Positions 1 to 64,000 of a stretch of DNA of 64,000 nt are shown piece by piece; position 1 is the stretch's first letter; each line of letters begins with the position of its first letter. The notes below the pieces were generated by a model. That model saw nothing but the letters and a program-made list of their open reading frames with translations, did not search any database and was not told where the DNA came from. The translations under genes and the position numbers were made by a program. The stretch is from the NCBI GenBank assembly GCA_000146465.1, contig CP001951.1. The stretch is one strand, 5' to 3'.

Positions 1-2
1 AC

Positions 3-134
3 ACCGACTACTCGTTGAGAGACATAGCCCCGACTGTATTAGAAATAATGGGAATTCCCAAACCAGATGAAATGACTGGGAGGTCGGTGTTGGGAGCCTT
101 CGGCCACACCCTTCCAGCAAGAGATAATCAGTAA
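3..134 (+). CDS. 3' end of a gene truncated by the window edge. The C-terminus resembles the alkaline-phosphatase-superfamily metalloenzyme tail (2,3-bisphosphoglycerate-independent phosphoglycerate mutase / phosphopentomutase-like)
   Basis: Frame 3 is open from the window start to TAA at 132-134. It translates to ...[39 protein letters not shown], matching the conserved L-[AD]-[DN]-[IV]-A-P-T-x-L-x-L-x-G-x-x-x-P-x-E-M-T-G-x-S-L tail of iPGM/DeoB-type enzymes (established family knowledge). No upstream sequence is available. Confidence 0.4.
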
Positions 135-165
135 AAACTAGTTTTCGTTGGAAGAAATCCTTTAA

Positions 166-471
166 TCAGAACATTCCAAAGTCGATTTCAACTTCTTCCT
201 CCTCAGGCTCTTCCTTCTTTCCTGCGTCCCCAGGGACATCAGCTGAAGCCTTGGCCTCCACAGGGGCTGCTGCCTCCTGGGTACTACTCATCAACAGAGT
301 CTTAATCTCAAGTGCGTCCATTTCAAAAAACTCACTGATCTTCGGATGGCTTTCCAGTCCAAAGAACTTGAACACAGAGTCAATCTTCTCTTTGGTCACT
401 TGCTGGTTAGTTGCATATATAAGCAATGCTGCTAGCGGGTACATATCGTTTATCATGTTTTCTTGTGTCAT
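166..471 (-). CDS. 60S acidic ribosomal stalk protein P1/P2 family
   Basis: ATG at 469-471 (reverse complement). 101 aa with a helical N-terminal domain (AALLIYATNQQVTKEKIDSVFKFFGLE), an Ala/Glu-rich hinge and the diagnostic acidic C-terminus EEPEEEEVEIDFGMF (compare ...EESDDDMGFGLFD of P proteins). Confidence 0.75.
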   Translation of the reverse strand: MTQENMINDMYPLAALLIYATNQQVTKEKIDSVFKFFGLESHPKISEFFEMDALEIKTLLMSSTQEAAAPVEAKASADVPGDAGKKEEPEEEEVEIDFGMF

Positions 472-615
472 TCTACTTTAAGCAATTTAACGATATCGGG
501 CCCAAAGTTTGGTAGCCCTTCTGTTGCTTTTGCTTTTATACTTTTCCCTGAAAATTTTGCTTTTCAAGGCAGCCAGGCATTGGAAGGATCCTGTCCACAC
601 CCATAAATCCCTTGG

Positions 616-1875
616 ATGGACTTTGACAGCCAGATCTTTAGGAAGCTGAGCAGAAGGTACAGCACCAAGTCGGACATAAGGATGGTGCGCCGGCCAAGGA
701 TATCAAACTTCTATCTCAAAAAAGGCGACAAGTACGAATATGTGGCCTACAGACTTACTTCGATGAAGCCATACTTCCTGGAGCTTCTCGGCATAGAAGA
801 CTTTTCGCCTGTGAATAGCATTTCAAGCACCTCTTTTTACACATATGGCATCATCATGAATCCGTTTGGACACAAGTTGGACTCCCAAAACACATTTATT
901 GCATCGAACATTGATGGAAGCAACGATGTGGTTGTGAAGTTGAATCTATCGCATCTAAGGAGATATTCTGTGTTCCCTGGGCAGATTGTTGCCGTTAAGG
1001 GAAAGAATATTACGGGAGGCGAGATAACAGTGGAAACTCTTCATTGCATACCCGTTGTGGATATCAATGAGGAGAAGGATGGCAAGGAAGAAAAGCATAA
1101 CCAACCGTCTATTGTTGCATTCTCGGGCCCCTACGGATTTGCATCTGAGTTTGATGTTCTCGACAGGATCCTTATGGAAGAAGCTGATGTGTTGATACTG
1201 GTTGGGCCATTTATAAGTTCGGCCCACGGAAGTGAAGACCATTCTCCAGCCTCGATGATGGAGAAAGAGTTCGTTCCAAGGATCAGGCGATGGCTGAATG
1301 AAAGACCAGGAAGTAAAGTTGTTCTTGTGCCGTCTGTCAACGACATAACATGTCTGGGTGTGTTTCCTCAGGGCCCAATAGACATTGATGAGGAAAGAAT
1401 TGTATGTACAAGTAATCCCTGCGAGTTCTTTTTAAACGAGTTCCTGGTGTGTGTTTCTTCTCTGGACACACCTCTTGAGATAAGCTCGGAAGAGTGTTTC
1501 CATGACTCAGGCCTGGAGTCGGAGGATGATGCCTGTGGAAATCTTCTTTTTGGAGGAGATAGGCTGAAAAGGATAGCATATCATCTTATCTTCCAAAGAA
1601 CTTTTCTTCCGGTCTTTCCGTCTCGGAATGTTGTTTCGTATTCTGTGCCAGAGAATATGTCCATGGACACGGCGCCAGACATATACATTGTTGTGTCCAG
1701 GCTGAAGCATTTCTCCAGAGATGTAGGCCCTTCTGTGGTGGTCAATCTGGGACTGCAGACAGGGAAGACAGAGAAAGTGGCATGCCATATAAGACTTCCT
1801 GAGGCAGAGGAGCCGAAGAAGTTTTCTGTGGAATTTGTAGATTTGGAGATCTCCATGCCTAGAGAAAATAAATAA
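616..1875 (+). CDS. DNA polymerase alpha/delta/epsilon B-subunit family protein (regulatory subunit; the exact paralogue is not resolved)
   Basis: ATG at 616 preceded by AATCCCTTGG. 419 aa. C-terminal calcineurin-like phosphoesterase-fold remnants (IVAFSGPYGF, LILVGPFISSAH, VVLVPSVNDITC) match the Pol alpha-B/Dpb2 family pattern. Confidence 0.5.
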   Translation: MDFDSQIFRKLSRRYSTKSDIRMVRRPRISNFYLKKGDKYEYVAYRLTSMKPYFLELLGIEDFSPVNSISSTSFYTYGIIMNPFGHKLDSQNTFIASNIDGSNDVVVKLNLSHLRRYSVFPGQIVAVKGKNITGGEITVETLHCIPVVDINEEKDGKEEKHNQPSIVAFSGPYGFASEFDVLDRILMEEADVLILVGPFISSAHGSEDHSPASMMEKEFVPRIRRWLNERPGSKVVLVPSVNDITCLGVFPQGPIDIDEERIVCTSNPCEFFLNEFLVCVSSLDTPLEISSEECFHDSGLESEDDACGNLLFGGDRLKRIAYHLIFQRTFLPVFPSRNVVSYSVPENMSMDTAPDIYIVVSRLKHFSRDVGPSVVVNLGLQTGKTEKVACHIRLPEAEEPKKFSVEFVDLEISMPRENK

Positions 1876-1885
1876 GACTCGGCCC

Positions 1886-2446
1886 ATGGGATCCATGCAG
1901 ACGCATTTTGAGGTTTTTGACAAGATGCTTGAAGAGATCCAACAGCTGCGTCTAGACGCCATCTACTTTACAAAATCGACATCCAGAACAGAGGGGAAAA
2001 TAGAAAAGCTGAGAGGAAAGTGCAAGAGATATAAGGAGAAGTTTGTACGGAAGCCGTCGGAAAGGTATTTCAAAAAGATCGAGAAATTTTATCGAGCAAT
2101 AAAGAAACATCTAGTGAATAATAGGAGGTGTGAAGATGCGTTCCAAGAAGTCATCCATGAGCTTAAGAAGAAATGCGAGGACCTTTGCTCGAGATCCGGG
2201 GTGTCCTTTGACCTGGAATGCCCAGAAATACCAGATGTAAACTGCGTTGTGAACCTGGGAGAGATGGGAAGCAACGAGCAACTATACTGCAAGTGCAAAA
2301 GACCTGCATTCAAAAATATGATAGCATGCGATTCCTTGGACTGCAAGGGGAGATGGTTCCATTTTGAGTGTGTTGGAATTTCAACTGTTCCAAAAACACT
2401 TTGGATATGCCCGGAATGCAGAAAAGCTGGAACGCTGACTAGGTAA
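1886..2446 (+). CDS. ING-family PHD-finger protein (HAT/HDAC complex subunit)
   Basis: ATG at 1886 preceded by GGCCC. C-terminal PHD YCKCKRPAFKNMIACDSLDCKGRWFHFECVGISTVPKTLWICPECRK aligns with the ING PHD signature (YCxC-x-x-SYGEMIGCDN-x-x-C-x-x-EWFHF-x-CVGL-x-x-x-P-x-G-x-W-x-CP-x-C). Confidence 0.75.
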   Translation: MGSMQTHFEVFDKMLEEIQQLRLDAIYFTKSTSRTEGKIEKLRGKCKRYKEKFVRKPSERYFKKIEKFYRAIKKHLVNNRRCEDAFQEVIHELKKKCEDLCSRSGVSFDLECPEIPDVNCVVNLGEMGSNEQLYCKCKRPAFKNMIACDSLDCKGRWFHFECVGISTVPKTLWICPECRKAGTLTR

Positions 2447-2498
2447 GCGGAGTTGATACAATAAAAGATTGTTTAGTTGTCTAGGTATCGGGAAGAGA

Positions 2499-3131
2499 TT
2501 ACATTGCCATGAGCACCAGCATGATTATTACCAGAAAGGTAAGTATTTTCTGTGTGTCAGGATCGTTTGCAGTAGGTGGTCTCCTCCGATGATCGAATCT
2601 CCTGTACATTTGGGAATATAAATATTCGTAAAAATCGTTAGAGTAAACAAAGGACTCTTGATATCCTTGGGAGTGGAATGCATTGAAGAAGACATTTGGC
2701 ATGACGTCTTCGGGAGTAGAGAATCTGGGGCTGGCTCTGAATGTGGGAGCCTCTCTGGCCATGTCATATTTCCTTCTCTTTTCTGGATTTCCAAGTGTTG
2801 AGTATGCATTCTGGATGATTCCGGAAACAGCACTAGACTCATCCATGCCAGTCTTATCGGGATGAAACTTCATGATTAAAGTGTTGAAGGCTCTTTTTAT
2901 TTCTGCCTGGGTAGCATTCTTGGGCACTCCCAGAATGTCATAGTAGTCCTCGGACTTTTTCTTAAGAAATGCCTCGATATCCTTGTGGAGAGAAAGAGTC
3001 CTTGTTGCCTTCTCCATCTCTCTCTTGTCCTCGGGGGATCCTGTGAGCTCGTACTGCTTCTTGGCATTTTCCAAGTATCCCGAATAATCCTTCCTGCTTA
3101 AGCATGATCTGGCAGCCTCGGAATAGTCCAT
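2499..3131 (-). CDS. DnaJ (J-domain) protein with a C-terminal transmembrane tail anchor
   Basis: ATG at 3129-3131 (rc) preceded by AAGGACCCCTCC. J-domain DYYDILGVPKNATQAEIKRAFNTLIMKFHPDKT...KRRKYD with the HPD tripeptide. A hydrophobic C-terminus ILTFLVIIMLVLMAM indicates a tail-anchored topology (Hlj1-like). Confidence 0.75.
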   Translation of the reverse strand: MDYSEAARSCLSRKDYSGYLENAKKQYELTGSPEDKREMEKATRTLSLHKDIEAFLKKKSEDYYDILGVPKNATQAEIKRAFNTLIMKFHPDKTGMDESSAVSGIIQNAYSTLGNPEKRRKYDMAREAPTFRASPRFSTPEDVMPNVFFNAFHSQGYQESFVYSNDFYEYLYSQMYRRFDHRRRPPTANDPDTQKILTFLVIIMLVLMAM

Positions 3132-3309
3132 GGAGGGGTCCTTGATGCAGAGATACTTGTTGAATTTGAAGGAATATATCCAGAGTGGTGAGAGAATGGG
3201 AAGAGAGATGGAAGAGAATGGAAAGGAAGGAGTAACAATCTGAAGGATCTGAGGAGAGAATAGATTCTAGAAAAAAAGAAAAAATTTTACCCTTCAAGAG
3301 GAGTAGTCC

Positions 3310-4797
3310 ATGGAGATAGACGAAAGCAAGAGAGCAAGCAGTGATTCATTAACAATATATGTAGGAGATCTCTCGCCCAAGACCCTTGACTCGGATCTTT
3401 TTAGGATCTTCTCAAATGTGGGAAAGGTTTTGAATGTCAAGCTGATTAAGAGGGGAGAGCCTGTTTCATCCTTTGCATTTGTGACATTTGAAAACGAGGA
3501 GGAGGCAGAGAGGGCAATCAGGGAGTATAAGCACTATGAACTGCATAATAGACAGATAAGGGTAATGAGGAAGGACGAAAGACCCCCGGAGACAGGGAAC
3601 ATCTTTGTCAAGAATCTTCCTGAGAACTTTACGAGCAAGGACCTTGATGATGCGTTTTCGATGTTTGGAGAGATTACCAGCTGCAAGGTTGCAACAACAT
3701 CGCATGGAAAGTCGAAGGGATATGGGTTTGTTCAGTTTAAGGAGAAGAAGGCAGCGAAGAAGGTGATCAAGAACTTCAACAACCTCAATGGGCTTATGCT
3801 TGGAGAAAACAAGATTGTTGTGGAGCTGTATAACCCGGAGATGAAGAAGGGAGAGAACAAGAAGACACCGACGATGTTTACAAACTGTTTTATTAAGAAT
3901 TTTCCTGTTGATGTTGAGGAAGAGAATCTTCGAGAGCTTCTTGAGAAGTACGGGAAGGTGACGTCCTTGTTCTTCCCGACGAAGGAGGATGGAAAACCAA
4001 AAGGATTTGCATTTGCTAATTTTGAGAGCCATGAGTGTGCTCTGAATGCTATCAAGAATCTCCATGAGACATTTCCCTTCGGGGACGGCGAGAGTGGGGA
4101 GCCGTTCTACATCCAGAAAGGGCAAAGAAAAGAAGAGAGGGCAGAGGAACTCCGAAAGACGTTTGAGCAGCTGAGCATGCAGGGGCAGAGCTACAAGAAG
4201 AATCTCTACATAACAAACATTCCCGAGGGCTTTGGGGCTGAGGAGCTTAATAACATATTCAGAGAGTTTGGAAACATCACATCTATGTCTGTGGGGACTG
4301 ACGGAGCCAACAGCCAGAAGCAGTATGCCTATGTGTGCTACTCGACGCCGGAGGAGGCCAGCATAGCTGTGGAAAGAGGGAATGAGATATATCTTGATGG
4401 AAACAGGCTTCAGGTTGCATACTTCAAGAATAAGCTGGAAAGAATGAAAGAGAAAGAATTTGGAAGCATTGGATACAAGCCGAATATCCCATACATGTAT
4501 AACCAGGGGGTTAATTTTGTACCCAATGGATTCAAGCGTGAAAGAAACCGAGGAGGATCTGCAAAGGGATACAGCAGCGAACTCGAAAAGCTACATGGTC
4601 TTGTGCTTGCAGAAGCACCATCTTTCAAGAGCCAATGGAAGAGCTTCGGGGTGAACAACGAGGCCGAGTTTACCAGCAAGGTTACAAGGGCCTTTCGTAA
4701 CAAATCCGAAGAAGAAATCAAGGATATGATCGACCTGGACTTTGTGCTTGCAAAAAGCATAGCAGCGGTTATTGAGAACGACAACTCTAGCGACTAA
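3310..4797 (+). CDS. PAB1: Polyadenylate-binding protein (four RRMs)
   Basis: ATG at 3310 preceded by TTTTACCCTTCAAG. Four RRMs with RNP1 octamers: KGYGFVQF (RRM2) and KGFAFANF (RRM3) are clear; RRM1 SFAFVTFENEEEAERA; RRM4 QYAYVCYSTPEEASIA. The order and spacing are as in PABP. Confidence 0.75.
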   Translation: MEIDESKRASSDSLTIYVGDLSPKTLDSDLFRIFSNVGKVLNVKLIKRGEPVSSFAFVTFENEEEAERAIREYKHYELHNRQIRVMRKDERPPETGNIFVKNLPENFTSKDLDDAFSMFGEITSCKVATTSHGKSKGYGFVQFKEKKAAKKVIKNFNNLNGLMLGENKIVVELYNPEMKKGENKKTPTMFTNCFIKNFPVDVEEENLRELLEKYGKVTSLFFPTKEDGKPKGFAFANFESHECALNAIKNLHETFPFGDGESGEPFYIQKGQRKEERAEELRKTFEQLSMQGQSYKKNLYITNIPEGFGAEELNNIFREFGNITSMSVGTDGANSQKQYAYVCYSTPEEASIAVERGNEIYLDGNRLQVAYFKNKLERMKEKEFGSIGYKPNIPYMYNQGVNFVPNGFKRERNRGGSAKGYSSELEKLHGLVLAEAPSFKSQWKSFGVNNEAEFTSKVTRAFRNKSEEEIKDMIDLDFVLAKSIAAVIENDNSSD

Positions 4798-4883
4798 GTT
4801 CTACTATAAACATTAAAGCCTTTTTAACTTTGAACTTGAATGTGTTCGCACCTCAGGAGAGTCTGGGAGGAGGCGAGAGACAA

Positions 4884-4954
4884 GGGGGATTATCTTAGTG
4901 GTAGAGGATTTGCTTCGCATGTGAATTGCCCGGGTTCGATTCCCGGATCCTCCA
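4884..4954 (+). tRNA. tRNA-Ala (anticodon CGC)
   Basis: Cloverleaf read by hand. Acceptor GGGGGAT/ATCCTCC carries the G3:U70 wobble pair (the alanine identity element). D-loop AGTGGTAGA. Anticodon stem TTTGC/GTGAA with loop TTCGCAT (anticodon CGC). T-arm CCGGG-TTCGATT-CCCGG, discriminator A. No encoded CCA. Confidence 0.75.
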
Positions 4955-5004
4955 TTCCATTTTTCAAAGAGCAATAATTTCAACAGACTTTAGTCCCGAG
5001 TTCG

Positions 5005-6075
5005 ATGCTGTTTTCAAAGGAGACTCTCAAGTCTTTTGCACAATCAAAGGGGATTTCCAACATTGACGACGACGCACTGAGGGTTTTGTCCCAGGATCTG
5101 GAGTATAGAATCAAGGAGGTGTGCCAGGAAGGAAGCAAATTCATGGTTGGCTCAAAGAGGACAAAGCTGTCGATCGATGACATCAACTATGCTCTAATCA
5201 GCAGGAATGTAGATCCACTGTTTGGATATGATCCTCAGGAGAGCCTTGTTTTCCGCGGTCTTCCCTCGAATGTATACTATGTTCCTGACGAGGAGATTGA
5301 TCTTGAGGAGTATCTTGACAGGCCTCTTCCCAAGATTCCTCTTCGGCCGTCGATTCAATCTCACTGGCTAGCCATTGAAGGAGTGCAGCCCCAGATTCCC
5401 TACAACCCGATACTTCTTGAAAAGCCAGTTGCAAAGAAGGACACACTAGGAACATACCAAGAGGAGGCCGAGCTGAAGTCCCAGAATAGGCATATGCTCA
5501 CAAAGGAGCTGAGCATGTATTTTGACAAGGTTATCCAGGCCATGGAAACCGACGAAGAGATAGCAATGGAGTGCCTGCACAACGAAAGTGGGATCCAGCA
5601 GCTTGTTCCATATTTCATTCACCATTTCAATGAGCAGATAGTGAAGAACATAAAAAACAAAGAAAAGCTCATGACGGTTATGATGGTTTATAACTCTCTG
5701 CTAAGGAACAAGTACATCTTCATCGATCCGTATCTCCACCAGATCCTCCCCTCACTTATAACATGTGTGATTGGGAAAAGCGTTGACGACGAGGTCAGGA
5801 GAGTGGCCGCAGATGTTGTCAAGTATGTTTTTAGTAACTTTTCCAGTTCCTACAAGACACTTGCGCCAAGGATCATTAACACCCTCAGCAAGGCATGGCT
5901 GGACAAGGAGAAGACAGAGTCCACGCAGTATGGGGCTTTGCTCTGCCTAAGCCTCCTGTCAAAACATGTTGTAGAGACTGTTGTAAAGCCTAAGGCCGAC
6001 TACTATGTTAAGGAAATCAACAATCCACGGGTTACGGAGCTTCTGGATGACATTCTGAAAAAGAACGATATTTAA
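5005..6075 (+). CDS. TAF6: TFIID subunit TAF6 (histone-fold TAF)
   Basis: ATG at 5005 preceded by GTCCCGAG. The N-terminus LKSFAQSKGISNIDDDALRVLSQDLEYRIKEVCQEGSKFMVGSKRTKLSIDDINYALISRNVDPLFGYD aligns closely with the TAF6 histone-fold/TAF domain (SVKVVAESLGI...EVSYRIKEI...[25 protein letters not shown]). Confidence 0.75.
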   Translation: MLFSKETLKSFAQSKGISNIDDDALRVLSQDLEYRIKEVCQEGSKFMVGSKRTKLSIDDINYALISRNVDPLFGYDPQESLVFRGLPSNVYYVPDEEIDLEEYLDRPLPKIPLRPSIQSHWLAIEGVQPQIPYNPILLEKPVAKKDTLGTYQEEAELKSQNRHMLTKELSMYFDKVIQAMETDEEIAMECLHNESGIQQLVPYFIHHFNEQIVKNIKNKEKLMTVMMVYNSLLRNKYIFIDPYLHQILPSLITCVIGKSVDDEVRRVAADVVKYVFSNFSSSYKTLAPRIINTLSKAWLDKEKTESTQYGALLCLSLLSKHVVETVVKPKADYYVKEINNPRVTELLDDILKKNDI

Positions 6076-6099
6076 TGTCTGGACTGGCCTGGAAAGCCT

Positions 6100-6867
6100 T
6101 CAGTCCAAGCTACCCAGCTCCTTTGCTACTTCCTTTTTCTCGGCGGAGGACATGCAGACTGTAATCTCCGAGCCGTTTCTAACCTTTAGGAGGCCATGGT
6201 CAATAAACTCACTGATCATCGAAAGAACAGATGTCTTCGATGTGAGAAACAATTTTCTCTTTATTCTCTCAAACAACTCTCCAAGGCCTACAACATCTGA
6301 ATTGTACAGCAGGATTTCCTTGAGCACGAGTCTGGAGTTCCTTGGAACATTTCTAACCACCTTGGACGAAGCCTCTGCTCTTGTTTCTCTGAAATGGATG
6401 CCAGCTATTTCTTCTTCATATGGCTCGAAGGTGGTGAGATCTCTGAAGATAAAGTTGAACTTCTCGGCGTCTTCAAAACTGAACTTTATGTTGATCTCTT
6501 CAATAGTTCCCAGAATCGCAAAGTTCCTCAGACCCGAGAAGTCTGTCATACTGAAGTCGAAGTTTGCCATGACAATCTTGTACTTTTCCTTTCTAAACCC
6601 TATTGCCTCGTCTATGTCCTTTATTGTCGATACTTTTGAGATGCTTTGAGCTGCAGACCTCGACCTGCGTCTAACGGCATCCATGATTTCCAAAAGAATC
6701 TCATGCCGACTCATGGCTCTGCAGTTGAGGTGAATTGCCGAAGGAAACATTTTCCTCAGCAACGGCATCTTCGAGCCATATCCATAGAACAAGATGTTGA
6801 ACGACTTTGCTAATGCATTGAGTTCCTTCTTGCAGTTGAAATGGAAGTCGCTGAGATCCGAGCTCAT
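6100..6867 (-). CDS. Origin recognition complex subunit 2-like (reduced)
   Basis: ATG at 6865-6867 (rc) preceded by ACACCCGTCCAG. FNILFYGYGSK matches the ORC2-family F-N-L-L-x-Y-G-x-GSK motif. 255 aa is short for ORC2, so this may be only the conserved C-terminal core. Confidence 0.45.
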   Translation of the reverse strand: MSSDLSDFHFNCKKELNALAKSFNILFYGYGSKMPLLRKMFPSAIHLNCRAMSRHEILLEIMDAVRRRSRSAAQSISKVSTIKDIDEAIGFRKEKYKIVMANFDFSMTDFSGLRNFAILGTIEEINIKFSFEDAEKFNFIFRDLTTFEPYEEEIAGIHFRETRAEASSKVVRNVPRNSRLVLKEILLYNSDVVGLGELFERIKRKLFLTSKTSVLSMISEFIDHGLLKVRNGSEITVCMSSAEKKEVAKELGSLD

Positions 6868-6961
6868 CTGGACGGGTGTTGTGAAGGAGCAGATAATCTA
6901 CTTTTTGCCCAGGGTAGTTAGGCTCTCATCGAGAGATATCATAATCCCAAACCGATAGCCC

Positions 6962-9900
6962 ATGGATGAGTCCAAACAAAAGCTCGAGGAGGTGCAGATT
7001 CTTCTGAACAGGCTGGCGGCTTCGTCTAACAAGGAGATTAGAAGGATTTTGGATGGGTTACCCTCATGTCCGACATCAAAGTCTATCTTGGATACCTTTT
7101 GCCTTCTTTTTAGCTTAGGGAGGTACAGTAACAAGGAATTGCTTTGTTTTCTAGATGCATTCCAAAGGTTCATACCTATCTGCAGGGCAGACCTAAGCGA
7201 GGTTGGGGACAAGATAGTAGAGCTTAAGTTTACTCCTTCGGAGAAAGACACCGATCTTGTGATCCTCAAGTACTTCGAAATCACGAACACCATAGCCGAG
7301 AGTATCCAGTCGGAATCCTCGAGAAGTGTTTTTAGTAGATATATGTTTGTTCTCTCGAACAGTGTTGTAAGCAGAGGTGCGCAAGTAGAGGTGCTTGGGA
7401 GATTCAGGGAGTTTCTCAAGAAGAAGAAAGGTCTTCTAAAGCTCTTTGCAGCTCGAAGAATGTATAGAAACATTGGATGCACAGAAGATTTGATCATAAA
7501 CTTCAGCGAGCTTCTTAGTGACGAGGAGATGGTTGAAGTTGCACTAGAGTGCACCACCCTCCGAGGCTTTATAATAGCCAAAACAAGGAGTAGGTATCTG
7601 TTCCAGATGTATCACAACGAACTTCCCTGGTGGTATGTGATGGGGATGCATGAGTCGCTGATTCCGTATTTATACTACACTTTCGATGGAGTTGGGCTTT
7701 ACAAGAACGTCTCCAAGGAAGTGTATGGCAGACTAGATGAACAGGACATAATAAGGGCGATGGACGAGGATATGAAGAGCAAGATCTCACCAGATGAATG
7801 CGATGTGCTTGGGAATGTGTCTGAACATAAGAATATGGCGGATGATGAAGGAATGGTCGGAGTGAAGAGAGACATAAGAAGATTCAACGAAACGGGATGC
7901 TTGAAAGAGATGCTTGAGAAGTATGGAGAGCAGATGAGCTTTGAGTTTTTGAGGTATTTTGAGGAAACAGACCTCCGGAGATTGGGGGAATTTCTGTGCA
8001 AGCTAAAGAACGAGCCTTTACTAAGGATGTTTGCCGAGACATTTGATTTTCTTGACATGGATATTCTCGATGGTTTGAGGATTTTTCTCCTTTCCTTCCA
8101 CCTATCTCCAGAGGGCCAGGTAATTCATAGAGTTGTCGAGGCTTATGCCGATAAGTACTATTTGGATAATGCAGGAATATGCACGTTTATGGACATGGCC
8201 AAGGACAAGAAGACAAAGGAGTTTGTGTTTAATCTCTCATTCTCATTTCTCGTCCTTAACACGAAGTTCCATAACCCGAATATAAAGGTCAAACCTACAT
8301 TCAAGGACTACATGAAGGACTTTACACCTGAGGAGATTCCTCCTTCGTTTGGAGAGGAGTATCTTGAGTCCATGTACCAATCCATCAAAAAAAAGCCGTT
8401 GGAATTCCCGGCCAAGAACCAGCCTGGAAAAGAACACTATAAAGTATTCAAGAAGGTGTGTAAGAACCTCCAAGAGATGGAGTCAAGAGAATCCAAGCTT
8501 AGAATTCGGCTACTTGAGCCTGAACTTCCAGAGGGACTGAGGATATGTACAGCATGCAGGATGGAGGCCCACAGGAAGTTGTTTTCGACAGATTTCAAGA
8601 GATTTCTTTTCCTGGACCCTAAGGTGTTCTACCAAATATGCAGTAGGCTAAGGATGACACATATATTTGAAGAGTATCTGAATGCCCATAAAGAAGATAC
8701 CCAAAAATTCATTGAGTCCTTTGTCTATTATCTGGGAATGGAAGGAAAGGCCAGCCTGTATGCAACTCTACTCGATGTTCTTGCAAGGACCGACAAGCAA
8801 AGGAGCAGTGGAATGCTTTCGGATCTTGGAATTTCGTTTCTAAAGAGCTCACCAGGAAAAGACAGGGTCCAGCAACAATATAGAGACGCATACAAAGAAC
8901 TTTTGAATTCGGAAATCCCTAATGTCGGCCTCCTATGCGAAGGTTTGTGTCTCTTTCTTTCAAGAGATGTGTCTGGAGGGGTGTCTGGGGAGGAAGAGAT
9001 GGCTTCCCAGAAGAGAAGGCAGAGATCTATAGGGTTTGTAAAGGGTGTGGTTGTTGACATTCTTAAGAGGAACATCTCGAAGGTGGAGGATCTGTCGATG
9101 CTGGACGACGAGAACATTGGGGTCTTACTGAGGGAATGTGTTGAAACAGGAAACAGGAAGAAGTTCTGCCATATATCCAAGTTTGTCTCGGAAGAAAGAC
9201 TTCTTTTTTATTTCCGGCAGGTTTTGGAGGAAAGCCCAGGGTTTTTGGACGATGAGATTCTGGAGGTATTCAAGAGGATCTCCATCTATAATGAAAATGG
9301 ATTCCACTGCATTCTGCTTCTACAGAGTAATGGAGTTGATATGTTTGACTTTGTAGTCACAGTAAAATACGAAAGTATTGTCTGCAGAGCTATAAATGCT
9401 CACGAAGGAGAAGATGGAGACCAATCTGAACAGTCGAGGCTGGAGTTTTCTGGAAAAGACACTTTGAATTGTTACACTGTTGAAGAAAAGTATGGGGAGA
9501 GCCTGTCTGTTCCCTCGAATCTGTTTCACTTCTATGTATCTTCCAATTCTGTTCTGAATCAGTCAAAGGCAAGATCGATTCACAAGTCTGGGTGTCCTCT
9601 GAAAGAAAAGCTGTTTAACCGCGAAGAAATGGACAAGAGATTGATATACATGATAAAGAAGGCGGACTCGATGAACAGTAAGGACATAACCAACTATGCC
9701 CTTTGGATTGTGAACCTTCTATCTTCAAGCCTTCCGTTGCTGTCTAAGTTCTTTGTCAGGAATTTTGGGCTTCTCCTTACCTTAAAGGACCAGACAATGA
9801 CAAACAACTTCATCAAGATATTCTACTCGAGAATATGCAAGGTAATAAATGGGTCTGAGTTGTGCTGCCGCTGCGGATATTCCTATCTGGACGATGTGGA

Positions 9901-10138
9901 GAAGCTTATCGAGATGCTGTTGAAGTATGACCTTGCATCGGAAAAGGACTTTGAATTCTACTTTAAAGGAAAATCCGAAATGATAAAGAGCGGAAGGGTT
10001 AAGGTTGGCGAAAGGGGTGTGCAGCTGGTTAATTCCAAGGAGAAGAATGACGGAAGTGAGAACAACAGTGGAGAACCTGGAGAGGTAGCGGTGGTTGGGG
10101 AGCCAAATATCAAAACAAACCCTGACTTCAATCTATAA
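6962..10138 (+). CDS. Sec7-domain ARF guanine-nucleotide exchange factor (GBF/BIG-like, reduced)
   Basis: ATG at 6962 preceded by AGCCC. Sec7 domain ...RMFAETFDFLDMDILDGLRIFLLSFHLSPEGQVIHRVVEAYADKYY...FVFNLSFSFLVLNTKFHNPNIK matches FRLPGEAQKIDRIMEAF and IMLNTDLHNP, including the glutamic-finger E. Confidence 0.7.
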   Translation: MDESKQKLEEVQILLNRLAASSNKEIRRILDGLPSCPTSKSILDTFCLLFSLGRYSNKELLCFLDAFQRFIPICRADLSEVGDKIVELKFTPSEKDTDLVILKYFEITNTIAESIQSESSRSVFSRYMFVLSNSVVSRGAQVEVLGRFREFLKKKKGLLKLFAARRMYRNIGCTEDLIINFSELLSDEEMVEVALECTTLRGFIIAKTRSRYLFQMYHNELPWWYVMGMHESLIPYLYYTFDGVGLYKNVSKEVYGRLDEQDIIRAMDEDMKSKISPDECDVLGNVSEHKNMADDEGMVGVKRDIRRFNETGCLKEMLEKYGEQMSFEFLRYFEETDLRRLGEFLCKLKNEPLLRMFAETFDFLDMDILDGLRIFLLSFHLSPEGQVIHRVVEAYADKYYLDNAGICTFMDMAKDKKTKEFVFNLSFSFLVLNTKFHNPNIKVKPTFKDYMKDFTPEEIPPSFGEEYLESMYQSIKKKPLEFPAKNQPGKEHYKVFKKVCKNLQEMESRESKLRIRLLEPELPEGLRICTACRMEAHRKLFSTDFKRFLFLDPKVFYQICSRLRMTHIFEEYLNAHKEDTQKFIESFVYYLGMEGKASLYATLLDVLARTDKQRSSGMLSDLGISFLKSSPGKDRVQQQYRDAYKELLNSEIPNVGLLCEGLCLFLSRDVSGGVSGEEEMASQKRRQRSIGFVKGVVVDILKRNISKVEDLSMLDDENIGVLLRECVETGNRKKFCHISKFVSEERLLFYFRQVLEESPGFLDDEILEVFKRISIYNENGFHCILLLQSNGVDMFDFVVTVKYESIVCRAINAHEGEDGDQSEQSRLEFSGKDTLNCYTVEEKYGESLSVPSNLFHFYVSSNSVLNQSKARSIHKSGCPLKEKLFNREEMDKRLIYMIKKADSMNSKDITNYALWIVNLLSSSLPLLSKFFVRNFGLLLTLKDQTMTNNFIKIFYSRICKVINGSELCCRCGYSYLDDVEKLIEMLLKYDLASEKDFEFYFKGKSEMIKSGRVKVGERGVQLVNSKEKNDGSENNSGEPGEVAVVGEPNIKTNPDFNL

Positions 10139-10160
10139 TGAATTATTATAAGCATATGAA

Positions 10161-10168
10161 AATAAATG
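10161..10168 (+). promoter_or_regulatory. AATAAATG junction: the polyadenylation hexamer of the Sec7 gene shares its last A with the ATG of the next gene
   Basis: The Sec7 stop is at 10136-10138, AATAAA at 10161-10166 and ATG at 10166-10168. Only 27 nt separate the two same-strand genes. Confidence 0.5.
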
Positions 10169-12904
10169 GGCAGTATTTGTACTTGTGGTTCTTCTTTTCC
10201 AACCTGTCTTGGAAAACCATTTTGGAATCAACAAATCGCTTGTTTTCGGGACCCCAGAGATATGGAAATATTTGCCAATGATCCTTTCCTGGAGGAAGGG
10301 ATGTGCAATGCACCCATAGGGACATTTGACAAGCACTACAGACTTTCTAGGAACTTCATTGCAGACCTTGTGCATCTGGGGCCCATTCTTGTATCTGTTG
10401 CTGTTGAAAAGGATTTTTCAAGAGCATTGGTAAGGTCTGTTCTGGGGTTCAAGGAGTACAGGTTTTACAGTAAGCATATTGAAGAGTGTCCATATTTTTT
10501 CACTGTGAGAAATAGCCTTTCCAGGTATTTTGTAGATACCATCGACAATTGGAGACATGTAGAGATTGCTCCAGAGCAGAGGGAGTCTTCTTTGATGGGA
10601 ATTTTGGGGTCGATCTTTTCATTTGGGGCCTGGCCGTTGAGAGATGAGTCTGGGGGAGGAAGGAAAAAGATGTATGATGCAATCTCCTCTGGAATGATGG
10701 GATGCCCAGAAAGGTATTCTGCCAAGGAGATAATGAATAAGATGGCAGAGGTGAGGGTGGAGTATGCCAGGGGCGTAGATAATGAATTCTATACGAAACC
10801 AATTTATGTCGATTTGGTTTGTGAGAGCAGCAAGAGGATTCCGCGGGAGATGCTTGGGAAGAGGTTTATTGATCCTGAGGACACCCTTTCTGTATCCTCG
10901 GATGATTTAGAAGACATAAAGTCCCCCACCCACTCTGGAGAGAAAAGACTACGGCAGGCACTCCTCGGATTTCTTTTCAATGAAGTTGAATACTTTTGCC
11001 AGGTGAACGGGTTCTACCTGGATATTGTCTCCAAAGCACGGAAATCCGAGATAAACTTTGAGGATGTGTTCAAAGGGTTCTACAAGGTTCACAGCTTCGA
11101 GGCTGGATTTATAGAATCAATGAGAGATATAGTGGAAGAAGCAGGGTTTAAGATGGATAGAATCCTTTCTGATCCCCAATACTTTGCAGATACAATGAGG
11201 GATAATGGGGTTGGAGAGATTAAAATGGATGACGAAGAGATTCTGGAGAAGGTCCTGGACTCATTTGAAAGGCATCTCAACGGATTCCGATGCTATGAAG
11301 ATATGATGTTATTCCATGAAGAATATATTGAAACCTTGGAGAAGGTCAGGAGTTACGACTGGGCACCGGACTACAGGGTTGTAAACGATTGCTTCTGCAA
11401 CTGTCTGCAGCGAATTGTGAGGTATCCAATTCTTATTGATGACATTCTTCAGAACCTCACCTTCTCTCTGCATGAGAAGAGAGTAAAGAAGATCTATGCA
11501 AAAATGACCAAGCTCATCAACATAATCGACAAGAAGAAAGAAAGACATGACAATATCCGATGCGAGCAGCTGATCAGGGAAAAGGTTGAGGAGATTCCTG
11601 GGGAGGTGGCTGAAAGAAAAGCGAACTTTCTTTTTCAATTGAATTGCGAGGATTCGAATGGAGATCCTATTGCATTGTTCTTGTTCCGTGAAATGGTTAT
11701 TATTGCAGATAGAGAAGGCCCTTCCTTACCTATCCAGGACCCTAGGTGTGGAAGGTACTTTTTCCGGCATTCCCTGAGGCTAGAGGATATAGAAATAGTT
11801 TCTTTTGGAACAACTGGGATAAAGATAATTGGGAAGGGAAGTCTGAAAGGAAACGAGATGTACGAGATGAAAGAGGTTTATAGTGACGTCTCTATTGGAG
11901 TGATGTACTTTTCAAAAGGATCTCCTCATTCTGTGAAATGGTTCATCGAGGAGTACCACAAAGCGGGAACCGACTCTGGAAATGGATTGTATGCATCGGG
12001 AAATGTGTTTTTCAGAGTTCTCAAGGACTCCGAAGAAGGAGGCCAAGAAAGAAAAAGAGATTTGATAATATATGTAGGAGATGTAGGATTGGATATATCT
12101 TCAGATTCCAATTCCGCACACCTTGATCTTGAAAATGGAGCTTTCACAACAAAGGGACAAAGTATTCAACACTCCATAAACTACGGAAAAGACGAGATAA
12201 AGCAAAAGTTTGGAGAGATTGTAGGAAATGGGGTCAGAGCCAGGAAAGCATGGATGGCCTCAAAAGATACACCTGGGAAATGTCCTGAGCTGTTTGCCAT
12301 GTACAGGATAAAGCTTAGGGAGATTGTAGAGGAATGTGGGGACTCTTCAGTTGTTGAATTCAATGGAAGATTTTCCAAATGCAATTCATCCACCATAACC
12401 CGGAAGATTCGTGTAGCAGAAGGGATCATAAGATATCTATCAAGATCTTTGCCATATGTAGGATGCAGAAGCTCTGGTGGAAAATATCTTTTTTCTAGTG
12501 CAGGGCTAGATAGAAGCAGACTTAAAGAAGAAGAGATGGTGAACTTCCTAGAAAAGGCCCTAAGCACAGAGGAACTAGAAGATTACGCCTTTTCCGAATA
12601 CAATGCAGAAGACATCCTATACCTGCTGATGTATTTCATACGTACAAGCATGTACACGTTCTTTAGAATAGAAGACATAGAAACATTGCACAGAACACTG
12701 TTTGTAGATAAAATTCATTTTCTAGGAGCAGTTGTTCCAAAGATGAGCAATCCTTCATTTGTCTCGTCCCTTTTCGAAACCATAGTCACAGCCCGAGACA
12801 AGCTTTGTATTGTGCCAACGCTGGATATGTTTCTAGTTATGTTTTCCCCATTCCAGGTGTCCGAGCAGGAAATGGCCGAAATTGTGACTAAGATTTGCTG
12901 GTGA
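10166..12904 (+). CDS. Dbl-homology (DH) domain Rho-family GEF
   Basis: The DH region runs from KRLRQALLGFLFNEVEYFCQVNGFYLDIV through to YRVVNDCFCNCLQRIVRYPILIDDILQNL, which matches the L-x-x-P-x-QRI-x-RY-x-LLL helix. A PH-like segment follows. Confidence 0.5.
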   Translation: MGSICTCGSSFPTCLGKPFWNQQIACFRDPRDMEIFANDPFLEEGMCNAPIGTFDKHYRLSRNFIADLVHLGPILVSVAVEKDFSRALVRSVLGFKEYRFYSKHIEECPYFFTVRNSLSRYFVDTIDNWRHVEIAPEQRESSLMGILGSIFSFGAWPLRDESGGGRKKMYDAISSGMMGCPERYSAKEIMNKMAEVRVEYARGVDNEFYTKPIYVDLVCESSKRIPREMLGKRFIDPEDTLSVSSDDLEDIKSPTHSGEKRLRQALLGFLFNEVEYFCQVNGFYLDIVSKARKSEINFEDVFKGFYKVHSFEAGFIESMRDIVEEAGFKMDRILSDPQYFADTMRDNGVGEIKMDDEEILEKVLDSFERHLNGFRCYEDMMLFHEEYIETLEKVRSYDWAPDYRVVNDCFCNCLQRIVRYPILIDDILQNLTFSLHEKRVKKIYAKMTKLINIIDKKKERHDNIRCEQLIREKVEEIPGEVAERKANFLFQLNCEDSNGDPIALFLFREMVIIADREGPSLPIQDPRCGRYFFRHSLRLEDIEIVSFGTTGIKIIGKGSLKGNEMYEMKEVYSDVSIGVMYFSKGSPHSVKWFIEEYHKAGTDSGNGLYASGNVFFRVLKDSEEGGQERKRDLIIYVGDVGLDISSDSNSAHLDLENGAFTTKGQSIQHSINYGKDEIKQKFGEIVGNGVRARKAWMASKDTPGKCPELFAMYRIKLREIVEECGDSSVVEFNGRFSKCNSSTITRKIRVAEGIIRYLSRSLPYVGCRSSGGKYLFSSAGLDRSRLKEEEMVNFLEKALSTEELEDYAFSEYNAEDILYLLMYFIRTSMYTFFRIEDIETLHRTLFVDKIHFLGAVVPKMSNPSFVSSLFETIVTARDKLCIVPTLDMFLVMFSPFQVSEQEMAEIVTKICW

Positions 12905-12914
12905 TGATGTATTA

Positions 12915-12920
12915 AATAAA
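12915..12920 (+). promoter_or_regulatory. AATAAA polyadenylation-type hexamer 11 nt after the RhoGEF stop
   Basis: attAAATAAAcg sits immediately downstream of the TGA at 12902-12904. Confidence 0.4.
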
Positions 12921-12986
12921 CGTTCTGTCTAATGTTTCAGAATTCCAATGGAAGTGTTTACTTGAAGATGATTGTTTTCCATTCCT

Positions 12987-13250
12987 ATGGATACAGAGGA
13001 GGAAAAGGCTTTGAGGGAGTCTTCAAGAAACATGAAGACGACCGTCCAGATAATACAGGAGAAGATGGACCAGCAAGCTTTAATATACGAATCCATTGAG
13101 GCCGAAACAGAAAGAAATGGGAAGATTTTGTTCCTGAACATTCGAAGGTTCGAAGAAGCAATCAGGAGAATGAACAGCGATCCAAGGAACAAAATAATAT
13201 TTATGTTATTTCTGGTGATTGTAGGATGCAGTGGATATCTATTCTTTTAG
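12987..13250 (+). CDS. Small tail-anchored coiled-coil protein, SNARE-like (class not assignable)
   Basis: 87 aa from the first ATG; the ORF track began it at TTG 12972. A heptad-patterned ~55-aa helix (ALRESSRNMKTTVQIIQEKMDQQALIYESIEAETERNGKILFLNIRRFEEAIRRMN) is followed by a single C-terminal TM segment IIFMLFLVIVGCSGYLFF. It is wedged between two convergent large genes. Confidence 0.35.
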   Translation: MDTEEEKALRESSRNMKTTVQIIQEKMDQQALIYESIEAETERNGKILFLNIRRFEEAIRRMNSDPRNKIIFMLFLVIVGCSGYLFF

Positions 13251-13269
13251 TTGCCCATTCCTCGATAAA

Positions 13270-16200
13270 TTATGGTGTTTTACACGCTATGTTTTTCAGC
13301 ATTTCAACATCAAGCAAATTATCGCTTTCTGCATACTTCTCATAGAAGTCTGTCAGTATGTCAATGATGAATTTCTTGTCTGCATCCGATGCTTCCGAAT
13401 ACTCCTTCAGGAAGATCTTATTGATTCTGGACATGTCCCTCCTTAGTTTCCTTCGGCTTCTTTTGTTGGTTTCCTTCAGGTACTTTACTGTGCTTTTGAA
13501 TCCCTCGGGATTCTCCTTCATCGATAGAAGAAGGAAGTATCTGGTCATGTTGAAGTATTCCTGATCTACTGGAGAGATTGGAAAGCAGATGAAGAAGGTA
13601 GAAATCACATCTAGAACTAGATGAAAAGTCGATGCAATTTTCAAAGTTCCCATTCCGCAAGTCACTATCCCAAGACACATCTTGTATCTCTCAATGTCTC
13701 CATACCTCATAGAGAGCTGGGCTTCTTGCTTACATCTACTGGATGTAAAAAAGAGGTCTGTCTGTTCTCCCAGGGACTTCCCTGTTTCTGTTGCTTTGAT
13801 CTGTCTCCTCAAAATCCTGATGGTATCAAGGTTACAAGATGAATTCGATATCAACGAAAGAGACACAAGAGATGCATCAAATAGTATCTTAAACTCATCG
13901 TTTTCCCTCATGGCTCTTTCTGCAAAAAGACACACCTCTAGAATGGACTTGAAAAGACTTCCTTCCAAATCCACCTTGATTCCTTTATACAGAAGGTAAA
14001 GAGACACATATAATAATCTCCCAGATCCCCTGTAAAGCTCATAAAAACTTGCTGCTCGGCTCTTTTTGGCCACCTCCTCGATAATAGAATCCAGTTGTTC
14101 GTTCATTTCTAATCCAAGCAGGAACAACTCCGAATAAAAAACCTCTTCAGGCGTACTTGTGTCCGATCTTTTAAACTTACTTCGGAATCTCGTCTGCTTG
14201 CTTCCGAAAAGAACAATCCCGTTGGTAAGGAGCTCACAGAGAGAATCTTCCAGCTCGATGAACTTGAACATGTCGAGGCTAGTTTTCATATACACCATCG
14301 AAAGCGAAATTGATGACAAAACTCTGTATGTGTAGTCGTACCATATCTTGTTTCCTTTGTTGTATTGCTCATCTCCAAAGACTCCTTTTTTGTTTGCCTC
14401 TGAGCTTAAAACGTTCCTTATAAACACGTTTCCGCTTCCTGCATATAGCATTCCAAGCCCAACAATACACCCAGCATGGATATACAATGGCTGTGGAGAC
14501 TTGAGGCAATGTAGATACATTTTCCCTAACAAGTCATCTCTCTTGCCAAGATGACTCATCCCCATTCCCGCCAGAAGCGCCATGGACACTACAGGATACT
14601 TTGCTGTGATAAACTCCCCAACCTTCTGGGGATGAACTCCTTCCAACCGGCCCTGGAGCCCAAATGCGAATATTCTTCCTGCCACCTCAAACTCGTTTCC
14701 CTCTCCTGTGGATGTAAATTCCAAGATTCTCGACTCTATAAAATCATGTGAAATCTCATCAAAGGAGCTCAGCCCGCAACTCCTAGAAACAGAGTAGTTA
14801 AACATAGGCCAATTCATCCATTCCGGATCTTTAATTTCAATCTCTCCTAATTCCCCATTCTTGTAGATCGGGAATCTTAGTTGTCCTGGACTTTGTTCTT
14901 CCTTTGCTACCCCCAGTCCATAAAACAAATATGCTCCTCCTATGTTCGATATCTTCCGAAGAACATATCCTTTTTCCTTCTTGTTTTCAAGGTCGTACTC
15001 GTCAATCTCAAATATTATTGGCTTCTCATCAAACAAAGAAATCACTTCCTCTATCCGAGAGTCCCCAAAGTGCTTTTTAGCTATTCTGCACAGTTTATTG
15101 ATGGACCTTGTGGGCTTGGTACTTCCTAGTATCCTACTTTTCTTCATTTCCATATAAATCACTCTGTATCCAAGATTCTTCACATCCGAATACTTCAATC
15201 CTGTAATGGCATCTAGATTGCATCTCATGATCCTCCTAAACTTTATATTCATCACATCTTGGCCTACAGAGAGCGAAGGACAGGTATAATTAATCAACTC
15301 CTTGCATCTGGACATCGTCTCCAAACCTTTAATCGGAGCTATCTCCATTCCTAAAAACTCCCATACGCTCTTGCATCGAGCTAGCCATTCGTCCAGAACT
15401 CTATCAATTCCTGCCATAACATCCTCGGTTATCTCCAGAAGGTCAAATCTCTTCTCTTTGCTTTGAAGAAATGCCCCCATAAACACTCTTTGCATCGCCC
15501 TTGGATAGCATGAAAGGATATTCTTCTCCACCTCATTTATCCCTGACCAGAAAGGCTTGTAATAGTTCTGCATCCATTTCTTTGGAATCCTCGACTTTGG
15601 CCACAGATCTTTTCTAATCCTAGAGCACATAATCTCGTTTCCCATAAAGAGCACATCGTTTATCCTTAAAAACTCGAGATATTTGTCTCTTGTAAGCCTC
15701 ATTCGATATTTTATGAGGTGTTTGGCCTCCTTCTCGAACCTTACATTGGTTTCGGATAGAAGCTTACTTCTCTTCACTCTTCCTTTACTTCCCCCAACCC
15801 GGACAAACAATGCTGTATTCCCATAAATCCCAACCATGAAATTTTCGTACTCAGTGATCCTCATCTTTATTCCCCCCTCATTTTTGGTATCTTCTTCATA
15901 GTCCTCAACAAGGCATCTTATTCCTTCCTCTATCTTATAAGCAATCAGCATTCTTGTTCTGTTGGTCTCGTCAAAGTTGTCGTCTCCCATTCCAGAGCAT
16001 GAGGACTCTATCGGATCTTCCAGTCCTATTTCCTTTCTTCCTGTATTCCTAAGGAGATATCTTCCCCTCCCCTCCAGAATCATCTCTCCAGATATGACTT
16101 CCCGGAGAACAAATCCGTGATGAAAGAACACAAATTCCTCGGGTTCAAAGGGATGGGAAATAAACATCACATGGTTGTTTTCCTTGTGATGGTAATAAAC

Positions 16201-16392
16201 ACCTTCTTCCTTCACAATAGCTGCTTTTATTGGCCGTGACAAGGTCATGTCCTCATCTCCAAAGAAGTGAATCCTCGACTGGGTACAAACAACAACCCAT
16301 TTCTTGAAATTCCCCACACTAATAATCTCCTCCCTAAACCTTAGCTTCTTTCCTTTAAACACAAGCTCTGTACTTCTCCATTTAACTACCAT
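13270..16392 (-). CDS. Large PC-repeat protein, APC1-like (anaphase-promoting complex subunit 1); Rpn2-like is not excluded
   Basis: The ORF track began at a TTG (16393-16395); the first ATG is 16390-16392, preceded by TATACCCTTTG. The N-terminus is beta-rich and propeller-like. The central repeats AGCIVGLGMLYAGSGN and ALLAGMGMSHLGKRDD match the proteasome/cyclosome (PC) repeat consensus. Confidence 0.35.
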   Translation of the reverse strand: MVVKWRSTELVFKGKKLRFREEIISVGNFKKWVVVCTQSRIHFFGDEDMTLSRPIKAAIVKEEGVYYHHKENNHVMFISHPFEPEEFVFFHHGFVLREVISGEMILEGRGRYLLRNTGRKEIGLEDPIESSCSGMGDDNFDETNRTRMLIAYKIEEGIRCLVEDYEEDTKNEGGIKMRITEYENFMVGIYGNTALFVRVGGSKGRVKRSKLLSETNVRFEKEAKHLIKYRMRLTRDKYLEFLRINDVLFMGNEIMCSRIRKDLWPKSRIPKKWMQNYYKPFWSGINEVEKNILSCYPRAMQRVFMGAFLQSKEKRFDLLEITEDVMAGIDRVLDEWLARCKSVWEFLGMEIAPIKGLETMSRCKELINYTCPSLSVGQDVMNIKFRRIMRCNLDAITGLKYSDVKNLGYRVIYMEMKKSRILGSTKPTRSINKLCRIAKKHFGDSRIEEVISLFDEKPIIFEIDEYDLENKKEKGYVLRKISNIGGAYLFYGLGVAKEEQSPGQLRFPIYKNGELGEIEIKDPEWMNWPMFNYSVSRSCGLSSFDEISHDFIESRILEFTSTGEGNEFEVAGRIFAFGLQGRLEGVHPQKVGEFITAKYPVVSMALLAGMGMSHLGKRDDLLGKMYLHCLKSPQPLYIHAGCIVGLGMLYAGSGNVFIRNVLSSEANKKGVFGDEQYNKGNKIWYDYTYRVLSSISLSMVYMKTSLDMFKFIELEDSLCELLTNGIVLFGSKQTRFRSKFKRSDTSTPEEVFYSELFLLGLEMNEQLDSIIEEVAKKSRAASFYELYRGSGRLLYVSLYLLYKGIKVDLEGSLFKSILEVCLFAERAMRENDEFKILFDASLVSLSLISNSSCNLDTIRILRRQIKATETGKSLGEQTDLFFTSSRCKQEAQLSMRYGDIERYKMCLGIVTCGMGTLKIASTFHLVLDVISTFFICFPISPVDQEYFNMTRYFLLLSMKENPEGFKSTVKYLKETNKRSRRKLRRDMSRINKIFLKEYSEASDADKKFIIDILTDFYEKYAESDNLLDVEMLKNIACKTP

Positions 16393-16440
16393 CAAAGGGT
16401 ATACTCATCAAAGTTTTATAGGTTCCTTGCCTACTGCTCT

Positions 16441-17013
16441 TCATAGCTCTTCCTCCTCAACAGACATTCCACATCTACATCTACAAACTTCCCCATCATC
16501 TTCAAACACATGCTCATGCTTCTTGGTGTCTCCAACTTCCATCCTGGTTTTTCTCCTAAGATCCTTTATATTCTTTTTCAACTTCCTTTGCTTCCGATCT
16601 TTAGTTCTCTTTTTCCTCTTTTCCTTGATCTCCTCAATCTTCTCGAGCGATCCCCACTTCCAGACTGCAAACTCTTCAACCTCCTCCTTCAGATACAGAT
16701 GCATTCTTGACCATGTTCCCTTGCGAGGATTGGGTCTCTCAAGAAACCGGAGCTCCTTAAGCTCGTCATCTACTAGAAGATAGTCGGAAAGGCAAGAAGT
16801 CTTTGTTACAAACTTAAGAGAGCTGTAACGGCACGATCTGCAGACCGGAATTCCAAATGTCTTTTCAATCTCATCATCGAGAGGAATCTGGAGACAATAC
16901 TTGCATCTCTTGCCAGGAAGCACTGGAAGAAGTATGGACTCATCTTCCTTTAGCTCCTTTTTCTTGTCTTCCTTTTCTGGGAAAAATCCTCCGTCCCGCG
17001 AAGTATTCTCCAT
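16441..17013 (-). CDS. RAD14: DNA repair protein XPA / Rad14
   Basis: The first ATG is 17011-17013 (rc), preceded by GGGTAGG; the track started at a TTG (17020-17022). C4 zinc finger CKYCLQ...x17...CRSCRY. The block LERPNPRKGTWSRMHLYLKEEVEEFAVWKWGSLEKIEEIKEKR matches the conserved XPA minimal DNA-binding domain. Confidence 0.7.
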   Translation of the reverse strand: MENTSRDGGFFPEKEDKKKELKEDESILLPVLPGKRCKYCLQIPLDDEIEKTFGIPVCRSCRYSSLKFVTKTSCLSDYLLVDDELKELRFLERPNPRKGTWSRMHLYLKEEVEEFAVWKWGSLEKIEEIKEKRKKRTKDRKQRKLKKNIKDLRRKTRMEVGDTKKHEHVFEDDGEVCRCRCGMSVEEEEL

Positions 17014-17061
17014 CCTACCCAACGGAGGGCATCTGCTTTACGTTTATGCTTCCTTTAAGAC

Positions 17062-17805
17062 ATGATAGAACAGATCTTGCTTGAGAGAGAAAGGATAATT
17101 GGTTCTCCAGTAGCCCCTTGTATGCTTCTCGATTTGTTTGGACTGTTCGGAGGAAAGCCTTCATGGTCTCTAAGTCCAAAAAAGTTTGAAGGGTGCAACC
17201 AGAACAACTTCGGAGGAAAAGTGATAGTCCCGCAATCCGTTCTGGTTGATCTTGTATCGTTCCAGATCCAACCTCCATTTACATTTGAAATTTCACACTC
17301 CGACGGGGTTTTCAAGACCCATTGTGGAGTCTTGGAGTTTACTGGCGAGGAAGGCCAGGTAGTTGTTCCTTCATGGATGTACCAGCAACTTTCTATGGGA
17401 GATGTAGACAAGGTCGAGCTCAAATATATGACTTTTCCACTTGGGAGGTTTGTAAAGCTGATTCCTCACTCTGTAGACTTCCTTGAGGTCGAAAACCCAA
17501 AGCAAGAGCTGGAGCTGTGTCTGAGAAACTACCAGGTCCTTTCCGAGGGAGATGAGATCTTGTTCCAGTTTGATGAAGTTGGATCGATGAGATTCACAGT
17601 TGCACATATAGAGCCATCAAGCAGTGCAGTATACATTGTAGACACAGATCTGGCTGTTGACTTCCTGGAACCAATTGGATTTAAGGACAAGGTGGAGAGA
17701 GAAAGGACTGTTACAAAGTACATCGAAGTAGTAAATTCAAACTATGACATAAAGCCAATCCGGATGAAGAAGCTTGGGCTGTATATGTATAAGTCAGCAG
17801 ATTAA
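17062..17805 (+). CDS. UFD1: Ubiquitin fusion degradation protein 1 (Cdc48 cofactor)
   Basis: FGGKVIVPQSVL...THCGVLEFTGEEGQVVVPSWMYQQL...YMTFPLGRFVKLIPHSVDFLEVENPKQELELCLRNYQVLSEGDEILFQF aligns along the whole UFD1 N-domain (GGKIIMPPSAL...THCGVLEFVADEG...DFLDITNPKAVLENALRNF). Confidence 0.8.
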   Translation: MIEQILLERERIIGSPVAPCMLLDLFGLFGGKPSWSLSPKKFEGCNQNNFGGKVIVPQSVLVDLVSFQIQPPFTFEISHSDGVFKTHCGVLEFTGEEGQVVVPSWMYQQLSMGDVDKVELKYMTFPLGRFVKLIPHSVDFLEVENPKQELELCLRNYQVLSEGDEILFQFDEVGSMRFTVAHIEPSSSAVYIVDTDLAVDFLEPIGFKDKVERERTVTKYIEVVNSNYDIKPIRMKKLGLYMYKSAD

Positions 17806-17846
17806 ATCCAACAACTGATACTGTTTATTGGGAAATGGAATTTTGA

Positions 17847-19397
17847 TTAAGAAACACCGTTGAAAGAGTCCACCACGGATTTATATGCCAAATACAGGCG
17901 GTCTTCCCCATGGCTGCTTCCAATGTTATTCACAATCTGGTCGAAGGAAAAGATGCCTTCTGACATAAGTATGAAATTCTCCACAAAACATCTTTCATTG
18001 TCTGGAGGGCACAGAAAGATCTTAAGATACTTTTCAACAACATCTATCAGAGGAAGAACACTCACTTTTGTCCTTAGGTATCGCTTTATCTCTGCAGTCT
18101 CGAGTAAAAGAGCCTCGGAAATCCTAGGTGTGACTTTGATGGAGTAGATTCCAGAAAAGACATGAGAAACCACGCTCTCCACCAATGTGATTCGGATATC
18201 CTCGTATATTCCCTCTATCTCTTCATTCATTATGTCTTTGTCTAGGATCTGTATGACTTTCCTAGAAAGACCCTCTGGAGCAGAAAAGTCCAGGCCTAGG
18301 AAGTAGCTTGAGAGAAAATCATCAATAAATGTGTTTTGAAGTCTTTCGGCCTTTCTCATTTGCATGTGAATCTTTGGAATGTCCTCTTCTACTTCTGACT
18401 TTTCTATGATTTGGTCCAAAAAATCTAGAGCAGTTTCTCTGATGTAAAGCATAGTGTTTAGTACAATTATAGACTCGTTCAGACATCCAGGGAGGCGTGT
18501 TCTTTTGATCAGAAGACTCAAATACTCGTCGAAATAATGTACGAGATGCCTATGCGCAGACTTGTCATTAAGGTACTCAACCCTTTTAAGAATCTTTTCT
18601 ACTCCACGAAAGAAGTCCAGAAACCCCGAGATAATGCATAGTTTAACATTCTCTTGGTTGAGGTCGGACTCCATAAGCTCTTTGAAGGATCTTTCTAGAT
18701 ATATCTCGATGTTTGGCACAAACAATGAGGATAGCATTGTCTTGTGTGGACAGAAGGTTTCCTTTTGACTCAAGCCTTTGGATTTACATGCTCCATCTTC
18801 CAGAGATGTAGACTGTACACATGCACTGCATCCCTGTTTTTCAAACAGCTTCCCAAGTCTCTTCTCACATCTGATCGTTGCATCAAAAGCTTCTATGAAA
18901 TCCTCTTCATCGACCTCGTTGTAAAAGAAGTAATCACATACCCGTTGCTTCGTCATAACATAGTACTTGAGCAATATTTCTCGTGGTAAGCTCCAGTCGT
19001 CTGGGACATGGGAATATTTGAGGCTTACTCTGCTTATGCTTTCTTCAATCCATCCAAGACAGCTCTTTAATGAAGATAGTCTTTGAAAGTTACAATTCAA
19101 GAACTCCTGGTAACTCACAGAACATAGTGATCCTAGGTAAGAAATCGCCAACGATTTCATCCTGGCCTCAAAGCTTTCTCCCTGCAGTAACGTGATGTTG
19201 ACCAGTGGCTTTGGAATTCCCTTTTGCTCATGGACACATCTTCTTATTTCTTCCTCTATCGAGGACTGAAGACCTTCCAAGTCATTGGTGCACAGCTTGT
19301 CTCTAAGAGATAGCTTTTCCATTTCTTCCCTGATAATATTGTAAATCTCCTCGTAGTTTTTCGAGCTGTGCAATGTCCTCAGCTCAGAAGCATGCAT
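17847..19397 (-). CDS. Hypothetical 516-aa protein, mostly helical, with no confident family assignment. It could be a tethering-complex/CATCHR-like subunit, but this is unverified.
   Basis: A clean ATG at 19395-19397 opens an ORF that fills the gap between flanking genes. Codon usage is typical. I found no recognisable catalytic or binding motif. Confidence 0.4.
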   Translation of the reverse strand: MHASELRTLHSSKNYEEIYNIIREEMEKLSLRDKLCTNDLEGLQSSIEEEIRRCVHEQKGIPKPLVNITLLQGESFEARMKSLAISYLGSLCSVSYQEFLNCNFQRLSSLKSCLGWIEESISRVSLKYSHVPDDWSLPREILLKYYVMTKQRVCDYFFYNEVDEEDFIEAFDATIRCEKRLGKLFEKQGCSACVQSTSLEDGACKSKGLSQKETFCPHKTMLSSLFVPNIEIYLERSFKELMESDLNQENVKLCIISGFLDFFRGVEKILKRVEYLNDKSAHRHLVHYFDEYLSLLIKRTRLPGCLNESIIVLNTMLYIRETALDFLDQIIEKSEVEEDIPKIHMQMRKAERLQNTFIDDFLSSYFLGLDFSAPEGLSRKVIQILDKDIMNEEIEGIYEDIRITLVESVVSHVFSGIYSIKVTPRISEALLLETAEIKRYLRTKVSVLPLIDVVEKYLKIFLCPPDNERCFVENFILMSEGIFSFDQIVNNIGSSHGEDRLYLAYKSVVDSFNGVS

Positions 19398-19431
19398 AAA
19401 CTATGATGATTCTCACGATTTTAGGCCAGAA

Positions 19432-19449
19432 CTGAAACATTTGTTTCAG
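19432..19449. repeat. Perfect short palindrome CTGAAAC-ATTT-GTTTCAG in a 173-bp divergent promoter region
   Basis: Read directly: a 7-bp perfect inverted repeat with a 4-nt spacer. Weaker inverted repeats built around AGGAC/GTCCT follow at 19451-19520. Confidence 0.5.
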
Positions 19450-19570
19450 ACAGGACTCTGAATGAGAAAAAGGATGGAGAAGTCCGTCCTGGCATTCAGA
19501 CAGAAGGACTCCTCTACCGAAGCGATAAAAGGCAAAATGTTTTTCTAGTCTTACAAAAACAAGCCTGGAG

Positions 19571-20188
19571 ATGGAGAATTTGCTGGAAGATGACTCGGAG
19601 AATTTACTAAGGATGAGTCCAGATGAGTATTGGGTAGGCGACTTCATGCACAGAAGAGAAAACCGCAGCATAGTCCGTGTTCCAGACGAGTTTCTTGAAG
19701 ATCGATTTAACATTATTGGACTGGACAGGTACATAAAAGACCTCGAAAAGGTATATAGTTCGATACTTGACAAGGGACCAAGGAGTAGTTTTCAGGAGGA
19801 GTCTTCTCTATACTATCTGATACATCAGAAATACATCTTCACAAAGCCTGGGCTTGAGACTGTTCTGGACAGGGTGATGAGCAAGGAGTATGGAGCATGT
19901 CCAAGAATAGGATGCAAGTCAGTTGGAATGATCCCCATTGGGCTGAGCGACAGGCCTGGAGTTTCGTCAACAAAAGTCTATTGCCACTGTTGTGTGAGTG
20001 TGTACGAGGCCAGGGGAATTCTCCGGCTTGTAGATGGGTGTGCATGGGGGAAATCGTTCCCGCATTTCCTAATTTTGACTCACTCGTACCATTTCCCTTC
20101 AGGAAAGTGTGAGGAGTATGTCCCAAGGATATACGGCTTTCGGATATGCGCCCACGACGACAACGACTCTCTCTCCGAAGACAACTAA
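19571..20188 (+). CDS. CKB: Casein kinase II regulatory (beta) subunit
   Basis: NIIGL, YLIHQKYIFTKPGLETVLDRV...YGACPRIGCKSVGMIPIGLSDRPGVSSTKVYCHCCVSVY...VDGCAWGKSFPHFL...YVPRIYGFRI match CK2-beta, including the zinc-ribbon CPx3C...Cx2C and the C-terminal PRLYGFKI. Confidence 0.85.
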   Translation: MENLLEDDSENLLRMSPDEYWVGDFMHRRENRSIVRVPDEFLEDRFNIIGLDRYIKDLEKVYSSILDKGPRSSFQEESSLYYLIHQKYIFTKPGLETVLDRVMSKEYGACPRIGCKSVGMIPIGLSDRPGVSSTKVYCHCCVSVYEARGILRLVDGCAWGKSFPHFLILTHSYHFPSGKCEEYVPRIYGFRICAHDDNDSLSEDN

Positions 20189-20196
20189 AATAAATG
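20189..20196 (+). promoter_or_regulatory. AATAAATG junction: the AATAAA of the CK2-beta 3' end shares its last A with the start codon of Pol epsilon
   Basis: The CK2-beta stop TAA is at 20186-20188, AATAAA at 20189-20194 and the ATG of the 5.4-kb Pol epsilon ORF at 20194-20196. The intergenic spacer is 5 nt. Confidence 0.5.
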
Positions 20197-23100
20197 CCTA
20201 ATATGGAAGACAGCCTGAATCTTTGGTTATTTTCAAAAGACATCGAAACCGCAATGAGAGACGAGCTTCTAGAGGAGCAATATGGATTTATATCTCACCA
20301 TGAAAGCAGAAGAAGAGAGGGATGGGTCCTGAACTACATCACTACTGTATTCAAAGACGGGAGAATGGAAGCAAAGCTTTATCTGATTGATGACAAGAGA
20401 GCCGAATTTCTTGTGAAGATTCCATATTTTCCATCTCTTCTCCTTAAAGCTTCGGATTATGATTCTGTTGAAGAATATCTCAGGAGAAAATATGCAGCAG
20501 AGATTTACAGCATGGAGAGAGTGCATAGAATTGACTTTAACGAATACAATCATCTGAACAAAGACCCAGGAGTGTTTCTAGAGGTTAGATTCAGGACCGA
20601 GTCTGGGTTTTCAACAGCTGTGAAGGACTTCAAGAAGATAGTGGCAAGGAACAAAGTGCAGAAGAATAATGAATATGATTGCTTTGGAAAGGATCGAACA
20701 CTCTGCGCAGAGGAACTTATGGAGGGAATCTTCGAGTATGATATTCCTGTAGAGGTTTGCACGGCCAACAACCTGAAGATCAGATGTGGAAAGTGGTATA
20801 CTTTCTACTATACCGGAGAGACATATGTTATAGAGAAGAGCGAAAGAGTCGTGTTTCCAGATCTTCGGATACTTGCATTTGATATCGAGACATTCAAAAA
20901 GCCGCTGAAATTTCCTAATCCAGACTATGATGAGGTGATGATGATATCTGTTAAAACAGAATGCAGGGGAGAATTGATTGTGAACCGGAGGCTGGTTTCT
21001 AAAGACATCAGGAAGTTTGAGTACAATCCAAGAGAAGACATGGAGTGTGTGTTTGATGTGTCGAACGAGGGAGACGAAGAAGGGGTGCTGATTAGATTTG
21101 TTGAGTTGATTCAAAAACACAAACCACACTTGATAACAACGTTTAATGGAGCATTATTTGACTTTCCGTTCCTGGAGAAAAGGATGAAGAACTATGGAAT
21201 AAGCCTGAGGGAGACAACTGGATTTACTCTGAAGGATGAATACTACATTTCACCGTTTATTGTGCATCTTGATTGCTACAAATGGGTTAAAAGAGACTCG
21301 TATCTTCCGGCAGGGAGCCAGGGTCTCAAGGAGGTCACTAAAGTGAAACTAGGATACTTCCCTGACGAGATTGATCCTGAAGACATGGTTAGGCTTGCAA
21401 TGTCCGACCCCGACAAAATGGCATCTTATTCTGTTTCGGATTCGGTTGCAACATACTTTCTTTACACCAAATATGTCCAGCCTCATGTTTTTTCCCTATG
21501 CTCTCTTGTTCCTCTCTCTCCGACCTCGGCACTTTGCCAGGGGTCTGGAACACTGTGTGAAGCTCTGCTTGTCTCTGAAGCCATTGAATACGGGGTGCTT
21601 ATCCCAGAAAGGAGGAGAGAAAGCAAAACCCGAGAGCACAACGGACACATAGCAGAAAGCATCACATATGTTGGAGGATATGTCGAGTGTCTCCGGTCCG
21701 GGATTTTTCGGTCTGACCTGGAGCATGAATTTAACATCTCTAAAGAATTCATTGGAGAAGTGGTTTCAAGCCTTGACGAAATTCTCTATGAGTACAAGGA
21801 AGAAGGAGGTTTTGAAGAGATGAAAGCACAGATTCTTGCCAATCTTCAGGAGAACAAGGGAAGACTTCGAAAGGAGGGGCTTATATATCATCTGGATGTT
21901 GGAGCAATGTATCCAAACATCATACTTACCAACAAACTGCAGCCTGTGTCAATTGTTAACGAAGAGATCTGCATAAGATGTGACTTTTCGGATGAGTCGA
22001 ACAATTGTAAGAAAAGAATGGAATGGAGCCTTAAGGTCGAGTACATTCCGGCTGGTAAGAGGGAAACCGAGATGATTAGGAGGCAGGTAGAGAAGGAAAA
22101 GAACTTTGAAGGAAATGAGGAAGAAGAGGTGAAGAAGAGGGTCAGAAGGTATTCGAAGAGTATGTACGGAAAGAAAAGGGAAAAGAAGATTTGTACTAGA
22201 AGTTCGACAGTTTGTCAGAGGGAGATTCCATTCTATGTGGAAACAGTTAGAAAATTCAGGGACCAAAGATATGTGTATAAGAGGCTGCAAGCCCAGGCAC
22301 AAAAGGCTGCTGAGGAAGCCACAACCGATGAGGAAAGAAAGTATGCGATGAAGTCTGTTGTTGTGTACTCCTCGCTCCAAGTGGCACACAAATGTGTTCT
22401 AAACTCGTTCTATGGATATGTGATGAGAAAAAGCTCACGGTGGTACAGCATGGAGATGGCGGCGATAGTTTGCAATGTAGGAGGGAACATTATTAAGAAG
22501 GCCCGAGAGATTGTGGAGAAGATAGGGATTTCCTTGGAACTGGATACCGACGGAATATGGTGCATAGTTCCATCTTCATTGGTATCTTCATATGTACTCC
22601 CGTCGGGGAAGAAGTTTTCTCTCTTGTCAGGCCTCCTCAACCACTTTGTATGTAAGAAATTTACAAACAACCAATACCAGGAGAAGATTGATGGGGAGTA
22701 TGCCACAAGAAGTGAGAATTCGATATTCTTTGAGATTGATGGGCCGTACAGGGCAATGCTTCTTCCTACGTCGACCGAGGAAAGCAAATTGCTGAAGAAG
22801 AGATATGCAATAATCGATGACAACAACAAGATTGCCGAATTGAAAGGATTTGAGATGAAAAGGAGAGGAGAGCTCCAGATTACTAAGAAGTTCCAGGAGG
22901 AGCTTTTTCTACACTTCCTTGATGGGAGTAACTTAAACGAATGCTATGAGTCGCTGGCCGAGGTGTGCAGATACTGGCTAGACATACTAAAGAGCAAGGG
23001 AGAATATCTTGATGACGATACGATTCTTGAGTTACTGTCTGAGAGCAGAAGTATGTCTAAGGGATTTGGGGAATACAGAGGAAGAAAGTCGAACCTCACT

Positions 23101-25584
23101 GTTACGGCGGTTAGGATGTCTGAAGTCCTGGGAGAAGGAATTCTTGAAGAGAAATTGAAGTGCGAGTATATTGTTGCGGCATACCCAGAGAATAAATCGG
23201 TGGCAGAGAGGGCTATACCAGTGGTGGTTTTCCGGTCTGAGCAAAAGGAAGAGTTTCTCAGGAAATGGCTGGAAAGAGACTATTCTGGAGACATTAGAGC
23301 CGTTATTGACTGGGAATATTATAGAGTAAGATTGGAGTGTGTGATTCAGAGGATGGTTATACTGCCTGCTCTATCGCAAGGAATCAAGAATCCTTTGAGC
23401 GAGGTGGGGATTCCAGAATGGGCCAAGGCCAAGACCCAGCTTAGGGGTTTTGATCTAAGAAACGTAGATGACATTGAGGATGCCTTCTGCAAAGCAAGAC
23501 TAAGCAAGGACACAGAAGCCGGGCGTGAAAAGTGCAAGGAAGATTTTGAAGAAGACAAAGAGAATTGCAAAGATGATGAAAAGAAAATGAGGGACCTGAT
23601 GGAAACTGATGTTAGGGAGTATATTCTTAAGAACAGGATCGCGTGGATTGAAAGAATAAAAAGGATTATTGACGTAGGCGACATCATTAAGATGGTTTGT
23701 AGCAATGATGGATATATGGATGTATATCGCATGGGACGGAGTGATTCTGTGGAAAGAATTCCTTTAGAGAGGAGAATCTATATGCAAGTCAATGACTGGA
23801 GATACTTTGACAAGTCTGGAGATATCGAGAGAGTGGCCGTGTACTTTCCTGAGAATTCCGAGACAACTGAAGTGGGGACTATTAGTATAAAAGAACATGA
23901 GTTTGTGAAAGACTATTCATTGTACAGGAAGTTTCTCAGTCACTTTTCGATAAGAAGAGTTTTTGAAGACAAGATTCCGATTCTGTACAGTAATTTGAAA
24001 GAATGCGAAGGACATGATGTCGAGTTTGTAACAGTGGGCAGCTTTATTTTCCTTGGAAAACCTGTTTACACAGTGGGAGAAGAAGAATTCCTTGTATTTT
24101 CTGGGAAGGAAGGGCTCTATGACCTTGGAAGATATCTTCTTAGAAACTTCGGAAAGTGGAGGATTGGAGTTATCGGATCCAGCGACCCATGCAAGACCGA
24201 ACTCCGGAAGATACTGTGCAAATATCACATTCTTGAAATACAAGTTAGGAGGAATCTGTCTTTGAAGGAATATTCTGTAATGTGCAATGAACAGAAAGAG
24301 TTCCACAAGCAGATGGCCAGGGAAGTGGAGCTGGTGTGCAAGCTGAGCAAGTATAGCCGAATTCCCATTTTCAATGTAAACGAAAATGTAATGGATGTTC
24401 TATTTTATAGGGAGTTAAAGAAAAACAGAGTTGTATGCGGAAGACAAGAATGTGAAATGAGCTACTCCCCGCGTCTGAGGGCAGAGAGTTTCCGGCCTGG
24501 CCTCTACAAGAAATACGTGGTTGAGATAGAGTGTATTGGAACATTGGTGCTTTCTATTATTGAATACGAGGCATTTCTGGGGAAAGACACCTTATTTAAA
24601 GGTGTGGAAAGGAAAGACTTCCATATCCTCAGAAGTCTTCTGAAGCGGATAGTCCTGGACTCGATCAAAGGAGAAGATGGAGCTAAGCTTTTACTAAGAA
24701 ATATTGGAAGATGGATAAGGAGTGATTCGGCCATAATTTGCTCGGAGTTGAGGAGCATTTGCTGCATGCTGCAGAAAAGATACATGATGCATCTGGCCAA
24801 AAAGCTGAGAGATGAAAAGTACGATGTGATTTGTGTGGCGGGAGATGTGGTTTTGATCGACACAGGGAAGACAAGCGAGGAATCGGCATTGGACTTTTTT
24901 CAGTATATCTGCAAGAAGGGGCTGGAGCTCTGTGGATACGAGATGATGAAGATGAAGGCTATTAGAATATTCCAAAGCCTTGCATTTGTAGACCCAAGCA
25001 CCTACTTCTTTCTTGACAGGGGAGAATACTTCTGTTTCAGTGAGAGTAAGGTTCCTACAGCATTTCTTCAGGCCTATTTTAATGAAGAGAAGGTGGATTC
25101 GGAGTTTGTGTACAGCCTTGTAACCAAAATTCCTCTTGAGAGCTCCAAGATGGTTTTGAAACTCCTCTCGTTCAGACAGGACTCGCAAGCCCTTCTGTCT
25201 AACTGTTATAAACTCTTACATTTGAGTGAGTTTGCAGAGAAGGAAAGAAAAGAGATATATCTTGACATTGTGTGTCCTTCGTGTGGAATGGAAAGTGCTT
25301 TGAGAGCCAGATGTATCAAGTGCTACAATGCATATCCAAAAAGCGCTGTGTTAGAAGTGTGTATGGCTTATGCCAAGCATCTTCTTTGGTTGGAACTTTC
25401 AAGGGATCTATCCTGCACCATCTGTGGGAAATCTAATGAAGCAAGGCTGTCTAGTTTTTGTAAATGCGGTGGTGCGTTCCAAAAGACAAGTTATGGAAAT
25501 GAGTTGGAGAGCCTAAGGGAAATAGCTGGTAGCCCGATTTTTGACGGTTTCTACAGGAGAATCTCAAAGCATTTCCTGAAATGA
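20194..25584 (+). CDS. POL2: DNA polymerase epsilon catalytic subunit A
   Basis: 1796 aa. Exo I FDIETFK. Family-B motif A DVGAMYPNIILTN and motif C ELDTDGIWC. Two C-terminal Cys4 modules, CPSCG...CIKCYN and CTICGKS...CKCGG. The overall N-terminal exonuclease/polymerase plus inactive C-terminal half architecture fits Pol2. Confidence 0.9.
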   Translation: MPNMEDSLNLWLFSKDIETAMRDELLEEQYGFISHHESRRREGWVLNYITTVFKDGRMEAKLYLIDDKRAEFLVKIPYFPSLLLKASDYDSVEEYLRRKYAAEIYSMERVHRIDFNEYNHLNKDPGVFLEVRFRTESGFSTAVKDFKKIVARNKVQKNNEYDCFGKDRTLCAEELMEGIFEYDIPVEVCTANNLKIRCGKWYTFYYTGETYVIEKSERVVFPDLRILAFDIETFKKPLKFPNPDYDEVMMISVKTECRGELIVNRRLVSKDIRKFEYNPREDMECVFDVSNEGDEEGVLIRFVELIQKHKPHLITTFNGALFDFPFLEKRMKNYGISLRETTGFTLKDEYYISPFIVHLDCYKWVKRDSYLPAGSQGLKEVTKVKLGYFPDEIDPEDMVRLAMSDPDKMASYSVSDSVATYFLYTKYVQPHVFSLCSLVPLSPTSALCQGSGTLCEALLVSEAIEYGVLIPERRRESKTREHNGHIAESITYVGGYVECLRSGIFRSDLEHEFNISKEFIGEVVSSLDEILYEYKEEGGFEEMKAQILANLQENKGRLRKEGLIYHLDVGAMYPNIILTNKLQPVSIVNEEICIRCDFSDESNNCKKRMEWSLKVEYIPAGKRETEMIRRQVEKEKNFEGNEEEEVKKRVRRYSKSMYGKKREKKICTRSSTVCQREIPFYVETVRKFRDQRYVYKRLQAQAQKAAEEATTDEERKYAMKSVVVYSSLQVAHKCVLNSFYGYVMRKSSRWYSMEMAAIVCNVGGNIIKKAREIVEKIGISLELDTDGIWCIVPSSLVSSYVLPSGKKFSLLSGLLNHFVCKKFTNNQYQEKIDGEYATRSENSIFFEIDGPYRAMLLPTSTEESKLLKKRYAIIDDNNKIAELKGFEMKRRGELQITKKFQEELFLHFLDGSNLNECYESLAEVCRYWLDILKSKGEYLDDDTILELLSESRSMSKGFGEYRGRKSNLTVTAVRMSEVLGEGILEEKLKCEYIVAAYPENKSVAERAIPVVVFRSEQKEEFLRKWLERDYSGDIRAVIDWEYYRVRLECVIQRMVILPALSQGIKNPLSEVGIPEWAKAKTQLRGFDLRNVDDIEDAFCKARLSKDTEAGREKCKEDFEEDKENCKDDEKKMRDLMETDVREYILKNRIAWIERIKRIIDVGDIIKMVCSNDGYMDVYRMGRSDSVERIPLERRIYMQVNDWRYFDKSGDIERVAVYFPENSETTEVGTISIKEHEFVKDYSLYRKFLSHFSIRRVFEDKIPILYSNLKECEGHDVEFVTVGSFIFLGKPVYTVGEEEFLVFSGKEGLYDLGRYLLRNFGKWRIGVIGSSDPCKTELRKILCKYHILEIQVRRNLSLKEYSVMCNEQKEFHKQMAREVELVCKLSKYSRIPIFNVNENVMDVLFYRELKKNRVVCGRQECEMSYSPRLRAESFRPGLYKKYVVEIECIGTLVLSIIEYEAFLGKDTLFKGVERKDFHILRSLLKRIVLDSIKGEDGAKLLLRNIGRWIRSDSAIICSELRSICCMLQKRYMMHLAKKLRDEKYDVICVAGDVVLIDTGKTSEESALDFFQYICKKGLELCGYEMMKMKAIRIFQSLAFVDPSTYFFLDRGEYFCFSESKVPTAFLQAYFNEEKVDSEFVYSLVTKIPLESSKMVLKLLSFRQDSQALLSNCYKLLHLSEFAEKERKEIYLDIVCPSCGMESALRARCIKCYNAYPKSAVLEVCMAYAKHLLWLELSRDLSCTICGKSNEARLSSFCKCGGAFQKTSYGNELESLREIAGSPIFDGFYRRISKHFLK

Positions 25585-26054
25585 CTTCCTTTTGGGAGTT
25601 AAGAAATAGATCTATCAACCCATGCTTTTCGATGTGTTCGGAAATCAAAGTCCTTGAAAGGAACAATGAGACACAGATAGACACTCTTCTCTATGACCAT
25701 ACATTGGTACATATAACTTTCAACACAAAGGAACACCCGTTATCACCAAGAGACCTTTCGATTAACCATTTGGGAAGAAGTTCAAGCGGATCTGTTAAAG
25801 TGTTTGTTAACTCAAAGAAAGTCGACTTTTCGTATGAGCTTGTGTTCGGATATGCGTTAAGCTGCATTGGGATTGAAGAATATGATTGCAAGGTCTATTT
25901 ATTTGACGATACTGATGACCTGTGTGTGTTAAAGAACCTAATGTTTGCAATAGACGAGAAGTTTAAGGCGGGCCTTCGTGTCTTTTCGGATCACAGCAAG
26001 ACAACGGTGTCTTTAGGCGGAAAGATAATTTATGAAACAACTATAGTACTATAA
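25581..26054 (+). CDS. Hypothetical 157-aa protein whose ATG overlaps the Pol epsilon stop (ATGA)
   Basis: ATG at 25581-25583 and TGA (the Pol2 stop) at 25582-25584. The ORF fills the whole spacer up to 50 nt before the ABC-transporter stop. No recognisable motifs. It may be a genuine lineage-specific gene or a spacer ORF. Confidence 0.3.
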   Translation: MTSFWELRNRSINPCFSMCSEIKVLERNNETQIDTLLYDHTLVHITFNTKEHPLSPRDLSINHLGRSSSGSVKVFVNSKKVDFSYELVFGYALSCIGIEEYDCKVYLFDDTDDLCVLKNLMFAIDEKFKAGLRVFSDHSKTTVSLGGKIIYETTIVL

Positions 26055-26103
26055 TAGTCGATGCATGATTCGAAACAGCATCCGTTAAATATACCTCCAG
26101 TTC

Positions 26104-27819
26104 TCAGTATTTTGACTTATCGATAATAAAGTCGTCAAAGGAATTATATATTTTAACCTTGTTGTCATGGAGGCCAAGTATCTTATCAAAGCCTCTGAGA
26201 AGGTCATGGTCATGCACAACCAGAAACACAGTCTTGTCTTCCATCTTTTTGAGTATTGTTTCTACAAGCTCCTTTTCCGAGTCTGCATCCAAATTCGATG
26301 TCGGCTCATCCAAAACCACTATGTCGGAATCCTTGACCATTGCTCTCATAAAGCTAACCCTCTGCTTCTGCCCTCCACTCAGGAACTTTCCATTTTCTCC
26401 CACAAGGGTTTGATATCCTCTAGGAAGCTTGCTGAATATCTCATGCACATTGAAATGCACACATTTCTTCATAACATGATCGTATTCAATGGAATTGTAA
26501 GAGTAGCCTATGTTTTCAAGAATGGTTCCATTGAACAAATGATGGTTTTGAGGAACAAACGATATGAGGCCCCTTACAGACGACTTCCTGATCCTTCTCA
26601 GCTCAATTCCATCAATGTAAACTTCTCCACTATAGTCGAGGAACCTGAGGAGAACGTTAACAAGAGATGACTTCCCGCATCCATTTTTTCCAATGATCCC
26701 TATCTTCTCGCCCTTTTTGATTTCTCCGCTGAAACCTTCTAATATGAGTCTGTTTCCTATGTGCACAGACATCCCGTTGAACCTTATGGTATCACCAAAC
26801 CTCTCTATTGCAAGCCCAAGGTCTTCTTCCTCAAGTGCATCCTCAATCTTCGAGTCAAAAATATCTGTCAAATTCTCATTCATTACAAATGTGCTTTCCT
26901 TTAGCTTCATTATCCCACTCCGTAGCTCGGAAAAGAACTTGGAGTACTCGATGTATCTGTTCCCAATTCTCATACTCTTAAACATATATCCTCCAATGAT
27001 CATCAACACCATAAATGCATTTGGGACAAAGAGTAAACTTTTCTGGAAAAACTCGACAAATCCATTGATCTGATCATATCTCCTCGAGTGTCTTCCGACA
27101 TCCCGAAAAGTGTCGATGTATTTCTGCAGCTCGTTTTCTTCTTTATTGTACGATTTGATTATGTCATAGTTCTGCAGAATCCCGTACAGCCTGTTGGAGG
27201 CAAAGTTGTATGCTCCATTGTATTTCCTTCTGAAGTGGTTTCTAAGAATTGTTCCATACCATGACACAACAACATATACCAGTATCTGGATAACAGTTAG
27301 AATCACAACACCTGTAGAACAGCGGGAAAAGTACAAAAACCCCCACAGAACATAAGATGCATTGAAAAAGATATCGGCAAACAATATCCTCAAGAAACTA
27401 ACCATTCCGTTGGATCTCCTCTCAACTAATGAGTGTATCTGTCCAGACCCAAGGTGATGGAACCGATGGTAGTTGGTCAAAAGATACTCTCTCAAGCAGT
27501 GATGGAACGACTTCCCTATAAGCAGCTGGATGACATAGGCCGAAACAAGCTTGTAGAGAAGACTCGACATGTAATGACTAATGGGAAGAAGCATAAACGT
27601 GATAAGAAGCCTGCTGGAATCTGTCTCATCAATTGTCTTTCTGGCAATATATTGCTCGATCTTTGTTAACGACTTTTGAAATTCAAAGTGAAACTTGCTC
27701 GAGAGCATTATAAAGAATACGGTTGTTAAAATTCCCAAGAGAACTGCCTTGTCCTTGACAAGAAAGTGTATTATTAGCGATATCATGTAGGAGTATCTTC
27801 CAGATACTTTTTTCTTCAT
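26104..27819 (-). CDS. ABC half-transporter (TMD-NBD, ABCB/Atm1-Mdl type)
   Basis: The first ATG is 27817-27819 (rc), preceded by CCCATCCCAAA; the track started at TTG 27850-27852. An N-terminal 6-TM domain. Walker A GKNGCGKSS, ABC signature LSGGQKQRVSFMRAM, Walker B VVLDEPTSNLD, H-loop VVHD. Confidence 0.8.
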   Translation of the reverse strand: MKKKVSGRYSYMISLIIHFLVKDKAVLLGILTTVFFIMLSSKFHFEFQKSLTKIEQYIARKTIDETDSSRLLITFMLLPISHYMSSLLYKLVSAYVIQLLIGKSFHHCLREYLLTNYHRFHHLGSGQIHSLVERRSNGMVSFLRILFADIFFNASYVLWGFLYFSRCSTGVVILTVIQILVYVVVSWYGTILRNHFRRKYNGAYNFASNRLYGILQNYDIIKSYNKEENELQKYIDTFRDVGRHSRRYDQINGFVEFFQKSLLFVPNAFMVLMIIGGYMFKSMRIGNRYIEYSKFFSELRSGIMKLKESTFVMNENLTDIFDSKIEDALEEEDLGLAIERFGDTIRFNGMSVHIGNRLILEGFSGEIKKGEKIGIIGKNGCGKSSLVNVLLRFLDYSGEVYIDGIELRRIRKSSVRGLISFVPQNHHLFNGTILENIGYSYNSIEYDHVMKKCVHFNVHEIFSKLPRGYQTLVGENGKFLSGGQKQRVSFMRAMVKDSDIVVLDEPTSNLDADSEKELVETILKKMEDKTVFLVVHDHDLLRGFDKILGLHDNKVKIYNSFDDFIIDKSKY

Positions 27820-27980
27820 TTTGGGATGGGTTTGAACTTCTTTTATATGCAATGCCGGGAAAAGATGGTTGAAAGACTTTGATGCTCTCGCCTCTGCCTA
27901 ATACAGAAAGGAGATCAAGCCTGAGCCACATACAATGAGATGGACGCTGGATTTCATGAACTAGAAAAAATCACCCCAAC

Positions 27981-30467
27981 ATGGATAGAAGAGGATTAGA
28001 ATCGTGTCTTTATGAGGTACTGAAATCCGATTCCACTTCAGGGAAGAGGGCCGAGGCTAAGATCCTAGAGCTACAGTCAAGCGATTTTGAAAGGTTTATA
28101 TCGATACTTGTGGAGGTGTTCTGCGACCTGAAAAGCAATGACCAGCTTCGAATGGTTTCTGGGATCATCCTTAAGAATAGCCTTCATGCAAATGATCCGG
28201 ATCTTCAGAAAGGTTGTTTGAGTAGGTGGCTGGGGATGAGGCCTGAATCCAGAGAATATATCAAGAACACGATTAAGAGAGCCCTCCGGGGGCCTACTCC
28301 AAGGTTTTGTACAATGGCAGGGGCGGCTCTTGGGCAAATATCCAGGATGGAGATTCCAAACAGTTTATACCAGGGGTTTTTTGAAGAGATGAAAAGGATG
28401 GTTTGCGACGAAGAGACGGCGTGTGGAGTGTGCGAAGCTGTAGGAACATGTTGTAGTTATCTGACAAAGGAAGCTCCGGACATCCTCCGAATGCATAATG
28501 CTACTGTGTTTGAAATATGCATACATCCTCTTAAGAGAGGAACTACGAGGGAAAGTAAGCTGTCAGGCTTAAAATGCCTAATGAATTGTATGGAAGTCGA
28601 AGGGATATTCTGCTATGAGGAGAATGTAAACATATTTCTTAATTCGACCATTGAAATATGGAACGGTGATGACGAAGAACTGATACACAAGTTAATGATC
28701 TGCTTTAACAGACTTGTGATGCTCAACTATAAGTTTATTCGGAAGAGCATATTAGAGAATATACTTGGCCAGTATCTGGGAAGATTCTTTAAATCGAAGC
28801 ATGACGAAATTAAGATCCAAGCAATTGAGTACTGGTGTATTTTTGCAGAGAAAAGAGACGAAGAGATGGCCAACAAGTACATGTCTGTTGTTCTTCCCGA
28901 AATACTGAGTCTTCTTAAGAAAGGTCCCGACTATTATGAGGAAATATGGTCCCCGCATAAAGCTGCCTCCTCCTGCCTTGAGATTTACACAGAGTTGAAG
29001 GGAGACAAGATGATGAGAAACGGAATGATATGGGGATTTATAGAGACCTCTCTAAAATCGGAGTCAAAGGCTGATGTGGACATAGGTGCTGTTGCACTAG
29101 GAAGTGTAATGCATGAGAAATGTGAAGATTGCTTGGTAAAGATTGTCCCAGACCTTGTTGCCGGAATAGGATTTGAGGAGTCAAAGGACTCTTGTCTGTG
29201 GGCATTGTCCAGAACGGCAGAATGTAACTTTTATGCATTAGTAGATCATCTTCCTATCATTTTGAGCAGATGTGGATCGGTAGTTCTTGAGAGTTCCAAG
29301 TCTTCGATTGGAGCAGCATGGGCGATGGATTGTATATTCCGCTCTGTAGCAGACAGCAAGAGAAAAGAGGGCTTTGCCAGCCATATACCAAGCTCCACCA
29401 AGAAGAGGGCAGACGATTTTGTCGAAAGCTTCCTTGTAAAGCAGTATCTCGACATTCTCAATGTATTAGTTAAGGGAACTGAACTGGCGAACTTAAATGA
29501 TTCAAGCCTAAGGGTTGCCTTATTTTCGGCTCTTGATGAATTGATCCTCATATGTCCTCAGACTGTCTTGGACATCCTTATTGGGTTTTATGACTATACA
29601 TCTAAAAAGATCGATGAGTGCATCAGTGTGTTGGGATATGCCACACAGGATCAACTACTAGTAGTTGAGGATGTACTTTCGAACTACATAGGACTTATTG
29701 AGGCAATAGCCACAGCAAGAAAGAGAGAGGATGTAGAGGACCTTCTGGAGCTGTTCATAAGAATCCTGGAGTCAACACCGACAATAGCCTTTGGGGAAGT
29801 TTACACAAGCATTTCAAATCTCTCTACAAAATTTGCACCGCACACGTCTCGAATACTGCCTTACATGACAAGGGACATGAGGTGCACAGACCGATTTGTT
29901 TTAAATTCAGTGATAAACCTTGTTGGAAGGCTTGCAAATACAATGGGGACAGACTTTAATATCCTTGCAACGGTTCTTACATCATCTCTGGTTCAATGTC
30001 TCAGCTCGGAAGCCACTCATAGAGATCTTAAGCCTATAATACTGTCTGTATTTGGAGACATTGCTTTGGCGCTGGAAAGAAACTTCGAATCATACCTGGA
30101 TATGGTTGTTATGCTATTCCAGCAGATATCAGAGCTTAACAGGCATGGGGACGAAGAATATGTGGACGACCTTCGGAAGAACGCAGTTCAGCTTGTGAAC
30201 TGTTCTTTGGTAGCCATCGGGGACAGTTCCAAGGTTAGAAATCTCCTCCCCAGAATTATCAGCATAGCCCACAAAATGGGCATTGAGGATGGAAGTGGCA
30301 AGACACATGAAGACATCCTTGGCCTTATCGATGATCTTGTTGGAATGTATGGAAAGAACTTTGGGCTGGACGAGCCATGGATTAAGGAATTTCTGTACGG
30401 AATGATGAAGTCCAGTAACGACAGGAATAGAAAGAAGGCTAGCCATGTTCTGGAGGTGCTGAGATAA
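27981..30467 (+). CDS. Importin-beta / karyopherin-beta family nuclear transport receptor
   Basis: ATG preceded by TCACCCCAAC. An importin-beta N-terminal domain (LESCLYEVLKSDSTSGKRAEAKILELQSSDFERFISILVEVFCDLKSNDQLRMVSGIILKNSL) is followed by about 19 HEAT-like helical pairs over 828 aa. Confidence 0.6.
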   Translation: MDRRGLESCLYEVLKSDSTSGKRAEAKILELQSSDFERFISILVEVFCDLKSNDQLRMVSGIILKNSLHANDPDLQKGCLSRWLGMRPESREYIKNTIKRALRGPTPRFCTMAGAALGQISRMEIPNSLYQGFFEEMKRMVCDEETACGVCEAVGTCCSYLTKEAPDILRMHNATVFEICIHPLKRGTTRESKLSGLKCLMNCMEVEGIFCYEENVNIFLNSTIEIWNGDDEELIHKLMICFNRLVMLNYKFIRKSILENILGQYLGRFFKSKHDEIKIQAIEYWCIFAEKRDEEMANKYMSVVLPEILSLLKKGPDYYEEIWSPHKAASSCLEIYTELKGDKMMRNGMIWGFIETSLKSESKADVDIGAVALGSVMHEKCEDCLVKIVPDLVAGIGFEESKDSCLWALSRTAECNFYALVDHLPIILSRCGSVVLESSKSSIGAAWAMDCIFRSVADSKRKEGFASHIPSSTKKRADDFVESFLVKQYLDILNVLVKGTELANLNDSSLRVALFSALDELILICPQTVLDILIGFYDYTSKKIDECISVLGYATQDQLLVVEDVLSNYIGLIEAIATARKREDVEDLLELFIRILESTPTIAFGEVYTSISNLSTKFAPHTSRILPYMTRDMRCTDRFVLNSVINLVGRLANTMGTDFNILATVLTSSLVQCLSSEATHRDLKPIILSVFGDIALALERNFESYLDMVVMLFQQISELNRHGDEEYVDDLRKNAVQLVNCSLVAIGDSSKVRNLLPRIISIAHKMGIEDGSGKTHEDILGLIDDLVGMYGKNFGLDEPWIKEFLYGMMKSSNDRNRKKASHVLEVLR

Positions 30468-30505
30468 TATATGATGAACCTGAATTAAAATGTTTCATTT
30501 AACTT

Positions 30506-33187
30506 CTAAGTTGCTTTAGGGCAGAAGCTTCGGTTCTGGGTCTTTCTATATCTTCCAAGTTCTTGTTTCGTGCTATTTAGGAAATCAGACAGTGTCGTCA
30601 ATATCTCTCTCAAGCTTTTCGTTTCTTCCTCTCCAAACTTGCGCTTCACCATACTAGAATGGAGATGAAATTTTTTAAAGCTGCAGCTCATCTCCTCAAG
30701 TTTACTATATGCGAATCTGAAGAACTTTGCATATTCTTTCTTGGCATCTTCTTCCAGCAGGTTCAGAAGGCCTAACTTCTCTGTATATATCTCTATGAAA
30801 TGGTTAATCTTTTCACGTATCTTTGGTAGCTCTTCGTTTTTCAGATCATGGAGAGGAGAAAGCTCTTCAAGCAGATGTTCTACTCTAACGCCATTGGCCT
30901 CCAGTACATGGAACAGAAACGGAAAGAGAGATGTGTTGTTCTTCCCTCTGTAATTGCTAAATACATATAAGCTGGAAAGCTTGAATCCGTTTGCCTTTTT
31001 CCTGCTAATAGAATATCTGAAATTCATTGTGTTTCCAATCTCAAGAATAGTCCGGAGGACGATCCTTAGGCTTTGGCTATCCAAGATCCTGTTGCATACC
31101 TCTAGTAGCCCGAGAAGAGTTTTTTCTATAAGAAATATTTCATCGAAAAACCTTCTTTCAAAAATCAATATCTCAACAAGCTTACGGACATCTAGAAGCT
31201 TCGAAAACTCCAGCATGGCTTTCTCAACCTTTCCAAGGGATTCGGGGGGTGTGGATATCAGATCCATCACCTCTTCCTGCCCAGGGTACATCTTTTCAAT
31301 GTTCAGCAGGTCCTGAAGCCCAAGAGGATTGTCGGGTGTTTTGAGTATAGAATACACATTCTCCGGAGTTATGTTCCGAAGCTCAAGGTGCTTCAGTGAG
31401 AGGGATGCCAGAAATAGTCTACTTTCCTCTATTATGCTCCTTTTGGTTTCTTTGCTCGTTTTCTTCTGCTCCGAGAATGGCTCGCAGAATATCTCTTCAA
31501 ACTTCTCGTAATCGATGTCAGTACTGATCCCAGAAGTCTCACTGAATATTGTTTCCTCAGCCCTTGACAATGGAATCCAATGAAAGGGCTTCTTTATGAC
31601 AACGTTTGGTTGTGCATCGCATTTTTCAGCCTGTCTCTTCTTTACAACAATCTTCTTTGGCTTTACCTTATATCTGTTCTCCACTCTAGAAAATGACCCT
31701 ATAAGCTCTAATGGTTTTGGGTTCCCATTCTCCATGGTGTACAGAGCCTTCCGGTCGATGCCTACTCCTCCACAGACGCCTTCACCGGAAATCTCTTCCA
31801 CCTCTGCATCCCTGTGCTTCCCCCAGCACTTCTCCTTGTTCTCAAAAACTATGTCTGCATGCTTGAGAGTCTTGGCTTCAAGGATACTAGCTCTGAAGCC
31901 TTTTGCTTCTAGAGTTCTGACGAGCTCCGAGGTCTTCTCTGAAAAATATCTCATAAATGCACAGAACTTTGCTACTATTTCATTCTGGCCTTCGGAGACA
32001 AGTCTTTCGTAAATCTCCCGGTCAGGTTCTCCCCAGAAACCCTCGTTTAGTAAACGGAGTCCCTGAATAAGATCAACCTTATGGATACACTGTGGCTTCT
32101 GCACAGCCTTCCCTGACTCAATCATCACAAGATCAATTGTAAATTCCTTATCAAACCTATTCTCTGGCAAAAAGCACTCCACATCGTCAAGAGCAAACCT
32201 GTACAAGCCCTGGCGATAGAAAAGAGTGTTGATTCTCAGAAGAACCATTCTTTTTTCTTCCTCTTCAAGGTAGTAGTACAGAAAAACCTGTATGTCTTCG
32301 GATATGTCGCAGTCCACCCCACTAAACACTGCATAATCCTTGTCTCGATAGACCCTATCATCATCTCCCTCCTTGATTGCACACAATTCTTCCCCTTTTT
32401 TCATTATCTTCATTCCAATTAGGAAACTCTTAGTAGACGCTGAGGGAATGGTGGTTACTATCAGCTGCCTCAAGATAACAGTGTGAGCCAATTCTCCCTT
32501 TAGAGTGCTTGCCGAGTCAAAATACTTGATGTATCTTTTAACCGTATTGATGTTGGATAGAGATGATGCAAAAGCACCTTCAAGACATTTCTCCCAGATC
32601 AGCTCCGTTCGGTCTGCAAGCTCACAATACCTTAAAACACATCCTACCAGAAACCTTAGTTTGTCTTCATCTCCATTTTGAGTCTCAAATGCAGCTATGT
32701 TGTTTGGATTAAATTCCAACCAGCATCTTACAGCACACGATATTCTGTAGGCAAGTCCAAGATCGAAGTCAAGAGACGGTATCTTCTGGACATTAGGGTA
32801 TTTCTTGAGGCTTTCTCCAAGACTCCAAACCATGAATCTGTCTTTGTAATTGGTGTTAAGAAATTCAATAAGCTCTCCGGTGTTGTTTCTTCGTGTTATG
32901 CTCTCTGTGGAGTTATCCCAGCACTGTCCAAACACCAGCACACGATGGCTGATCCTCCAGACGTTAAGGTTGGCTCCTTGTCTCCGATCCCCTCTCTCTT
33001 TCTTGATATATACTTCCTTGCTCCCATTGGACAAACTTGTAGAACCCACGCATCTGAAATCTCCCCCTTCGCTATTCTTCACAAGAGCCTGAATCTTCTC
33101 AAGAATCCTAGAGTTGATCCTTGCTCCGTTCATAAGAGTCTCTCCTTCCATTCCTGGCAGACTTGAGCTTGATGTTATAAAAAACAT
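30506..33187 (-). CDS. Formin (FH2 domain) with an N-terminal PTEN-like pseudo-phosphatase/C2 module and no FH1 polyproline region
   Basis: FH2: KKPFHWIPL (lasso), then LRTILEIGNTMNFRY...ANGFKLSSLYVFSNYRGKNNTSLFPFLFHVL matches the GN-x-MN...GF-x-L-x-x-L-x-K-L...TLLH core. The N-terminus aligns with PTEN (NVWRISHRVLVFGQCWD; TGELIEFLNTNYKDRFMVWSLGES; the HCKAGKGR P-loop is replaced by ETQNGDEDK). No proline-rich tract anywhere in the protein. Confidence 0.55.
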   Translation of the reverse strand: MFFITSSSSLPGMEGETLMNGARINSRILEKIQALVKNSEGGDFRCVGSTSLSNGSKEVYIKKERGDRRQGANLNVWRISHRVLVFGQCWDNSTESITRRNNTGELIEFLNTNYKDRFMVWSLGESLKKYPNVQKIPSLDFDLGLAYRISCAVRCWLEFNPNNIAAFETQNGDEDKLRFLVGCVLRYCELADRTELIWEKCLEGAFASSLSNINTVKRYIKYFDSASTLKGELAHTVILRQLIVTTIPSASTKSFLIGMKIMKKGEELCAIKEGDDDRVYRDKDYAVFSGVDCDISEDIQVFLYYYLEEEEKRMVLLRINTLFYRQGLYRFALDDVECFLPENRFDKEFTIDLVMIESGKAVQKPQCIHKVDLIQGLRLLNEGFWGEPDREIYERLVSEGQNEIVAKFCAFMRYFSEKTSELVRTLEAKGFRASILEAKTLKHADIVFENKEKCWGKHRDAEVEEISGEGVCGGVGIDRKALYTMENGNPKPLELIGSFSRVENRYKVKPKKIVVKKRQAEKCDAQPNVVIKKPFHWIPLSRAEETIFSETSGISTDIDYEKFEEIFCEPFSEQKKTSKETKRSIIEESRLFLASLSLKHLELRNITPENVYSILKTPDNPLGLQDLLNIEKMYPGQEEVMDLISTPPESLGKVEKAMLEFSKLLDVRKLVEILIFERRFFDEIFLIEKTLLGLLEVCNRILDSQSLRIVLRTILEIGNTMNFRYSISRKKANGFKLSSLYVFSNYRGKNNTSLFPFLFHVLEANGVRVEHLLEELSPLHDLKNEELPKIREKINHFIEIYTEKLGLLNLLEEDAKKEYAKFFRFAYSKLEEMSCSFKKFHLHSSMVKRKFGEEETKSLREILTTLSDFLNSTKQELGRYRKTQNRSFCPKAT

Positions 33188-33269
33188 GAAACAGGTCTAA
33201 CGGATAGGTTCTCTTCCGTTTCATGGCAAAACAAGACTGGAAAAGACAGGATAGCTTCCAAAAACCTCT

Positions 33270-34331
33270 TTATTTTGAAAAAAGTCTTACAATCCATCCT
33301 ATTAACAGCCCCAAATTAAGAGTAAACATTATATGGAAGAAAGGGCCCCATGGAGAAGAGAGCTCTATCTCCATGTCTCTATACTCCTCATTCGGGTCGC
33401 TCAACAAGTTTGCAATCATGCTGAATTCCTCTATTCTCGTCACACACTTCTCTCCATTCTTTTCCTTGAATCTGGATATCATTTTCTCCTTCTTCTCAAA
33501 CTGCTTTAGCAAAAAACTATCCTCGTCCATACTGTTGTTATTGGGAATATAGTCCAAAAAGAACATAAAATTCACCTTTTGTGACTTGTTCACTATCACA
33601 TCCCAGTAAGAAAAGGTGTCGTTGGGATACTTCACATAAGGGTTTCCCATCATTGTGATGTCTATAATCCCCTCCATGTCATCCCGTATGTTCTCTCTCA
33701 ATATCTTGAACCCTGTAGTCCTGGGGATCAAAACCTCCTCAGGATCAAAGCTCCTTCCATCAATCTCTACATCTGCCTCAGACGACCACTTATGAGATTT
33801 AGGATGGGACAACTTGTCTATGTAGGTCCCCTCTGGGAAAATAAGAAGATCATACTTCCCTTCGCTCCTAAGCCTCGAAGTTCCAGATATGATTAGCTCC
33901 TTGTCCTTGCTTATCTTTCTGTTCAAAAAGATAAATTGAAAAAACTTCATTCCACGTCCTAGTAGTGGAATGTCCTTCAAGGACATCTTAAGAACAATGC
34001 ATATATCCTTGAACCTTCCAAAACAATGCAGCACACAGCAAACAAATAGCCAGTCATATTCCGTCAAGTGATTTGAAATAATAACATTTCTGCTTCTCTT
34101 GAGAATGGCTGGATTGTACCTGATAAACACTTTTTTGGGGAAGTATCCTGAAAATACTGCCCGTGTAAGATGAAGCCACGTAATCTTTGCCGATCTTCTA
34201 AGAGCACGTTTGGCAACCTTCCCATAGCACACAAGCCATACCACAGATACAAAGGCAAGCCCGACAATTATATATGAAAAATATACTATCATTGCTACCA
34301 GAAAGAATATGGCATTCCAAGCCCTTTTCAT
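33270..34331 (-). CDS. Lysophospholipid/glycerol-3-phosphate acyltransferase (PlsC/LPLAT family)
   Basis: The first ATG is 34329-34331 (rc); the track started at a GTG. An N-terminal TM segment. Acyltransferase motif I NHLTEYDWLF (HxxxxD) and motif III LLIFPEGTYI. Confidence 0.7.
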   Translation of the reverse strand: MKRAWNAIFFLVAMIVYFSYIIVGLAFVSVVWLVCYGKVAKRALRRSAKITWLHLTRAVFSGYFPKKVFIRYNPAILKRSRNVIISNHLTEYDWLFVCCVLHCFGRFKDICIVLKMSLKDIPLLGRGMKFFQFIFLNRKISKDKELIISGTSRLRSEGKYDLLIFPEGTYIDKLSHPKSHKWSSEADVEIDGRSFDPEEVLIPRTTGFKILRENIRDDMEGIIDITMMGNPYVKYPNDTFSYWDVIVNKSQKVNFMFFLDYIPNNNSMDEDSFLLKQFEKKEKMISRFKEKNGEKCVTRIEEFSMIANLLSDPNEEYRDMEIELSSPWGPFFHIMFTLNLGLLIGWIVRLFSK

Positions 34332-34414
34332 CACTCTAATCGTGCAATTTACTCTAAATATTTTTTTCTAAACATGTTTGAATCATGACGCCTCAATCCA
34401 GCTTTCAAAAGATC

Positions 34415-35062
34415 TCAAAAAGGGGTCTGATGGATACTCCCAAACATACCATCTTCGTGAATCTCTCTTAGGAATTTCATGATCTTGAGGAGGGAATCGT
34501 CATCCTTTTCTCCTGTATATGGAGGAATATGAATCCCATTGTGGGGCTGGAACTCATATGAATGGGGGCTGTCGTCAACCAGAATCACCTCATTCAAGGG
34601 CTTTCCAAGCTTACACAGATCCTTAACATATTTTCCGTTAACAAGTGTACATGAGTCTCTGTATAGAGAATAGGCTATTCTCTTATTCGCATCGATAATG
34701 CCGATGACTTTCTCGGCATATTCCTTCTTCGCTGCTGTGAAGATAATCACCTCGTATATAGCCCCAACAATGCTTATAAACTCGACAGCATGGGGCCTGA
34801 CCTTCACATAGATCTGTAGATTCTTTTTCCCAGGGACTTCCAGACAAAAGTCATAAAGTCTGGGCTTCTTAAAAGTTGAGTACACCAGAGTATTGTCGAG
34901 ATCTAGAACCACTGTTCTCCCCAAGTCGTTTTTCTGAGGGGAAACAAGTTGCATAAACTTCTTTTCTTTGGATTCTCGTCTTGCTTTCTCACTGCCTACC
35001 ATGGACATCTCTTTCCTGTTGCAACGACAAAAATTTCTTAGAGTCCTAAGAAGCCAGGACAT
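34415..35062 (-). CDS. NIF/FCP1-like HAD phosphatase (CTD small phosphatase / Nem1-Dullard type)
   Basis: ATG preceded by ATACCCCTCGCC. The catalytic DxDxT is intact in VVLDLDNTLVYST. The downstream block VKVRPHAVEFISIVGAIYEVIIFTAAKKEYAEKVIGIID...ILVDDSP is typical of the NIF domain. Confidence 0.7.
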   Translation of the reverse strand: MSWLLRTLRNFCRCNRKEMSMVGSEKARRESKEKKFMQLVSPQKNDLGRTVVLDLDNTLVYSTFKKPRLYDFCLEVPGKKNLQIYVKVRPHAVEFISIVGAIYEVIIFTAAKKEYAEKVIGIIDANKRIAYSLYRDSCTLVNGKYVKDLCKLGKPLNEVILVDDSPHSYEFQPHNGIHIPPYTGEKDDDSLLKIMKFLREIHEDGMFGSIHQTPF

Positions 35063-35104
35063 TGATGTGGCGAGGGGTATAAGTCGCTTTCCAATTCCTC
35101 CCCG

Positions 35105-36013
35105 ATGACTGAAAACCCTCTCGATGTAAAGTACCAGTCCATGCTTGAAAATATCCGGGACTCGCTCCTTCCTTCAAGAGAAGATGTTCTAGTATTGGTG
35201 GAAGAAGTTCGCAAGATATTGGAGTCTGAGCCAAACGTCCTGTATATAGACACACCAGTCAATGTTGTTGGAGATGTCCATGGCCAGTTTTACGATGTAC
35301 TAAATATGATGAGCCTAATGGAAGATCCATCCGAAAAACCATATCTGTTCCTTGGAGACTATGTTGATAGAGGATACAATTCCGTAGATCTTATCCTTCT
35401 CTTGTTTGTATACAAAAGGCTTTATAGAAATACCTTACATCTTTTGAGGGGGAACCATGAAACACGGATGCTTTCCTCGGTTTACGGATTCAAGGAAGAA
35501 TGTGTGCGCAGATACGATCTTGTGGTGTACTGGAGAATCTGTGAAGCCTTCCAATACCTTCCCATTGCTGCAGTGGTCTTGGGAAAATACTTCTGTGTTC
35601 ATGGCGGGCTGGTTCCTGGAATGTCTCTGGACTTTCTAATGAAACATGACAGGATAGGGGAGATTACAGAGATAAACGATATTCTCTGGAGCGATCCAGA
35701 TGAAACCCTTGGGTTTCGGAAAAGCCAAAGAGGGGCAGGATATTTATTTGGAGAGGATGTTCTAAGAAACTTCCTTGATGAACATGGTCTGTTCCATTTT
35801 GTTCGGTCTCACCAACTGGTTAATGATGGTTATAAAGTATATTTTGATGGGAAGTTGTACACTGTGTGGGGAGCCCCGAACTACTGTTATTCTTCTGGTA
35901 ACATTGCCTGCGTTATGGCTATTGATGAGAACGGCCATGATTTTAGATTATTTGATAGATGCGAAGAACAATTTAAAGAAATCCCGGTGAGATGTGATTT
36001 TTTTGGAAGTTAA
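35105..36013 (+). CDS. PPP-family Ser/Thr protein phosphatase catalytic subunit (PP2A/PP4/PP6 branch)
   Basis: ATG preceded by CCTCCCCG. GDVHGQF, GDYVDRG, LRGNHETR and VHGGL metallophosphatase motifs. Close in length (302 aa) and sequence pattern to PP2A-type catalytic subunits. Confidence 0.85.
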   Translation: MTENPLDVKYQSMLENIRDSLLPSREDVLVLVEEVRKILESEPNVLYIDTPVNVVGDVHGQFYDVLNMMSLMEDPSEKPYLFLGDYVDRGYNSVDLILLLFVYKRLYRNTLHLLRGNHETRMLSSVYGFKEECVRRYDLVVYWRICEAFQYLPIAAVVLGKYFCVHGGLVPGMSLDFLMKHDRIGEITEINDILWSDPDETLGFRKSQRGAGYLFGEDVLRNFLDEHGLFHFVRSHQLVNDGYKVYFDGKLYTVWGAPNYCYSSGNIACVMAIDENGHDFRLFDRCEEQFKEIPVRCDFFGS

Positions 36014-36020
36014 AAAGGTG

Positions 36021-36524
36021 TTACTTGGGCATATCCAGTAGCTCACCATGTCTAGGCAGGCATTCCTTCATAAGGTCAAGCAAAGTCTCGTTCTCCATTG
36101 CAGCAAGGACTCTATCTTTGTCATCTAACTGCTTGTTAAGTGCCTTGAAGTTTATATGTCCGTCGTTTACTATGTGGACTTGAATAAAATGATTTTCTAT
36201 GTATTGGTTTATCTGTGCCTTTATGCACAGCCCTATTATTGCTGCCATAGAGCAGTGCGGTATGGTTGGCTTGAACATTACTTTTATATACTTAATTGGG
36301 AGTCCGGCACTAGGTGCAATTCCATCGGAATCAATGAGTCCAATGGTTATTCCCTCTCTTGACACCACTCCAAGCTGTTCCAAGGTATAAGAATGTTCGG
36401 GATCTCTTATGTCCCTGATAAGCTCGAACACACTGTATTGTGTAATCTCTTGGAGTATTCCATCGGATATATCAATGGGATACCTTCTCTCGAGTGAGCT
36501 TGAAACAAACGGAGACTTGTTCAT
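36021..36524 (-). CDS. MIP18/FAM96 (DUF59) family protein, cytosolic Fe-S assembly CIA2-like
   Basis: ATG preceded by AAACCCCTGCC. VFELIRDIRDPEHSYTLEQLGVV matches the DUF59 signature (I-F-D-L-I-R-x-I-x-DPEHP-x-TLE-x-L-x-VV). A conserved Cys is present in PTIPHCSMAAIIGLCI. Confidence 0.6.
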   Translation of the reverse strand: MNKSPFVSSSLERRYPIDISDGILQEITQYSVFELIRDIRDPEHSYTLEQLGVVSREGITIGLIDSDGIAPSAGLPIKYIKVMFKPTIPHCSMAAIIGLCIKAQINQYIENHFIQVHIVNDGHINFKALNKQLDDKDRVLAAMENETLLDLMKECLPRHGELLDMPK

Positions 36525-36578
36525 GGCAGGGGTTTCTAATCGCTCAAAATGCGTTAGAAAAAAACTTCAAAAGAAACT

Positions 36579-36893
36579 TTAATAAACCAATGCTTCTCCC
36601 TTTGTTTTCTTCTCTCCGCCAAATATCACGTGCTTGGCCCTCTTCAGAGGCTTTTGGTGGGAAAACTTGCACTTGGTACACTCCAACTTCAAAACAAGCT
36701 TCTTGGTGACTTTGGCCTTTCTTCGGAGAATCGGCTTTGTCTGACCACCATAACCCCGTTGCTTCCTAGCATATCTCCTATTTCCCTGGGCTCTAGGATT
36801 GTCTTTGGACTTCTTGGCCTGAGAAACCTTGTGTGGAGAGTAGCCGCTACACTTCTTACAAAATGTATTTCTTGTCTTCGGAATATTCACCAT
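36579..36893 (-). CDS. RPL44: 60S ribosomal protein eL42 (L44e/L36a)
   Basis: [55 protein letters not shown]...[29 protein letters not shown] is a near-textbook eL42 with its CxxC...CxxC zinc ribbon. Confidence 0.9.
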
Positions 36894-36910
36894 CTTTCCA
36901 AGGGCAGGCT
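36894..36910 (-). promoter_or_regulatory. Start-proximal leader AGCCTGCCCTTGGAAAG immediately 5' of the eL42 ATG
   Basis: The reverse complement of 36894-36910 reads AGCCTGCCCTTGGAAAG-ATG. A near-identical 17-mer precedes the proteasome beta1 gene at 62039-62055. Confidence 0.45.
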
Positions 36911-37042
36911 CAACGAAAGCAATTTTTTCATAGAGTGCAAGTCTTAGAAACGAGGTATAAGAGAATTATTTCAAAGCCAACTAAGCATGCTTCGGACATG
37001 CGGCAAAGTATAGAAATATAAGCATCCGGCCGTGCCCATAAA

Positions 37043-37534
37043 ATGTCCACCCCGGCAAAGCGGAGACTGATGAAAGACTTAAAAAGAGTAAAGAAAAACT
37101 CATGTAAAACAATATTTGCAGAGCCATTGGAAGATGATCTGATGACATGGGCTGCTGTGATCTTTGGGCCCGAGTCGACTCCCTTTGAAGGGGGAACATT
37201 CAGTCTGGTCCTAGCATTTCCAGAAACGTATCCCCAGGATCCTCCAAACGTGAGATTTGTCTCAGATATGTTCCACCCAAACATTTATCCCAATGGAGAA
37301 CTCTGTTTGGACATCCTTAGTAACCGCTGGAGCCCAAGCTATGATGTGATGGGGATCCTTATATCAATCCAGTCTCTCCTGAATGATCCAAACACTGCAT
37401 CTCCTGCCAACACAGAGGCTGCAAACCTCTTCTCGATAGACCCACACTTGTATGCTGAAAAAGTGAGGAATTCCGTTATAAAAAGCTGGATGGATGTAGA
37501 AAACCTTAGAGATAAATACGGAAGTCCTCAGTAA
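37043..37534 (+). CDS. RAD6: Ubiquitin-conjugating enzyme E2, Rad6/Ubc2 orthologue
   Basis: [19 protein letters not shown]...[54 protein letters not shown] matches Rad6 almost position for position (MSTPARRRLMRDFKR...[25 protein letters not shown]...[23 protein letters not shown]). The catalytic Cys is in HPN-x-x-x-x-G-x-ICLDIL. Confidence 0.9.
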
Positions 37535-37600
37535 GCTTCCATTTAACAAATTTACTATTAAATTAAAGATACTCAGATGATATCTCTGATATGCCACTGT

Positions 37601-40072
37601 CTATGCTTTGATGGGATCTGTGTCCTTGGTCTCCTTACAATACTTGGCCAGTGCAGAGATAAGATGGTTGATATGCTTCTGGATGTCGGAGTTTGTTCTC
37701 GACAGAAGGTAATAATCAAATTTGTACTCCGGTAACTTCAAGATGTCCTTTCGTATACATTCCACCCAGTTAGGATGATCAATGTATTTTCTGTAAAGAT
37801 CTATCAAGAGAGGGTTGTAATCCCCAAGTCTTGATCGAGTCTTCCCCAATTTCGCACTAATGCTATCGAAATCCCCTTCTATCATCTCCCTGATCTTAGA
37901 TCTCCTTTCCATTTTCTTCTGGCTTTTCTCAATGGAACTTATTATCTTCTCAGCATCTCGTAGCTCATTCACCCTCTCCCAAAAAACCTTATGATATGCC
38001 TCCACATCATTCTTATGCTTCATAAGCATGGCAATCTTAGAAACATCATCCTTTCCAACCTTCTCCATAGCCTTTACATACGATTGGAAGTCCTTCTTTG
38101 TCCAATCAAACCCCTGGGATTGAAGCTCCTTCTTCCTGGCTACCTCATCTGGAGAAAGGCTTTTTCCCTCCTCGTAGAGCTTAATCTCCTTTTCCTGGAT
38201 CTCCATAAGCTCCCGAGGATAAAATTGATATTCGGGATATTCAATAATCCGGGGCCTCGTGCGGAAGAGAACGCTTGTTCGTGAAGATCTCCCATAAGCA
38301 TCCTGATTGCTCTCAATAAAATTCTCGATCTTCTTGATGTTGTAGTCCTCTCCCTCCCAGGTGTAACAATCAATGTTTGTGTTCAACGTATCGCTTATCT
38401 TGAAATCACATAGCTTCATATTCATTTCCCGTGTCTTTTCCTCTCCTCTTCTAATCAAGTCTTCGATATTCTCGTCCTTCTCCTCATCTTCTGTAATTTC
38501 CATTCCATTTGCTAGTATGTCGATCAGCTCCGATTGACTAACCCCAGAGCTTTTGTAGCATCGTCCTTGAAGCAGAATATCATCCAGCTTGAGCTTCTGC
38601 AATGACCTATAGACAATTCTTTCCTCCACAGTGTTTTCACTTATCAGTCGGAAGACCACAACCTGCTTTTTCTGCCCTATTCTATGGGCCCTGTCCTGTG
38701 CTTGGAGGTCCATCTGTGGATTCCAGTCCGAGTCAAACAGAATCACCGTGTCTGCCGTCGACAGATTGATTCCAAGTCCTCCTGCTCTTGTAGTCAAGAG
38801 AAATATAAACTTCTCGCTTCCCTCTGCATTGAATGCATCTATCGCTTCTGTCCTGTCTTTGTACGACGTAGACCCGTCAATTCGACAGTATTCATACTCC
38901 TTGAACATGGCATAGTCCTCAAGTATGTCCAGCATCATCGACATCTGGCTAAAAATAAGAACCCGTGACCCTCTAGCCCGGAGGCTCTCCAGCAGCTTGT
39001 CAAGCACTATCATTTTTCCAGAATTCTCGATTATATGCTTGTCATTCGTATAGGGTTCTGGCTCTGCATCTGGAAACAGGTACGGGTGGTTGCAGCACTT
39101 CCGGAGCTGCATTACAACATTCATAAGCATCCCCTTCGGGTCTCTCGTGCTTCCAAGCGGCGACAAATCCCTCTTCAAAAGCATCTTATACCATTCCCGC
39201 TGCATAGGACTTAGCTTCGAATACAAGTTTATAATCTTCTTTGGAATTAATCCTTTTTCAACATCAATTTTCTCTCTTCTTAGGAAAAACAGCTGCAGAA
39301 CATTTCTGATCCTTTTAATGGCTTCCCCATCCTCTTCTTCTATGCTCATCACATAGTTTTCAAATTTCTCGGCATCGTTGAAGATTTCCGGAACTATAAA
39401 GTTTAGCAGTGCCCATAGCTCGTGCACATTATTCTGGAGAGGTGTTCCGGTAATAAGAAGACGATGGTCACAAGAGAAAATCCGTACTATCTTACTAAGA
39501 AGACTATGCTCGTTCTTTATCCTGTGTGCTTCATCGATAATTATATATGACCAGTTGACCTTGCTCAGAATGTTCTTTGCATTTATACACATCTCATACG
39601 TAGTCAAGCAAGCATCCCATTTCGAGGACATAATCTCTTCTGCCTCTCTCTTCATCTCTTTCCGAGAGGAGTAGAATATTCGGGCTTTGTAATTTGGCAT
39701 GAACTTCCGGAACTCCCTCTTCCAGTTTGCAAGTGTAGACTTTGGAAGCACAATTAAATGTCTCTTCCGTTCTTTCTTTACATATCGGATGTATCCTAGA
39801 AACGCTATTGTTTGAAGTGTCTTTCCCAAGCCCATCTCATCAGCTAGTATACAATTTATGGAATTTTCATGCATATTGATCAACCAATTCAATCCTTCAA
39901 TCTGATAATCTTTAAGTTCATGAATAATAAATTTAGGGCTACTAATAAATGTATACGGCTCAATAGGCTCGTCATCTCCCTTCATCACATCTTCATAGTT
40001 GGGTATAAACGCCCGGAAAAACTCATTGTCCCCGATAAAACTTTTATACTTCCTTAAGAGTTTTACATTCAT
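37601..40072 (-). CDS. ISW1: ISWI-type SNF2 chromatin-remodelling ATPase
   Basis: ATG preceded by AGACCCTTA. LKDYQIEGLNWLINMHENSINCILADEMGLGKTLQTIAFLGYIRYV (SNF2 N motif I/Ia), DEAHRIKN (motif II), and a helicase-C region GSRVLIFSQM...GINLSTADTVILFDSDWNPQMDLQAQDRAHRIGQKK. The C-terminal HAND/SANT/SLIDE-like module distinguishes ISWI from other SNF2 ATPases. Confidence 0.85.
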   Translation of the reverse strand: MNVKLLRKYKSFIGDNEFFRAFIPNYEDVMKGDDEPIEPYTFISSPKFIIHELKDYQIEGLNWLINMHENSINCILADEMGLGKTLQTIAFLGYIRYVKKERKRHLIVLPKSTLANWKREFRKFMPNYKARIFYSSRKEMKREAEEIMSSKWDACLTTYEMCINAKNILSKVNWSYIIIDEAHRIKNEHSLLSKIVRIFSCDHRLLITGTPLQNNVHELWALLNFIVPEIFNDAEKFENYVMSIEEEDGEAIKRIRNVLQLFFLRREKIDVEKGLIPKKIINLYSKLSPMQREWYKMLLKRDLSPLGSTRDPKGMLMNVVMQLRKCCNHPYLFPDAEPEPYTNDKHIIENSGKMIVLDKLLESLRARGSRVLIFSQMSMMLDILEDYAMFKEYEYCRIDGSTSYKDRTEAIDAFNAEGSEKFIFLLTTRAGGLGINLSTADTVILFDSDWNPQMDLQAQDRAHRIGQKKQVVVFRLISENTVEERIVYRSLQKLKLDDILLQGRCYKSSGVSQSELIDILANGMEITEDEEKDENIEDLIRRGEEKTREMNMKLCDFKISDTLNTNIDCYTWEGEDYNIKKIENFIESNQDAYGRSSRTSVLFRTRPRIIEYPEYQFYPRELMEIQEKEIKLYEEGKSLSPDEVARKKELQSQGFDWTKKDFQSYVKAMEKVGKDDVSKIAMLMKHKNDVEAYHKVFWERVNELRDAEKIISSIEKSQKKMERRSKIREMIEGDFDSISAKLGKTRSRLGDYNPLLIDLYRKYIDHPNWVECIRKDILKLPEYKFDYYLLSRTNSDIQKHINHLISALAKYCKETKDTDPIKA

Positions 40073-40130
40073 CTAAGGGTCTTTCTTTCTCATTTTTTTT
40101 GCTAAACTTCCATATAAGGAAATACTTCTC

Positions 40131-40742
40131 TTACTCAAATTGCATATTAAGGTATTTGATGATATCTTCGGATTTTGTCTTTCCCAGGCCCGGAATCTTT
40201 TCCATCTCCTCAGAAGACTTCCCGAAGAATCTCAGAAGCGTTCCATTGTATTTAAGTATCTGCTGGGCATTGCTCTTGTTCACTTTTGGAAAGGCTGTCA
40301 GAAATCCCTCTTCATCATGGCTTCCCCTTCTTATTGCTTCAATCGACCTCTTTCCTGCTTCATCAAATCCCCGGATATATCGAGAGCATTCGTCTATGCT
40401 GAACCCCAATACCATGGTTAGTGAGGTTGTATCGAAGAGCTCTTGAATAGTTTTGCTATAGTTGGGAATATCTACATGCACTAATAATACCTTCACCTTA
40501 TATGGCTTAAGCTTATTGATCCTCTTATGGATGTATTCGGGTTTGCAGCTATGAAACCGAAGAGATAGGAACAGTAAAGCGGTAGATCTGTTTATCTCGT
40601 AATCGGGCGTTATAGAATTGTCGTAGTGCCAGGATGCATTTGAAAGATAGTTCAGAACATTGTTTCCTTTCTGTAATGGAGAAACTTTTATCATCGATGG
40701 GATAAACTCTGTTCTTTCTATTATGAAAAAAGCTGTTGACAT
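40131..40742 (-). CDS. RAD10: ERCC1 / Rad10 nucleotide-excision-repair endonuclease non-catalytic subunit
   Basis: The first ATG is 40740-42 (rc); the track started at TTG 40770-72, which created a spurious overlap with RRP4. The central domain NVLNYLSNASWHYDNSITPDYEINRSTALLFLSLRFHSCKPEYIHKRINKL...VLLVHVDI matches ERCC1 ([50 protein letters not shown]...RVLLVQVDV). A C-terminal tandem HhH follows (LTAFPKVNKSNAQQILKYNGTLLRFFGKSSEEMEKIPGLGKTKSEDI). Confidence 0.75.
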   Translation of the reverse strand: MSTAFFIIERTEFIPSMIKVSPLQKGNNVLNYLSNASWHYDNSITPDYEINRSTALLFLSLRFHSCKPEYIHKRINKLKPYKVKVLLVHVDIPNYSKTIQELFDTTSLTMVLGFSIDECSRYIRGFDEAGKRSIEAIRRGSHDEEGFLTAFPKVNKSNAQQILKYNGTLLRFFGKSSEEMEKIPGLGKTKSEDIIKYLNMQFE

Positions 40743-40755
40743 CAGGAGTTTAATG

Positions 40756-41457
40756 TTATGAATTTTTTTCAAGTAATTCTTCCATGTTTATGTATCTATT
40801 CTGGGACACCATTGTCTTTATCTTAGAAACAAGACTGGCTATCTCTATGAAAGCCATGGGATCTTCTCGGGTTTTTCCAACCCATATGTATCCGTTACAT
40901 CCCACAATAACCTTGATGTTACCATGAAGGAGGAACCTCGTTCTGAGGGGCTCAAGTAGAAAGTGGGGCGCAAACACCAAGAGACCTTGGCCCAACTTCC
41001 CATACATGTCATTTCTTGTATGTAATGCAATCGTACCGTTTCGGTTGACTTTCTGAACTTCCGATACAACTAGATCGTTGATGTCGAAAAAGTCCCTCAT
41101 GGACATCTCATCCGATTCTTGTTTCCGCCGTTGAACTGTCCCCGGAAGGTTGATGGCTGACAGCCCTAGATAAGCATCTCCTCTACTGCTCAACTCAACC
41201 TTCCACTTCTTGTTGTGGATCCCAATAACCCTCCCCACAACAACATTGCCAACCTCTGGATTGTACTTCATGGAAGAAATAGGATCGATGGAGACGAGCT
41301 TGTTTGTGATCTTCACCCTTCCAAAGTAGGTTGATGCTATATTGCTTCCTCTAAGCTGTGTTCCATGCCCTCTTATATACCCATCGGACTCTAGAACGTC
41401 TTCCCCGGGAAGAAACAAAGTCTTCATTAGGGTACCGTTTCTGCGGCAAAAAACCAT
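40756..41457 (-). CDS. RRP4: Exosome cap subunit Rrp4 (S1/KH RNA-binding)
   Basis: N-terminal PGEDVLESDGYIRGHGT (Rrp4 N-domain). S1 region GNVVVGRVIGIHNKKWKVELSS...LPGTVQRRKQESDEMSMRDFFDINDLVVSEVQKVNRNGTIALHTRNDMYGKLGQGLLV. KH-like tail GNIKVIVGCNGYIWVG. An alternative start at the second Met (41427) is preceded by GGTACCCTA. Confidence 0.75.
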   Translation of the reverse strand: MVFCRRNGTLMKTLFLPGEDVLESDGYIRGHGTQLRGSNIASTYFGRVKITNKLVSIDPISSMKYNPEVGNVVVGRVIGIHNKKWKVELSSRGDAYLGLSAINLPGTVQRRKQESDEMSMRDFFDINDLVVSEVQKVNRNGTIALHTRNDMYGKLGQGLLVFAPHFLLEPLRTRFLLHGNIKVIVGCNGYIWVGKTREDPMAFIEIASLVSKIKTMVSQNRYINMEELLEKNS

Positions 41458-41496
41458 TTAGATCGTCGGAAATACCGTATTTAGTCAGGCCCCAGG

Positions 41497-42987
41497 ATGA
41501 ATGTTGTTCCTCTTGGGGCTGGGCAAGACGTTGGCCGATCTTGCATCCTTGTCACTATCAACGGCAGGACAGTAATGTTCGACTGTGGAATGCACATGGG
41601 GTTTAACGACGAACGTAGATTTCCGGACTTTTCATATATTTCGAAGACAAAGAACTTCGACAAAGTAATAGACTGCATAATAATCTCCCACTTCCATCTA
41701 GATCACTGTGGAGCTCTCCCATACTTCACAGAGGTCTGTGGCTATAGCGGGCCGATTTACATGACCCTACCGACAAAGGAAGTATGTCCTGTTCTCCTGG
41801 ACGACTTCCGAAAAATAGTTGGCGGAAAGGGAGATAGCATCTTCTCATACCAAGATATAAGCAACTGTATGAAGAAAGTGGTTACCATCAGCATGAACGA
41901 GACATACAAGCATGACGAGAACTTCTACATCACTCCATACTATGCAGGACATGTTCTAGGGGCTGCAATGTTCCATGTTTCTGTTGGAGACCAGTCTGTG
42001 GTGTACACAGGTGATTATAGTACAACACCCGACAAGCATCTAGGGCCTGCTTCAATCAAGTGCATAAGACCAGACCTCCTGATCACCGAATCTACATATG
42101 GATCAATAACTAGAGACTGCAGAAGAGTAAAGGAAAGAGAATTTCTGAAGGCTGTTTCCGACTGCATAGCAAGAGGAGGTCGTGTCCTAATTCCTATATT
42201 TGCACTAGGAAGGGCTCAAGAGCTTTGCCTGCTTCTGGACGGATACTGGGAAAGGACAGGGCTTGAGATTCCGGTGTATTTCTCCAGTGGCTTGACTGAA
42301 AAAGCAAACGAGATATACAAGAAATTCATCGGTTACACAAATGAAACTGTTAAGAGGAAAATCTTCGAAAGAAATGTATTTGAGTACAAGCACATAAAAC
42401 CCTTCCAAAGGTACTACATGGATAACAAAGGCCCTATGGTCTTGTTTGCATCTCCTGGAATGCTTCATTCTGGAATGTCTCTCAGGATATTTAAAGAGTG
42501 GTGTGAGGACGAAAAGAATCTTGTGATAATACCTGGGTACTGTGTTAGAGGAACGATTGGAGAAAAGATTCTGAACGGGGCAAAGAGGTTGGAGATTCTT
42601 GGAGAGGAGAAGGATATAAAACTGGAAATCAAGAATTTAGGATTCAGTGCCCATGCAGATGCACAAGGGATTCTAAGTGTGATAGAGCAATGCGCCCCAA
42701 GGAATGTGATGCTTGTTCATGGAGAAAGGTCTCGGATGAAGCAACTCAAGAAAAGCGTTGAGGAGAGGTTTGGGATCCCGACATTTCTCCCACCAAACGG
42801 AACACTTATAAACATTCCATCGAAAAACATCGTCAACCTGAAAATAAGGAAAGGGCATCTCTCCAGTCATTTCAAGCCAAATTTATCGAAGGGGAAGATT
42901 TCTTTAAGAATGAGTCTCTCCTCAAAAAAAGAAGAAAACCATATTGATGTTGTAGATTGCGAAGATTACATAGAGGATGATGGCTAG
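41497..42987 (+). CDS. CPSF-73/Ysh1-like metallo-beta-lactamase beta-CASP nuclease (Integrator-11-like not excluded)
   Basis: ATG preceded by GGCCCCAGG. HFHLDHCGALPY (HxHxDH), the AGHVLGAAMF motif, TESTYG, and beta-CASP motifs (...FSAHAD...LVHGE). 496 aa is a shortened version of the ~700-780-aa orthologues. Confidence 0.75.
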   Translation: MNVVPLGAGQDVGRSCILVTINGRTVMFDCGMHMGFNDERRFPDFSYISKTKNFDKVIDCIIISHFHLDHCGALPYFTEVCGYSGPIYMTLPTKEVCPVLLDDFRKIVGGKGDSIFSYQDISNCMKKVVTISMNETYKHDENFYITPYYAGHVLGAAMFHVSVGDQSVVYTGDYSTTPDKHLGPASIKCIRPDLLITESTYGSITRDCRRVKEREFLKAVSDCIARGGRVLIPIFALGRAQELCLLLDGYWERTGLEIPVYFSSGLTEKANEIYKKFIGYTNETVKRKIFERNVFEYKHIKPFQRYYMDNKGPMVLFASPGMLHSGMSLRIFKEWCEDEKNLVIIPGYCVRGTIGEKILNGAKRLEILGEEKDIKLEIKNLGFSAHADAQGILSVIEQCAPRNVMLVHGERSRMKQLKKSVEERFGIPTFLPPNGTLINIPSKNIVNLKIRKGHLSSHFKPNLSKGKISLRMSLSSKKEENHIDVVDCEDYIEDDG

Positions 42988-43111
42988 GCAACTGGTATTT
43001 AGGAGTTTTAGTGGTTTGCCAGTTGTTGGGGCTCGGGAGGGATCTAAAACACTTGGTTTGAAAGTGGTTTGAAACAGAAAGTCATATAAGTTGTGAAGAC
43101 GGTGGATACTA

Positions 43112-44761
43112 ATGGAAAAAGAAGATTTTAGATGGTTTGAAGGAGATGGAGAAACAGAGGCAGAAGAATTTGTCCCCGCTCCAAATAGGGTTTCCTCTGT
43201 AAGTTATGTGATAGATGCAATAGGAGGGATATTCTATTCTATTTTTGTTCTCTCCTTGGTTGCAAGGGTTACTACATATGTCTTTGGCCTCAAACTGCTT
43301 GTGTTTTCTGTTGACCTCAATGTTGTGTTCCTGAGCATAACTGTCGTATCTTTACTGTTCATAGTTCTTGCAATAGCACGGGAGACAATGACTTTCATGG
43401 CCTTGACTCTCGGAATGGTTGAGAACTCGGATGCCTGTGCAAAGCTGCAAAGGCTTGTGATGGTTTCGGTCTGGTTTGGATTGAGTGCATACTGGATTAA
43501 GTATGTAGGAACGGCCTACGGACACAATTTTTATATCATAAAGAAAGTGTTTATGTCCGGGATGATAACGTCTGCAGCATACTCTATTGTAACAATTGCA
43601 ATGGCGTACTTCGAGAGTTTTTTCCTAAAGAAGACTCTCAAAAGGAAGTTAGATGATGTTCAAAAGACTGAAAGAATAGTATATGCAATGAAAAACTACA
43701 GGTATGATATTTCCGAATCAGGAGGAGGGCCGACCCCAGAGTGTACGTGCAGGGATCTCTTTTGTTTTAGAACTGCAGCCACGGTTGGAAGTAGGGAAAC
43801 AGGACGAAACGGCGGAGAAGAAGGATTCCATATGTTTACCGGGGGGCTTCTGATTAATGCGCCTGAAATCCGTGGAATCATGGATGCCAAGACCCTTGCA
43901 AGGGATGTTTTCTTCAAGGCTAGTGGAGGAAAGGATGTTCTTTCATATGAAGACTTCAGTGCAATATTCCCAGGGGCACAGGATGCCCAAAATGCATTCT
44001 CTTTCTTTGATTCGAACCATAGCAAGGTGATTTCAAAGAAAGAGTTCCATGACACAACTATATACTTCTACATGGAAAGAGTGAATCTCGAGAAGGCCAT
44101 AATGAGAGCAGAAGATTTCATTGGAATAATTCTAGGTACTCTTAATGTGATTACGGGAGTAGTTCTCTGCTTTGTCTATCTTATGATCTTTGGGGTTCCG
44201 CTTCAAGAGCTATTTGCACTGATACTTAGTGGATCTCTTGCCTTTAGCTTTATTGCAAGTGGAATAGCCACTGATATGTATCACAATTTCATGATGCTTG
44301 CCAGCCATCCGTTTGATATAGGCGATGACGTTATAATTGATGGAGCCGACTATAGAATCTATGAGTTTGGACTTACAAGCACGTCCCTTATTGGAGAGAA
44401 CGGAGGGAAAGTTAAGCTTCTGAACAGCGATCTCCGGAAAAAGAACCTTGTCAACATGACAAGAGCACCTGAAAAGATTATTGTATTCAACTTTGATCTG
44501 AATCCAGACATAAGGCCTGAGGAGTTTAAAAGGTTCAAGAGCATAATACATGAGTTTATAAAACAAAAGCCGTTTGACTATGACAACGAATTTTCCCTCC
44601 AAGCTTCCACAGAAAACTTTGTAAGCATTGATGTTCTAAGCTGTACAATGATCCTGAAGTGCAAGAGCTATAAGAATAAGTCAAAAAAGTTTCTTCTCCG
44701 AGTTGAGATGACTTCGTTTCTAAGGTCGCTAATAGCAGAGATGGGTATTGGAGTGAAATAA
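43112..44761 (+). CDS. MscS-like mechanosensitive channel with an internal EF-hand (Msy1/Msy2 type)
   Basis: Several N-terminal TM helices. An EF-hand-like loop FFDSNHSKVISKKEF. The MscS pore/beta-domain signature HPFDIGDDVIIDGADYRIYEFGLTSTSLIGENGGKVKLLNSDLRKKNLVNMTRAP matches P-F-x-x-GD-x-I...G-x-V-x-x-I-x-L-x-x-T. Confidence 0.65.
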   Translation: MEKEDFRWFEGDGETEAEEFVPAPNRVSSVSYVIDAIGGIFYSIFVLSLVARVTTYVFGLKLLVFSVDLNVVFLSITVVSLLFIVLAIARETMTFMALTLGMVENSDACAKLQRLVMVSVWFGLSAYWIKYVGTAYGHNFYIIKKVFMSGMITSAAYSIVTIAMAYFESFFLKKTLKRKLDDVQKTERIVYAMKNYRYDISESGGGPTPECTCRDLFCFRTAATVGSRETGRNGGEEGFHMFTGGLLINAPEIRGIMDAKTLARDVFFKASGGKDVLSYEDFSAIFPGAQDAQNAFSFFDSNHSKVISKKEFHDTTIYFYMERVNLEKAIMRAEDFIGIILGTLNVITGVVLCFVYLMIFGVPLQELFALILSGSLAFSFIASGIATDMYHNFMMLASHPFDIGDDVIIDGADYRIYEFGLTSTSLIGENGGKVKLLNSDLRKKNLVNMTRAPEKIIVFNFDLNPDIRPEEFKRFKSIIHEFIKQKPFDYDNEFSLQASTENFVSIDVLSCTMILKCKSYKNKSKKFLLRVEMTSFLRSLIAEMGIGVK

Positions 44762-44825
44762 GTTCGGAATGCGAGGTGGTAATAAATTATCATGGTATTT
44801 ATTTTAAGAGCCTTGTTTTGAGAAT

Positions 44826-45791
44826 ATGCTTGTCACTGTTTTTTCATGGAATGTAAACAACAGAGAAGGTGTTGCAGATGCTATTCCCGAAATTCTTGGG
44901 GATCAGAAGTCTGACATGATACTTATATCCCTACAAGAACACTTCGACTCCCAGAGTACTGTGGCGAAGTCTATTCAGAAGATGTATCCATCCTACAGAA
45001 TGATCTCGGTTGACAGGATGTTTGGGCTGTTGTCAATAGTATTATCTAAGGAGAGACACACAGTGGAGAGAATAAAGATGGGGTTTGGGATTCTAGGTTT
45101 CATTAACAAGGGAGTATGTGTGACTAAAATATCGAATGGGATAATGTTCATAAGCTGTCATCTATCTGCGCATCAGGAGAACAACAAAAAGAGATTGAAA
45201 GAAATTAGAAGAATATTTGAGTGTGTTTGTGACTCGGAGTCGGTGAGAAATGTCAAAACTGTTATTTTGGCTGGGGACATGAACTTCAGGATTGCAGGAG
45301 GTTCAAGAAGTCTCGACTACCTCAAGTCTGGAAAAGACGATCAATGCAACGAGTTTAAGAGAGCCTATCCGATGTTCCTAGAGGGAATGATAGATTTCAA
45401 GCCAACTTACAAATATATTGCAGGAACCGACGAACTGTGTAAAAAGAGACATCCATCGTGGTGTGATAGAGTATTTGTCTCGTCCTCATATGTAAAGTTT
45501 AATACATACGACTCTGCTTATGAAGTGAAGATAAGTGATCACAAGCCTATTCTCTGTGCACTGGAAGTGAGTGATAAGAAGACAAGCCGTGCTGCCATTC
45601 CAATGATCGGATATAGTGGGCACCATGTCATACGTGGGCTTACAAGATTTTATTGCATTGTGCACGAGTATCGCAATGCAGTTTCTGCACTTCTCTTGAT
45701 AATAATGCTGTATTTGATGCTTTCCAGATTTAAAACCATTTCGAGGCTCAGAAATCCATTCCGGGTCTTTTATCCGGAGGCAGATTGTTGA
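44826..45791 (+). CDS. Inositol polyphosphate 5-phosphatase (EEP superfamily), with a C-terminal hydrophobic tail
   Basis: Motifs follow the INPP5 catalytic-domain order and spacing: WNVNN, ISCHLSAHQENNKKRLKEIRRIF, VILAGDMNFRI, FKPTYKY, WCDRVFVSS, KISDHKPI. The tail AVSALLLIIMLYLMLSRF suggests membrane anchoring. Confidence 0.7.
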   Translation: MLVTVFSWNVNNREGVADAIPEILGDQKSDMILISLQEHFDSQSTVAKSIQKMYPSYRMISVDRMFGLLSIVLSKERHTVERIKMGFGILGFINKGVCVTKISNGIMFISCHLSAHQENNKKRLKEIRRIFECVCDSESVRNVKTVILAGDMNFRIAGGSRSLDYLKSGKDDQCNEFKRAYPMFLEGMIDFKPTYKYIAGTDELCKKRHPSWCDRVFVSSSYVKFNTYDSAYEVKISDHKPILCALEVSDKKTSRAAIPMIGYSGHHVIRGLTRFYCIVHEYRNAVSALLLIIMLYLMLSRFKTISRLRNPFRVFYPEADC

Positions 45792-45831
45792 TAAAGGTGT
45801 TCTTGTATTTTCGATTCTTCAAAAGCCCCCA

Positions 45832-48800
45832 ATGGAGGAAAGATTTGAGTGGAGATGGATGGGATCCCCTCTTGAGGAAAAGCTGCATGAATATATCCGG
45901 AGCATGGTTGAAGAGGAAGACCTTGACTGTCTTGCTAAGAAGATCACTGCCTACTTTGACATATGGCCATTCAAAGAATTTTCCCTTAGATGCTGGAGAA
46001 TACTCAGCGACAAACTCATTGATATCATTTCCTCACTGGAGAAGAAATACTTTTCCGAGGGAATACAAATGTTCAAAATGTCTGAGGAAGATAAAAGCCT
46101 TCTTATTGGAATTTTCAAGCTCTTTCAAAGGATATTTGGGTATTCAAGACAAAGACATCCTCTCGATGTTTCTACACAAGTTATGAAGTTCATATATGCA
46201 ATGGATCTAGATGTTGTGATTGAAGCACATAAGATGCTTGTGTTCTGCCTTAATTATTCGATTGGGCTGGATGAGTTTTCTGATGACCATGACATTCTGT
46301 TCAAATGCCTAGGAATCAACTCGGAGTTAAATGGAGAGAAGATCCTTAGTCTCTCGGAGAAGGCCTTTGTGAGTATACCCAAGGATCTAGAAGGAGAAGA
46401 TGTGTTTTGGACTCTTAAGAAGAATGTAGATGAGTATGGAAGAGGGAATCTTGTGTTTGAACTTCGGCAAAGAATAAATAATGAAAACAGAGATGGCCTG
46501 AATGTGTTGAAGGTCCTTGGAACATGTATATTTCTGATCCTTGCAAAGGGAGAAGGAGCTTTTGATGAAATTGTGGAAAAAATAGACTTTGGAGAAATTT
46601 GGAGATTTGCAGGCGAGGAATTATCCGAAAACATGGAATTTGCCATCATGAACCTTCTGGACATATTGATCTATGACGAATTTGACTTTGGAAGGATCTC
46701 ACGAATCCTTGAACTAAGCAACACCAAAGGATTTTTCTACAAAAGATTTGTAAATGGATTTGATGAGTGGACGTTTGAAAGACACATGGTGTTTCTTATT
46801 TACAACACACTCGTGGGAAGCCAAAAAACGAAGTACCTCAAGATGAATGTCCTTATGGAAGTACTTCCGAAATTTCATGAATGCTCGCCAGATGTTCGAT
46901 ATCACTTTCTTCGTACAGTTAGAATGCATTGTAAGGAAACCAATTCCCGTGGAACTGCCGAGTTTATTTCCAGAAACGGCGTAGGGATTTTAACAGAATA
47001 CCTTAGACATGCAGAAAAATACGATGTAAATGAAAATGTAAATCTCAAATATTCGTTGAAGATACTAAGTGAGATCTACATGGACGAAAGGAACAGAGGA
47101 GTGGTGGGGAATTTCGAAGACAGTCCTTTTCTTGATGTAATTGTTGCAACTATCCAAAAGCTTTGCCTTTTTGATTCCCGTATTGTATCTGTTTGTATAG
47201 GAATACTATCTTCCTTCATGTTTGAAGAGCCGCTGAATCTGCCCATATTCATGGAAAGAGGAGTGAATGTAGTTCTGAAGACACAACTATCTGTTGAGCA
47301 TACTCTGGAATATGTTTCTGCATTTGTTTCTTATATTGATGCATTTTCCTTGAACCTCTCCTTTCAGAAGGAGATATCTCATGGGGAATATCTCTTTAAG
47401 CTTCTAGTACTATGCAGAGAGGAAGAGTTCCTTGGTTCAATGAGCAATACAAACAAGATGGTATCCCTTCTGAATGTCCTCATAATGCATCATCCGATAT
47501 TCAAGGAGGACATCTTAAAGTTCTACAGGTTTGAGATTGGGTATCTGAAAAATCTTTTTTCGGAGGAGTCAAGCAGTCTTCTTGTAGAAAAGGAGTACTG
47601 CATCGAAATCTTCAACAACTTTTTCAGTCTTGTGGAAAAAATGGAGGTTTATCCCGAAGAGAAAGACGCCGACGGATTCTTTAACAATGTATTTGATCTG
47701 GTTACCAATCCGGCGTATTCTTGCAACATGCAAAACTTCTTCAAGGGATCTTTTGGAGAGGTCTACCGAACGATCTATAGAGAATCCCGCACATCTCTTG
47801 ATAAGCCGTTTGAGCAGTTGATATCCGACACAATGAAGATCATAGAGCTTAGTAGAATGAGCGAAGAACAGGATACAAGAGATTGGAAAAAAGCCATGAA
47901 AATGGAGCAGTGGTGCGGGGCAGAGGCTGATGAACTGATATTTTCTTATGAAAGTCAGATTTCCTTGGCCTGCATTCTTTGCGAAGATTTTATGGAGCTA
48001 ATAGATAATGGGGTAAAGACAAGACTGTTTAAAGCAATGGCAGACCTGTATCTTATGCTCATCCGATTCTCGGGAGCCTTTATTTCGATCAGCAACTTTG
48101 AAGAGCACAGGTTTTTATCTACATACAGATCTATAAGACTCAAGCTTGAAGAAAGCACCACAAAGGAAAGCATCCGATTGCATTTGCTGCAGTCTGTGTA
48201 TCTTTGTAACCTGTTTCTACTCCAGAGAATGTACCTTTTGGAGATCAAGGATTCATTTGACAAGACTCTTGAACTTGTTGAGAGGCTGGTGGAAGTAATG
48301 GCTCTTGAAGGAGATGACTCGATTACCCTTGGACTAAGAGCGATAGAGAGGCTGAGCAAGAACTTTGGGAAAGAGCACTATGAAGCAATATCTAGAGAAT
48401 GGTTTATAAAGAGCTTGCTTAAACCCCACTCTAGAAGCGACAGGTTAATTGCAGTTATAAACTTCCTTTCGTCCCAATTATCATCCAAAATAAATAGCGA
48501 TCCGAAGCTAAGGAGTATGCTTCTGGAGTATCTGGAAGAAATAGACATCAGCGTCTCCTCGGATCTCCGTAAAGTTGAGCTAAGTAATATGGTCATTGAG
48601 GCCATTGGGAGAATATTTGGAGATGGAGGGTCGCTTTCAGATGACGAAATGGAAATGATTTTCAGAATTTATGAGAGGTTTTATATATCTCCATTGTGTT
48701 CGAGGCTGATGATTAAGAGAATGATAAGACTACCAAGATTTACAATGAGACTGGTTCGGATAAAAGCATTTCCGACATTCCAATATTTCCTTATGAAAGA

Positions 48801-51800
48801 TGAGAAAGTGTATGAGCATGCATGCTTTATTGTAAATAGATTCTTTGAGTATTCTGACGAATTCATTGAAATGGCTAGTAATGTTCTTCTGTTTGGAACG
48901 GTTGGGCGATGTCCTCATAGGATAGATATCAAAGAGATCGGAAAGAAGATTTCAGGACTTGTTATGTCTGAAGTTTCGTCGCCAAAGGTACTGTTTTTCC
49001 TAATTATGTACTTTCGGCTGCTTCATCGGTTGGGGATGCCCAGACATTGTGGATTTGATCTTGGAAAGTTGATTTCACGAGTTAAAACATGTGACGAGAT
49101 GACTTTGATGAGAATACTCATCAGCTACATAATAACCCCGGATATCGATAGTATTTTGGAAAGGTCTGGAATTCCCTCAAGAAGGATTAGGAGCAAGGAT
49201 AGAGAATTCTTAAAGTCCCATGATTTCCTTATATACAGAGACTATGATCTTTTTGTTGAGAAATGTCTAAAGAAGTCGGGTCTTGGACCTATAGATGGGA
49301 TCTGCTTCAAACATGGATGCAATAGGACTTTCTCTCTAAAGGGAGAAGAGATATCTGTATCGGACAAGGAAATCGACTGCAGCAAGACTTTCATTAGAAA
49401 GCTCGTTCTTTTGCTGGATACCCAAGAATATTTCGGAATGGTAATTCAGCTTCTCTGCGAAATGATGTTTAACCATCCATCTCTTTTGCACGATATATGT
49501 AGATATCAGGTTTTGGACATTGTGTATGAAAGATGCATTAGAAAAATGGATGTATCAAGCAAGCACAAGGTGACTGGAGAACTGCATTGGGGTATAATGC
49601 TGTTTGTCATTGGACTCTATTCGGAGGTTCTTTTGTCGAAGTCCAGCACAGGTTCTGAGAAGAAAAGCGAGACTGAGCAAGAAAACACAAGAAAGAGTCT
49701 TCCATCTGTATCTGACTTTCTCCTTGAAAAGATCAAAGATGGATCCAATGAGGACTTTCTGAACGTGTCGTTCATACTTGTTAGAAGCCTCACACCATTG
49801 TTTATTCTAAGGCACGAAGATGAAGAAGATACAACCATGGAGAGGTTCCGAGAGATTTCGATTTTTATGGGATCAGTAGGGATCTTTGAGAAGATTATCA
49901 AGAGAATAATTGCTGTTGATGAAAGCGACCCAAAATACATAACATGCATCCAATGTTCGCTGGACTATCTTGGAAGGGTTTTTAGGCATTGCTACGGCGA
50001 CATTCTTCAAGATCTGGACGACTATGGTGACGACGAATCCCGTGAGATTGAATACTATAGTCTCGTTTCCGAGGACCATGGATTTGAGGAAAGTATTTTT
50101 GACTCCGACGAGAGCTATTTTTTTGATGATCCACCATTCCATGAAATTGAAGAGGAGAGGGCCATGGAGTCTGATGAAGCGGAAAGCTCCTCACAATCGG
50201 AAAATACAGTGTTCATCAAAAGCATTGAAAACGATCATGAGATGCCAACGGAAATGTATCTGATTAGCTCCGAGTATTACAATATTTCTGCAGAAAGTAG
50301 AACCGAGATCGAGGCTCTTATGTGCAGAAAGCTCTACGTCGACTTAATTGATAGCAGCACAAGCTGCTATACCTGGATGGTTAATAATTTCCAAAAGAGT
50401 ATAGTTTGTGAGCTAAGGGAGCCGAGTGTTCATTGTAAGGAGCCTGAGAGGTCTTTGAATGAAGATGACAAGGATGAGGGCTATGTCACTGATGGTGAGG
50501 AAAAGATGATATGGAATTTCGAACCAACAAACGATGAAGATAATCTGGAAGATACAAATGAAGCCTTGGACACTTCAAATCCACCAGATAGAGAGGAGAT
50601 AGAAGAGGAGAATGAGGACGTTGGATCCTCGGAATCTGATGTCGGGTCTCAGAACGGAGAGATTCCGACTCTTGACCCTGATAATCTCAACAGAATGGAG
50701 GAAGACGAGCTAAACGAAGTTCTGAAAGCCTATTTCGACGAGAGACGATCCCTATCGCTGACTTATATACCTCTCCACACGGGTTTCTATGAAAGGCTTT
50801 CTTCCCGTGTAAGACCTATGTTTGAGGAGATGGAAAGAGTGTATAGAGAGAGTTTCTTCTACGACATTAGAACCGAGTCTACCAAGGAGAGTGACGAAGA
50901 AATCATGGAAACCAAAGAGAATCTCCTTGAGATGGATCTTTCAACATTTGAAGAATTCATCAAGAAATCTATCGTCGAAAAGGATTTCCCATTTGCCAAG
51001 AGCTGGAAGTTAGTTGATGCACTTTCCAAGGATACAAAAATGAAGAGTGTTGTCTTCAAAGTATCCAACAGCATGATCTCGTCAATTTCATCATCTCAGG
51101 AAGGAGACCTTAATAATTACGACGCAGTGAAATTCCGAAGAACTTTGTGCTTTCTTCTTAGCATCGTTAAAAGCTCAATAAGGTACTATGGCTATTTCCG
51201 AGAAAACCCTGAAATTGTAAGAAAAGTTTTTATTCTTCTTGGAAAGGTGAAATTAACCAATGATCTTTTGAGACTAGTGACTGACTTCAGTGTTATCTTT
51301 AGGAAGGACAAGGACTTTGTCTTTGGCCAAGACATCGATTTGGAAAATATTCTCGGTTGCTTTGGAAGAATGGTTGACTCTGAATGCTTCAACCTTCTTG
51401 AGGAGTTCATGGAGAACACCGCCGACCACTTTGGCCCGAGATTCCTAGATATTATTCTGGTAGAGATAAAGCAGCAATTTTCGATCCTCTCCAAAGACAT
51501 TGGAAAGGAGTTTCCTTCCGATGCATTTCTAGAAAGTCAAAAGATATTTTTGAGACTTTGGAAGATGATGACAAAAGTTATAGGAAGAAGCAATTTGTGT
51601 AGTGAGGAAAGAGACATTGCACTTCTGAGTCTGATGCTGAATCCTCTCTGGAATGTGTTTTTTGAAAATCAGAAGAACAAGGAATCGATTGAAGACCTCA
51701 TTAATGTATCGGATATCTACGAAGCTTTTTTTGTTGTTGGAAAGGTGTTTGAAAATAGGTTCGGGGAAACAGAGAATACAGGTTGCGCAGAGATGTGCAA

Positions 51801-53073
51801 CAAGTTCCAAACATTCTATAAAAAGATTATAGAGTTACGGGCCAAGCAGATTAACTTACTTGCCGATGAAAGACCAGAAAAGCTTTTCAGAAACTTCAAC
51901 AGCCTCATAAGTCATTCAATACTAACGTTCAGTAACAAAAAGAAATATCTGTCAAGAATGCTCTCTGTGGAAGGAGTGGATAAATCCTCGTCTTTCTACA
52001 GAGTTTATGTAGATAGGAACGATGTTCTGAGGAGTTCTTATTTTCAAGTGATGGCAAAAAGTCCTGAAGAATTCAGAACAAGAAGACTCGAGATAAAGCT
52101 AACTGGAGAAGAAGGCTTGGACTATGGAGGATTGACAAGAGAATGGCTGGTTCTTCTCTCAAAGGATTTTCTTGATCCTAACTTTGCTCTTTTTGAGTTT
52201 TCCACCGAGGACAAGACAGTAGCTGTTCCATGCAAGAACAGTTATGTTAATCCCGAGCACTTGTCTTACTTCAAGTTTGTCGGGCGTATCATGGCAAAGG
52301 TTATAATGGATGGAAACTTCATCAACTTGTATCTACCGAAGTTTATCTACAAGCATATCCTTGGGAAGAGTTGCGATCTACAGGACCTAGAATCTGCAGA
52401 CCCTGAATTCCACAAATCGCTTGTCTGGATAAGAGATAATTCTGTTGGGAAATCTCTAGGACTAACATTTTCGTTCGATGACGTGAGCTTTGGAGTTCAT
52501 AGAACTGTCGAATTAGTAAAAGGAGGAGCAAATATCTTTGTGGATGACTCGAACAAGGAAGAATATATAAAGTTGGCGACACAATACAGGCTATTTGATG
52601 GAGTCGAACTTCAATTATCTGCACTAAAGTCAGGACTGTTTGAAATACTTGGAAATAGAGCTCTTGAGATGTTTGACGAGAATGAACTTGAGCTTCTAAT
52701 CTGTGGAATTCCTGATATAGACATTGATGACTGGAAGAGTAATACCCTTTATTATGGATATACAGAGAGCTCAAAGACCGTTATTTGGTTTTGGAAAGCA
52801 GTTAAAAGCTTTGACTCTGTCAACAGGGCAAGACTTCTACAATTTGTGACTGGAACATCCACCTTGCCGTTTGAAGGGTTCTCGCATTTACAAGGAAACA
52901 ATGAGATCCAAAAGTTCTCGATCCATAAGATCTCTGACAGAACAGACAGCCTTCCCACTGCGCATACATGCTTTAACCAACTTGTACTTCCAGAGTATTC
53001 CTCCTATGAAAGCCTTCTGAAATATTTGATGTTGGCCATCAATGAATGCTCTACAGGATTTGGTTTTATCTAA
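45832..53073 (+). CDS. Giant HECT-domain E3 ubiquitin ligase (Tom1/HUWE1-like)
   Basis: ATG preceded by AAGCCCCCA. 2413 aa with an armadillo-like helical N-terminal two-thirds and an acidic stretch (DDYGDDESREIEYY...EEERAMESDEAESSS). The C-terminal HECT: LEIKLTGEEGLDYGGLTREW..., the catalytic Cys in TAHTCFNQLVLPEYSSYESL, and the terminal ...GFGFI. Confidence 0.85.
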   Translation: MEERFEWRWMGSPLEEKLHEYIRSMVEEEDLDCLAKKITAYFDIWPFKEFSLRCWRILSDKLIDIISSLEKKYFSEGIQMFKMSEEDKSLLIGIFKLFQRIFGYSRQRHPLDVSTQVMKFIYAMDLDVVIEAHKMLVFCLNYSIGLDEFSDDHDILFKCLGINSELNGEKILSLSEKAFVSIPKDLEGEDVFWTLKKNVDEYGRGNLVFELRQRINNENRDGLNVLKVLGTCIFLILAKGEGAFDEIVEKIDFGEIWRFAGEELSENMEFAIMNLLDILIYDEFDFGRISRILELSNTKGFFYKRFVNGFDEWTFERHMVFLIYNTLVGSQKTKYLKMNVLMEVLPKFHECSPDVRYHFLRTVRMHCKETNSRGTAEFISRNGVGILTEYLRHAEKYDVNENVNLKYSLKILSEIYMDERNRGVVGNFEDSPFLDVIVATIQKLCLFDSRIVSVCIGILSSFMFEEPLNLPIFMERGVNVVLKTQLSVEHTLEYVSAFVSYIDAFSLNLSFQKEISHGEYLFKLLVLCREEEFLGSMSNTNKMVSLLNVLIMHHPIFKEDILKFYRFEIGYLKNLFSEESSSLLVEKEYCIEIFNNFFSLVEKMEVYPEEKDADGFFNNVFDLVTNPAYSCNMQNFFKGSFGEVYRTIYRESRTSLDKPFEQLISDTMKIIELSRMSEEQDTRDWKKAMKMEQWCGAEADELIFSYESQISLACILCEDFMELIDNGVKTRLFKAMADLYLMLIRFSGAFISISNFEEHRFLSTYRSIRLKLEESTTKESIRLHLLQSVYLCNLFLLQRMYLLEIKDSFDKTLELVERLVEVMALEGDDSITLGLRAIERLSKNFGKEHYEAISREWFIKSLLKPHSRSDRLIAVINFLSSQLSSKINSDPKLRSMLLEYLEEIDISVSSDLRKVELSNMVIEAIGRIFGDGGSLSDDEMEMIFRIYERFYISPLCSRLMIKRMIRLPRFTMRLVRIKAFPTFQYFLMKDEKVYEHACFIVNRFFEYSDEFIEMASNVLLFGTVGRCPHRIDIKEIGKKISGLVMSEVSSPKVLFFLIMYFRLLHRLGMPRHCGFDLGKLISRVKTCDEMTLMRILISYIITPDIDSILERSGIPSRRIRSKDREFLKSHDFLIYRDYDLFVEKCLKKSGLGPIDGICFKHGCNRTFSLKGEEISVSDKEIDCSKTFIRKLVLLLDTQEYFGMVIQLLCEMMFNHPSLLHDICRYQVLDIVYERCIRKMDVSSKHKVTGELHWGIMLFVIGLYSEVLLSKSSTGSEKKSETEQENTRKSLPSVSDFLLEKIKDGSNEDFLNVSFILVRSLTPLFILRHEDEEDTTMERFREISIFMGSVGIFEKIIKRIIAVDESDPKYITCIQCSLDYLGRVFRHCYGDILQDLDDYGDDESREIEYYSLVSEDHGFEESIFDSDESYFFDDPPFHEIEEERAMESDEAESSSQSENTVFIKSIENDHEMPTEMYLISSEYYNISAESRTEIEALMCRKLYVDLIDSSTSCYTWMVNNFQKSIVCELREPSVHCKEPERSLNEDDKDEGYVTDGEEKMIWNFEPTNDEDNLEDTNEALDTSNPPDREEIEEENEDVGSSESDVGSQNGEIPTLDPDNLNRMEEDELNEVLKAYFDERRSLSLTYIPLHTGFYERLSSRVRPMFEEMERVYRESFFYDIRTESTKESDEEIMETKENLLEMDLSTFEEFIKKSIVEKDFPFAKSWKLVDALSKDTKMKSVVFKVSNSMISSISSSQEGDLNNYDAVKFRRTLCFLLSIVKSSIRYYGYFRENPEIVRKVFILLGKVKLTNDLLRLVTDFSVIFRKDKDFVFGQDIDLENILGCFGRMVDSECFNLLEEFMENTADHFGPRFLDIILVEIKQQFSILSKDIGKEFPSDAFLESQKIFLRLWKMMTKVIGRSNLCSEERDIALLSLMLNPLWNVFFENQKNKESIEDLINVSDIYEAFFVVGKVFENRFGETENTGCAEMCNKFQTFYKKIIELRAKQINLLADERPEKLFRNFNSLISHSILTFSNKKKYLSRMLSVEGVDKSSSFYRVYVDRNDVLRSSYFQVMAKSPEEFRTRRLEIKLTGEEGLDYGGLTREWLVLLSKDFLDPNFALFEFSTEDKTVAVPCKNSYVNPEHLSYFKFVGRIMAKVIMDGNFINLYLPKFIYKHILGKSCDLQDLESADPEFHKSLVWIRDNSVGKSLGLTFSFDDVSFGVHRTVELVKGGANIFVDDSNKEEYIKLATQYRLFDGVELQLSALKSGLFEILGNRALEMFDENELELLICGIPDIDIDDWKSNTLYYGYTESSKTVIWFWKAVKSFDSVNRARLLQFVTGTSTLPFEGFSHLQGNNEIQKFSIHKISDRTDSLPTAHTCFNQLVLPEYSSYESLLKYLMLAINECSTGFGFI

Positions 53074-53094
53074 AGTAAAAATATTCGACATGGT

Positions 53095-54582
53095 TTATTT
53101 GGAGTCTTGATACAGCTTCGAGATACTTTCCTTCAGTTTCTCTGTATTTCCTGTGTATTTCTTATCTTTTAAGGCATCATTGACAAGATTTTGGATGTCG
53201 GCAGCTAGTTTTTCCCCAAGCTCTGTAGGAAGGCGATACCTGCTCTGATTTTCGATGTTTTTGTCAAGAAAGAAGGTGATGTCTTCTTCTGTTCTCTTGG
53301 ATATCTCCTTTTTCCACACATTTAAGATATCTTCGACGTTTATCTCGATCATCTTCTCTATGGGGATTCCCTCAAGACTTTTCAGGTAGTTCCGGAATAT
53401 ATAGATATTGTTTACAACGTATACAGACTTCGGAATCCCTCTTAGGGTTTCTGCCAGAAATAGGATTTTCTCCATGGTCTTGGTACTGAATTTTTCGAAA
53501 ATGTCCTGGACAGTTTCCAGTTCAAAATCCTTTCCATACTCAGATGCAAATACTTTTGAAACATCTTTGTTGTCGTAGAAGGCTTCTAGTGCTTTTTCCA
53601 TCTTCATACATAGCTCCTCAGTGTTACAGTACTTGTTTGGTTCCATTATCATGTCCAGGTCTTCAAAGTATTTTAGAATGCTATTACACATGATCTTGTG
53701 TATGCTGTCTTTAAACACAAAAAGTTCCTCTACTACTCGGATTCTCTTGTCCCCGGAATACTTGAGTTGGCTGTCCAGAATTATTAGAAGGCCGATGTTT
53801 GCAATGTCCTCTTCCTTCTCCATTTTCAGTAGATTGTCTGCAATTGCTCTTTTGAGCCCAATCACAAACATCTTCAGCAGTCCAATGTTTGTAATCTTGG
53901 AATTTTCCTTTCCAAGCACATTGTCATTCATTTCAATTACATCCAGCAGAAACTTATCCAGATGAGAAGTTCTCTCGATGAGAAGTTCAGTGTTCATTCC
54001 TATGTCATCAAACCCCAATGTAGAATAGACCGTGTCTGTATACTTGCTGATAAATCTTCTTTCGTTACCATTGGAAAGAAGAAAGGTTGCAAACACTCGG
54101 AACTCAGGCTTGTACTCAGGAACTCTTTTCAAAGAAACAAAGAAGGATTCTTCAATCCCGTCGATTGCTCTTTTGACAAAATCATCTAGAATATCAATCT
54201 CGGTGTCTACAATCTTAACACCCTTGTATTCCTTGAGTACCTCGCCCATGTCGATAAGCCTCCGTGTTGACTCTATTGCCTTCTTTTCTTGGAGCAGTTT
54301 CAAGTCCCTTGGAAGGAATCTTTTCTCGGATTCCCCAAAAACCTCGCCTAGCTTGGACTTTTCCTCCTCTATAATCTCCTTTGTCGACATAAATGAATCC
54401 AGAAATGTTAAGAGCCTACTAATGTTTTTCTTTGGGTTGATGTAAGGTCTAAATCCGTCCACAGCACTTAATTGGAGTCTTTCCATTAAAGAACTCAGTG
54501 TGTTTGCCTGAGACTCTATTTCTCTCGAAAGCTCAGCGCATTTCTTAAGCTTTGGCAGGATGCTTGGGATCTCCGGCATCAT
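53095..54582 (-). CDS. Hypothetical 495-aa helical protein (no confident family). It may be an exocyst/tethering-type subunit, unverified.
   Basis: ATGATG start preceded by ATAGCCCC. The ORF fills the gene-sized gap. No diagnostic motifs recognised. Confidence 0.4.
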   Translation of the reverse strand: MMPEIPSILPKLKKCAELSREIESQANTLSSLMERLQLSAVDGFRPYINPKKNISRLLTFLDSFMSTKEIIEEEKSKLGEVFGESEKRFLPRDLKLLQEKKAIESTRRLIDMGEVLKEYKGVKIVDTEIDILDDFVKRAIDGIEESFFVSLKRVPEYKPEFRVFATFLLSNGNERRFISKYTDTVYSTLGFDDIGMNTELLIERTSHLDKFLLDVIEMNDNVLGKENSKITNIGLLKMFVIGLKRAIADNLLKMEKEEDIANIGLLIILDSQLKYSGDKRIRVVEELFVFKDSIHKIMCNSILKYFEDLDMIMEPNKYCNTEELCMKMEKALEAFYDNKDVSKVFASEYGKDFELETVQDIFEKFSTKTMEKILFLAETLRGIPKSVYVVNNIYIFRNYLKSLEGIPIEKMIEINVEDILNVWKKEISKRTEEDITFFLDKNIENQSRYRLPTELGEKLAADIQNLVNDALKDKKYTGNTEKLKESISKLYQDSK

Positions 54583-54702
54583 GGGGCTATTGGTCTAACA
54601 ATTCAGAAGTTTGACGTCCTTTAGAATGATTGGTGCTGGAGAGACAAGTGCCAATCACGGCATAGATTGCTTTATTATTACTTTGAGTTTCAATCCCCAA
54701 CA

Positions 54703-56388
54703 ATGGTTGACTTCGGTGCTTCCAAGAAGACATTGCTGACAGGATTCATATTGATGGCATATTCAGACATTCTGAATAATAGAACATATGACCTTGTTGG
54801 AGTAGATCAAGGATATACAACTTTCAAAGGTTACCACTACAATGCGGAAAAAGACATGTATGACGAAGTGTTCAGCCACAAACACAAGGAAAAGATCCAT
54901 CTAGTTATCCCTGCGGACTTTACTGGAACCGGAAATGTAAGCTACATTCTTGTCTCGAAGAAAGGCCCGGAAAAGTTTAATATTTACATTTACTTCCGAG
55001 ACTATGACGAATCCCGGTATCTCGGAGAATCTATTACAGTTCCGCTGCTTTACGCTTGCCCAGATGACTTACGCCCACAACTACTTGTACAGTATAGCGA
55101 CGGACTTAAGAAAATTAGAATTGACGAGAGCGGAAATATGATCAAAGAACCTGCCGACGAGTATGGAAAGCTTCATAAGGAACATACATCTGCATTTGTT
55201 GAGGTTGATGGGAGTATGAAAGCCTGTCTTTGCCTTGTTCTAGATGATGGCCATGGAGGAAGACTTCTGAGGATTCTGAGCAACAGAAATGGAGAGTTTA
55301 TAAATTACTTTGAGATGAAACTACCTGATGAGATCGGCCCTATAGTTTTTGGAGACTTCAATGGAAATGGGATGAATGACATGGCATTTGTTCAGAAGAA
55401 TGGAGAAAAATATCTCCTAAAGATTTACTTTAATACAACCTCTAGAGTTGGTGATGGAGACAAGAGACTTCTTGGAGGATTTCTCCCTCACCAGATTGAT
55501 AGCACCATATTTTCGGAAGGAAACATGAAAGTCATAGACCTAAGCGAAGAATTTCCAAACTGCACACCAGTAATAAGGTCTGAAGATCACTTCGAAGGCC
55601 TTCCCTACGGGATATTTAATGCAGATCTCAGGGCAAAGGGAAGGCAGGACTTCTTCATTATAATGAAAGACATAGACAGCAGCATCCGGATTGGAGTCCT
55701 CGAAAACAACTCGAATCCAGATGACATTCGGTTGGGAAAGGCAGAGTATAACGAAGATATCTTTGGCCTCAAAAACATCATCTCGATAAGTTGTTGCGAC
55801 TATAACAACAAGGGACGAGAGGCAGTGTTCTTAAATAGAGTTGTGGACAATAATGCTGTTGTGGAGGCATACAAAAATGATCTTTCAAAGGAAAACCTTA
55901 AACTCAGTCTATCAACCATTCATCCTGGACTACAGAAGTATGGATCTGTTGTCCCAGGGGTGTCGTATCTGGTATCCTATGGAGATGGAGAAAGAATTAT
56001 CATTTCGAATCAAACACCATACAGTACGTTTGTACATCTAAAGCACCAGGTGGCGTACATTGGACTGGGTACAATGAACCTTATAGTCGACAGTCTGATG
56101 ATAGGAACACCTGGAAAGAACGGGAGTCCATATGCAGGCCCATATGTGATAGATTCGATAGCCATTCCAAACACGGACCTAGTTGTATATTTGGAAGAAA
56201 ACGAGAAATACACTGTAGAGGCACATTTCATTGTTGGAGATCATTTCAAAACTATTATCGGGACATTGCTTATAGTTGCAGGAGTGAATCTTGCCTTTAT
56301 ACTCTTACTCCAATACAGAGACAGAAGAAGAATTATAAAAGCAAAGAATATGGACAAACTTCATCCACTTTTCTCTACGTTGCAATAG
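54703..56388 (+). CDS. FG-GAP repeat type-I membrane protein, ITFG1/TIP (linkin)-like
   Basis: The track began at TTG 54667; the first ATG is 54703, preceded by AATCCCCAACA. A signal-like N-terminus (LLTGFILMAYS). FG-GAP/Ca-binding-like repeat FGDFNGNGMNDMAF. A single C-terminal TM (IIGTLLIVAGVNLAFILLLQY) followed by a basic stop-transfer RDRRRIIKAK. Confidence 0.4.
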   Translation: MVDFGASKKTLLTGFILMAYSDILNNRTYDLVGVDQGYTTFKGYHYNAEKDMYDEVFSHKHKEKIHLVIPADFTGTGNVSYILVSKKGPEKFNIYIYFRDYDESRYLGESITVPLLYACPDDLRPQLLVQYSDGLKKIRIDESGNMIKEPADEYGKLHKEHTSAFVEVDGSMKACLCLVLDDGHGGRLLRILSNRNGEFINYFEMKLPDEIGPIVFGDFNGNGMNDMAFVQKNGEKYLLKIYFNTTSRVGDGDKRLLGGFLPHQIDSTIFSEGNMKVIDLSEEFPNCTPVIRSEDHFEGLPYGIFNADLRAKGRQDFFIIMKDIDSSIRIGVLENNSNPDDIRLGKAEYNEDIFGLKNIISISCCDYNNKGREAVFLNRVVDNNAVVEAYKNDLSKENLKLSLSTIHPGLQKYGSVVPGVSYLVSYGDGERIIISNQTPYSTFVHLKHQVAYIGLGTMNLIVDSLMIGTPGKNGSPYAGPYVIDSIAIPNTDLVVYLEENEKYTVEAHFIVGDHFKTIIGTLLIVAGVNLAFILLLQYRDRRRIIKAKNMDKLHPLFSTLQ

Positions 56389-56458
56389 TGAATATATTAA
56401 AATCCAAAACCTTTATGTATTTTTAATGAAATATAAATATCTTTTCGAAATTTGGCTG

Positions 56459-58012
56459 TTATTCAGTCTCCATCTCCGTTAATGTTTTTCTATTCAGCCC
56501 TAGAGACTGCTTTTTGTTCAAGTAGAAAAGAAGCCCAACTAGAGAAAAGGCCAGCATTCCCACACTTAATATGTAAATCTCGACGTTGTCATAGGAGTAG
56601 TCCCCGGAGGCAAGGAATGCAACGGCAATTGGAGAAAATGTAAATGCCAGGTTCAGGATGCAATATATGGTGGCAAAGCCTGTTCCCAAGGACTCCTCTG
56701 ATACCAAAGATGGAATGCACGGCCAGTAGCATGCTATTAGCGGTCCAGAAAATCCTAAAAATGTAGCAGATGCATATGGAGATAGGAAGTTAAAGAATAT
56801 CCCTAGGTGCCCTAAGAGAAAAAGAATGCATCCAGCGCCAATCAGCCATAGCTTAAGTCCATATGCGTCTGTAATTGCACTTGTAAATGTAACCAATACT
56901 AGGGATATCCCTTCGATGATTGCCAGAACGTTTCCAGATGAGACAGGAGATAAACCGTATCTCTTTTGAAATAGCATTGGTGCTATTGTGTAGAATGGTG
57001 CCCATACCAAAGCAAACAAAAAGGACATCCCGACGAGTACATAGAAGGCTGAGTGATGAGTATTCTTTCCTTCAAGCCTCGGCTCGTAAAACAATATGCC
57101 TGACTCTTCAAAGAGTACTTTGGGCTTTCCCTTTTCAAGTCTACTTTTTATAGATGTGGTCTCTTTTCCATCTGCCTTCCAAGGAGAGAAGGGATTTTCA
57201 AAGAGAATTGGATCTGTTTGAAGAAGTTCCTTGGGCTTTGATTCTTTGTAATCATAGAAAAACGGGTTTTCCGGAATGCTTAGAGAGTTGGAAGCATCTC
57301 TGGGCGTGGGGTCGCTTGCTTTTAGAAGGAATCCCGAGTCCGACTCTTCAAGAAACCCTTCTCCAGGGTACATCTTTTCTTCTTGAACCTCATCCCCAAA
57401 TCCATTCTTTTGAAGTTCTATAAGCTTCTGCTTGAGTACCTTGTGAGATCTTTCCGAGTTATTTATTCTAAGACAGACCCAAAGTCCCAGAAGAGTCAGG
57501 AATATCCCAACCACACATGGAAACATCTTTCCAATATAATCTGCCAGGAAGGGAGTGACAAGGAAGTTTGCAACCGTGCCCATCCTGGCAATGCATGAAA
57601 AGATCCCCATTGCGAATCCTAACTCCTTCCCCTTGAATTCATAAGATATTAGTTTGTTCTGAATGACTGCAAAGCTCTCTCCTCCAATTCCAAAGAAAAA
57701 CCTCCCAATAAGCATGATCTTGAAGCTGTGGTTCCAAACTCCTATTGTGAAGATTAGATGTCCGAGAAAGACAAAAGCACATAGAAGCTTAGCCATGGTA
57801 GACTTCCTTACGTGGGTGATCCATCCAAAGAATACAGGGACAATTATGTTTGGTAGAGAGTACACCGAATAGAGTAAAGTTATTTTGTACTCTATGCCTG
57901 ATTCAGAGCCGAAGTCCATGTGATGGCTCAATGCAGACGGGATGTCATATACAAAATAAAATGAAAACAGTATTAATCCCGACAACAGAAGGATTCTATG
58001 TCTTTCTTTCAT
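56459..58012 (-). CDS. Major facilitator superfamily transporter
   Basis: 517 aa with about 12 predicted TM helices in two 6-helix halves separated by a long hydrophilic loop (aa ~190-310). MFS-like loop motifs (GWITHVRKSTMAK; GRFFFGIGGES). Confidence 0.55.
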   Translation of the reverse strand: MKERHRILLLSGLILFSFYFVYDIPSALSHHMDFGSESGIEYKITLLYSVYSLPNIIVPVFFGWITHVRKSTMAKLLCAFVFLGHLIFTIGVWNHSFKIMLIGRFFFGIGGESFAVIQNKLISYEFKGKELGFAMGIFSCIARMGTVANFLVTPFLADYIGKMFPCVVGIFLTLLGLWVCLRINNSERSHKVLKQKLIELQKNGFGDEVQEEKMYPGEGFLEESDSGFLLKASDPTPRDASNSLSIPENPFFYDYKESKPKELLQTDPILFENPFSPWKADGKETTSIKSRLEKGKPKVLFEESGILFYEPRLEGKNTHHSAFYVLVGMSFLFALVWAPFYTIAPMLFQKRYGLSPVSSGNVLAIIEGISLVLVTFTSAITDAYGLKLWLIGAGCILFLLGHLGIFFNFLSPYASATFLGFSGPLIACYWPCIPSLVSEESLGTGFATIYCILNLAFTFSPIAVAFLASGDYSYDNVEIYILSVGMLAFSLVGLLFYLNKKQSLGLNRKTLTEMETE

Positions 58013-58136
58013 TGTTGTTAATGAATAGCTATACCTTTTATTTCAGATTCTGTTTCAAAACTATCCAATCAAGTATAAGTGTATGGAAGGTTCTGGATGG
58101 CTGATGGGATCGCAAAACTTAACAGAACAGCTTTAA

Positions 58137-59342
58137 TCATGTAAAGTATAGAAGCTTCGACTTTTTTCTACTGAGAACCTCCTGTATTCCATCCATGAAG
58201 TCATTTTGGGAGATTTCGGTCTTTTCCCTTCTAAGAGCTGCCATTCCTGCCTCCACACAGACTGCTTTGCATTGTGCCCCGTTAAATCCCTCGGTACTTC
58301 TTGCAAGCTCATCAAAGTTGACATCGTCTCTGACACTCATATTTCTTGCATGGATCTGGAGAATCCTTTTTCTTCCTAGTGCATTTGGAAGGGGAAATTC
58401 AATCTTTCTATCAAGTCTTCCGCTTCTTAACAATGCCGGATCTAAGATATCCACCCTATTGGTTGCAGCAATGATCTTTACCTCCTCGGTGGAGGAAAAA
58501 CCGTCAAGCTGGTTGAGAAGCTCCAACATGGTTCTCTGAACCTCTCTGTCTCCAGTCTGATCAGAGTCAGATCTCTTGGCTCCTATCGCGTCAATTTCAT
58601 CTATGAAGATAATTGTTGGCTTTTTCTCCTTTGCAAGAGCAAATGCATCCCTGACAAGCCTTGCTCCATCTCCAATATACATTTGTACAAGCTGAGGGCC
58701 TGCGAGCTTCAAAAATGTTGCATTCGTTTTGCTTGCGCATGCTCGTGCCATCAGTGTTTTCCCCGTACCAGGAGGACCGTACATCAAGACCCCCTTAGGA
58801 GGCTTTATGTTCAGCTTTTCAAATCTTTCTGGATGTGTGAGGGAAAGAACTATTGCCTCATTTAGCTCCTCTATCTGTCTTTCTAGCCCTCCAATGTCCT
58901 CGTAGGTTTCGTCGGGCTTTGCATCAGACTTCAAAACCATTCCCCCGACCTTCATGTCATAGTCGGGTGGAAGCTTCTCAAATACTATGTTTGTGTCCTT
59001 ATGTAAAGCTACAAGATCTCCAGGGCGAAGTTCGGAATTGGGAATAAGTCCTGTAATAGGAAGATATGAAGACATCCTTGTAGATGCATTGACAACAGCA
59101 CTTTGATTATCAAGAACCTCCACAACGTTCCCAACAAGGTATGGAAGCTGCTTGTTGAGTCTTATTCTTTCCATGTTTTCTGCAATCGACGCATTCTTTG
59201 TCGAAATATCATGCTTAATAGTATTCACCCGGCTCTGAAGAATCCTAGTCTCCGAATTCAGCATCCGGATCTTCTCCCGCACCTTTTCAAGAAACTCTTC
59301 GGGATTACTTTGATCCATCATTTCAAGCTCCTCCAGAGACAT
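58137..59342 (-). CDS. RPT5: 26S proteasome regulatory AAA-ATPase subunit Rpt5 (PSMC3 orthologue)
   Basis: ATG preceded by [85 protein letters not shown]...[19 protein letters not shown]...[32 protein letters not shown] is near-identical to PSMC3/Rpt5, including the N-terminal OB region ([25 protein letters not shown]). Confidence 0.9.
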
Positions 59343-59413
59343 CTTAGGGCCTCAGCCTCCAATTTTTTATCTTTCAAAACAATATCAAAAACAAGGCTTT
59401 TCTCCAAAACAAT

Positions 59414-60622
59414 TCAATTGATTTCTTTTTTTTTCGGAAGTTTGTCAACCACATGCTTGTAAAACTCAAGTCTTCTATTGAAATGGTTCAGGAGTTTTTG
59501 TGCACATTTATAATATTGTGTGTCTTTACCATTGTATGTAAAGCAATTATTCACCATTAAGTTCACGTCTTCAACAAACGCTTCAATGAATTTGTATTCA
59601 TTGTTTTTTAACTTAGATGACATCGTAGACAGATCCATAGGTTTGGATATACATTTGTAGTAGTTAGGGACTTCCTTAGGATCCACAGGCTTCAAAAATG
59701 GCCAGGCATATGCATTGATGCAAAGATCAGATATAAGATACGAAATAAACCTGTCCTGGCACCTCTGATCATTGGTCTCCTCTGCAGAATACCTTGCATT
59801 CAAGACTCCTGGAATATCGTTGACGTCTTTAATTTCCGAGTAGTCATCTATCTTCCGAATAATATGATATTCATTGACCTTCTTCATCTCTTCAAACAAC
59901 TTTCTTTTCCTATCTTGAATAATCTCCTGCTTTTTCAAATAGTTAATTTCCCAGAGTACACAGCACTCTACTATTGTGCCCCCTTCATAGTCCTTAATAA
60001 ACCCAATCCATCCTCCAAATCTTATCTCTGTTGTAAATCCTTGTTTCTTGAAGTACCCTATTGCAAAGTTGTCTGCATATGTTACCAAGTAGAGGGATGG
60101 GGCATTGCTTTCAGGAGTTCTGCATAGAAGCGGGGTGAGATCTTCTATAACCCTATTCTTCTGTTTAGGGCTCCCTGAAAGGCCATTTGATGGTTTCTCA
60201 AAATAGCTTCTTATCTCTTCCTTAATGACCTCCTTAAAGAGATCCATCATAAATCCTCCAATTCCTTTTACTTGGAAATCATAGTCTACAGCTAAGAACA
60301 CAATTTCTACAAAGTTTCTCTCAAAAAACGGTCTGTAACATATTCCGCCAACCACTTCTCCTACGGAGTTCAGCAGTACCAGGTTGGCATGCTTTGTGTC
60401 GAATACTTGTCTGAGAATGTATTCCCCAGGCATCTTGGAGAGCTGATTCTGGAAAAGATACTTGGTTCTCAGAAGAAGTATCTTGTCTACACATGGATCC
60501 GACGACGACACAACAACAGCCTTCAGCTCCCCATTCTTGAACTTCGCATACAACATTTCTTTTTCATTTCTCCATGTTTGGTTTCTTTCCAATCCAAAAA
60601 GATTCGTTTCAACACTATCCAT
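59414..60622 (-). CDS. GCN5: Histone acetyltransferase Gcn5 (GNAT HAT domain + bromodomain)
   Basis: The first ATG is 60620-22 (rc), preceded by GGGCAGAAAGG; the track started at TTG 60737-39, which created a spurious 83-nt overlap with the next gene. HAT: KILLLRTKYLFQNQLSKMPGEYILRQVFD...VVGGICYRPFFERNFVEIVFLAVDYDFQVKGIGGFMM. Bromodomain: AWPFLKPVDPKEVPNYYKCISKPMDLSTMSSKLKNNEYKFIEAFVEDVNLMVNNCFTYNGKDTQYYKCAQKL. Confidence 0.85.
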   Translation of the reverse strand: MDSVETNLFGLERNQTWRNEKEMLYAKFKNGELKAVVVSSSDPCVDKILLLRTKYLFQNQLSKMPGEYILRQVFDTKHANLVLLNSVGEVVGGICYRPFFERNFVEIVFLAVDYDFQVKGIGGFMMDLFKEVIKEEIRSYFEKPSNGLSGSPKQKNRVIEDLTPLLCRTPESNAPSLYLVTYADNFAIGYFKKQGFTTEIRFGGWIGFIKDYEGGTIVECCVLWEINYLKKQEIIQDRKRKLFEEMKKVNEYHIIRKIDDYSEIKDVNDIPGVLNARYSAEETNDQRCQDRFISYLISDLCINAYAWPFLKPVDPKEVPNYYKCISKPMDLSTMSSKLKNNEYKFIEAFVEDVNLMVNNCFTYNGKDTQYYKCAQKLLNHFNRRLEFYKHVVDKLPKKKEIN

Positions 60623-60656
60623 CCTTTCTGCCCTAGTTAATCTCCGGTTTATATCC

Positions 60657-61355
60657 TTACCCTTCGTTCCTCTTGTATCTTTCCGCCACAATTGTTGTTT
60701 CAAGGTGCTTGAGCCTTGCAATTCCTGCAAGAGCTCCAATAATTCCCCCTCCTACCACGTCAGAGGCAAAGTGCTTGTTATCTATCACACGGCTTGCTCC
60801 CACAGCAATAGGAACCATTAAAAATAGAGAGTAAAGCATAAAAACAATCCCCCGGTTCACCTTTGCTCTAAGTTCGGGAAGACTAAGCTCCTTGTATATG
60901 AAGAAAGCTAGAAACATAAACCCACATGCAGCAATCGAGGTGTGTCCAGACGGGAAACTCTTTCTTCCCTCCATCACAATAGAGGGATCTCCAGTACACT
61001 TTCCTCCAACAGGAATGCATCTGTCCAAAAAATCAGGTCTGAGTCTTCCAACAACATTCTTCATGTTCTCAACAATGGCGGATGTGAAGAGACAAGCCAC
61101 TAGAAATGACATATAAAAGTATATCTCATCAACTCTCTTTACTATGTTGATCCGAAAAGTTCCAAACATAATTCCAAGAGGTGCAAGAATAGATATGGCT
61201 GCAATCTCTACAAATGTTATTGTATCGTGGTATAAATACGACTTAGATATTGACCTGTCGTTTACATTAAAGGGCCGTTCATATGGCTCTACTGTACTTG
61301 AGAGAAATAAGAGGCCTATGGACACAATCGTGATGGCAAGCATTTCTCTTGTCAT
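60657..61355 (-). CDS. PAP2-family lipid phosphate phosphatase
   Basis: Three signature motifs: KNVVGRLRPDF (K-x6-RP), SFPSGHTS (PSGH), SRVIDNKHFASDVVGGGIIG (SR-x5-H-x3-D). Six TM helices. Confidence 0.8.
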   Translation of the reverse strand: MTREMLAITIVSIGLLFLSSTVEPYERPFNVNDRSISKSYLYHDTITFVEIAAISILAPLGIMFGTFRINIVKRVDEIYFYMSFLVACLFTSAIVENMKNVVGRLRPDFLDRCIPVGGKCTGDPSIVMEGRKSFPSGHTSIAACGFMFLAFFIYKELSLPELRAKVNRGIVFMLYSLFLMVPIAVGASRVIDNKHFASDVVGGGIIGALAGIARLKHLETTIVAERYKRNEG

Positions 61356-61429
61356 TGTTGATCGATCCCTTGCAATTATTTGTAGTTATAACAAATAAAG
61401 AAAAGCCCAAAAATCAACATAAACGGAGT

Positions 61430-62038
61430 TTATTGAAGCACTTTGTCTCCGGGATAGAAATATCTTTGGACCCCATTCCTAGAAATTGCAGACATTCTTA
61501 TGCATCCTCCAGAAGCATTGTCTCTGTTTATTGCACACGAAACTGCGTTTTTGATAAATCCAATTCCTTCCTCAAGACTCATCCCATTTTTCCAATTAAC
61601 ATCGCAATAGCCATATATAAACGCAGATCCAGAGCCTCCAATTGCCCAATCGCACTCCACAAGCGTCCCTCCGAGAGATATGTTGAAGATCCTTGGCTTA
61701 TCGTCGTATCCAGCAACTATGAGACCTGCCAAGAGGCTTGGATTCTCATATATGATCTTACTAGCCAGTGTTGCTGCTCTTTGAACCAAAGGAATAGAGC
61801 TTTCAAGATGTGAATACAGAGTAAGATACATCTTTAGGTACTCAGAAATCATTTGTGTATCTGCCGAGCTCCCTGACCTACAAACAAATATGTTATTTGT
61901 AATCGGTGTAAGCTTGTCAGTCACTCTGCTTGGGATATATGCTCCCATCGATGTTCTTGAGTCTGCTCCAATCAATACTCCATCATCATACTTTATTGCA
62001 ATAATGGTGGTGCCTGTCATCTCCTTCTTATTAAACAT
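61430..62038 (-). CDS. 20S proteasome catalytic subunit beta1 (PSMB6/Pre3-type)
   Basis: Propeptide MFNKKEMTG, then the mature N-terminal Thr: [53 protein letters not shown]...[13 protein letters not shown]...GGCIRMSAI aligns along its length with beta1 ([53 protein letters not shown]). Confidence 0.85.
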   Translation of the reverse strand: [202 protein letters not shown]

Positions 62039-62055
62039 CTTCCAAGGGCAAGGCT
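62039..62055 (-). promoter_or_regulatory. Start-proximal leader AGCCTTGCCCTTGGAAG immediately 5' of the proteasome beta1 ATG
   Basis: The reverse complement of 62039-62055 reads AGCCTTGCCCTTGGAAG-ATG. It differs from the eL42 leader (36894-36910) only by one T insertion and one A deletion. Confidence 0.45.
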
Positions 62056-62110
62056 ATCTTTCTTTTGTTATCAAAGATACCAAAAACACCTCGATAGAAA
62101 TGTATCACTC

Positions 62111-63979
62111 CTAGACAATGTTCTTAAGAGGGAGTGTGAGATTAACAACAATGTTCTCTTCAGTTGTGTCTCTGTCCACACAGAAATACCCAATGCGTTG
62201 GAATTGGAATCTATCCTCGACACCGGCTTCACTAATTCTTTTGTCGCAAAGCCCGTGGACAATTTTTAGACTATCTTTGTTCATCTCCTCAAGATAGGTA
62301 GAGTCCTTTGGACTGAATGATGTCCAGAGTGGAGAATACATCCTCATCTCTACTCGGACACAGTCCGAACTAACCCAGTGGATGAACTTTTTAGGAATCC
62401 CATCCCATCTTTCTGCAAGGATCCCGTCTTCAGTTACCTTTACAACCCTTATTGGATAAAGCATGTACAACCCAACAGGCTGATCAAGTGTAAGTCTTAA
62501 AAAGTCTCCATCTCCCTTATCCATAAAGTCCGACTTCTCTATGTATATGACTGGAGTAAAGGGAACATTTCTGCTTACCTCTGATCCAGGGAAATCTGGA
62601 ATAGATACACTACAGGGCTCGGCGTTCATTATTGTTACCTTTAAAGGATCTCTTACACACATGATCCTTCTAGAAGTTCTGTTGAGATTGTCTCTAACAA
62701 AATTCTCGAGTTTCTTTACATCCACTATTGTTTCAGCAAAAGTAAGTCCAAGACTCTTACAGAACTCGTTGATGGCTTCAGGAGGGAATCCTCTCCTTCT
62801 CATGCCCTTTATTGTAAAAAGACGGGGATCGTCCAACTCTATCCCATACTTCTTCAGAGGGACCAGCTTCCTCTTGCTCAAAACCGTATTACTTATGTTC
62901 AGACGGCTAAACTCCCATTGGATTGGTTTGTAAATCTCGAGCTGGTCAAGCAGCCAATGATAGCTCTCCTGCCGTGTAAAGAACTCTCTCGTGCAGAAGG
63001 AGTGTGTTACATCTTCCAGGCTGTCAGACACGCAAAGAGCGAACTCATATGTTGGATACACGGTATATCTCACCTTTTTCATAGGATGCACTGCATTCAG
63101 TATTCGAATCCCTATCAAGTCAAGCATTAGAGGATTCTTTGTATTCGTATCCATTTTGAATCGAAGACATGCTGTTCCTTCTTCCCACTTACCATCAACC
63201 ATCTCCTGAAAGATTCTTAAATTCTCCTCGACCGACCTGTTTCTGTATTGGCTTAGATGTGATCTTTCATTCATGTTGTCTGATGTGTATTGTCTTCTTC
63301 TCTCACATATTTCCTCCTGGCTTAAGTGGCAGACATATGCTTTTCCCTTTTTTATAAGCTGAAATCCAAACTCAACCATCTTGTCGAAGTAATCGCTTGA
63401 TGCAGTAACCTTATAGGGCTCAAACCCAAGCCATCGAACGTCCTCATAAATCGAATCAAAGTACTCCACTTCTTCGTTCTTTGGATTTGTATCATCATAT
63501 CTCAAATAAGTATATCCTCCAAATTTCTTGGCATATTCAAAGCTCAAATTTATTGCCTTTGCATGCCCAATATGGAGAATCCCGTTAGGTTCAGGAGGAA
63601 ATCTGGTAACCACTCTCCCTCCTGTTCTCTTTAAGTGCGCTTGCCTTATCTCTTCACTGACCTGTGGGGTTTCCCCAGGTTTTGGAAGTTTCCTGATCTC
63701 TCCTTCTTCCAGCCAGTCTCCTCCTTCTAGGTTTTCCTCATGCTCTTCCACATCATCGGGGATCTTATTTATTTCTTCCATCACAATTCTGAAATCCGCG
63801 CAAGGCATGGTATTTCTTGCTTTGCTAAGCATATCTTTCTTTGATAATCCCTCTCTCCTCATCTTAGCAATGTTATTCTTTATACTCTCCTCGTCAACTT
63901 CATTGGACTTTACAAAGGAAACCATTTCCTCGGCCGAAACCTCTTTTTTCCCCATATGTTTTAAGCACTCCTTCAGCAT
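62111..63979 (-). CDS. Glutaminyl-tRNA synthetase (class I). The 5' end is possibly truncated by the window edge.
   Basis: HIGH motif PEPNGILHIGHAKA. KMSKS variant VLSKRKL. GlnRS-specific acceptor-binding and anticodon-binding beta-barrel blocks (YDDTNP, RYDDTNPKNEE...). The reading frame upstream of the ATG at 63977-79 stays open to position 64000, and that ATG lacks the usual CCC leader, so the true start may lie outside the window. Confidence 0.85.
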   Translation of the reverse strand: MLKECLKHMGKKEVSAEEMVSFVKSNEVDEESIKNNIAKMRREGLSKKDMLSKARNTMPCADFRIVMEEINKIPDDVEEHEENLEGGDWLEEGEIRKLPKPGETPQVSEEIRQAHLKRTGGRVVTRFPPEPNGILHIGHAKAINLSFEYAKKFGGYTYLRYDDTNPKNEEVEYFDSIYEDVRWLGFEPYKVTASSDYFDKMVEFGFQLIKKGKAYVCHLSQEEICERRRQYTSDNMNERSHLSQYRNRSVEENLRIFQEMVDGKWEEGTACLRFKMDTNTKNPLMLDLIGIRILNAVHPMKKVRYTVYPTYEFALCVSDSLEDVTHSFCTREFFTRQESYHWLLDQLEIYKPIQWEFSRLNISNTVLSKRKLVPLKKYGIELDDPRLFTIKGMRRRGFPPEAINEFCKSLGLTFAETIVDVKKLENFVRDNLNRTSRRIMCVRDPLKVTIMNAEPCSVSIPDFPGSEVSRNVPFTPVIYIEKSDFMDKGDGDFLRLTLDQPVGLYMLYPIRVVKVTEDGILAERWDGIPKKFIHWVSSDCVRVEMRMYSPLWTSFSPKDSTYLEEMNKDSLKIVHGLCDKRISEAGVEDRFQFQRIGYFCVDRDTTEENIVVNLTLPLKNIV

Positions 63980-64000
63980 ACTCTCGTTCTTTATGGTTCC

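Follow-up and report, generated by a model that had tools for sequence, protein, structure and literature searches.

A C-triplet near most start codons in a compact stretch of the Encephalitozoon intestinalis genome: a known signal with a probable core-promoter role

The window, that is the whole 64,000-nt stretch of DNA analysed here, is core-chromosome DNA from the microsporidian Encephalitozoon intestinalis. Its DNA is identical to positions 150,422-214,421 of CP075167.1 from E. intestinalis ATCC 50506, a second E. intestinalis assembly shows 0 mismatches to it, and exact protein look-ups returned ATCC 50506 entries for the window proteins. Since CP075167.1 is the tenth of the eleven records CP075158-CP075168 (PMC10158259), it is probably chromosome 10. 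Across the orthologous loci compared, which correspond to parts of the window beyond 27 kb, gene order is shared with E. cuniculi, E. hellem and Ordospora, except that individual genes are lacking or additional in Ordospora. A first-pass annotation of the raw sequence had recognized an Encephalitozoon-like organization, and this holds: the protein matches are microsporidian and do not point to another lineage.

The public annotation places 40 complete protein genes, two cut ones and one tRNA in the window; these 43 features agree with the first estimate of about 43 genes. The tRNA is a tRNA-Ala, besides which Rfam and ARAGORN found no other RNA genes in the window. A mechanical call of the longest non-overlapping ORFs, each opened at its first ATG, yields 41 ORFs and 95% coding sequence. 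Spacers measure 7-207 bp (median 66, mean 79), with 1,547 bp per gene, 0.65 protein genes per kb and a G+C content of 39-45% across the window. The short spacers and lack of obvious introns described at first pass are thereby borne out, as no intron-like signal was found within or between the genes of the window; the sole GTAAGT...AG match, at 51816-51859 (-), lies antisense inside the HECT gene and was rejected as a hidden intron. Short spacers, E. cuniculi gene order and the lack of introns are shared with the compact Encephalitozoon-type genome (Corradi et al. 2010, PMC4355639), for which a G+C content of 41.4% was published. The gene density of the window is below the published 0.86 per kb because it holds several very long genes, and its mean spacer is shorter than the published 115 bp (PMC4355639). 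ISWI, at 823 aa, is indeed shorter than its fungal counterparts, since microsporidian orthologues mostly span ~810-870 aa versus roughly 960-1130 aa in other fungi. For the Pol2, Tom1-like and CPSF73-like proteins, the comparison was with yeast lengths only. Microsporidian proteins show a mean shortening of 15% (cited in PMC10815200).

The sequences directly upstream of the start codons carry a strong signal. With mechanical first-ATG calls, coding-strand CCC occurs within -20..-1 of 23/40 starts. Control ATGs have it far less often: 11.9% of all those that are not starts (p = 6e-12), 7.3% of the internal in-frame ones (p = 2e-16) and 9.7% of the out-of-frame sense ones (p = 8e-14). Closer in, within -10..-1, the count is 19/40 versus 2-5% of controls. 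No other 3-mer upstream of starts comes close to CCC in enrichment (p 5e-19), the signal is strand-specific, and with public starts the fraction rises to 28/40 (~70%). The first-pass annotation had proposed that roughly two-thirds of the genes bear a C- or G-triplet, and all 18 of the 18 motif strings it listed are present at their starts; 'CCC or GGG' is found within -20..-1 of 25/40 starts (62%), with a background of 24%. The comparison with background ATGs, set beforehand, supports the CCC half of that proposal (23/40 vs 7-12%) and not the GGG half: GGG alone shows no enrichment in this 40-gene sample (3/40 vs 14-18%), and as an equal partner of CCC it is rejected statistically. Two CCC-less genes, encoding a Gcn5-like protein and a PAP2 phosphatase, do have GGG near the ATG that is kept in both E. 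cuniculi and E. hellem, and for these two it may be a substitute for CCC. At the Gcn5-like gene, a conserved GGATATAAAC box lies upstream of the GGG, and Ordospora has CCC in its place.

Could base composition, or starts picked for following a CCC, have produced this pattern? Public annotations of microsporidia do pick starts by the motif, and the ATGs of the first-pass annotation were re-called by eye. Still, the mechanical first-ATG calls agree at p ~1e-12 or lower, C makes up only 18% of spacer bases, GGG as the complementary triplet shows no enrichment, and CCC persists in Ordospora amid otherwise unalignable spacers. An artefact of composition or annotation is therefore refuted by the first-ATG enrichment, the 3-mer ranking and the orthologue comparison, and we give it practically no credence.

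The element has a characteristic form and position (Table 1). The gap between CCC and ATG has a mode of 3-4 nt and a range of 0-17 nt, and C content peaks at 44% in -8..-5. The base right after the triplet is A or T in 25/28 CCC genes, with the two about equally frequent; CCCTT, the main form according to the first-pass annotation, occurs in only 6/40 genes (CCCT in 11/40) and is rejected as a consensus in favor of CCC followed by A or T. Further upstream, ~20 nt before the CCC, A+T content rises to a TATA-like peak (79% at -28..-25 and 72% at -24..-21). Examples of an A/T-rich or AAATTT-like stretch upstream of the triplet are GAAAAAATTG at RPL44, AAAAAATTTTACCC at PABP and ATAAAAAATTG at the Rpt ATPase. 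On the coding side, position +4 is A in 13/40 and G in 15/40 genes (A or G 28/40) and +5 is A in 21/40, while -3 is a purine in 20/40 starts.

Table 1. Start-proximal C- and G-triplets, and the two cut genes at the ends of the window
Feature	Position	Strand	Gap to ATG (nt)	ATG	Gene	Remarks
CCC	609..611	+	4	616	DNA polymerase alpha subunit B	
CCC	1883..1885	+	9	1895 (annotated)		0 nt before first ATG 1886
CCCC	3135..3138	-	3	3131	DnaJ	
CCC	3290..3292	+	17	3310	poly(A)-binding protein	AAAAAATTTTA directly upstream
CCC	4995..4997	+	7	5005	TAF6	
CCC	6874..6876	-	6	6867	ORC2-like	
CCC	6959..6961	+	abuts	6962	Sec7 protein	
CCCC	10252..10255	+	6	10262 (annotated)		codon 33 of first-ATG ORF
CCC	16397..16399	-	4	16392	APC1-like	TATAAA at -28
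CCC	17027..17029	-	13	17013	XPA	
CCCC	17114..17117	+	4	17122 (annotated)	Ufd1	codon 21 of first-ATG ORF
CCC	25619..25621	+	10	25632 (annotated)	140-aa protein	
CCC of CCCATCCC	27823..27825	-	3	27819	ABC transporter	ATATAA at -29
CCCC	27974..27977	+	3	27981	importin beta-like	AAAAAATCACCCC conserved in E. cuniculi
CCCC	35074..35077	-	11	35062	NIF phosphatase	within 42-bp divergent spacer; adjoins TATAAG (35078-35083, + strand)
CCCC	35100..35103	+	1	35105	metallophosphatase	
CCCC	36529..36532	-	4	36524	167-aa protein	
CCC	36902..36904	-	8	36893	ribosomal protein L44	GAAAAAATTG upstream
CCC	37035..37037	+	5	37043	ubiquitin-conjugating enzyme	
CCC	40077..40079	-	4	40072	ISWI/SNF2 ATPase	
CCC	40699..40701	-	4	40694 (annotated)	Rad10	codon 17 of first-ATG ORF
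CCC	41430..41432	-	2	41427 (annotated)	Rrp4	codon 11 of first-ATG ORF
CCCC	41490..41493	+	3	41497	CPSF73-like	
CCCCC	45826..45830	+	1	45832	HECT ligase, 2413 aa	
CCCC	54583..54586	-	3	54579 (annotated)	494-aa protein	
CCCC	54695..54698	+	4	54703	561-aa protein	
CCC	59347..59349	-	4	59342	proteasome AAA ATPase	ATAAAAAATTG upstream
CCC	62046..62048	-	7	62038	proteasome subunit	
GGG	60631..60633	-	8	60622	Gcn5-like	candidate 'GGG-like' substitute
GGG	61367..61369	-	11	61355	PAP2 phosphatase	candidate 'GGG-like' substitute
iPGM	end at 134					cut gene (public annotation)
696-aa class-I aminoacyl-tRNA synthetase (tRNA-synt_1c)	start beyond 64000					cut gene (public annotation)

The proposed use of the motif as a criterion for start codons is supported by orthologues. 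In all three testable cases, Rad10, Rrp4 and the 140-aa gene, the CCC-adjoining ATG is the orthologue-supported start, as the orthologues share this N-terminus and have no upstream in-frame ATG. Start 25632 for the 140-aa protein, furthermore, removes the overlap with the Pol2 stop. The first-ATG translations of Pol2 and of a 912-aa ORF gave no exact match in the protein look-ups, and their public starts were thereby found to be downstream. Among the start calls of the first-pass annotation, 1886, 54582 and the one giving a Pol2 of 1796 aa differ from the public 1895, 54579 and 20254 (Pol2 of 1776 aa). The first ATG and the public start differ at eight genes in all, with public starts at 1895, 10262, 17122, 20254, 25632, 40694, 41427 and 54579.

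For genes beyond 27 kb of the window, the triplet is also conserved gene by gene in the orthologous loci of E. cuniculi, E. hellem and Ordospora. Presence or absence of CCC agrees between E. intestinalis and E. cuniculi in 22/22 genes (Fisher p 6e-6) and between E. intestinalis and Ordospora in 20/21 (p 1e-4); motif-guided start annotation in the comparison species may inflate this agreement, and conserved N-termini argue against a large effect. The sequence TGCCCTTGGAAAG-ATG at the ribosomal protein L44 start is identical across three Encephalitozoon species, and TATCCCATCG-ATG at the Rad10 start is identical across three species. Towards Ordospora pajunii, the -40..-1 segments show an ungapped identity of only 31%, so that CCC is retained inside spacers that are otherwise unalignable.

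The element is not obligatory, because strict CCC is missing from the 20 nt before the start in ten to twelve of the 40 genes (30% with public starts). Genes with and without CCC do not differ in A/T-richness at -32..-21 (0.74 vs 0.69, p 0.49), and TATA-like boxes are conserved at CCC-less genes. CCC is found at 17/20 divergent and 11/20 tandem starts, a difference that is not significant in this sample of 20 versus 20 starts (p 0.08). Together, the 22/22 and 20/21 agreement, the conserved TATA-like boxes at CCC-less genes and the divergent/tandem hint raise the speculative idea, to which we attach a low probability, that presence or absence of CCC might separate two promoter classes kept since the Encephalitozoon-Ordospora split, and that genes behind a neighbor on the same strand might in part use read-through transcription in place of an initiator of their own.

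The same counts bear on whether the triplet serves the upstream neighbor as a 3'-end, termination or insulating signal against read-through. For Encephalitozoon, transcription overrun and transcripts that span several genes have been documented, and spacers are very short, which would fit such a role. However, divergent starts, which have no gene end upstream of them, carry the motif no less often than tandem ones, and a 3'-end signal is rejected on this ground; CCC directly follows stop codons in just 4/41 windows, and it keeps its distance from the downstream ATG instead of the upstream stop. We thus consider this explanation highly improbable.

The C-triplet matches a signal that is already described. 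PMC2803860 credits Cornman et al. with the first description of the CCC-like signal. In that paper, Peyretaillade et al. 2009 analysed E. cuniculi together with four further species and reported 5'UTRs shorter than 7 nt, signals of CCC-like and of GGG-like type, and, upstream, a signal that is AAATTT-like or rich in A. In the described signal, this upstream segment stands out most at highly expressed genes and genes for ribosomal proteins. MicroAnnot 2024 has the CCC-like signal built in, and E. intestinalis has already been re-annotated with it (PMC10815200). As such, the first-pass identification with the known signal is supported: the literature describes just this signal, its place beside very short 5'UTRs and its help in choosing start codons (PMC2803860, PMC10815200). 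The features found here are the same: a coding-strand C-triplet within ~15-20 nt of most starts, an A/T-rich or AAATTT-like segment upstream, a bias towards A/G at +4 and A at +5 (published as +4 A/G 38/41% and +5 A 45%; PMC2803860 Table 2), and the possibility of start-codon correction. The GGG described for a few genes in place of CCC may have its counterpart in the Gcn5-like and PAP2 genes. The site at 3290..3292, with AAAAAATTTTA and then CCC, reproduces the published AAATTT-like plus CCC arrangement (PMC2803860). The differences are that strict CCC is absent in 30% of genes here, whereas published counts allow one degenerate base, and that GGG lacks overall enrichment in the 40-gene sample; otherwise there is no substantive difference. 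Neither promoters nor motifs are treated in a scRNA-seq paper on E. intestinalis.

How might the signal work? One option is that CCC acts in the mRNA: within very short leaders, it would single out the AUG for translation initiation, either in the manner of a Kozak context or by contacting the ribosome. In favor of this, C content peaks only 5-8 nt upstream of the AUG, the motif goes along with the true start codon, and the coding-side +4/+5 bias is also present. The purine bias at +4 and the preference right around the AUG recall a Kozak context; in contrast to the latter, the CCC-AUG distance ranges over 0-17 nt, which is loose for ribosomal contact, and there is no purine rule at -3. Published 5'-RACE on six E. 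cuniculi genes, on which start-site placement relative to CCC rests, puts mRNA 5' ends 1-7 nt before the AUG (PMC2803860). Some of these ends, at 6-7 nt, would take in part of the triplet, but most lie 1-4 nt upstream and hence downstream of it; as the triplet ends 3-4 nt before the ATG, it would often be untranscribed, and CCC is probably largely outside the transcript. The fixed ~20-nt distance to the A/T-rich box, moreover, is promoter behavior. A role in the mRNA is thus unlikely, with something like one chance in eight.

The available data are best compatible with a model in which the C-triplet is the known microsporidian CCC-like signal and acts as part of the RNA polymerase II core promoter, to which we assign a probability of about 0.8. 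From its geometry, we infer that CCC contributes to setting the transcription start site. The A/T-rich box and CCC would together make up a minimal core promoter for RNA polymerase II, with CCC at or just upstream of the start site in an initiator-like position. Transcription would then set in a few nucleotides upstream of the AUG and give a nearly leaderless mRNA, which would be translated from its first AUG. The CCC-less minority would use a TATA-like box alone or, rarely, GGG. The core of the initiator (Inr) is pyrimidine-pyrimidine-A(+1), which CCC followed by A/T resembles. Both are pyrimidine-rich elements at the expected start, and a TATA-like box precedes them at a fixed 20-30 nt. The Inr consensus is YYANWYY as opposed to a plain C-triplet, and no TFIID contact is known here; the likeness may indicate how CCC works and does not imply membership in the Inr family. 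To our knowledge, no factor binding the motif has been described.

Taken together, the observation is real and its interpretation right, but the result is already known: the genome is published and annotated, and the CCC-like signal has been described since 2009. What the analysis does illustrate is that a lineage and a real regulatory signal are recognizable from raw sequence alone. It makes one modest addition, namely that whether a given gene has or lacks a strict CCC is conserved as far as Ordospora, which would matter only if promoter classes turn out to be separated by the triplet.

The sequence data indicate that a C-triplet on the coding strand (CCC) is strongly enriched upstream of the gene starts of the window. 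Enrichment was measured at first-ATG starts, taken from a mechanical ORF call, because the motif cannot bias such starts; a start too near the window edge was omitted (n = 40). As the first-pass annotation had anticipated, CCC occurs within -20..-1 at 23/40 of these starts, compared with 11.9% of all other ATGs (p 6e-12), 9.7% of out-of-frame sense ATGs (p 8e-14) and 7.3% of in-frame internal ATGs (p 2e-16). Within -10..-1 the figures are 19/40 versus 5.2%, 5.1% and 2.0%, respectively. Windows directly 3' of stop codons contain CCC in only 4/41 cases, and at public (annotated) starts the count in -20..-1 is 28/40. CCC ranks first for enrichment among the 64 trinucleotides across -15..-1 (26/40 versus 8.2%; p 5e-19), followed by ACC, GCC, CCT and CCA, which are its flanks. 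All 18 motif strings listed in the first-pass annotation are present in the window, and its estimate that two-thirds of starts carry a C- or G-triplet holds as a count (25/40), but this is carried by CCC alone, since GGG, at 3/40 starts versus a 14-18% background, is not enriched. Likewise, the CCCTT-like form occurs, but as a minority form (6/40).

The triplet is the known microsporidian CCC-like signal, which it resembles in placing a C-triplet near the start with an A/T-rich segment upstream. That signal has been reported for Encephalitozoon cuniculi and four other microsporidia, together with an upstream AAATTT-like or adenine-rich signal and rare GGG-like substitutes (PMC2803860), and it is incorporated in annotation workflows already run on E. 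intestinalis (PMC10815200).

Orthologous loci around ISWI and Gcn5 were fetched from two Encephalitozoon species (E. cuniculi, E. hellem), two Ordospora species (O. pajunii, O. colligata) and one Encephalitozoon contig that belongs to a public read set; gene order is the same throughout, save for single genes missing or extra in Ordospora. Scored strictly as present or absent in -20..-1, CCC matches its state in E. cuniculi at 22/22 genes (Fisher p 6e-6) and in Ordospora at 20/21 (p 1e-4), a comparison in which the motif may have guided the relatives' start annotations, most of which are backed by conserved N-terminal peptides. Set against an ungapped identity of 31%, near random, between E. 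intestinalis and O. pajunii over -40..-1, and a background in which CCC precedes 7.8% of ATGs in the O. pajunii locus, this agreement indicates, at the level of sequence comparison, that the triplet itself is under selection. Where CCC is missing (MS-channel, exo/endonuclease-phosphatase, acyltransferase, formin and MFS transporter), the relatives have none either, and several of these genes carry a conserved TATA-like box, for example ATATAAG (-28 of start 43112) and GAAATAAAAGG (upstream of start 58012). The Gcn5-like and PAP2 genes have GGG instead, kept in E. cuniculi and E. hellem and replaced by CCC in Ordospora Gcn5; these two genes would fit the published GGG-like substitute. That strict CCC presence or absence defines conserved promoter classes, an idea of some novelty resting on about 22 genes, seems improbable. 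A composition or annotation artefact is excluded by the first-ATG enrichment, the trinucleotide ranking and the orthologue comparison.

Two of the fetched loci show further features. The read-set contig (Logan SRR23946965 contig 58171, 63 kb, G+C 40.9%) has the gene order of the window and encodes an ISWI with 88% identity to that of E. intestinalis. The O. colligata locus (L009) contains an M16 peptidase gene (3218-5911, 897 aa) between the two homeobox genes and the 57-aa gene that lies upstream of tRNA-synt_1c; the E. cuniculi and E. hellem loci have no such gene there.

The motif was also proposed as a guide to start codons. The public annotation chooses an ATG downstream of the first at eight genes, seven of them preceded by CCC, the exception being Pol2. 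For the three testable genes (Rad10, Rrp4 and a 140-aa gene), the first ATG in E. intestinalis is 10-17 codons 5' of the CCC-adjoining ATG. The motif points to the orthologue-supported start in 3/3, since at least one relative of each lacks the upstream in-frame ATG and translation from the CCC-proximal ATG gives conserved N-termini, MIKVSPLQKGN, for instance, being shared by 4/4 species.

The suggested microsporidian origin is borne out: four of five first-ATG translations are, by exact look-up, identical to E. intestinalis ATCC 50506 proteins, and three window proteins led to CP075167.1 (assembly GCA_024399295.1, 277,983 bp) and to a contig of a second assembly. Every base of window 1-20138 and 35832-63073 is the same in the fetched loci, and the second assembly has 0 mismatches over 20506-43187; the window thus equals CP075167.1:150,422-214,421. 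Since CP075167 is the tenth accession of the E. intestinalis chromosomes CP075158-CP075168 (telomere-to-telomere assembly paper, PMC10158259), accession order places the window probably on chromosome 10.

Features of the window
Feature	Position	Strand	Remark
iPGM gene tail	ends 134		public annotation
Small gene, 101 aa	166-471	-	no Pfam hit on record
tRNA-Ala(CGC)	4884-4954	+	between poly(A)-binding protein and TAF6 genes
Small gene, 87 aa	12987-13250	+	no Pfam hit on record
Divergent spacer, 42 bp	35063-35104		NIF phosphatase (start 35062, minus) / metallophosphatase (start 35105, plus)
Class-I aminoacyl-tRNA synthetase (tRNA-synt_1c), 696 aa	3' part in window, start beyond 64000		public annotation
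CCC-less starts	33187, 34331, 43112, 44826, 58012		also without CCC in E. cuniculi, E. hellem, Ordospora
Annotated starts downstream of first ATG	1895, 10262, 17122, 20254, 25632, 40694, 41427, 54579		Pol2 start 20254
SNF2 helicase			ADM12452.1, exact match
Beta-lactamase-fold exonuclease			ADM12455.1, exact match
DNA polymerase alpha subunit B			ADM12428.1, exact match
Poly(A)-binding protein			ADM12431.2, exact match

The compaction described earlier is equally evident. Taking the longest non-overlapping ORFs from the first ATG yields 41 ORFs, which together make up 95% of the window, and the public annotation lists 40 complete genes, two partial genes and one tRNA. Spacers measure 7-207 bp (median 66, mean 79); the longest (4798-5004) is occupied by the tRNA gene, leaving true spacers of 86 and 50 bp, and no intron-like signals are associated with any gene of the window. 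These values are consistent with the published genome (41.4% G+C, 0.86 genes per kb, mean intergenic length 115 bp; PMC4355639), the lower density here, one protein gene per 1,547 bp, reflecting several very long genes. Protein shortening holds for ISWI, most microsporidian orthologues having about 810-870 aa versus roughly 960-1130 aa in other fungi; Pol2, given as 1796 aa, is annotated as 1776 aa. The remaining size comparisons are consistent with yeast lengths. They also agree with a reported mean shortening of 15% (PMC10815200). Neither CCC nor GGG lies within 20 nt of the starts of the two small genes, which may encode small proteins specific to the lineage or be doubtful calls. At gene 3' ends (-30..+60 of the stop codon), exact AATAAA occurs in 10/40 genes; when four listed variant hexamers are admitted as well, the figure rises to 24/40 (raw counts).

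The geometry of the motif bears on its function. Triplet and ATG are most commonly separated by 3-4 nt (range 0-17), C content peaks at 44% at -8..-5, and A+T reaches 79% at -28..-25 and 72% at -24..-21. The base 3' of the triplet is A or T in 25/28 genes; a purine occupies +4 in 28/40, and A occupies +5 in 21/40. The divergent spacer would be a very economical two-way promoter: its single TATAAG (35078-35083) adjoins GGGG (35074-35077), the CCCC of the minus-strand gene, and the plus-strand gene has a CCCC of its own (35100-35103).

Could the triplet instead terminate the transcript of the upstream gene? This is unlikely, as divergent starts carry CCC no less often (17/20) than tandem ones (11/20); the difference, not significant at this sample size (Fisher p 0.08), is possibly linked to read-through transcription. 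A translation signal within the mRNA is less likely too, given the loose spacing to the AUG and that most published 5' ends lie downstream of the triplet position; 5'-RACE on six E. cuniculi genes maps them to 1-7 nt 5' of the AUG (PMC2803860).

Neither the sequence nor the compaction nor the motif is new; the observation of the first-pass annotation is confirmed and its interpretation supported. Together with the geometry of the window, the published 5' ends suggest that an A/T-rich box, about 20 nt 5' of a triplet lying 3-4 nt before the ATG, would form with CCC a minimal RNA polymerase II core promoter, in which the triplet would sit at the transcription start or immediately 5' of it and act like an initiator. 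The resulting mRNAs would be almost leaderless, and their first AUG would be used.

Follow-up and report, generated by a model that had tools for sequence, protein, structure and literature searches.

Ca2+ and osmotic swelling govern the firing of microsporidian spores. We examined a 64,000-nt stretch of the Encephalitozoon intestinalis genome (contig CP001951.1 of GenBank assembly GCA_000146465.1; hereafter the window), in which one ORF raises the question of whether it encodes a eukaryotic-type mechanosensitive channel of the MscS family, and whether an EF-hand within it could bind Ca2+. In the ORF listing, this ORF (43112..44761; all features below lie on the same + strand) runs intact from ATG to stop and encodes 549 aa, which match Eint_101310 of E. 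intestinalis ATCC 50506 with 100% identity and coverage. An in-frame TGA at 43094-43096 lies five codons 5' of the ATG, so that 43112 is the first possible Met, and the orthologs start at the same position with a conserved N-terminus. Given the intact frame, the upstream stop and the conserved N-terminus, a pseudogene or a mis-called start was rejected. The E. cuniculi ECU10_1360 cluster represents a full-length ortholog of equal length (72% identity), and the homolog search returned 37 full-length microsporidian orthologs. The neighbouring genes are unrelated housekeeping genes in a compact eukaryotic genome, and an operon-like functional context was rejected. Our overall reading is that Eint_101310 is very probably a eukaryote-type EF-hand MscS-like channel subunit that belongs to microsporidian MscS1 and came by vertical descent from the fungal lineage, not as a bacterial HGT copy. 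The gene has been annotated before, and both it and the family are already in the literature, where the eukaryotic origin of MscS1 was analysed in 2013, and the UniRef name of the protein is already 'EF-hand domain-containing protein'.

Membership of the MscS superfamily is indicated by both sequence and model, namely by a Pfam domain above threshold, gate residues, a kink glycine and a predicted cage of beta- and alpha/beta-domains. The AF2 model of the monomer, moderate in its overall quality (pLDDT 74, pTM 0.54), predicts six TM helices and a cytoplasmic cage, with an EF-hand pair in the TM4-TM5 loop; the topology prediction that the earlier note on this locus had proposed as a check thus places the EF loop between TM4 and TM5. 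The N-terminal membrane region (aa 29-170, 43196..43621) contains the predicted TM1-TM4 (helices at aa 29-58, 69-100, 107-136 and from 141 onwards; pLDDT about 80-90). Hydropathy peaks cover TM1, TM2 and TM4, and the amphipathic TM3 falls below the 1.4 cut-off. A low-confidence cytoplasmic linker follows at aa 199-255 (43706..43876; pLDDT <50 for aa 201-244) and includes the Cys motif TPECTCRDLFC (aa 208-218, nt 43733-43765), whose conservation is partial: C211, C213 and C218 are present in 33, 44 and 32 of 62 orthologs, respectively. TM5 (aa 333-359, 44108..44188) is an AF2 helix with pLDDT 81-88 and a hydropathy peak of 2.47.

The pore-lining helix TM6 (aa 364-397, 44201..44302) was placed by alignments to E. 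coli MscS and MSL10, and is followed by HPFDIGD (aa 399-405). An ungapped BLASTP alignment to E. coli MscS, with an offset of 271, pairs L376 with the gate residue L105, F380 with the gate residue L109 and G384 with the kink glycine G113. F380 is also aligned by HMMER to MSL10 F553, which has a role as the pore phenylalanine (PMC8442888). Across the orthologs, F380 is conserved in at least 90%, and H399, D402, G404 and D405 are invariant. The MscS beta-domain (aa 390-451, 44279..44464) scores 27.5 bits with Pfam PF00924, whose gathering score is 20.2, and the same profile was matched in 35/35 orthologs scanned. The C-terminal alpha/beta domain of the cytoplasmic cage (aa 456-544, 44477..44743) was delimited from AF2 strands and helices; the MSL10 alignment reaches aa 496 and that of a Gonapodya MscS-like protein reaches aa 548.

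The cytoplasmic EF-hand pair spans aa 256-320 (43877..44071) in the full-length and domain models, and in both DSSP shows two successive units, each made of a helix, a short strand and a second helix. The exiting helix of EF2 and TM5 are predicted as one continuous helix (aa 309-359, AF2 DSSP). Modelled alone, aa 250-335 form an EF-hand pair with a pLDDT of 91.8 and strands at local residues 27-29 and 57-59, and the top 50 Foldseek PDB matches of this segment are all EF-hand proteins. CRACR2a leads them with an E-value of 0.011 and an rmsd of 1.7 A across 71 columns, and all E-values are weak (at least 0.011). Such weak values are usual in fold searches with small domains.

The two loops of the pair differ. 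EF1 (about aa 270-281, ASGGKDVLSYED) is degenerate, whereas EF2 is canonical: its loop DSNHSKVISKKEF (aa 300-312, D300-F312; 44009..44047) matches PROSITE PS00018. The ligand positions are D300, N302, S304, V306 (through the backbone), S308 and E311, with K305 in place of Gly at position 6, so that an oxygen-bearing residue occupies every side-chain ligand position (D1, N3, S5, S9 and E12) and the full pattern is matched. About 0.0017 chance matches to PS00018 are expected for a protein of this length and composition. Of the 43 ORFs in the window that reach 150 aa, Eint_101310 is the only one with a match, and the EF2 loop is its single match. The earlier note had described an EF-hand upstream of the MscS pore and beta-domain, and this arrangement is confirmed: the peptide it quoted, FFDSNHSKVISKKEF, is present, the loop matches PS00018, and PF00924 lies above its cut-off.

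The EF2 loop lies 99 residues upstream of HPFDIGD. Canonical EF loops are found 100 residues (99-101) upstream of HPFDxGD in chytrid, aphelid, basidiomycete and plant relatives, and the distant homologs with a pattern match have one match each, 99-101 residues upstream. Given this shared spacing, the EF-hand is ancestral to the eukaryotic family. Careful alignment likewise bore out the loop reported in the earlier note, with EF2 in the same register, column for column, as the canonical loops of the non-microsporidian homologs. All key ligand positions are kept in 89/118 distant homologs compared with 37/62 microsporidian orthologs.

These loop data bear directly on the strongest alternative, namely a genuine channel whose EF-hand pair survives as a structural relic, a rigid TM4-TM5 linker that binds no Ca2+ at physiological concentrations; we give this a little less than an even chance. 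Gly at loop position 6 is present in 94/118 outgroup sequences and in none of the 62 microsporidian orthologs, where it is replaced by K, R or Q. Position 12 is E or D in 48/62 orthologs and has lost its acidic residue in 14/62, including the sister species E. hellem (A) and E. romaleae (V) as well as the Nosema/Vairimorpha group (T), and the ortholog count for a full set of key ligands given above is in line with a relic. So are the Pfam scores of Eint_101310, which stay under the gathering cut-offs of 25-30 bits (EF-hand_6, 16.1; EF-hand_1, 15.0; EF-hand_7, 14.9), with only 14/35 orthologs reaching a Pfam EF-hand E-value <= 0.01. Moreover, the homologous loops of MSL10 and Flycatcher1 are degenerate and these channels still work (PMC8442888). 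Against a relic stand the complete set of oxygen-bearing side-chain ligands and the full PS00018 match of the E. intestinalis EF2 loop, the fact that PS00018 permits K, R and Q at position 6, and the retention of the hydrophobic position 8 and F13 in nearly all orthologs. With 14/62 orthologs carrying another residue in place of the position-12 acid, Ca2+ binding is not under uniform constraint in the family. For E. intestinalis Eint_101310 itself, we regard Ca2+ binding as evenly balanced. The loss of Gly6 in microsporidia and of position 12 in some lineages therefore calls for caution before the label 'Ca2+-modulated' is applied.

If Eint_101310 works as its family does, its subunits would assemble as a heptamer, membrane tension would tilt the TM paddles and open the TM6 gate, and the open gate would pass ions and osmolytes and so buffer swelling. 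A six-TM topology would leave the two termini and the EF-hand pair on the cytosolic side; because the pair would face the cytosol, Ca2+ at EF2 could bias the position of TM5/TM6 and tune the tension threshold. The heptamer, the ion selectivity and the location in the cell are each inferred by analogy. Under an unlikely alternative, the protein keeps the MscS fold without tension-gated valve function and might serve, perhaps in an internal membrane, as a scaffold or as a conductance that is either constitutive or gated by a ligand. Some members of the MscS superfamily are reported to have roles other than mechanosensation (title of a review cited in PMC6904872), Cryptococcus Crm1 showed no clear role in osmotic regulation (PMC6904872), and deletion of the Magnaporthe Msy1 homolog gave no phenotype (PMC13463886). 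In addition, five family members are kept in microsporidia, which leaves room for subfunctionalisation. On the other hand, the gate-aligned hydrophobics, the kink glycine and HPFDxGD are conserved across the orthogroup, and the full TM paddle region is kept, unlike in MscS2.

We further compared Eint_101310 with its relatives in sequence and fold. By sequence, the best relatives of solved structure are the plant channels MSL10 (5.5e-11, with an alignment that includes the EF region) and Flycatcher1. Foldseek likewise ranked AtMSL10 first (E 3.8e-18, 530 columns), followed by Flycatcher1 (3.5e-13), with TM-scores of 0.53-0.61 for these plant structures. Further matches included MscS, YnaI, YbiO and MSL1 (about 1e-8 to 5e-7), and the bacterial MscS fold matches (about 1e-8) cover only the C-terminal ~215-230 residues. 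The Gonapodya EF-hand MscS-like protein shares 25% identity over aa 258-548 (E 5e-23), compared with 23% over aa 361-504 (E 1e-5, BLASTP) for E. coli MscS. Beyond the orthologs, the named matches of an exhaustive profile search were all eukaryotes (14 of the 25 non-ortholog matches looked up had names), comprising chytrids, Blastocladiella, an aphelid, basidiomycetes, a moss and a fern. In a tree built by neighbour-joining (NJ) only, from 131 columns and with a bacterial side made up of E. coli MscS and three short unnamed MscS sequences, Eint_101310 was split from bacterial-type MscS in 58/60 bootstraps. The eukaryotic affinity proposed in the earlier note is consistent with the named matches, the closest structures and this tree. 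The 'Msy1/2-type' label given there is based on an architecture in common with the published description (PMC6904872) and on other fungal relatives. Word-indexed searches with the single sequence, the ortholog profile and a 120-sequence broad profile returned essentially the same ~40 proteins, among which there was no MscS2, no S. pombe Msy1 or Msy2, and none of the other four E. intestinalis MscS1 paralogs. Similarly, no second MscS gene was found in the 64,000-nt window by tblastn or by searching the six-frame translation with three profile HMMs of the core, one of them bacterial-type.

That Eint_101310 could instead be the bacterial-derived HGT copy, MscS2, has a negligible probability: the pore and beta-domain core is common with E. 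coli MscS and is matched by the bacterial-type core profile (1.7e-13), but MscS2 is truncated whereas Eint_101310 has 549 aa, six predicted TMs, the EF-hand pair and a full cage, its closest sequence and fold relatives are eukaryotic, the NJ tree separates it from bacterial-type sequences, and in E. cuniculi the MscS2 gene, ECU09_0470, lies on a different chromosome (PMC3879972). A bacterial HGT origin is refuted by architecture and tree placement. The two kinds of MscS copy that the earlier note considered worth distinguishing can thus be told apart, with Eint_101310 on the eukaryote-type side, where its ortholog ECU10_1360 is also listed (PMC3879972).

For the biology of the spore, channels of the Eint_101310/ECU10_1360 type, sited perhaps in the plasma membrane or the polaroplast, could be Ca2+-tuned and link osmotic swelling with Ca2+-dependent discharge, although we consider this improbable. 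If it were true, the microsporidia-wide change of Gly6 to K, R or Q would represent a retuned Ca2+ affinity and not decay. Given that classical cation channels are reportedly absent, and given the part that Ca2+ and swelling play in spore firing, MscS1 proteins are sensible candidates for experiments, as reviews have already pointed out. The reported absence of classical cation channels in Encephalitozoon comes from a dedicated survey (PMC3410928), and the proposed link of Eint_101310 to spore germination is one of context only (PMC10381864). The combination of EF-hand and MscS domain is already established in fungi, which limits the weight of the present finding. What our analysis adds is small: an ancestral EF loop at a fixed spacing of 99-101 residues, a predicted EF-hand pair whose last helix continues into TM5, and a systematic loss of Gly6 in microsporidia, joined in some lineages by loss of the position-12 acid. 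In the main text of the microsporidian MscS papers of Nakjang et al. 2013 (PMC3879972) and Berg 2024 (PMC11262690), the EF-hand is unmentioned (0 occurrences).

Among known systems, E. coli MscS (YggB) has the pore helix, beta-domain and alpha/beta domain in common with Eint_101310, but it has three TMs and no EF-hand, and the match is confined to aa 361-504. Microsporidian MscS2 is bacterial-derived and drastically truncated, having lost its C-terminal domain along with the majority of its TM helices (PMC3879972, PMC11262690). The plant channels MSL10 and Flycatcher1 (PDB 8tdj, 8tdk, 8tdm and 7n5d) are closer, with six TMs, a cage and an EF-like segment at the same TM4-TM5 place. They differ in their long N-terminal regions and in an identity of 14% in the structural alignment, and their EF-like loop, FPLFDGAAETGRITRKAF, is degenerate: it contains an insertion and lacks an acid at position 12. 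The loop of Eint_101310, by contrast, fits the canonical pattern. The MSL10 segment has been termed only a 'possible EF-hand motif' (PMC8442888).

The fungal EF-hand MscS-like channels (EF-MSL or EF-MscS), including S. pombe Msy1 and Msy2 and C. neoformans Crm1, are defined by a single EF-hand Ca2+-binding motif that precedes the MscS channel domain, together with several TMs, six being predicted for Crm1 (PMC6904872). Likened to Msy1, Msy2 and Crm1 by their description, Eint_101310 similarly has one canonical EF loop, cytoplasmic and placed before the last two TMs. Compared with the fungal matches, it is shorter (549 aa versus roughly 650-1200 aa), has almost no N-terminal extension and carries K in place of the loop Gly6. 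Msy1 and Msy2 are located in the ER and take part in the control of Ca2+ and cell volume on hypo-osmotic shock (PMC6904872, PMC13463886); on the present basis, neither this location nor this role can be transferred to Eint_101310 without experiment. The nearest counterpart is ECU10_1360, which Nakjang et al. 2013 placed among the eukaryote-type MscS1 genes (MscS I-V) with canonical domain architecture (PMC3879972), a family with five members in E. intestinalis (PMC3879972 supplements). ECU10_1360 is expressed during infection, at levels that increase from 24 to 48 h post infection (PMC3879972). We see no substantive difference between it and Eint_101310; the two sister species have the same gene.

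The 549-aa ORF, running from ATG to stop, spans 43112..44761 (+) exactly in the ORF listing of the window, and its product is identical (100%, full length) to Eint_101310 of Encephalitozoon intestinalis ATCC 50506, whose UniRef name is 'EF-hand domain-containing protein'. The gene model is sound, since an in-frame TGA lies five codons 5' of the ATG and the orthologs share the start residue. PF00924 (MscS beta-domain) matched aa 390-451 with 27.5 bits (curated threshold, 20.2), and the nearest relative was P0002, a homolog with 72% identity; the members of its cluster that carry names are E. cuniculi ECU10_1360. The latter is among the eukaryote-like 'MscS1' genes of Nakjang et al. 2013, which are products of duplications in the microsporidian ancestor, and its expression rises significantly from 24 to 48 h post infection; the supplement of that study lists five family members in E. 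intestinalis (PMC3879972). Within the MscS superfamily, Eint_101310 belongs to the microsporidian MscS1 family. Because the gene, family, eukaryotic origin and EF-hand label are all public, we count this finding as already known, and the fixed loop spacing, pair fold, TM5 continuity and lineage-specific loop erosion described here are minor refinements.

Next to MscS1, microsporidia have one MscS2, a drastically truncated gene derived from bacteria (ECU09_0470 in E. cuniculi; PMC3879972). We compared the query with known structures and found that its best PDB sequence matches were MSL10 (5.5e-11) and Flycatcher1 (6e-11), aligned from aa 286 through 496, whereas bacterial MscS proteins matched more weakly (4e-7 to 0.5) over the pore and beta region only. 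The fold search gave AtMSL10 (E 3.8e-18 over 530 columns) and Flycatcher1 (3.5e-13), with bacterial MscS, YnaI and YbiO at about 1e-8 to 5e-7 over ~215-230 columns. In a neighbour-joining tree of 131 core columns, the microsporidian orthogroup (monophyletic in 52/60 bootstraps) adjoined fungal and plant MscS-like proteins and was split from E. coli MscS and three short unnamed MscS sequences in 58/60 bootstraps, by a distance method alone, with sparse bacterial sampling and long branches in the microsporidia. This placement agrees with the published PhyloBayes tree (PMC3879972). Sequence, fold and tree are thus three agreeing lines for a eukaryotic-type MscS, as the earlier note had read it. 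Of that note's two grounds for rejection, placement outside the eukaryotic EF-hand MscS clade and lack of the EF loop on alignment, neither overturns its reading. P0065, a full-length but very divergent homolog (559 aa, E 4e-68), branches at the orthogroup base and lacks both a PS00018 loop and the HPFDxGD motif (...VSTVSVGDE... in its stead); possible identities are a deep-branching microsporidian ortholog and another MscS1 paralog. P0035 (438 aa), an ortholog at 44% identity whose EF loop is canonical, was deposited as 'UNVERIFIED_CONTAM ... [Menopon gallinae]' and appears to be a microsporidian sequence inside a chicken-louse genome assembly, which points to a microsporidian, so far unsampled, that infects the louse.

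The EF-hand peptide quoted in the earlier note, DSNHSKVISKKEF, is present at aa 300-312 (nt 44009-44047), upstream of the MscS beta-domain as that note had stated. It matches the PROSITE pattern PS00018 completely, with 0.0017 matches expected from the protein's own composition, and is the sole match among the 43 window ORFs of >=150 aa. Pfam EF-hand models scored 15-16 bits on aa 292-313, under their 25-30-bit cut-offs. When aa 250-335 were folded alone (pLDDT 91.8), all 50 of the 50 best PDB fold matches were EF-hand proteins, led by CRACR2a (rmsd 1.7 A over 71 columns) and followed by troponin C, centrin, calmodulin, parvalbumin and CBL2, at the weak E-values (0.011 and above) usual for domains of this size. 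The register of each loop was set by assigning its short strand to positions 7-9. The first loop, ASGGKDVLSYED (aa 270-281), is degenerate, with no ligand at position 1, and the second (EF2) presents D1, N3, S5, S9 and E12; the predicted module at aa 256-320 is therefore a pair of EF-hands of which one is canonical, in keeping with the single EF-hand of published EF-MSL descriptions (PMC6904872).

We further searched 1.84 billion representatives exhaustively with an ortholog profile (HMMER) and obtained 4209 matches at E <= 1e-3, in which the orthogroup extends to E about 1e-99 and is followed by long proteins at 1e-44 or weaker. These long non-ortholog matches begin near profile positions 250-260 and so take in the EF module. 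Among the 25 non-ortholog matches examined, the 14 with names were all eukaryotes, among them chytrids (Polychytrium, Paraphysoderma, Nowakowskiella, Borealophlyctis, Geranomyces, Gonapodya), Blastocladiella, the aphelid Amoeboaphelidium, basidiomycetes, one moss and one fern. Where such proteins carry both PS00018 and H-P-[FY]-D-x-G-D, loop start and motif lie 99-101 residues apart, exactly 100 nearly throughout; the microsporidian loop lies 99 residues upstream of the motif. The Gonapodya protein aligned with aa 258-548 of the query (25% identity, E 5e-23), placing FFDSNHSKVISKKEF opposite LFDRNENGSISRREM. Given this near-constant spacing and the aligned loop, the EF-hand shares its origin with the EF-hands in the eukaryotic MscS-like relatives, is ancestral to their clade and has been kept in place.

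Loop columns were compared between 118 distant homologs and 62 microsporidian orthologs. All key ligand positions are kept in 89/118 and 37/62, respectively, and E or D at position 12 in 103/118 and 48/62, while Gly at position 6, found in 94/118 distant homologs, occurs in 0/62 orthologs, where R, K or Q takes its place. Among the orthologs without E or D at position 12 are two sister species, E. hellem (Ala) and E. romaleae (Val), together with the Nosema/Vairimorpha group (Thr). Only 14/35 orthologs matched a Pfam EF-hand model at E <= 0.01. That Gly6 is gone throughout the lineage, and that the bidentate acidic ligand has been lost repeatedly, shows that Ca2+ coordination is not under uniform constraint in these orthologs. 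Since the full pattern is kept in E. intestinalis and E. cuniculi, Ca2+ binding by the E. intestinalis protein is plausible, and we regard binding by the loop as an evenly balanced prospect.

The AlphaFold2 model (35-ortholog input, pLDDT 74) predicted six TM helices, with the EF module between TM4 and TM5. Four long N-terminal helices (aa 29-58, 69-100, 107-136, 141-198) and a low-confidence linker (aa 199-255) precede the helix/strand/helix/helix/strand/helix module (aa 256-320), whose last helix continues unbroken into TM5 (aa 309-359); the TM6 pore helix (aa 364-397), the beta-domain and a C-terminal alpha/beta domain follow. Hydropathy strongly supported TM1, TM2, TM4, TM5 and TM6, with TM3 amphipathic. 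Given six membrane passes, the termini, EF module and cage presumably share one side, the cytoplasmic one, by analogy with MscS and MSL10 topology. The linker contains a Cys motif, TPECTCRDLFC (aa 208-218, window 43733-43765), partly kept across 62 microsporidian orthologs (C211 33/62, C213 44/62, C218 32/62), a possible site of acylation or metal binding on which no literature was found. BLASTP against E. coli MscS (identical to PDB 6rld) ran without gaps across the pore (offset 271), setting L376, F380 and G384 opposite gate residues L105 and L109 and kink G113. F380, conserved in >=90% of orthologs, also aligns with MSL10 F553, a proposed vapor lock (PMC8442888), and the HPFDIGD motif keeps H399, D402, G404 and D405 in every ortholog.

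Beyond these features and the predicted architecture, we infer from the family that subunits would form a heptamer in which TM6 helices make a hydrophobic gate at L376 and F380, opened by membrane tension on TM1-TM5 paddles, with a cytoplasmic cage of beta and alpha/beta domains. The helix exiting EF2 is predicted to run on into TM5, which would put Ca2+ binding at this site in a good position to bias the paddle and so adjust the gating threshold. Candidate membranes are the plasma membrane, the polaroplast and the ER, which houses Msy1/2; a role in germination (PMC10381864) is a purely contextual idea.

An NCBI assembly contig carries the same gene with the same neighbours, in the order E2 ubiquitin-conjugating enzyme, SNF2 helicase, Rad10, Rrp4, CPSF73-like beta-CASP nuclease (41497-42987, +), Eint_101310, an inositol 5-phosphatase-like Exo_endo_phos protein (44826-45791, +) and a 2413-aa HECT E3 ligase (45832-53073, +). 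Spacers of just 124, 64 and 40 bp are typical of Encephalitozoon compaction. The genome is eukaryotic and compact and the neighbours are unrelated housekeeping genes, so genomic context is uninformative on function. No second MscS-like sequence was found in the 64-kb window by tblastn or by three core profile HMMs, one of bacterial type, on the six-frame translation; the E. cuniculi bacterial-type copy lies on another chromosome (PMC3879972). The sole RNA gene detected in the window was a tRNA-Ala (anticodon CGC; 4884-4954, +), called by both ARAGORN and Rfam RF00005 (54.6 bits).

No homologs of classical cation channels turned up in E. intestinalis in a 2012 survey, and thus the MscS family, outside its scope, stands out (PMC3410928); mechanosensitive-channel function of MscS1 proteins is unstudied according to Berg et al. 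2024 (PMC11262690). Eint_101310 has the defining architecture of the fungal EF-MSL channels (Msy1, Msy2, Crm1), with Msy1 and Msy2 compared through their published descriptions. Unlike them, it is much shorter, has almost no N-terminal extension and carries an EF loop without Gly6.
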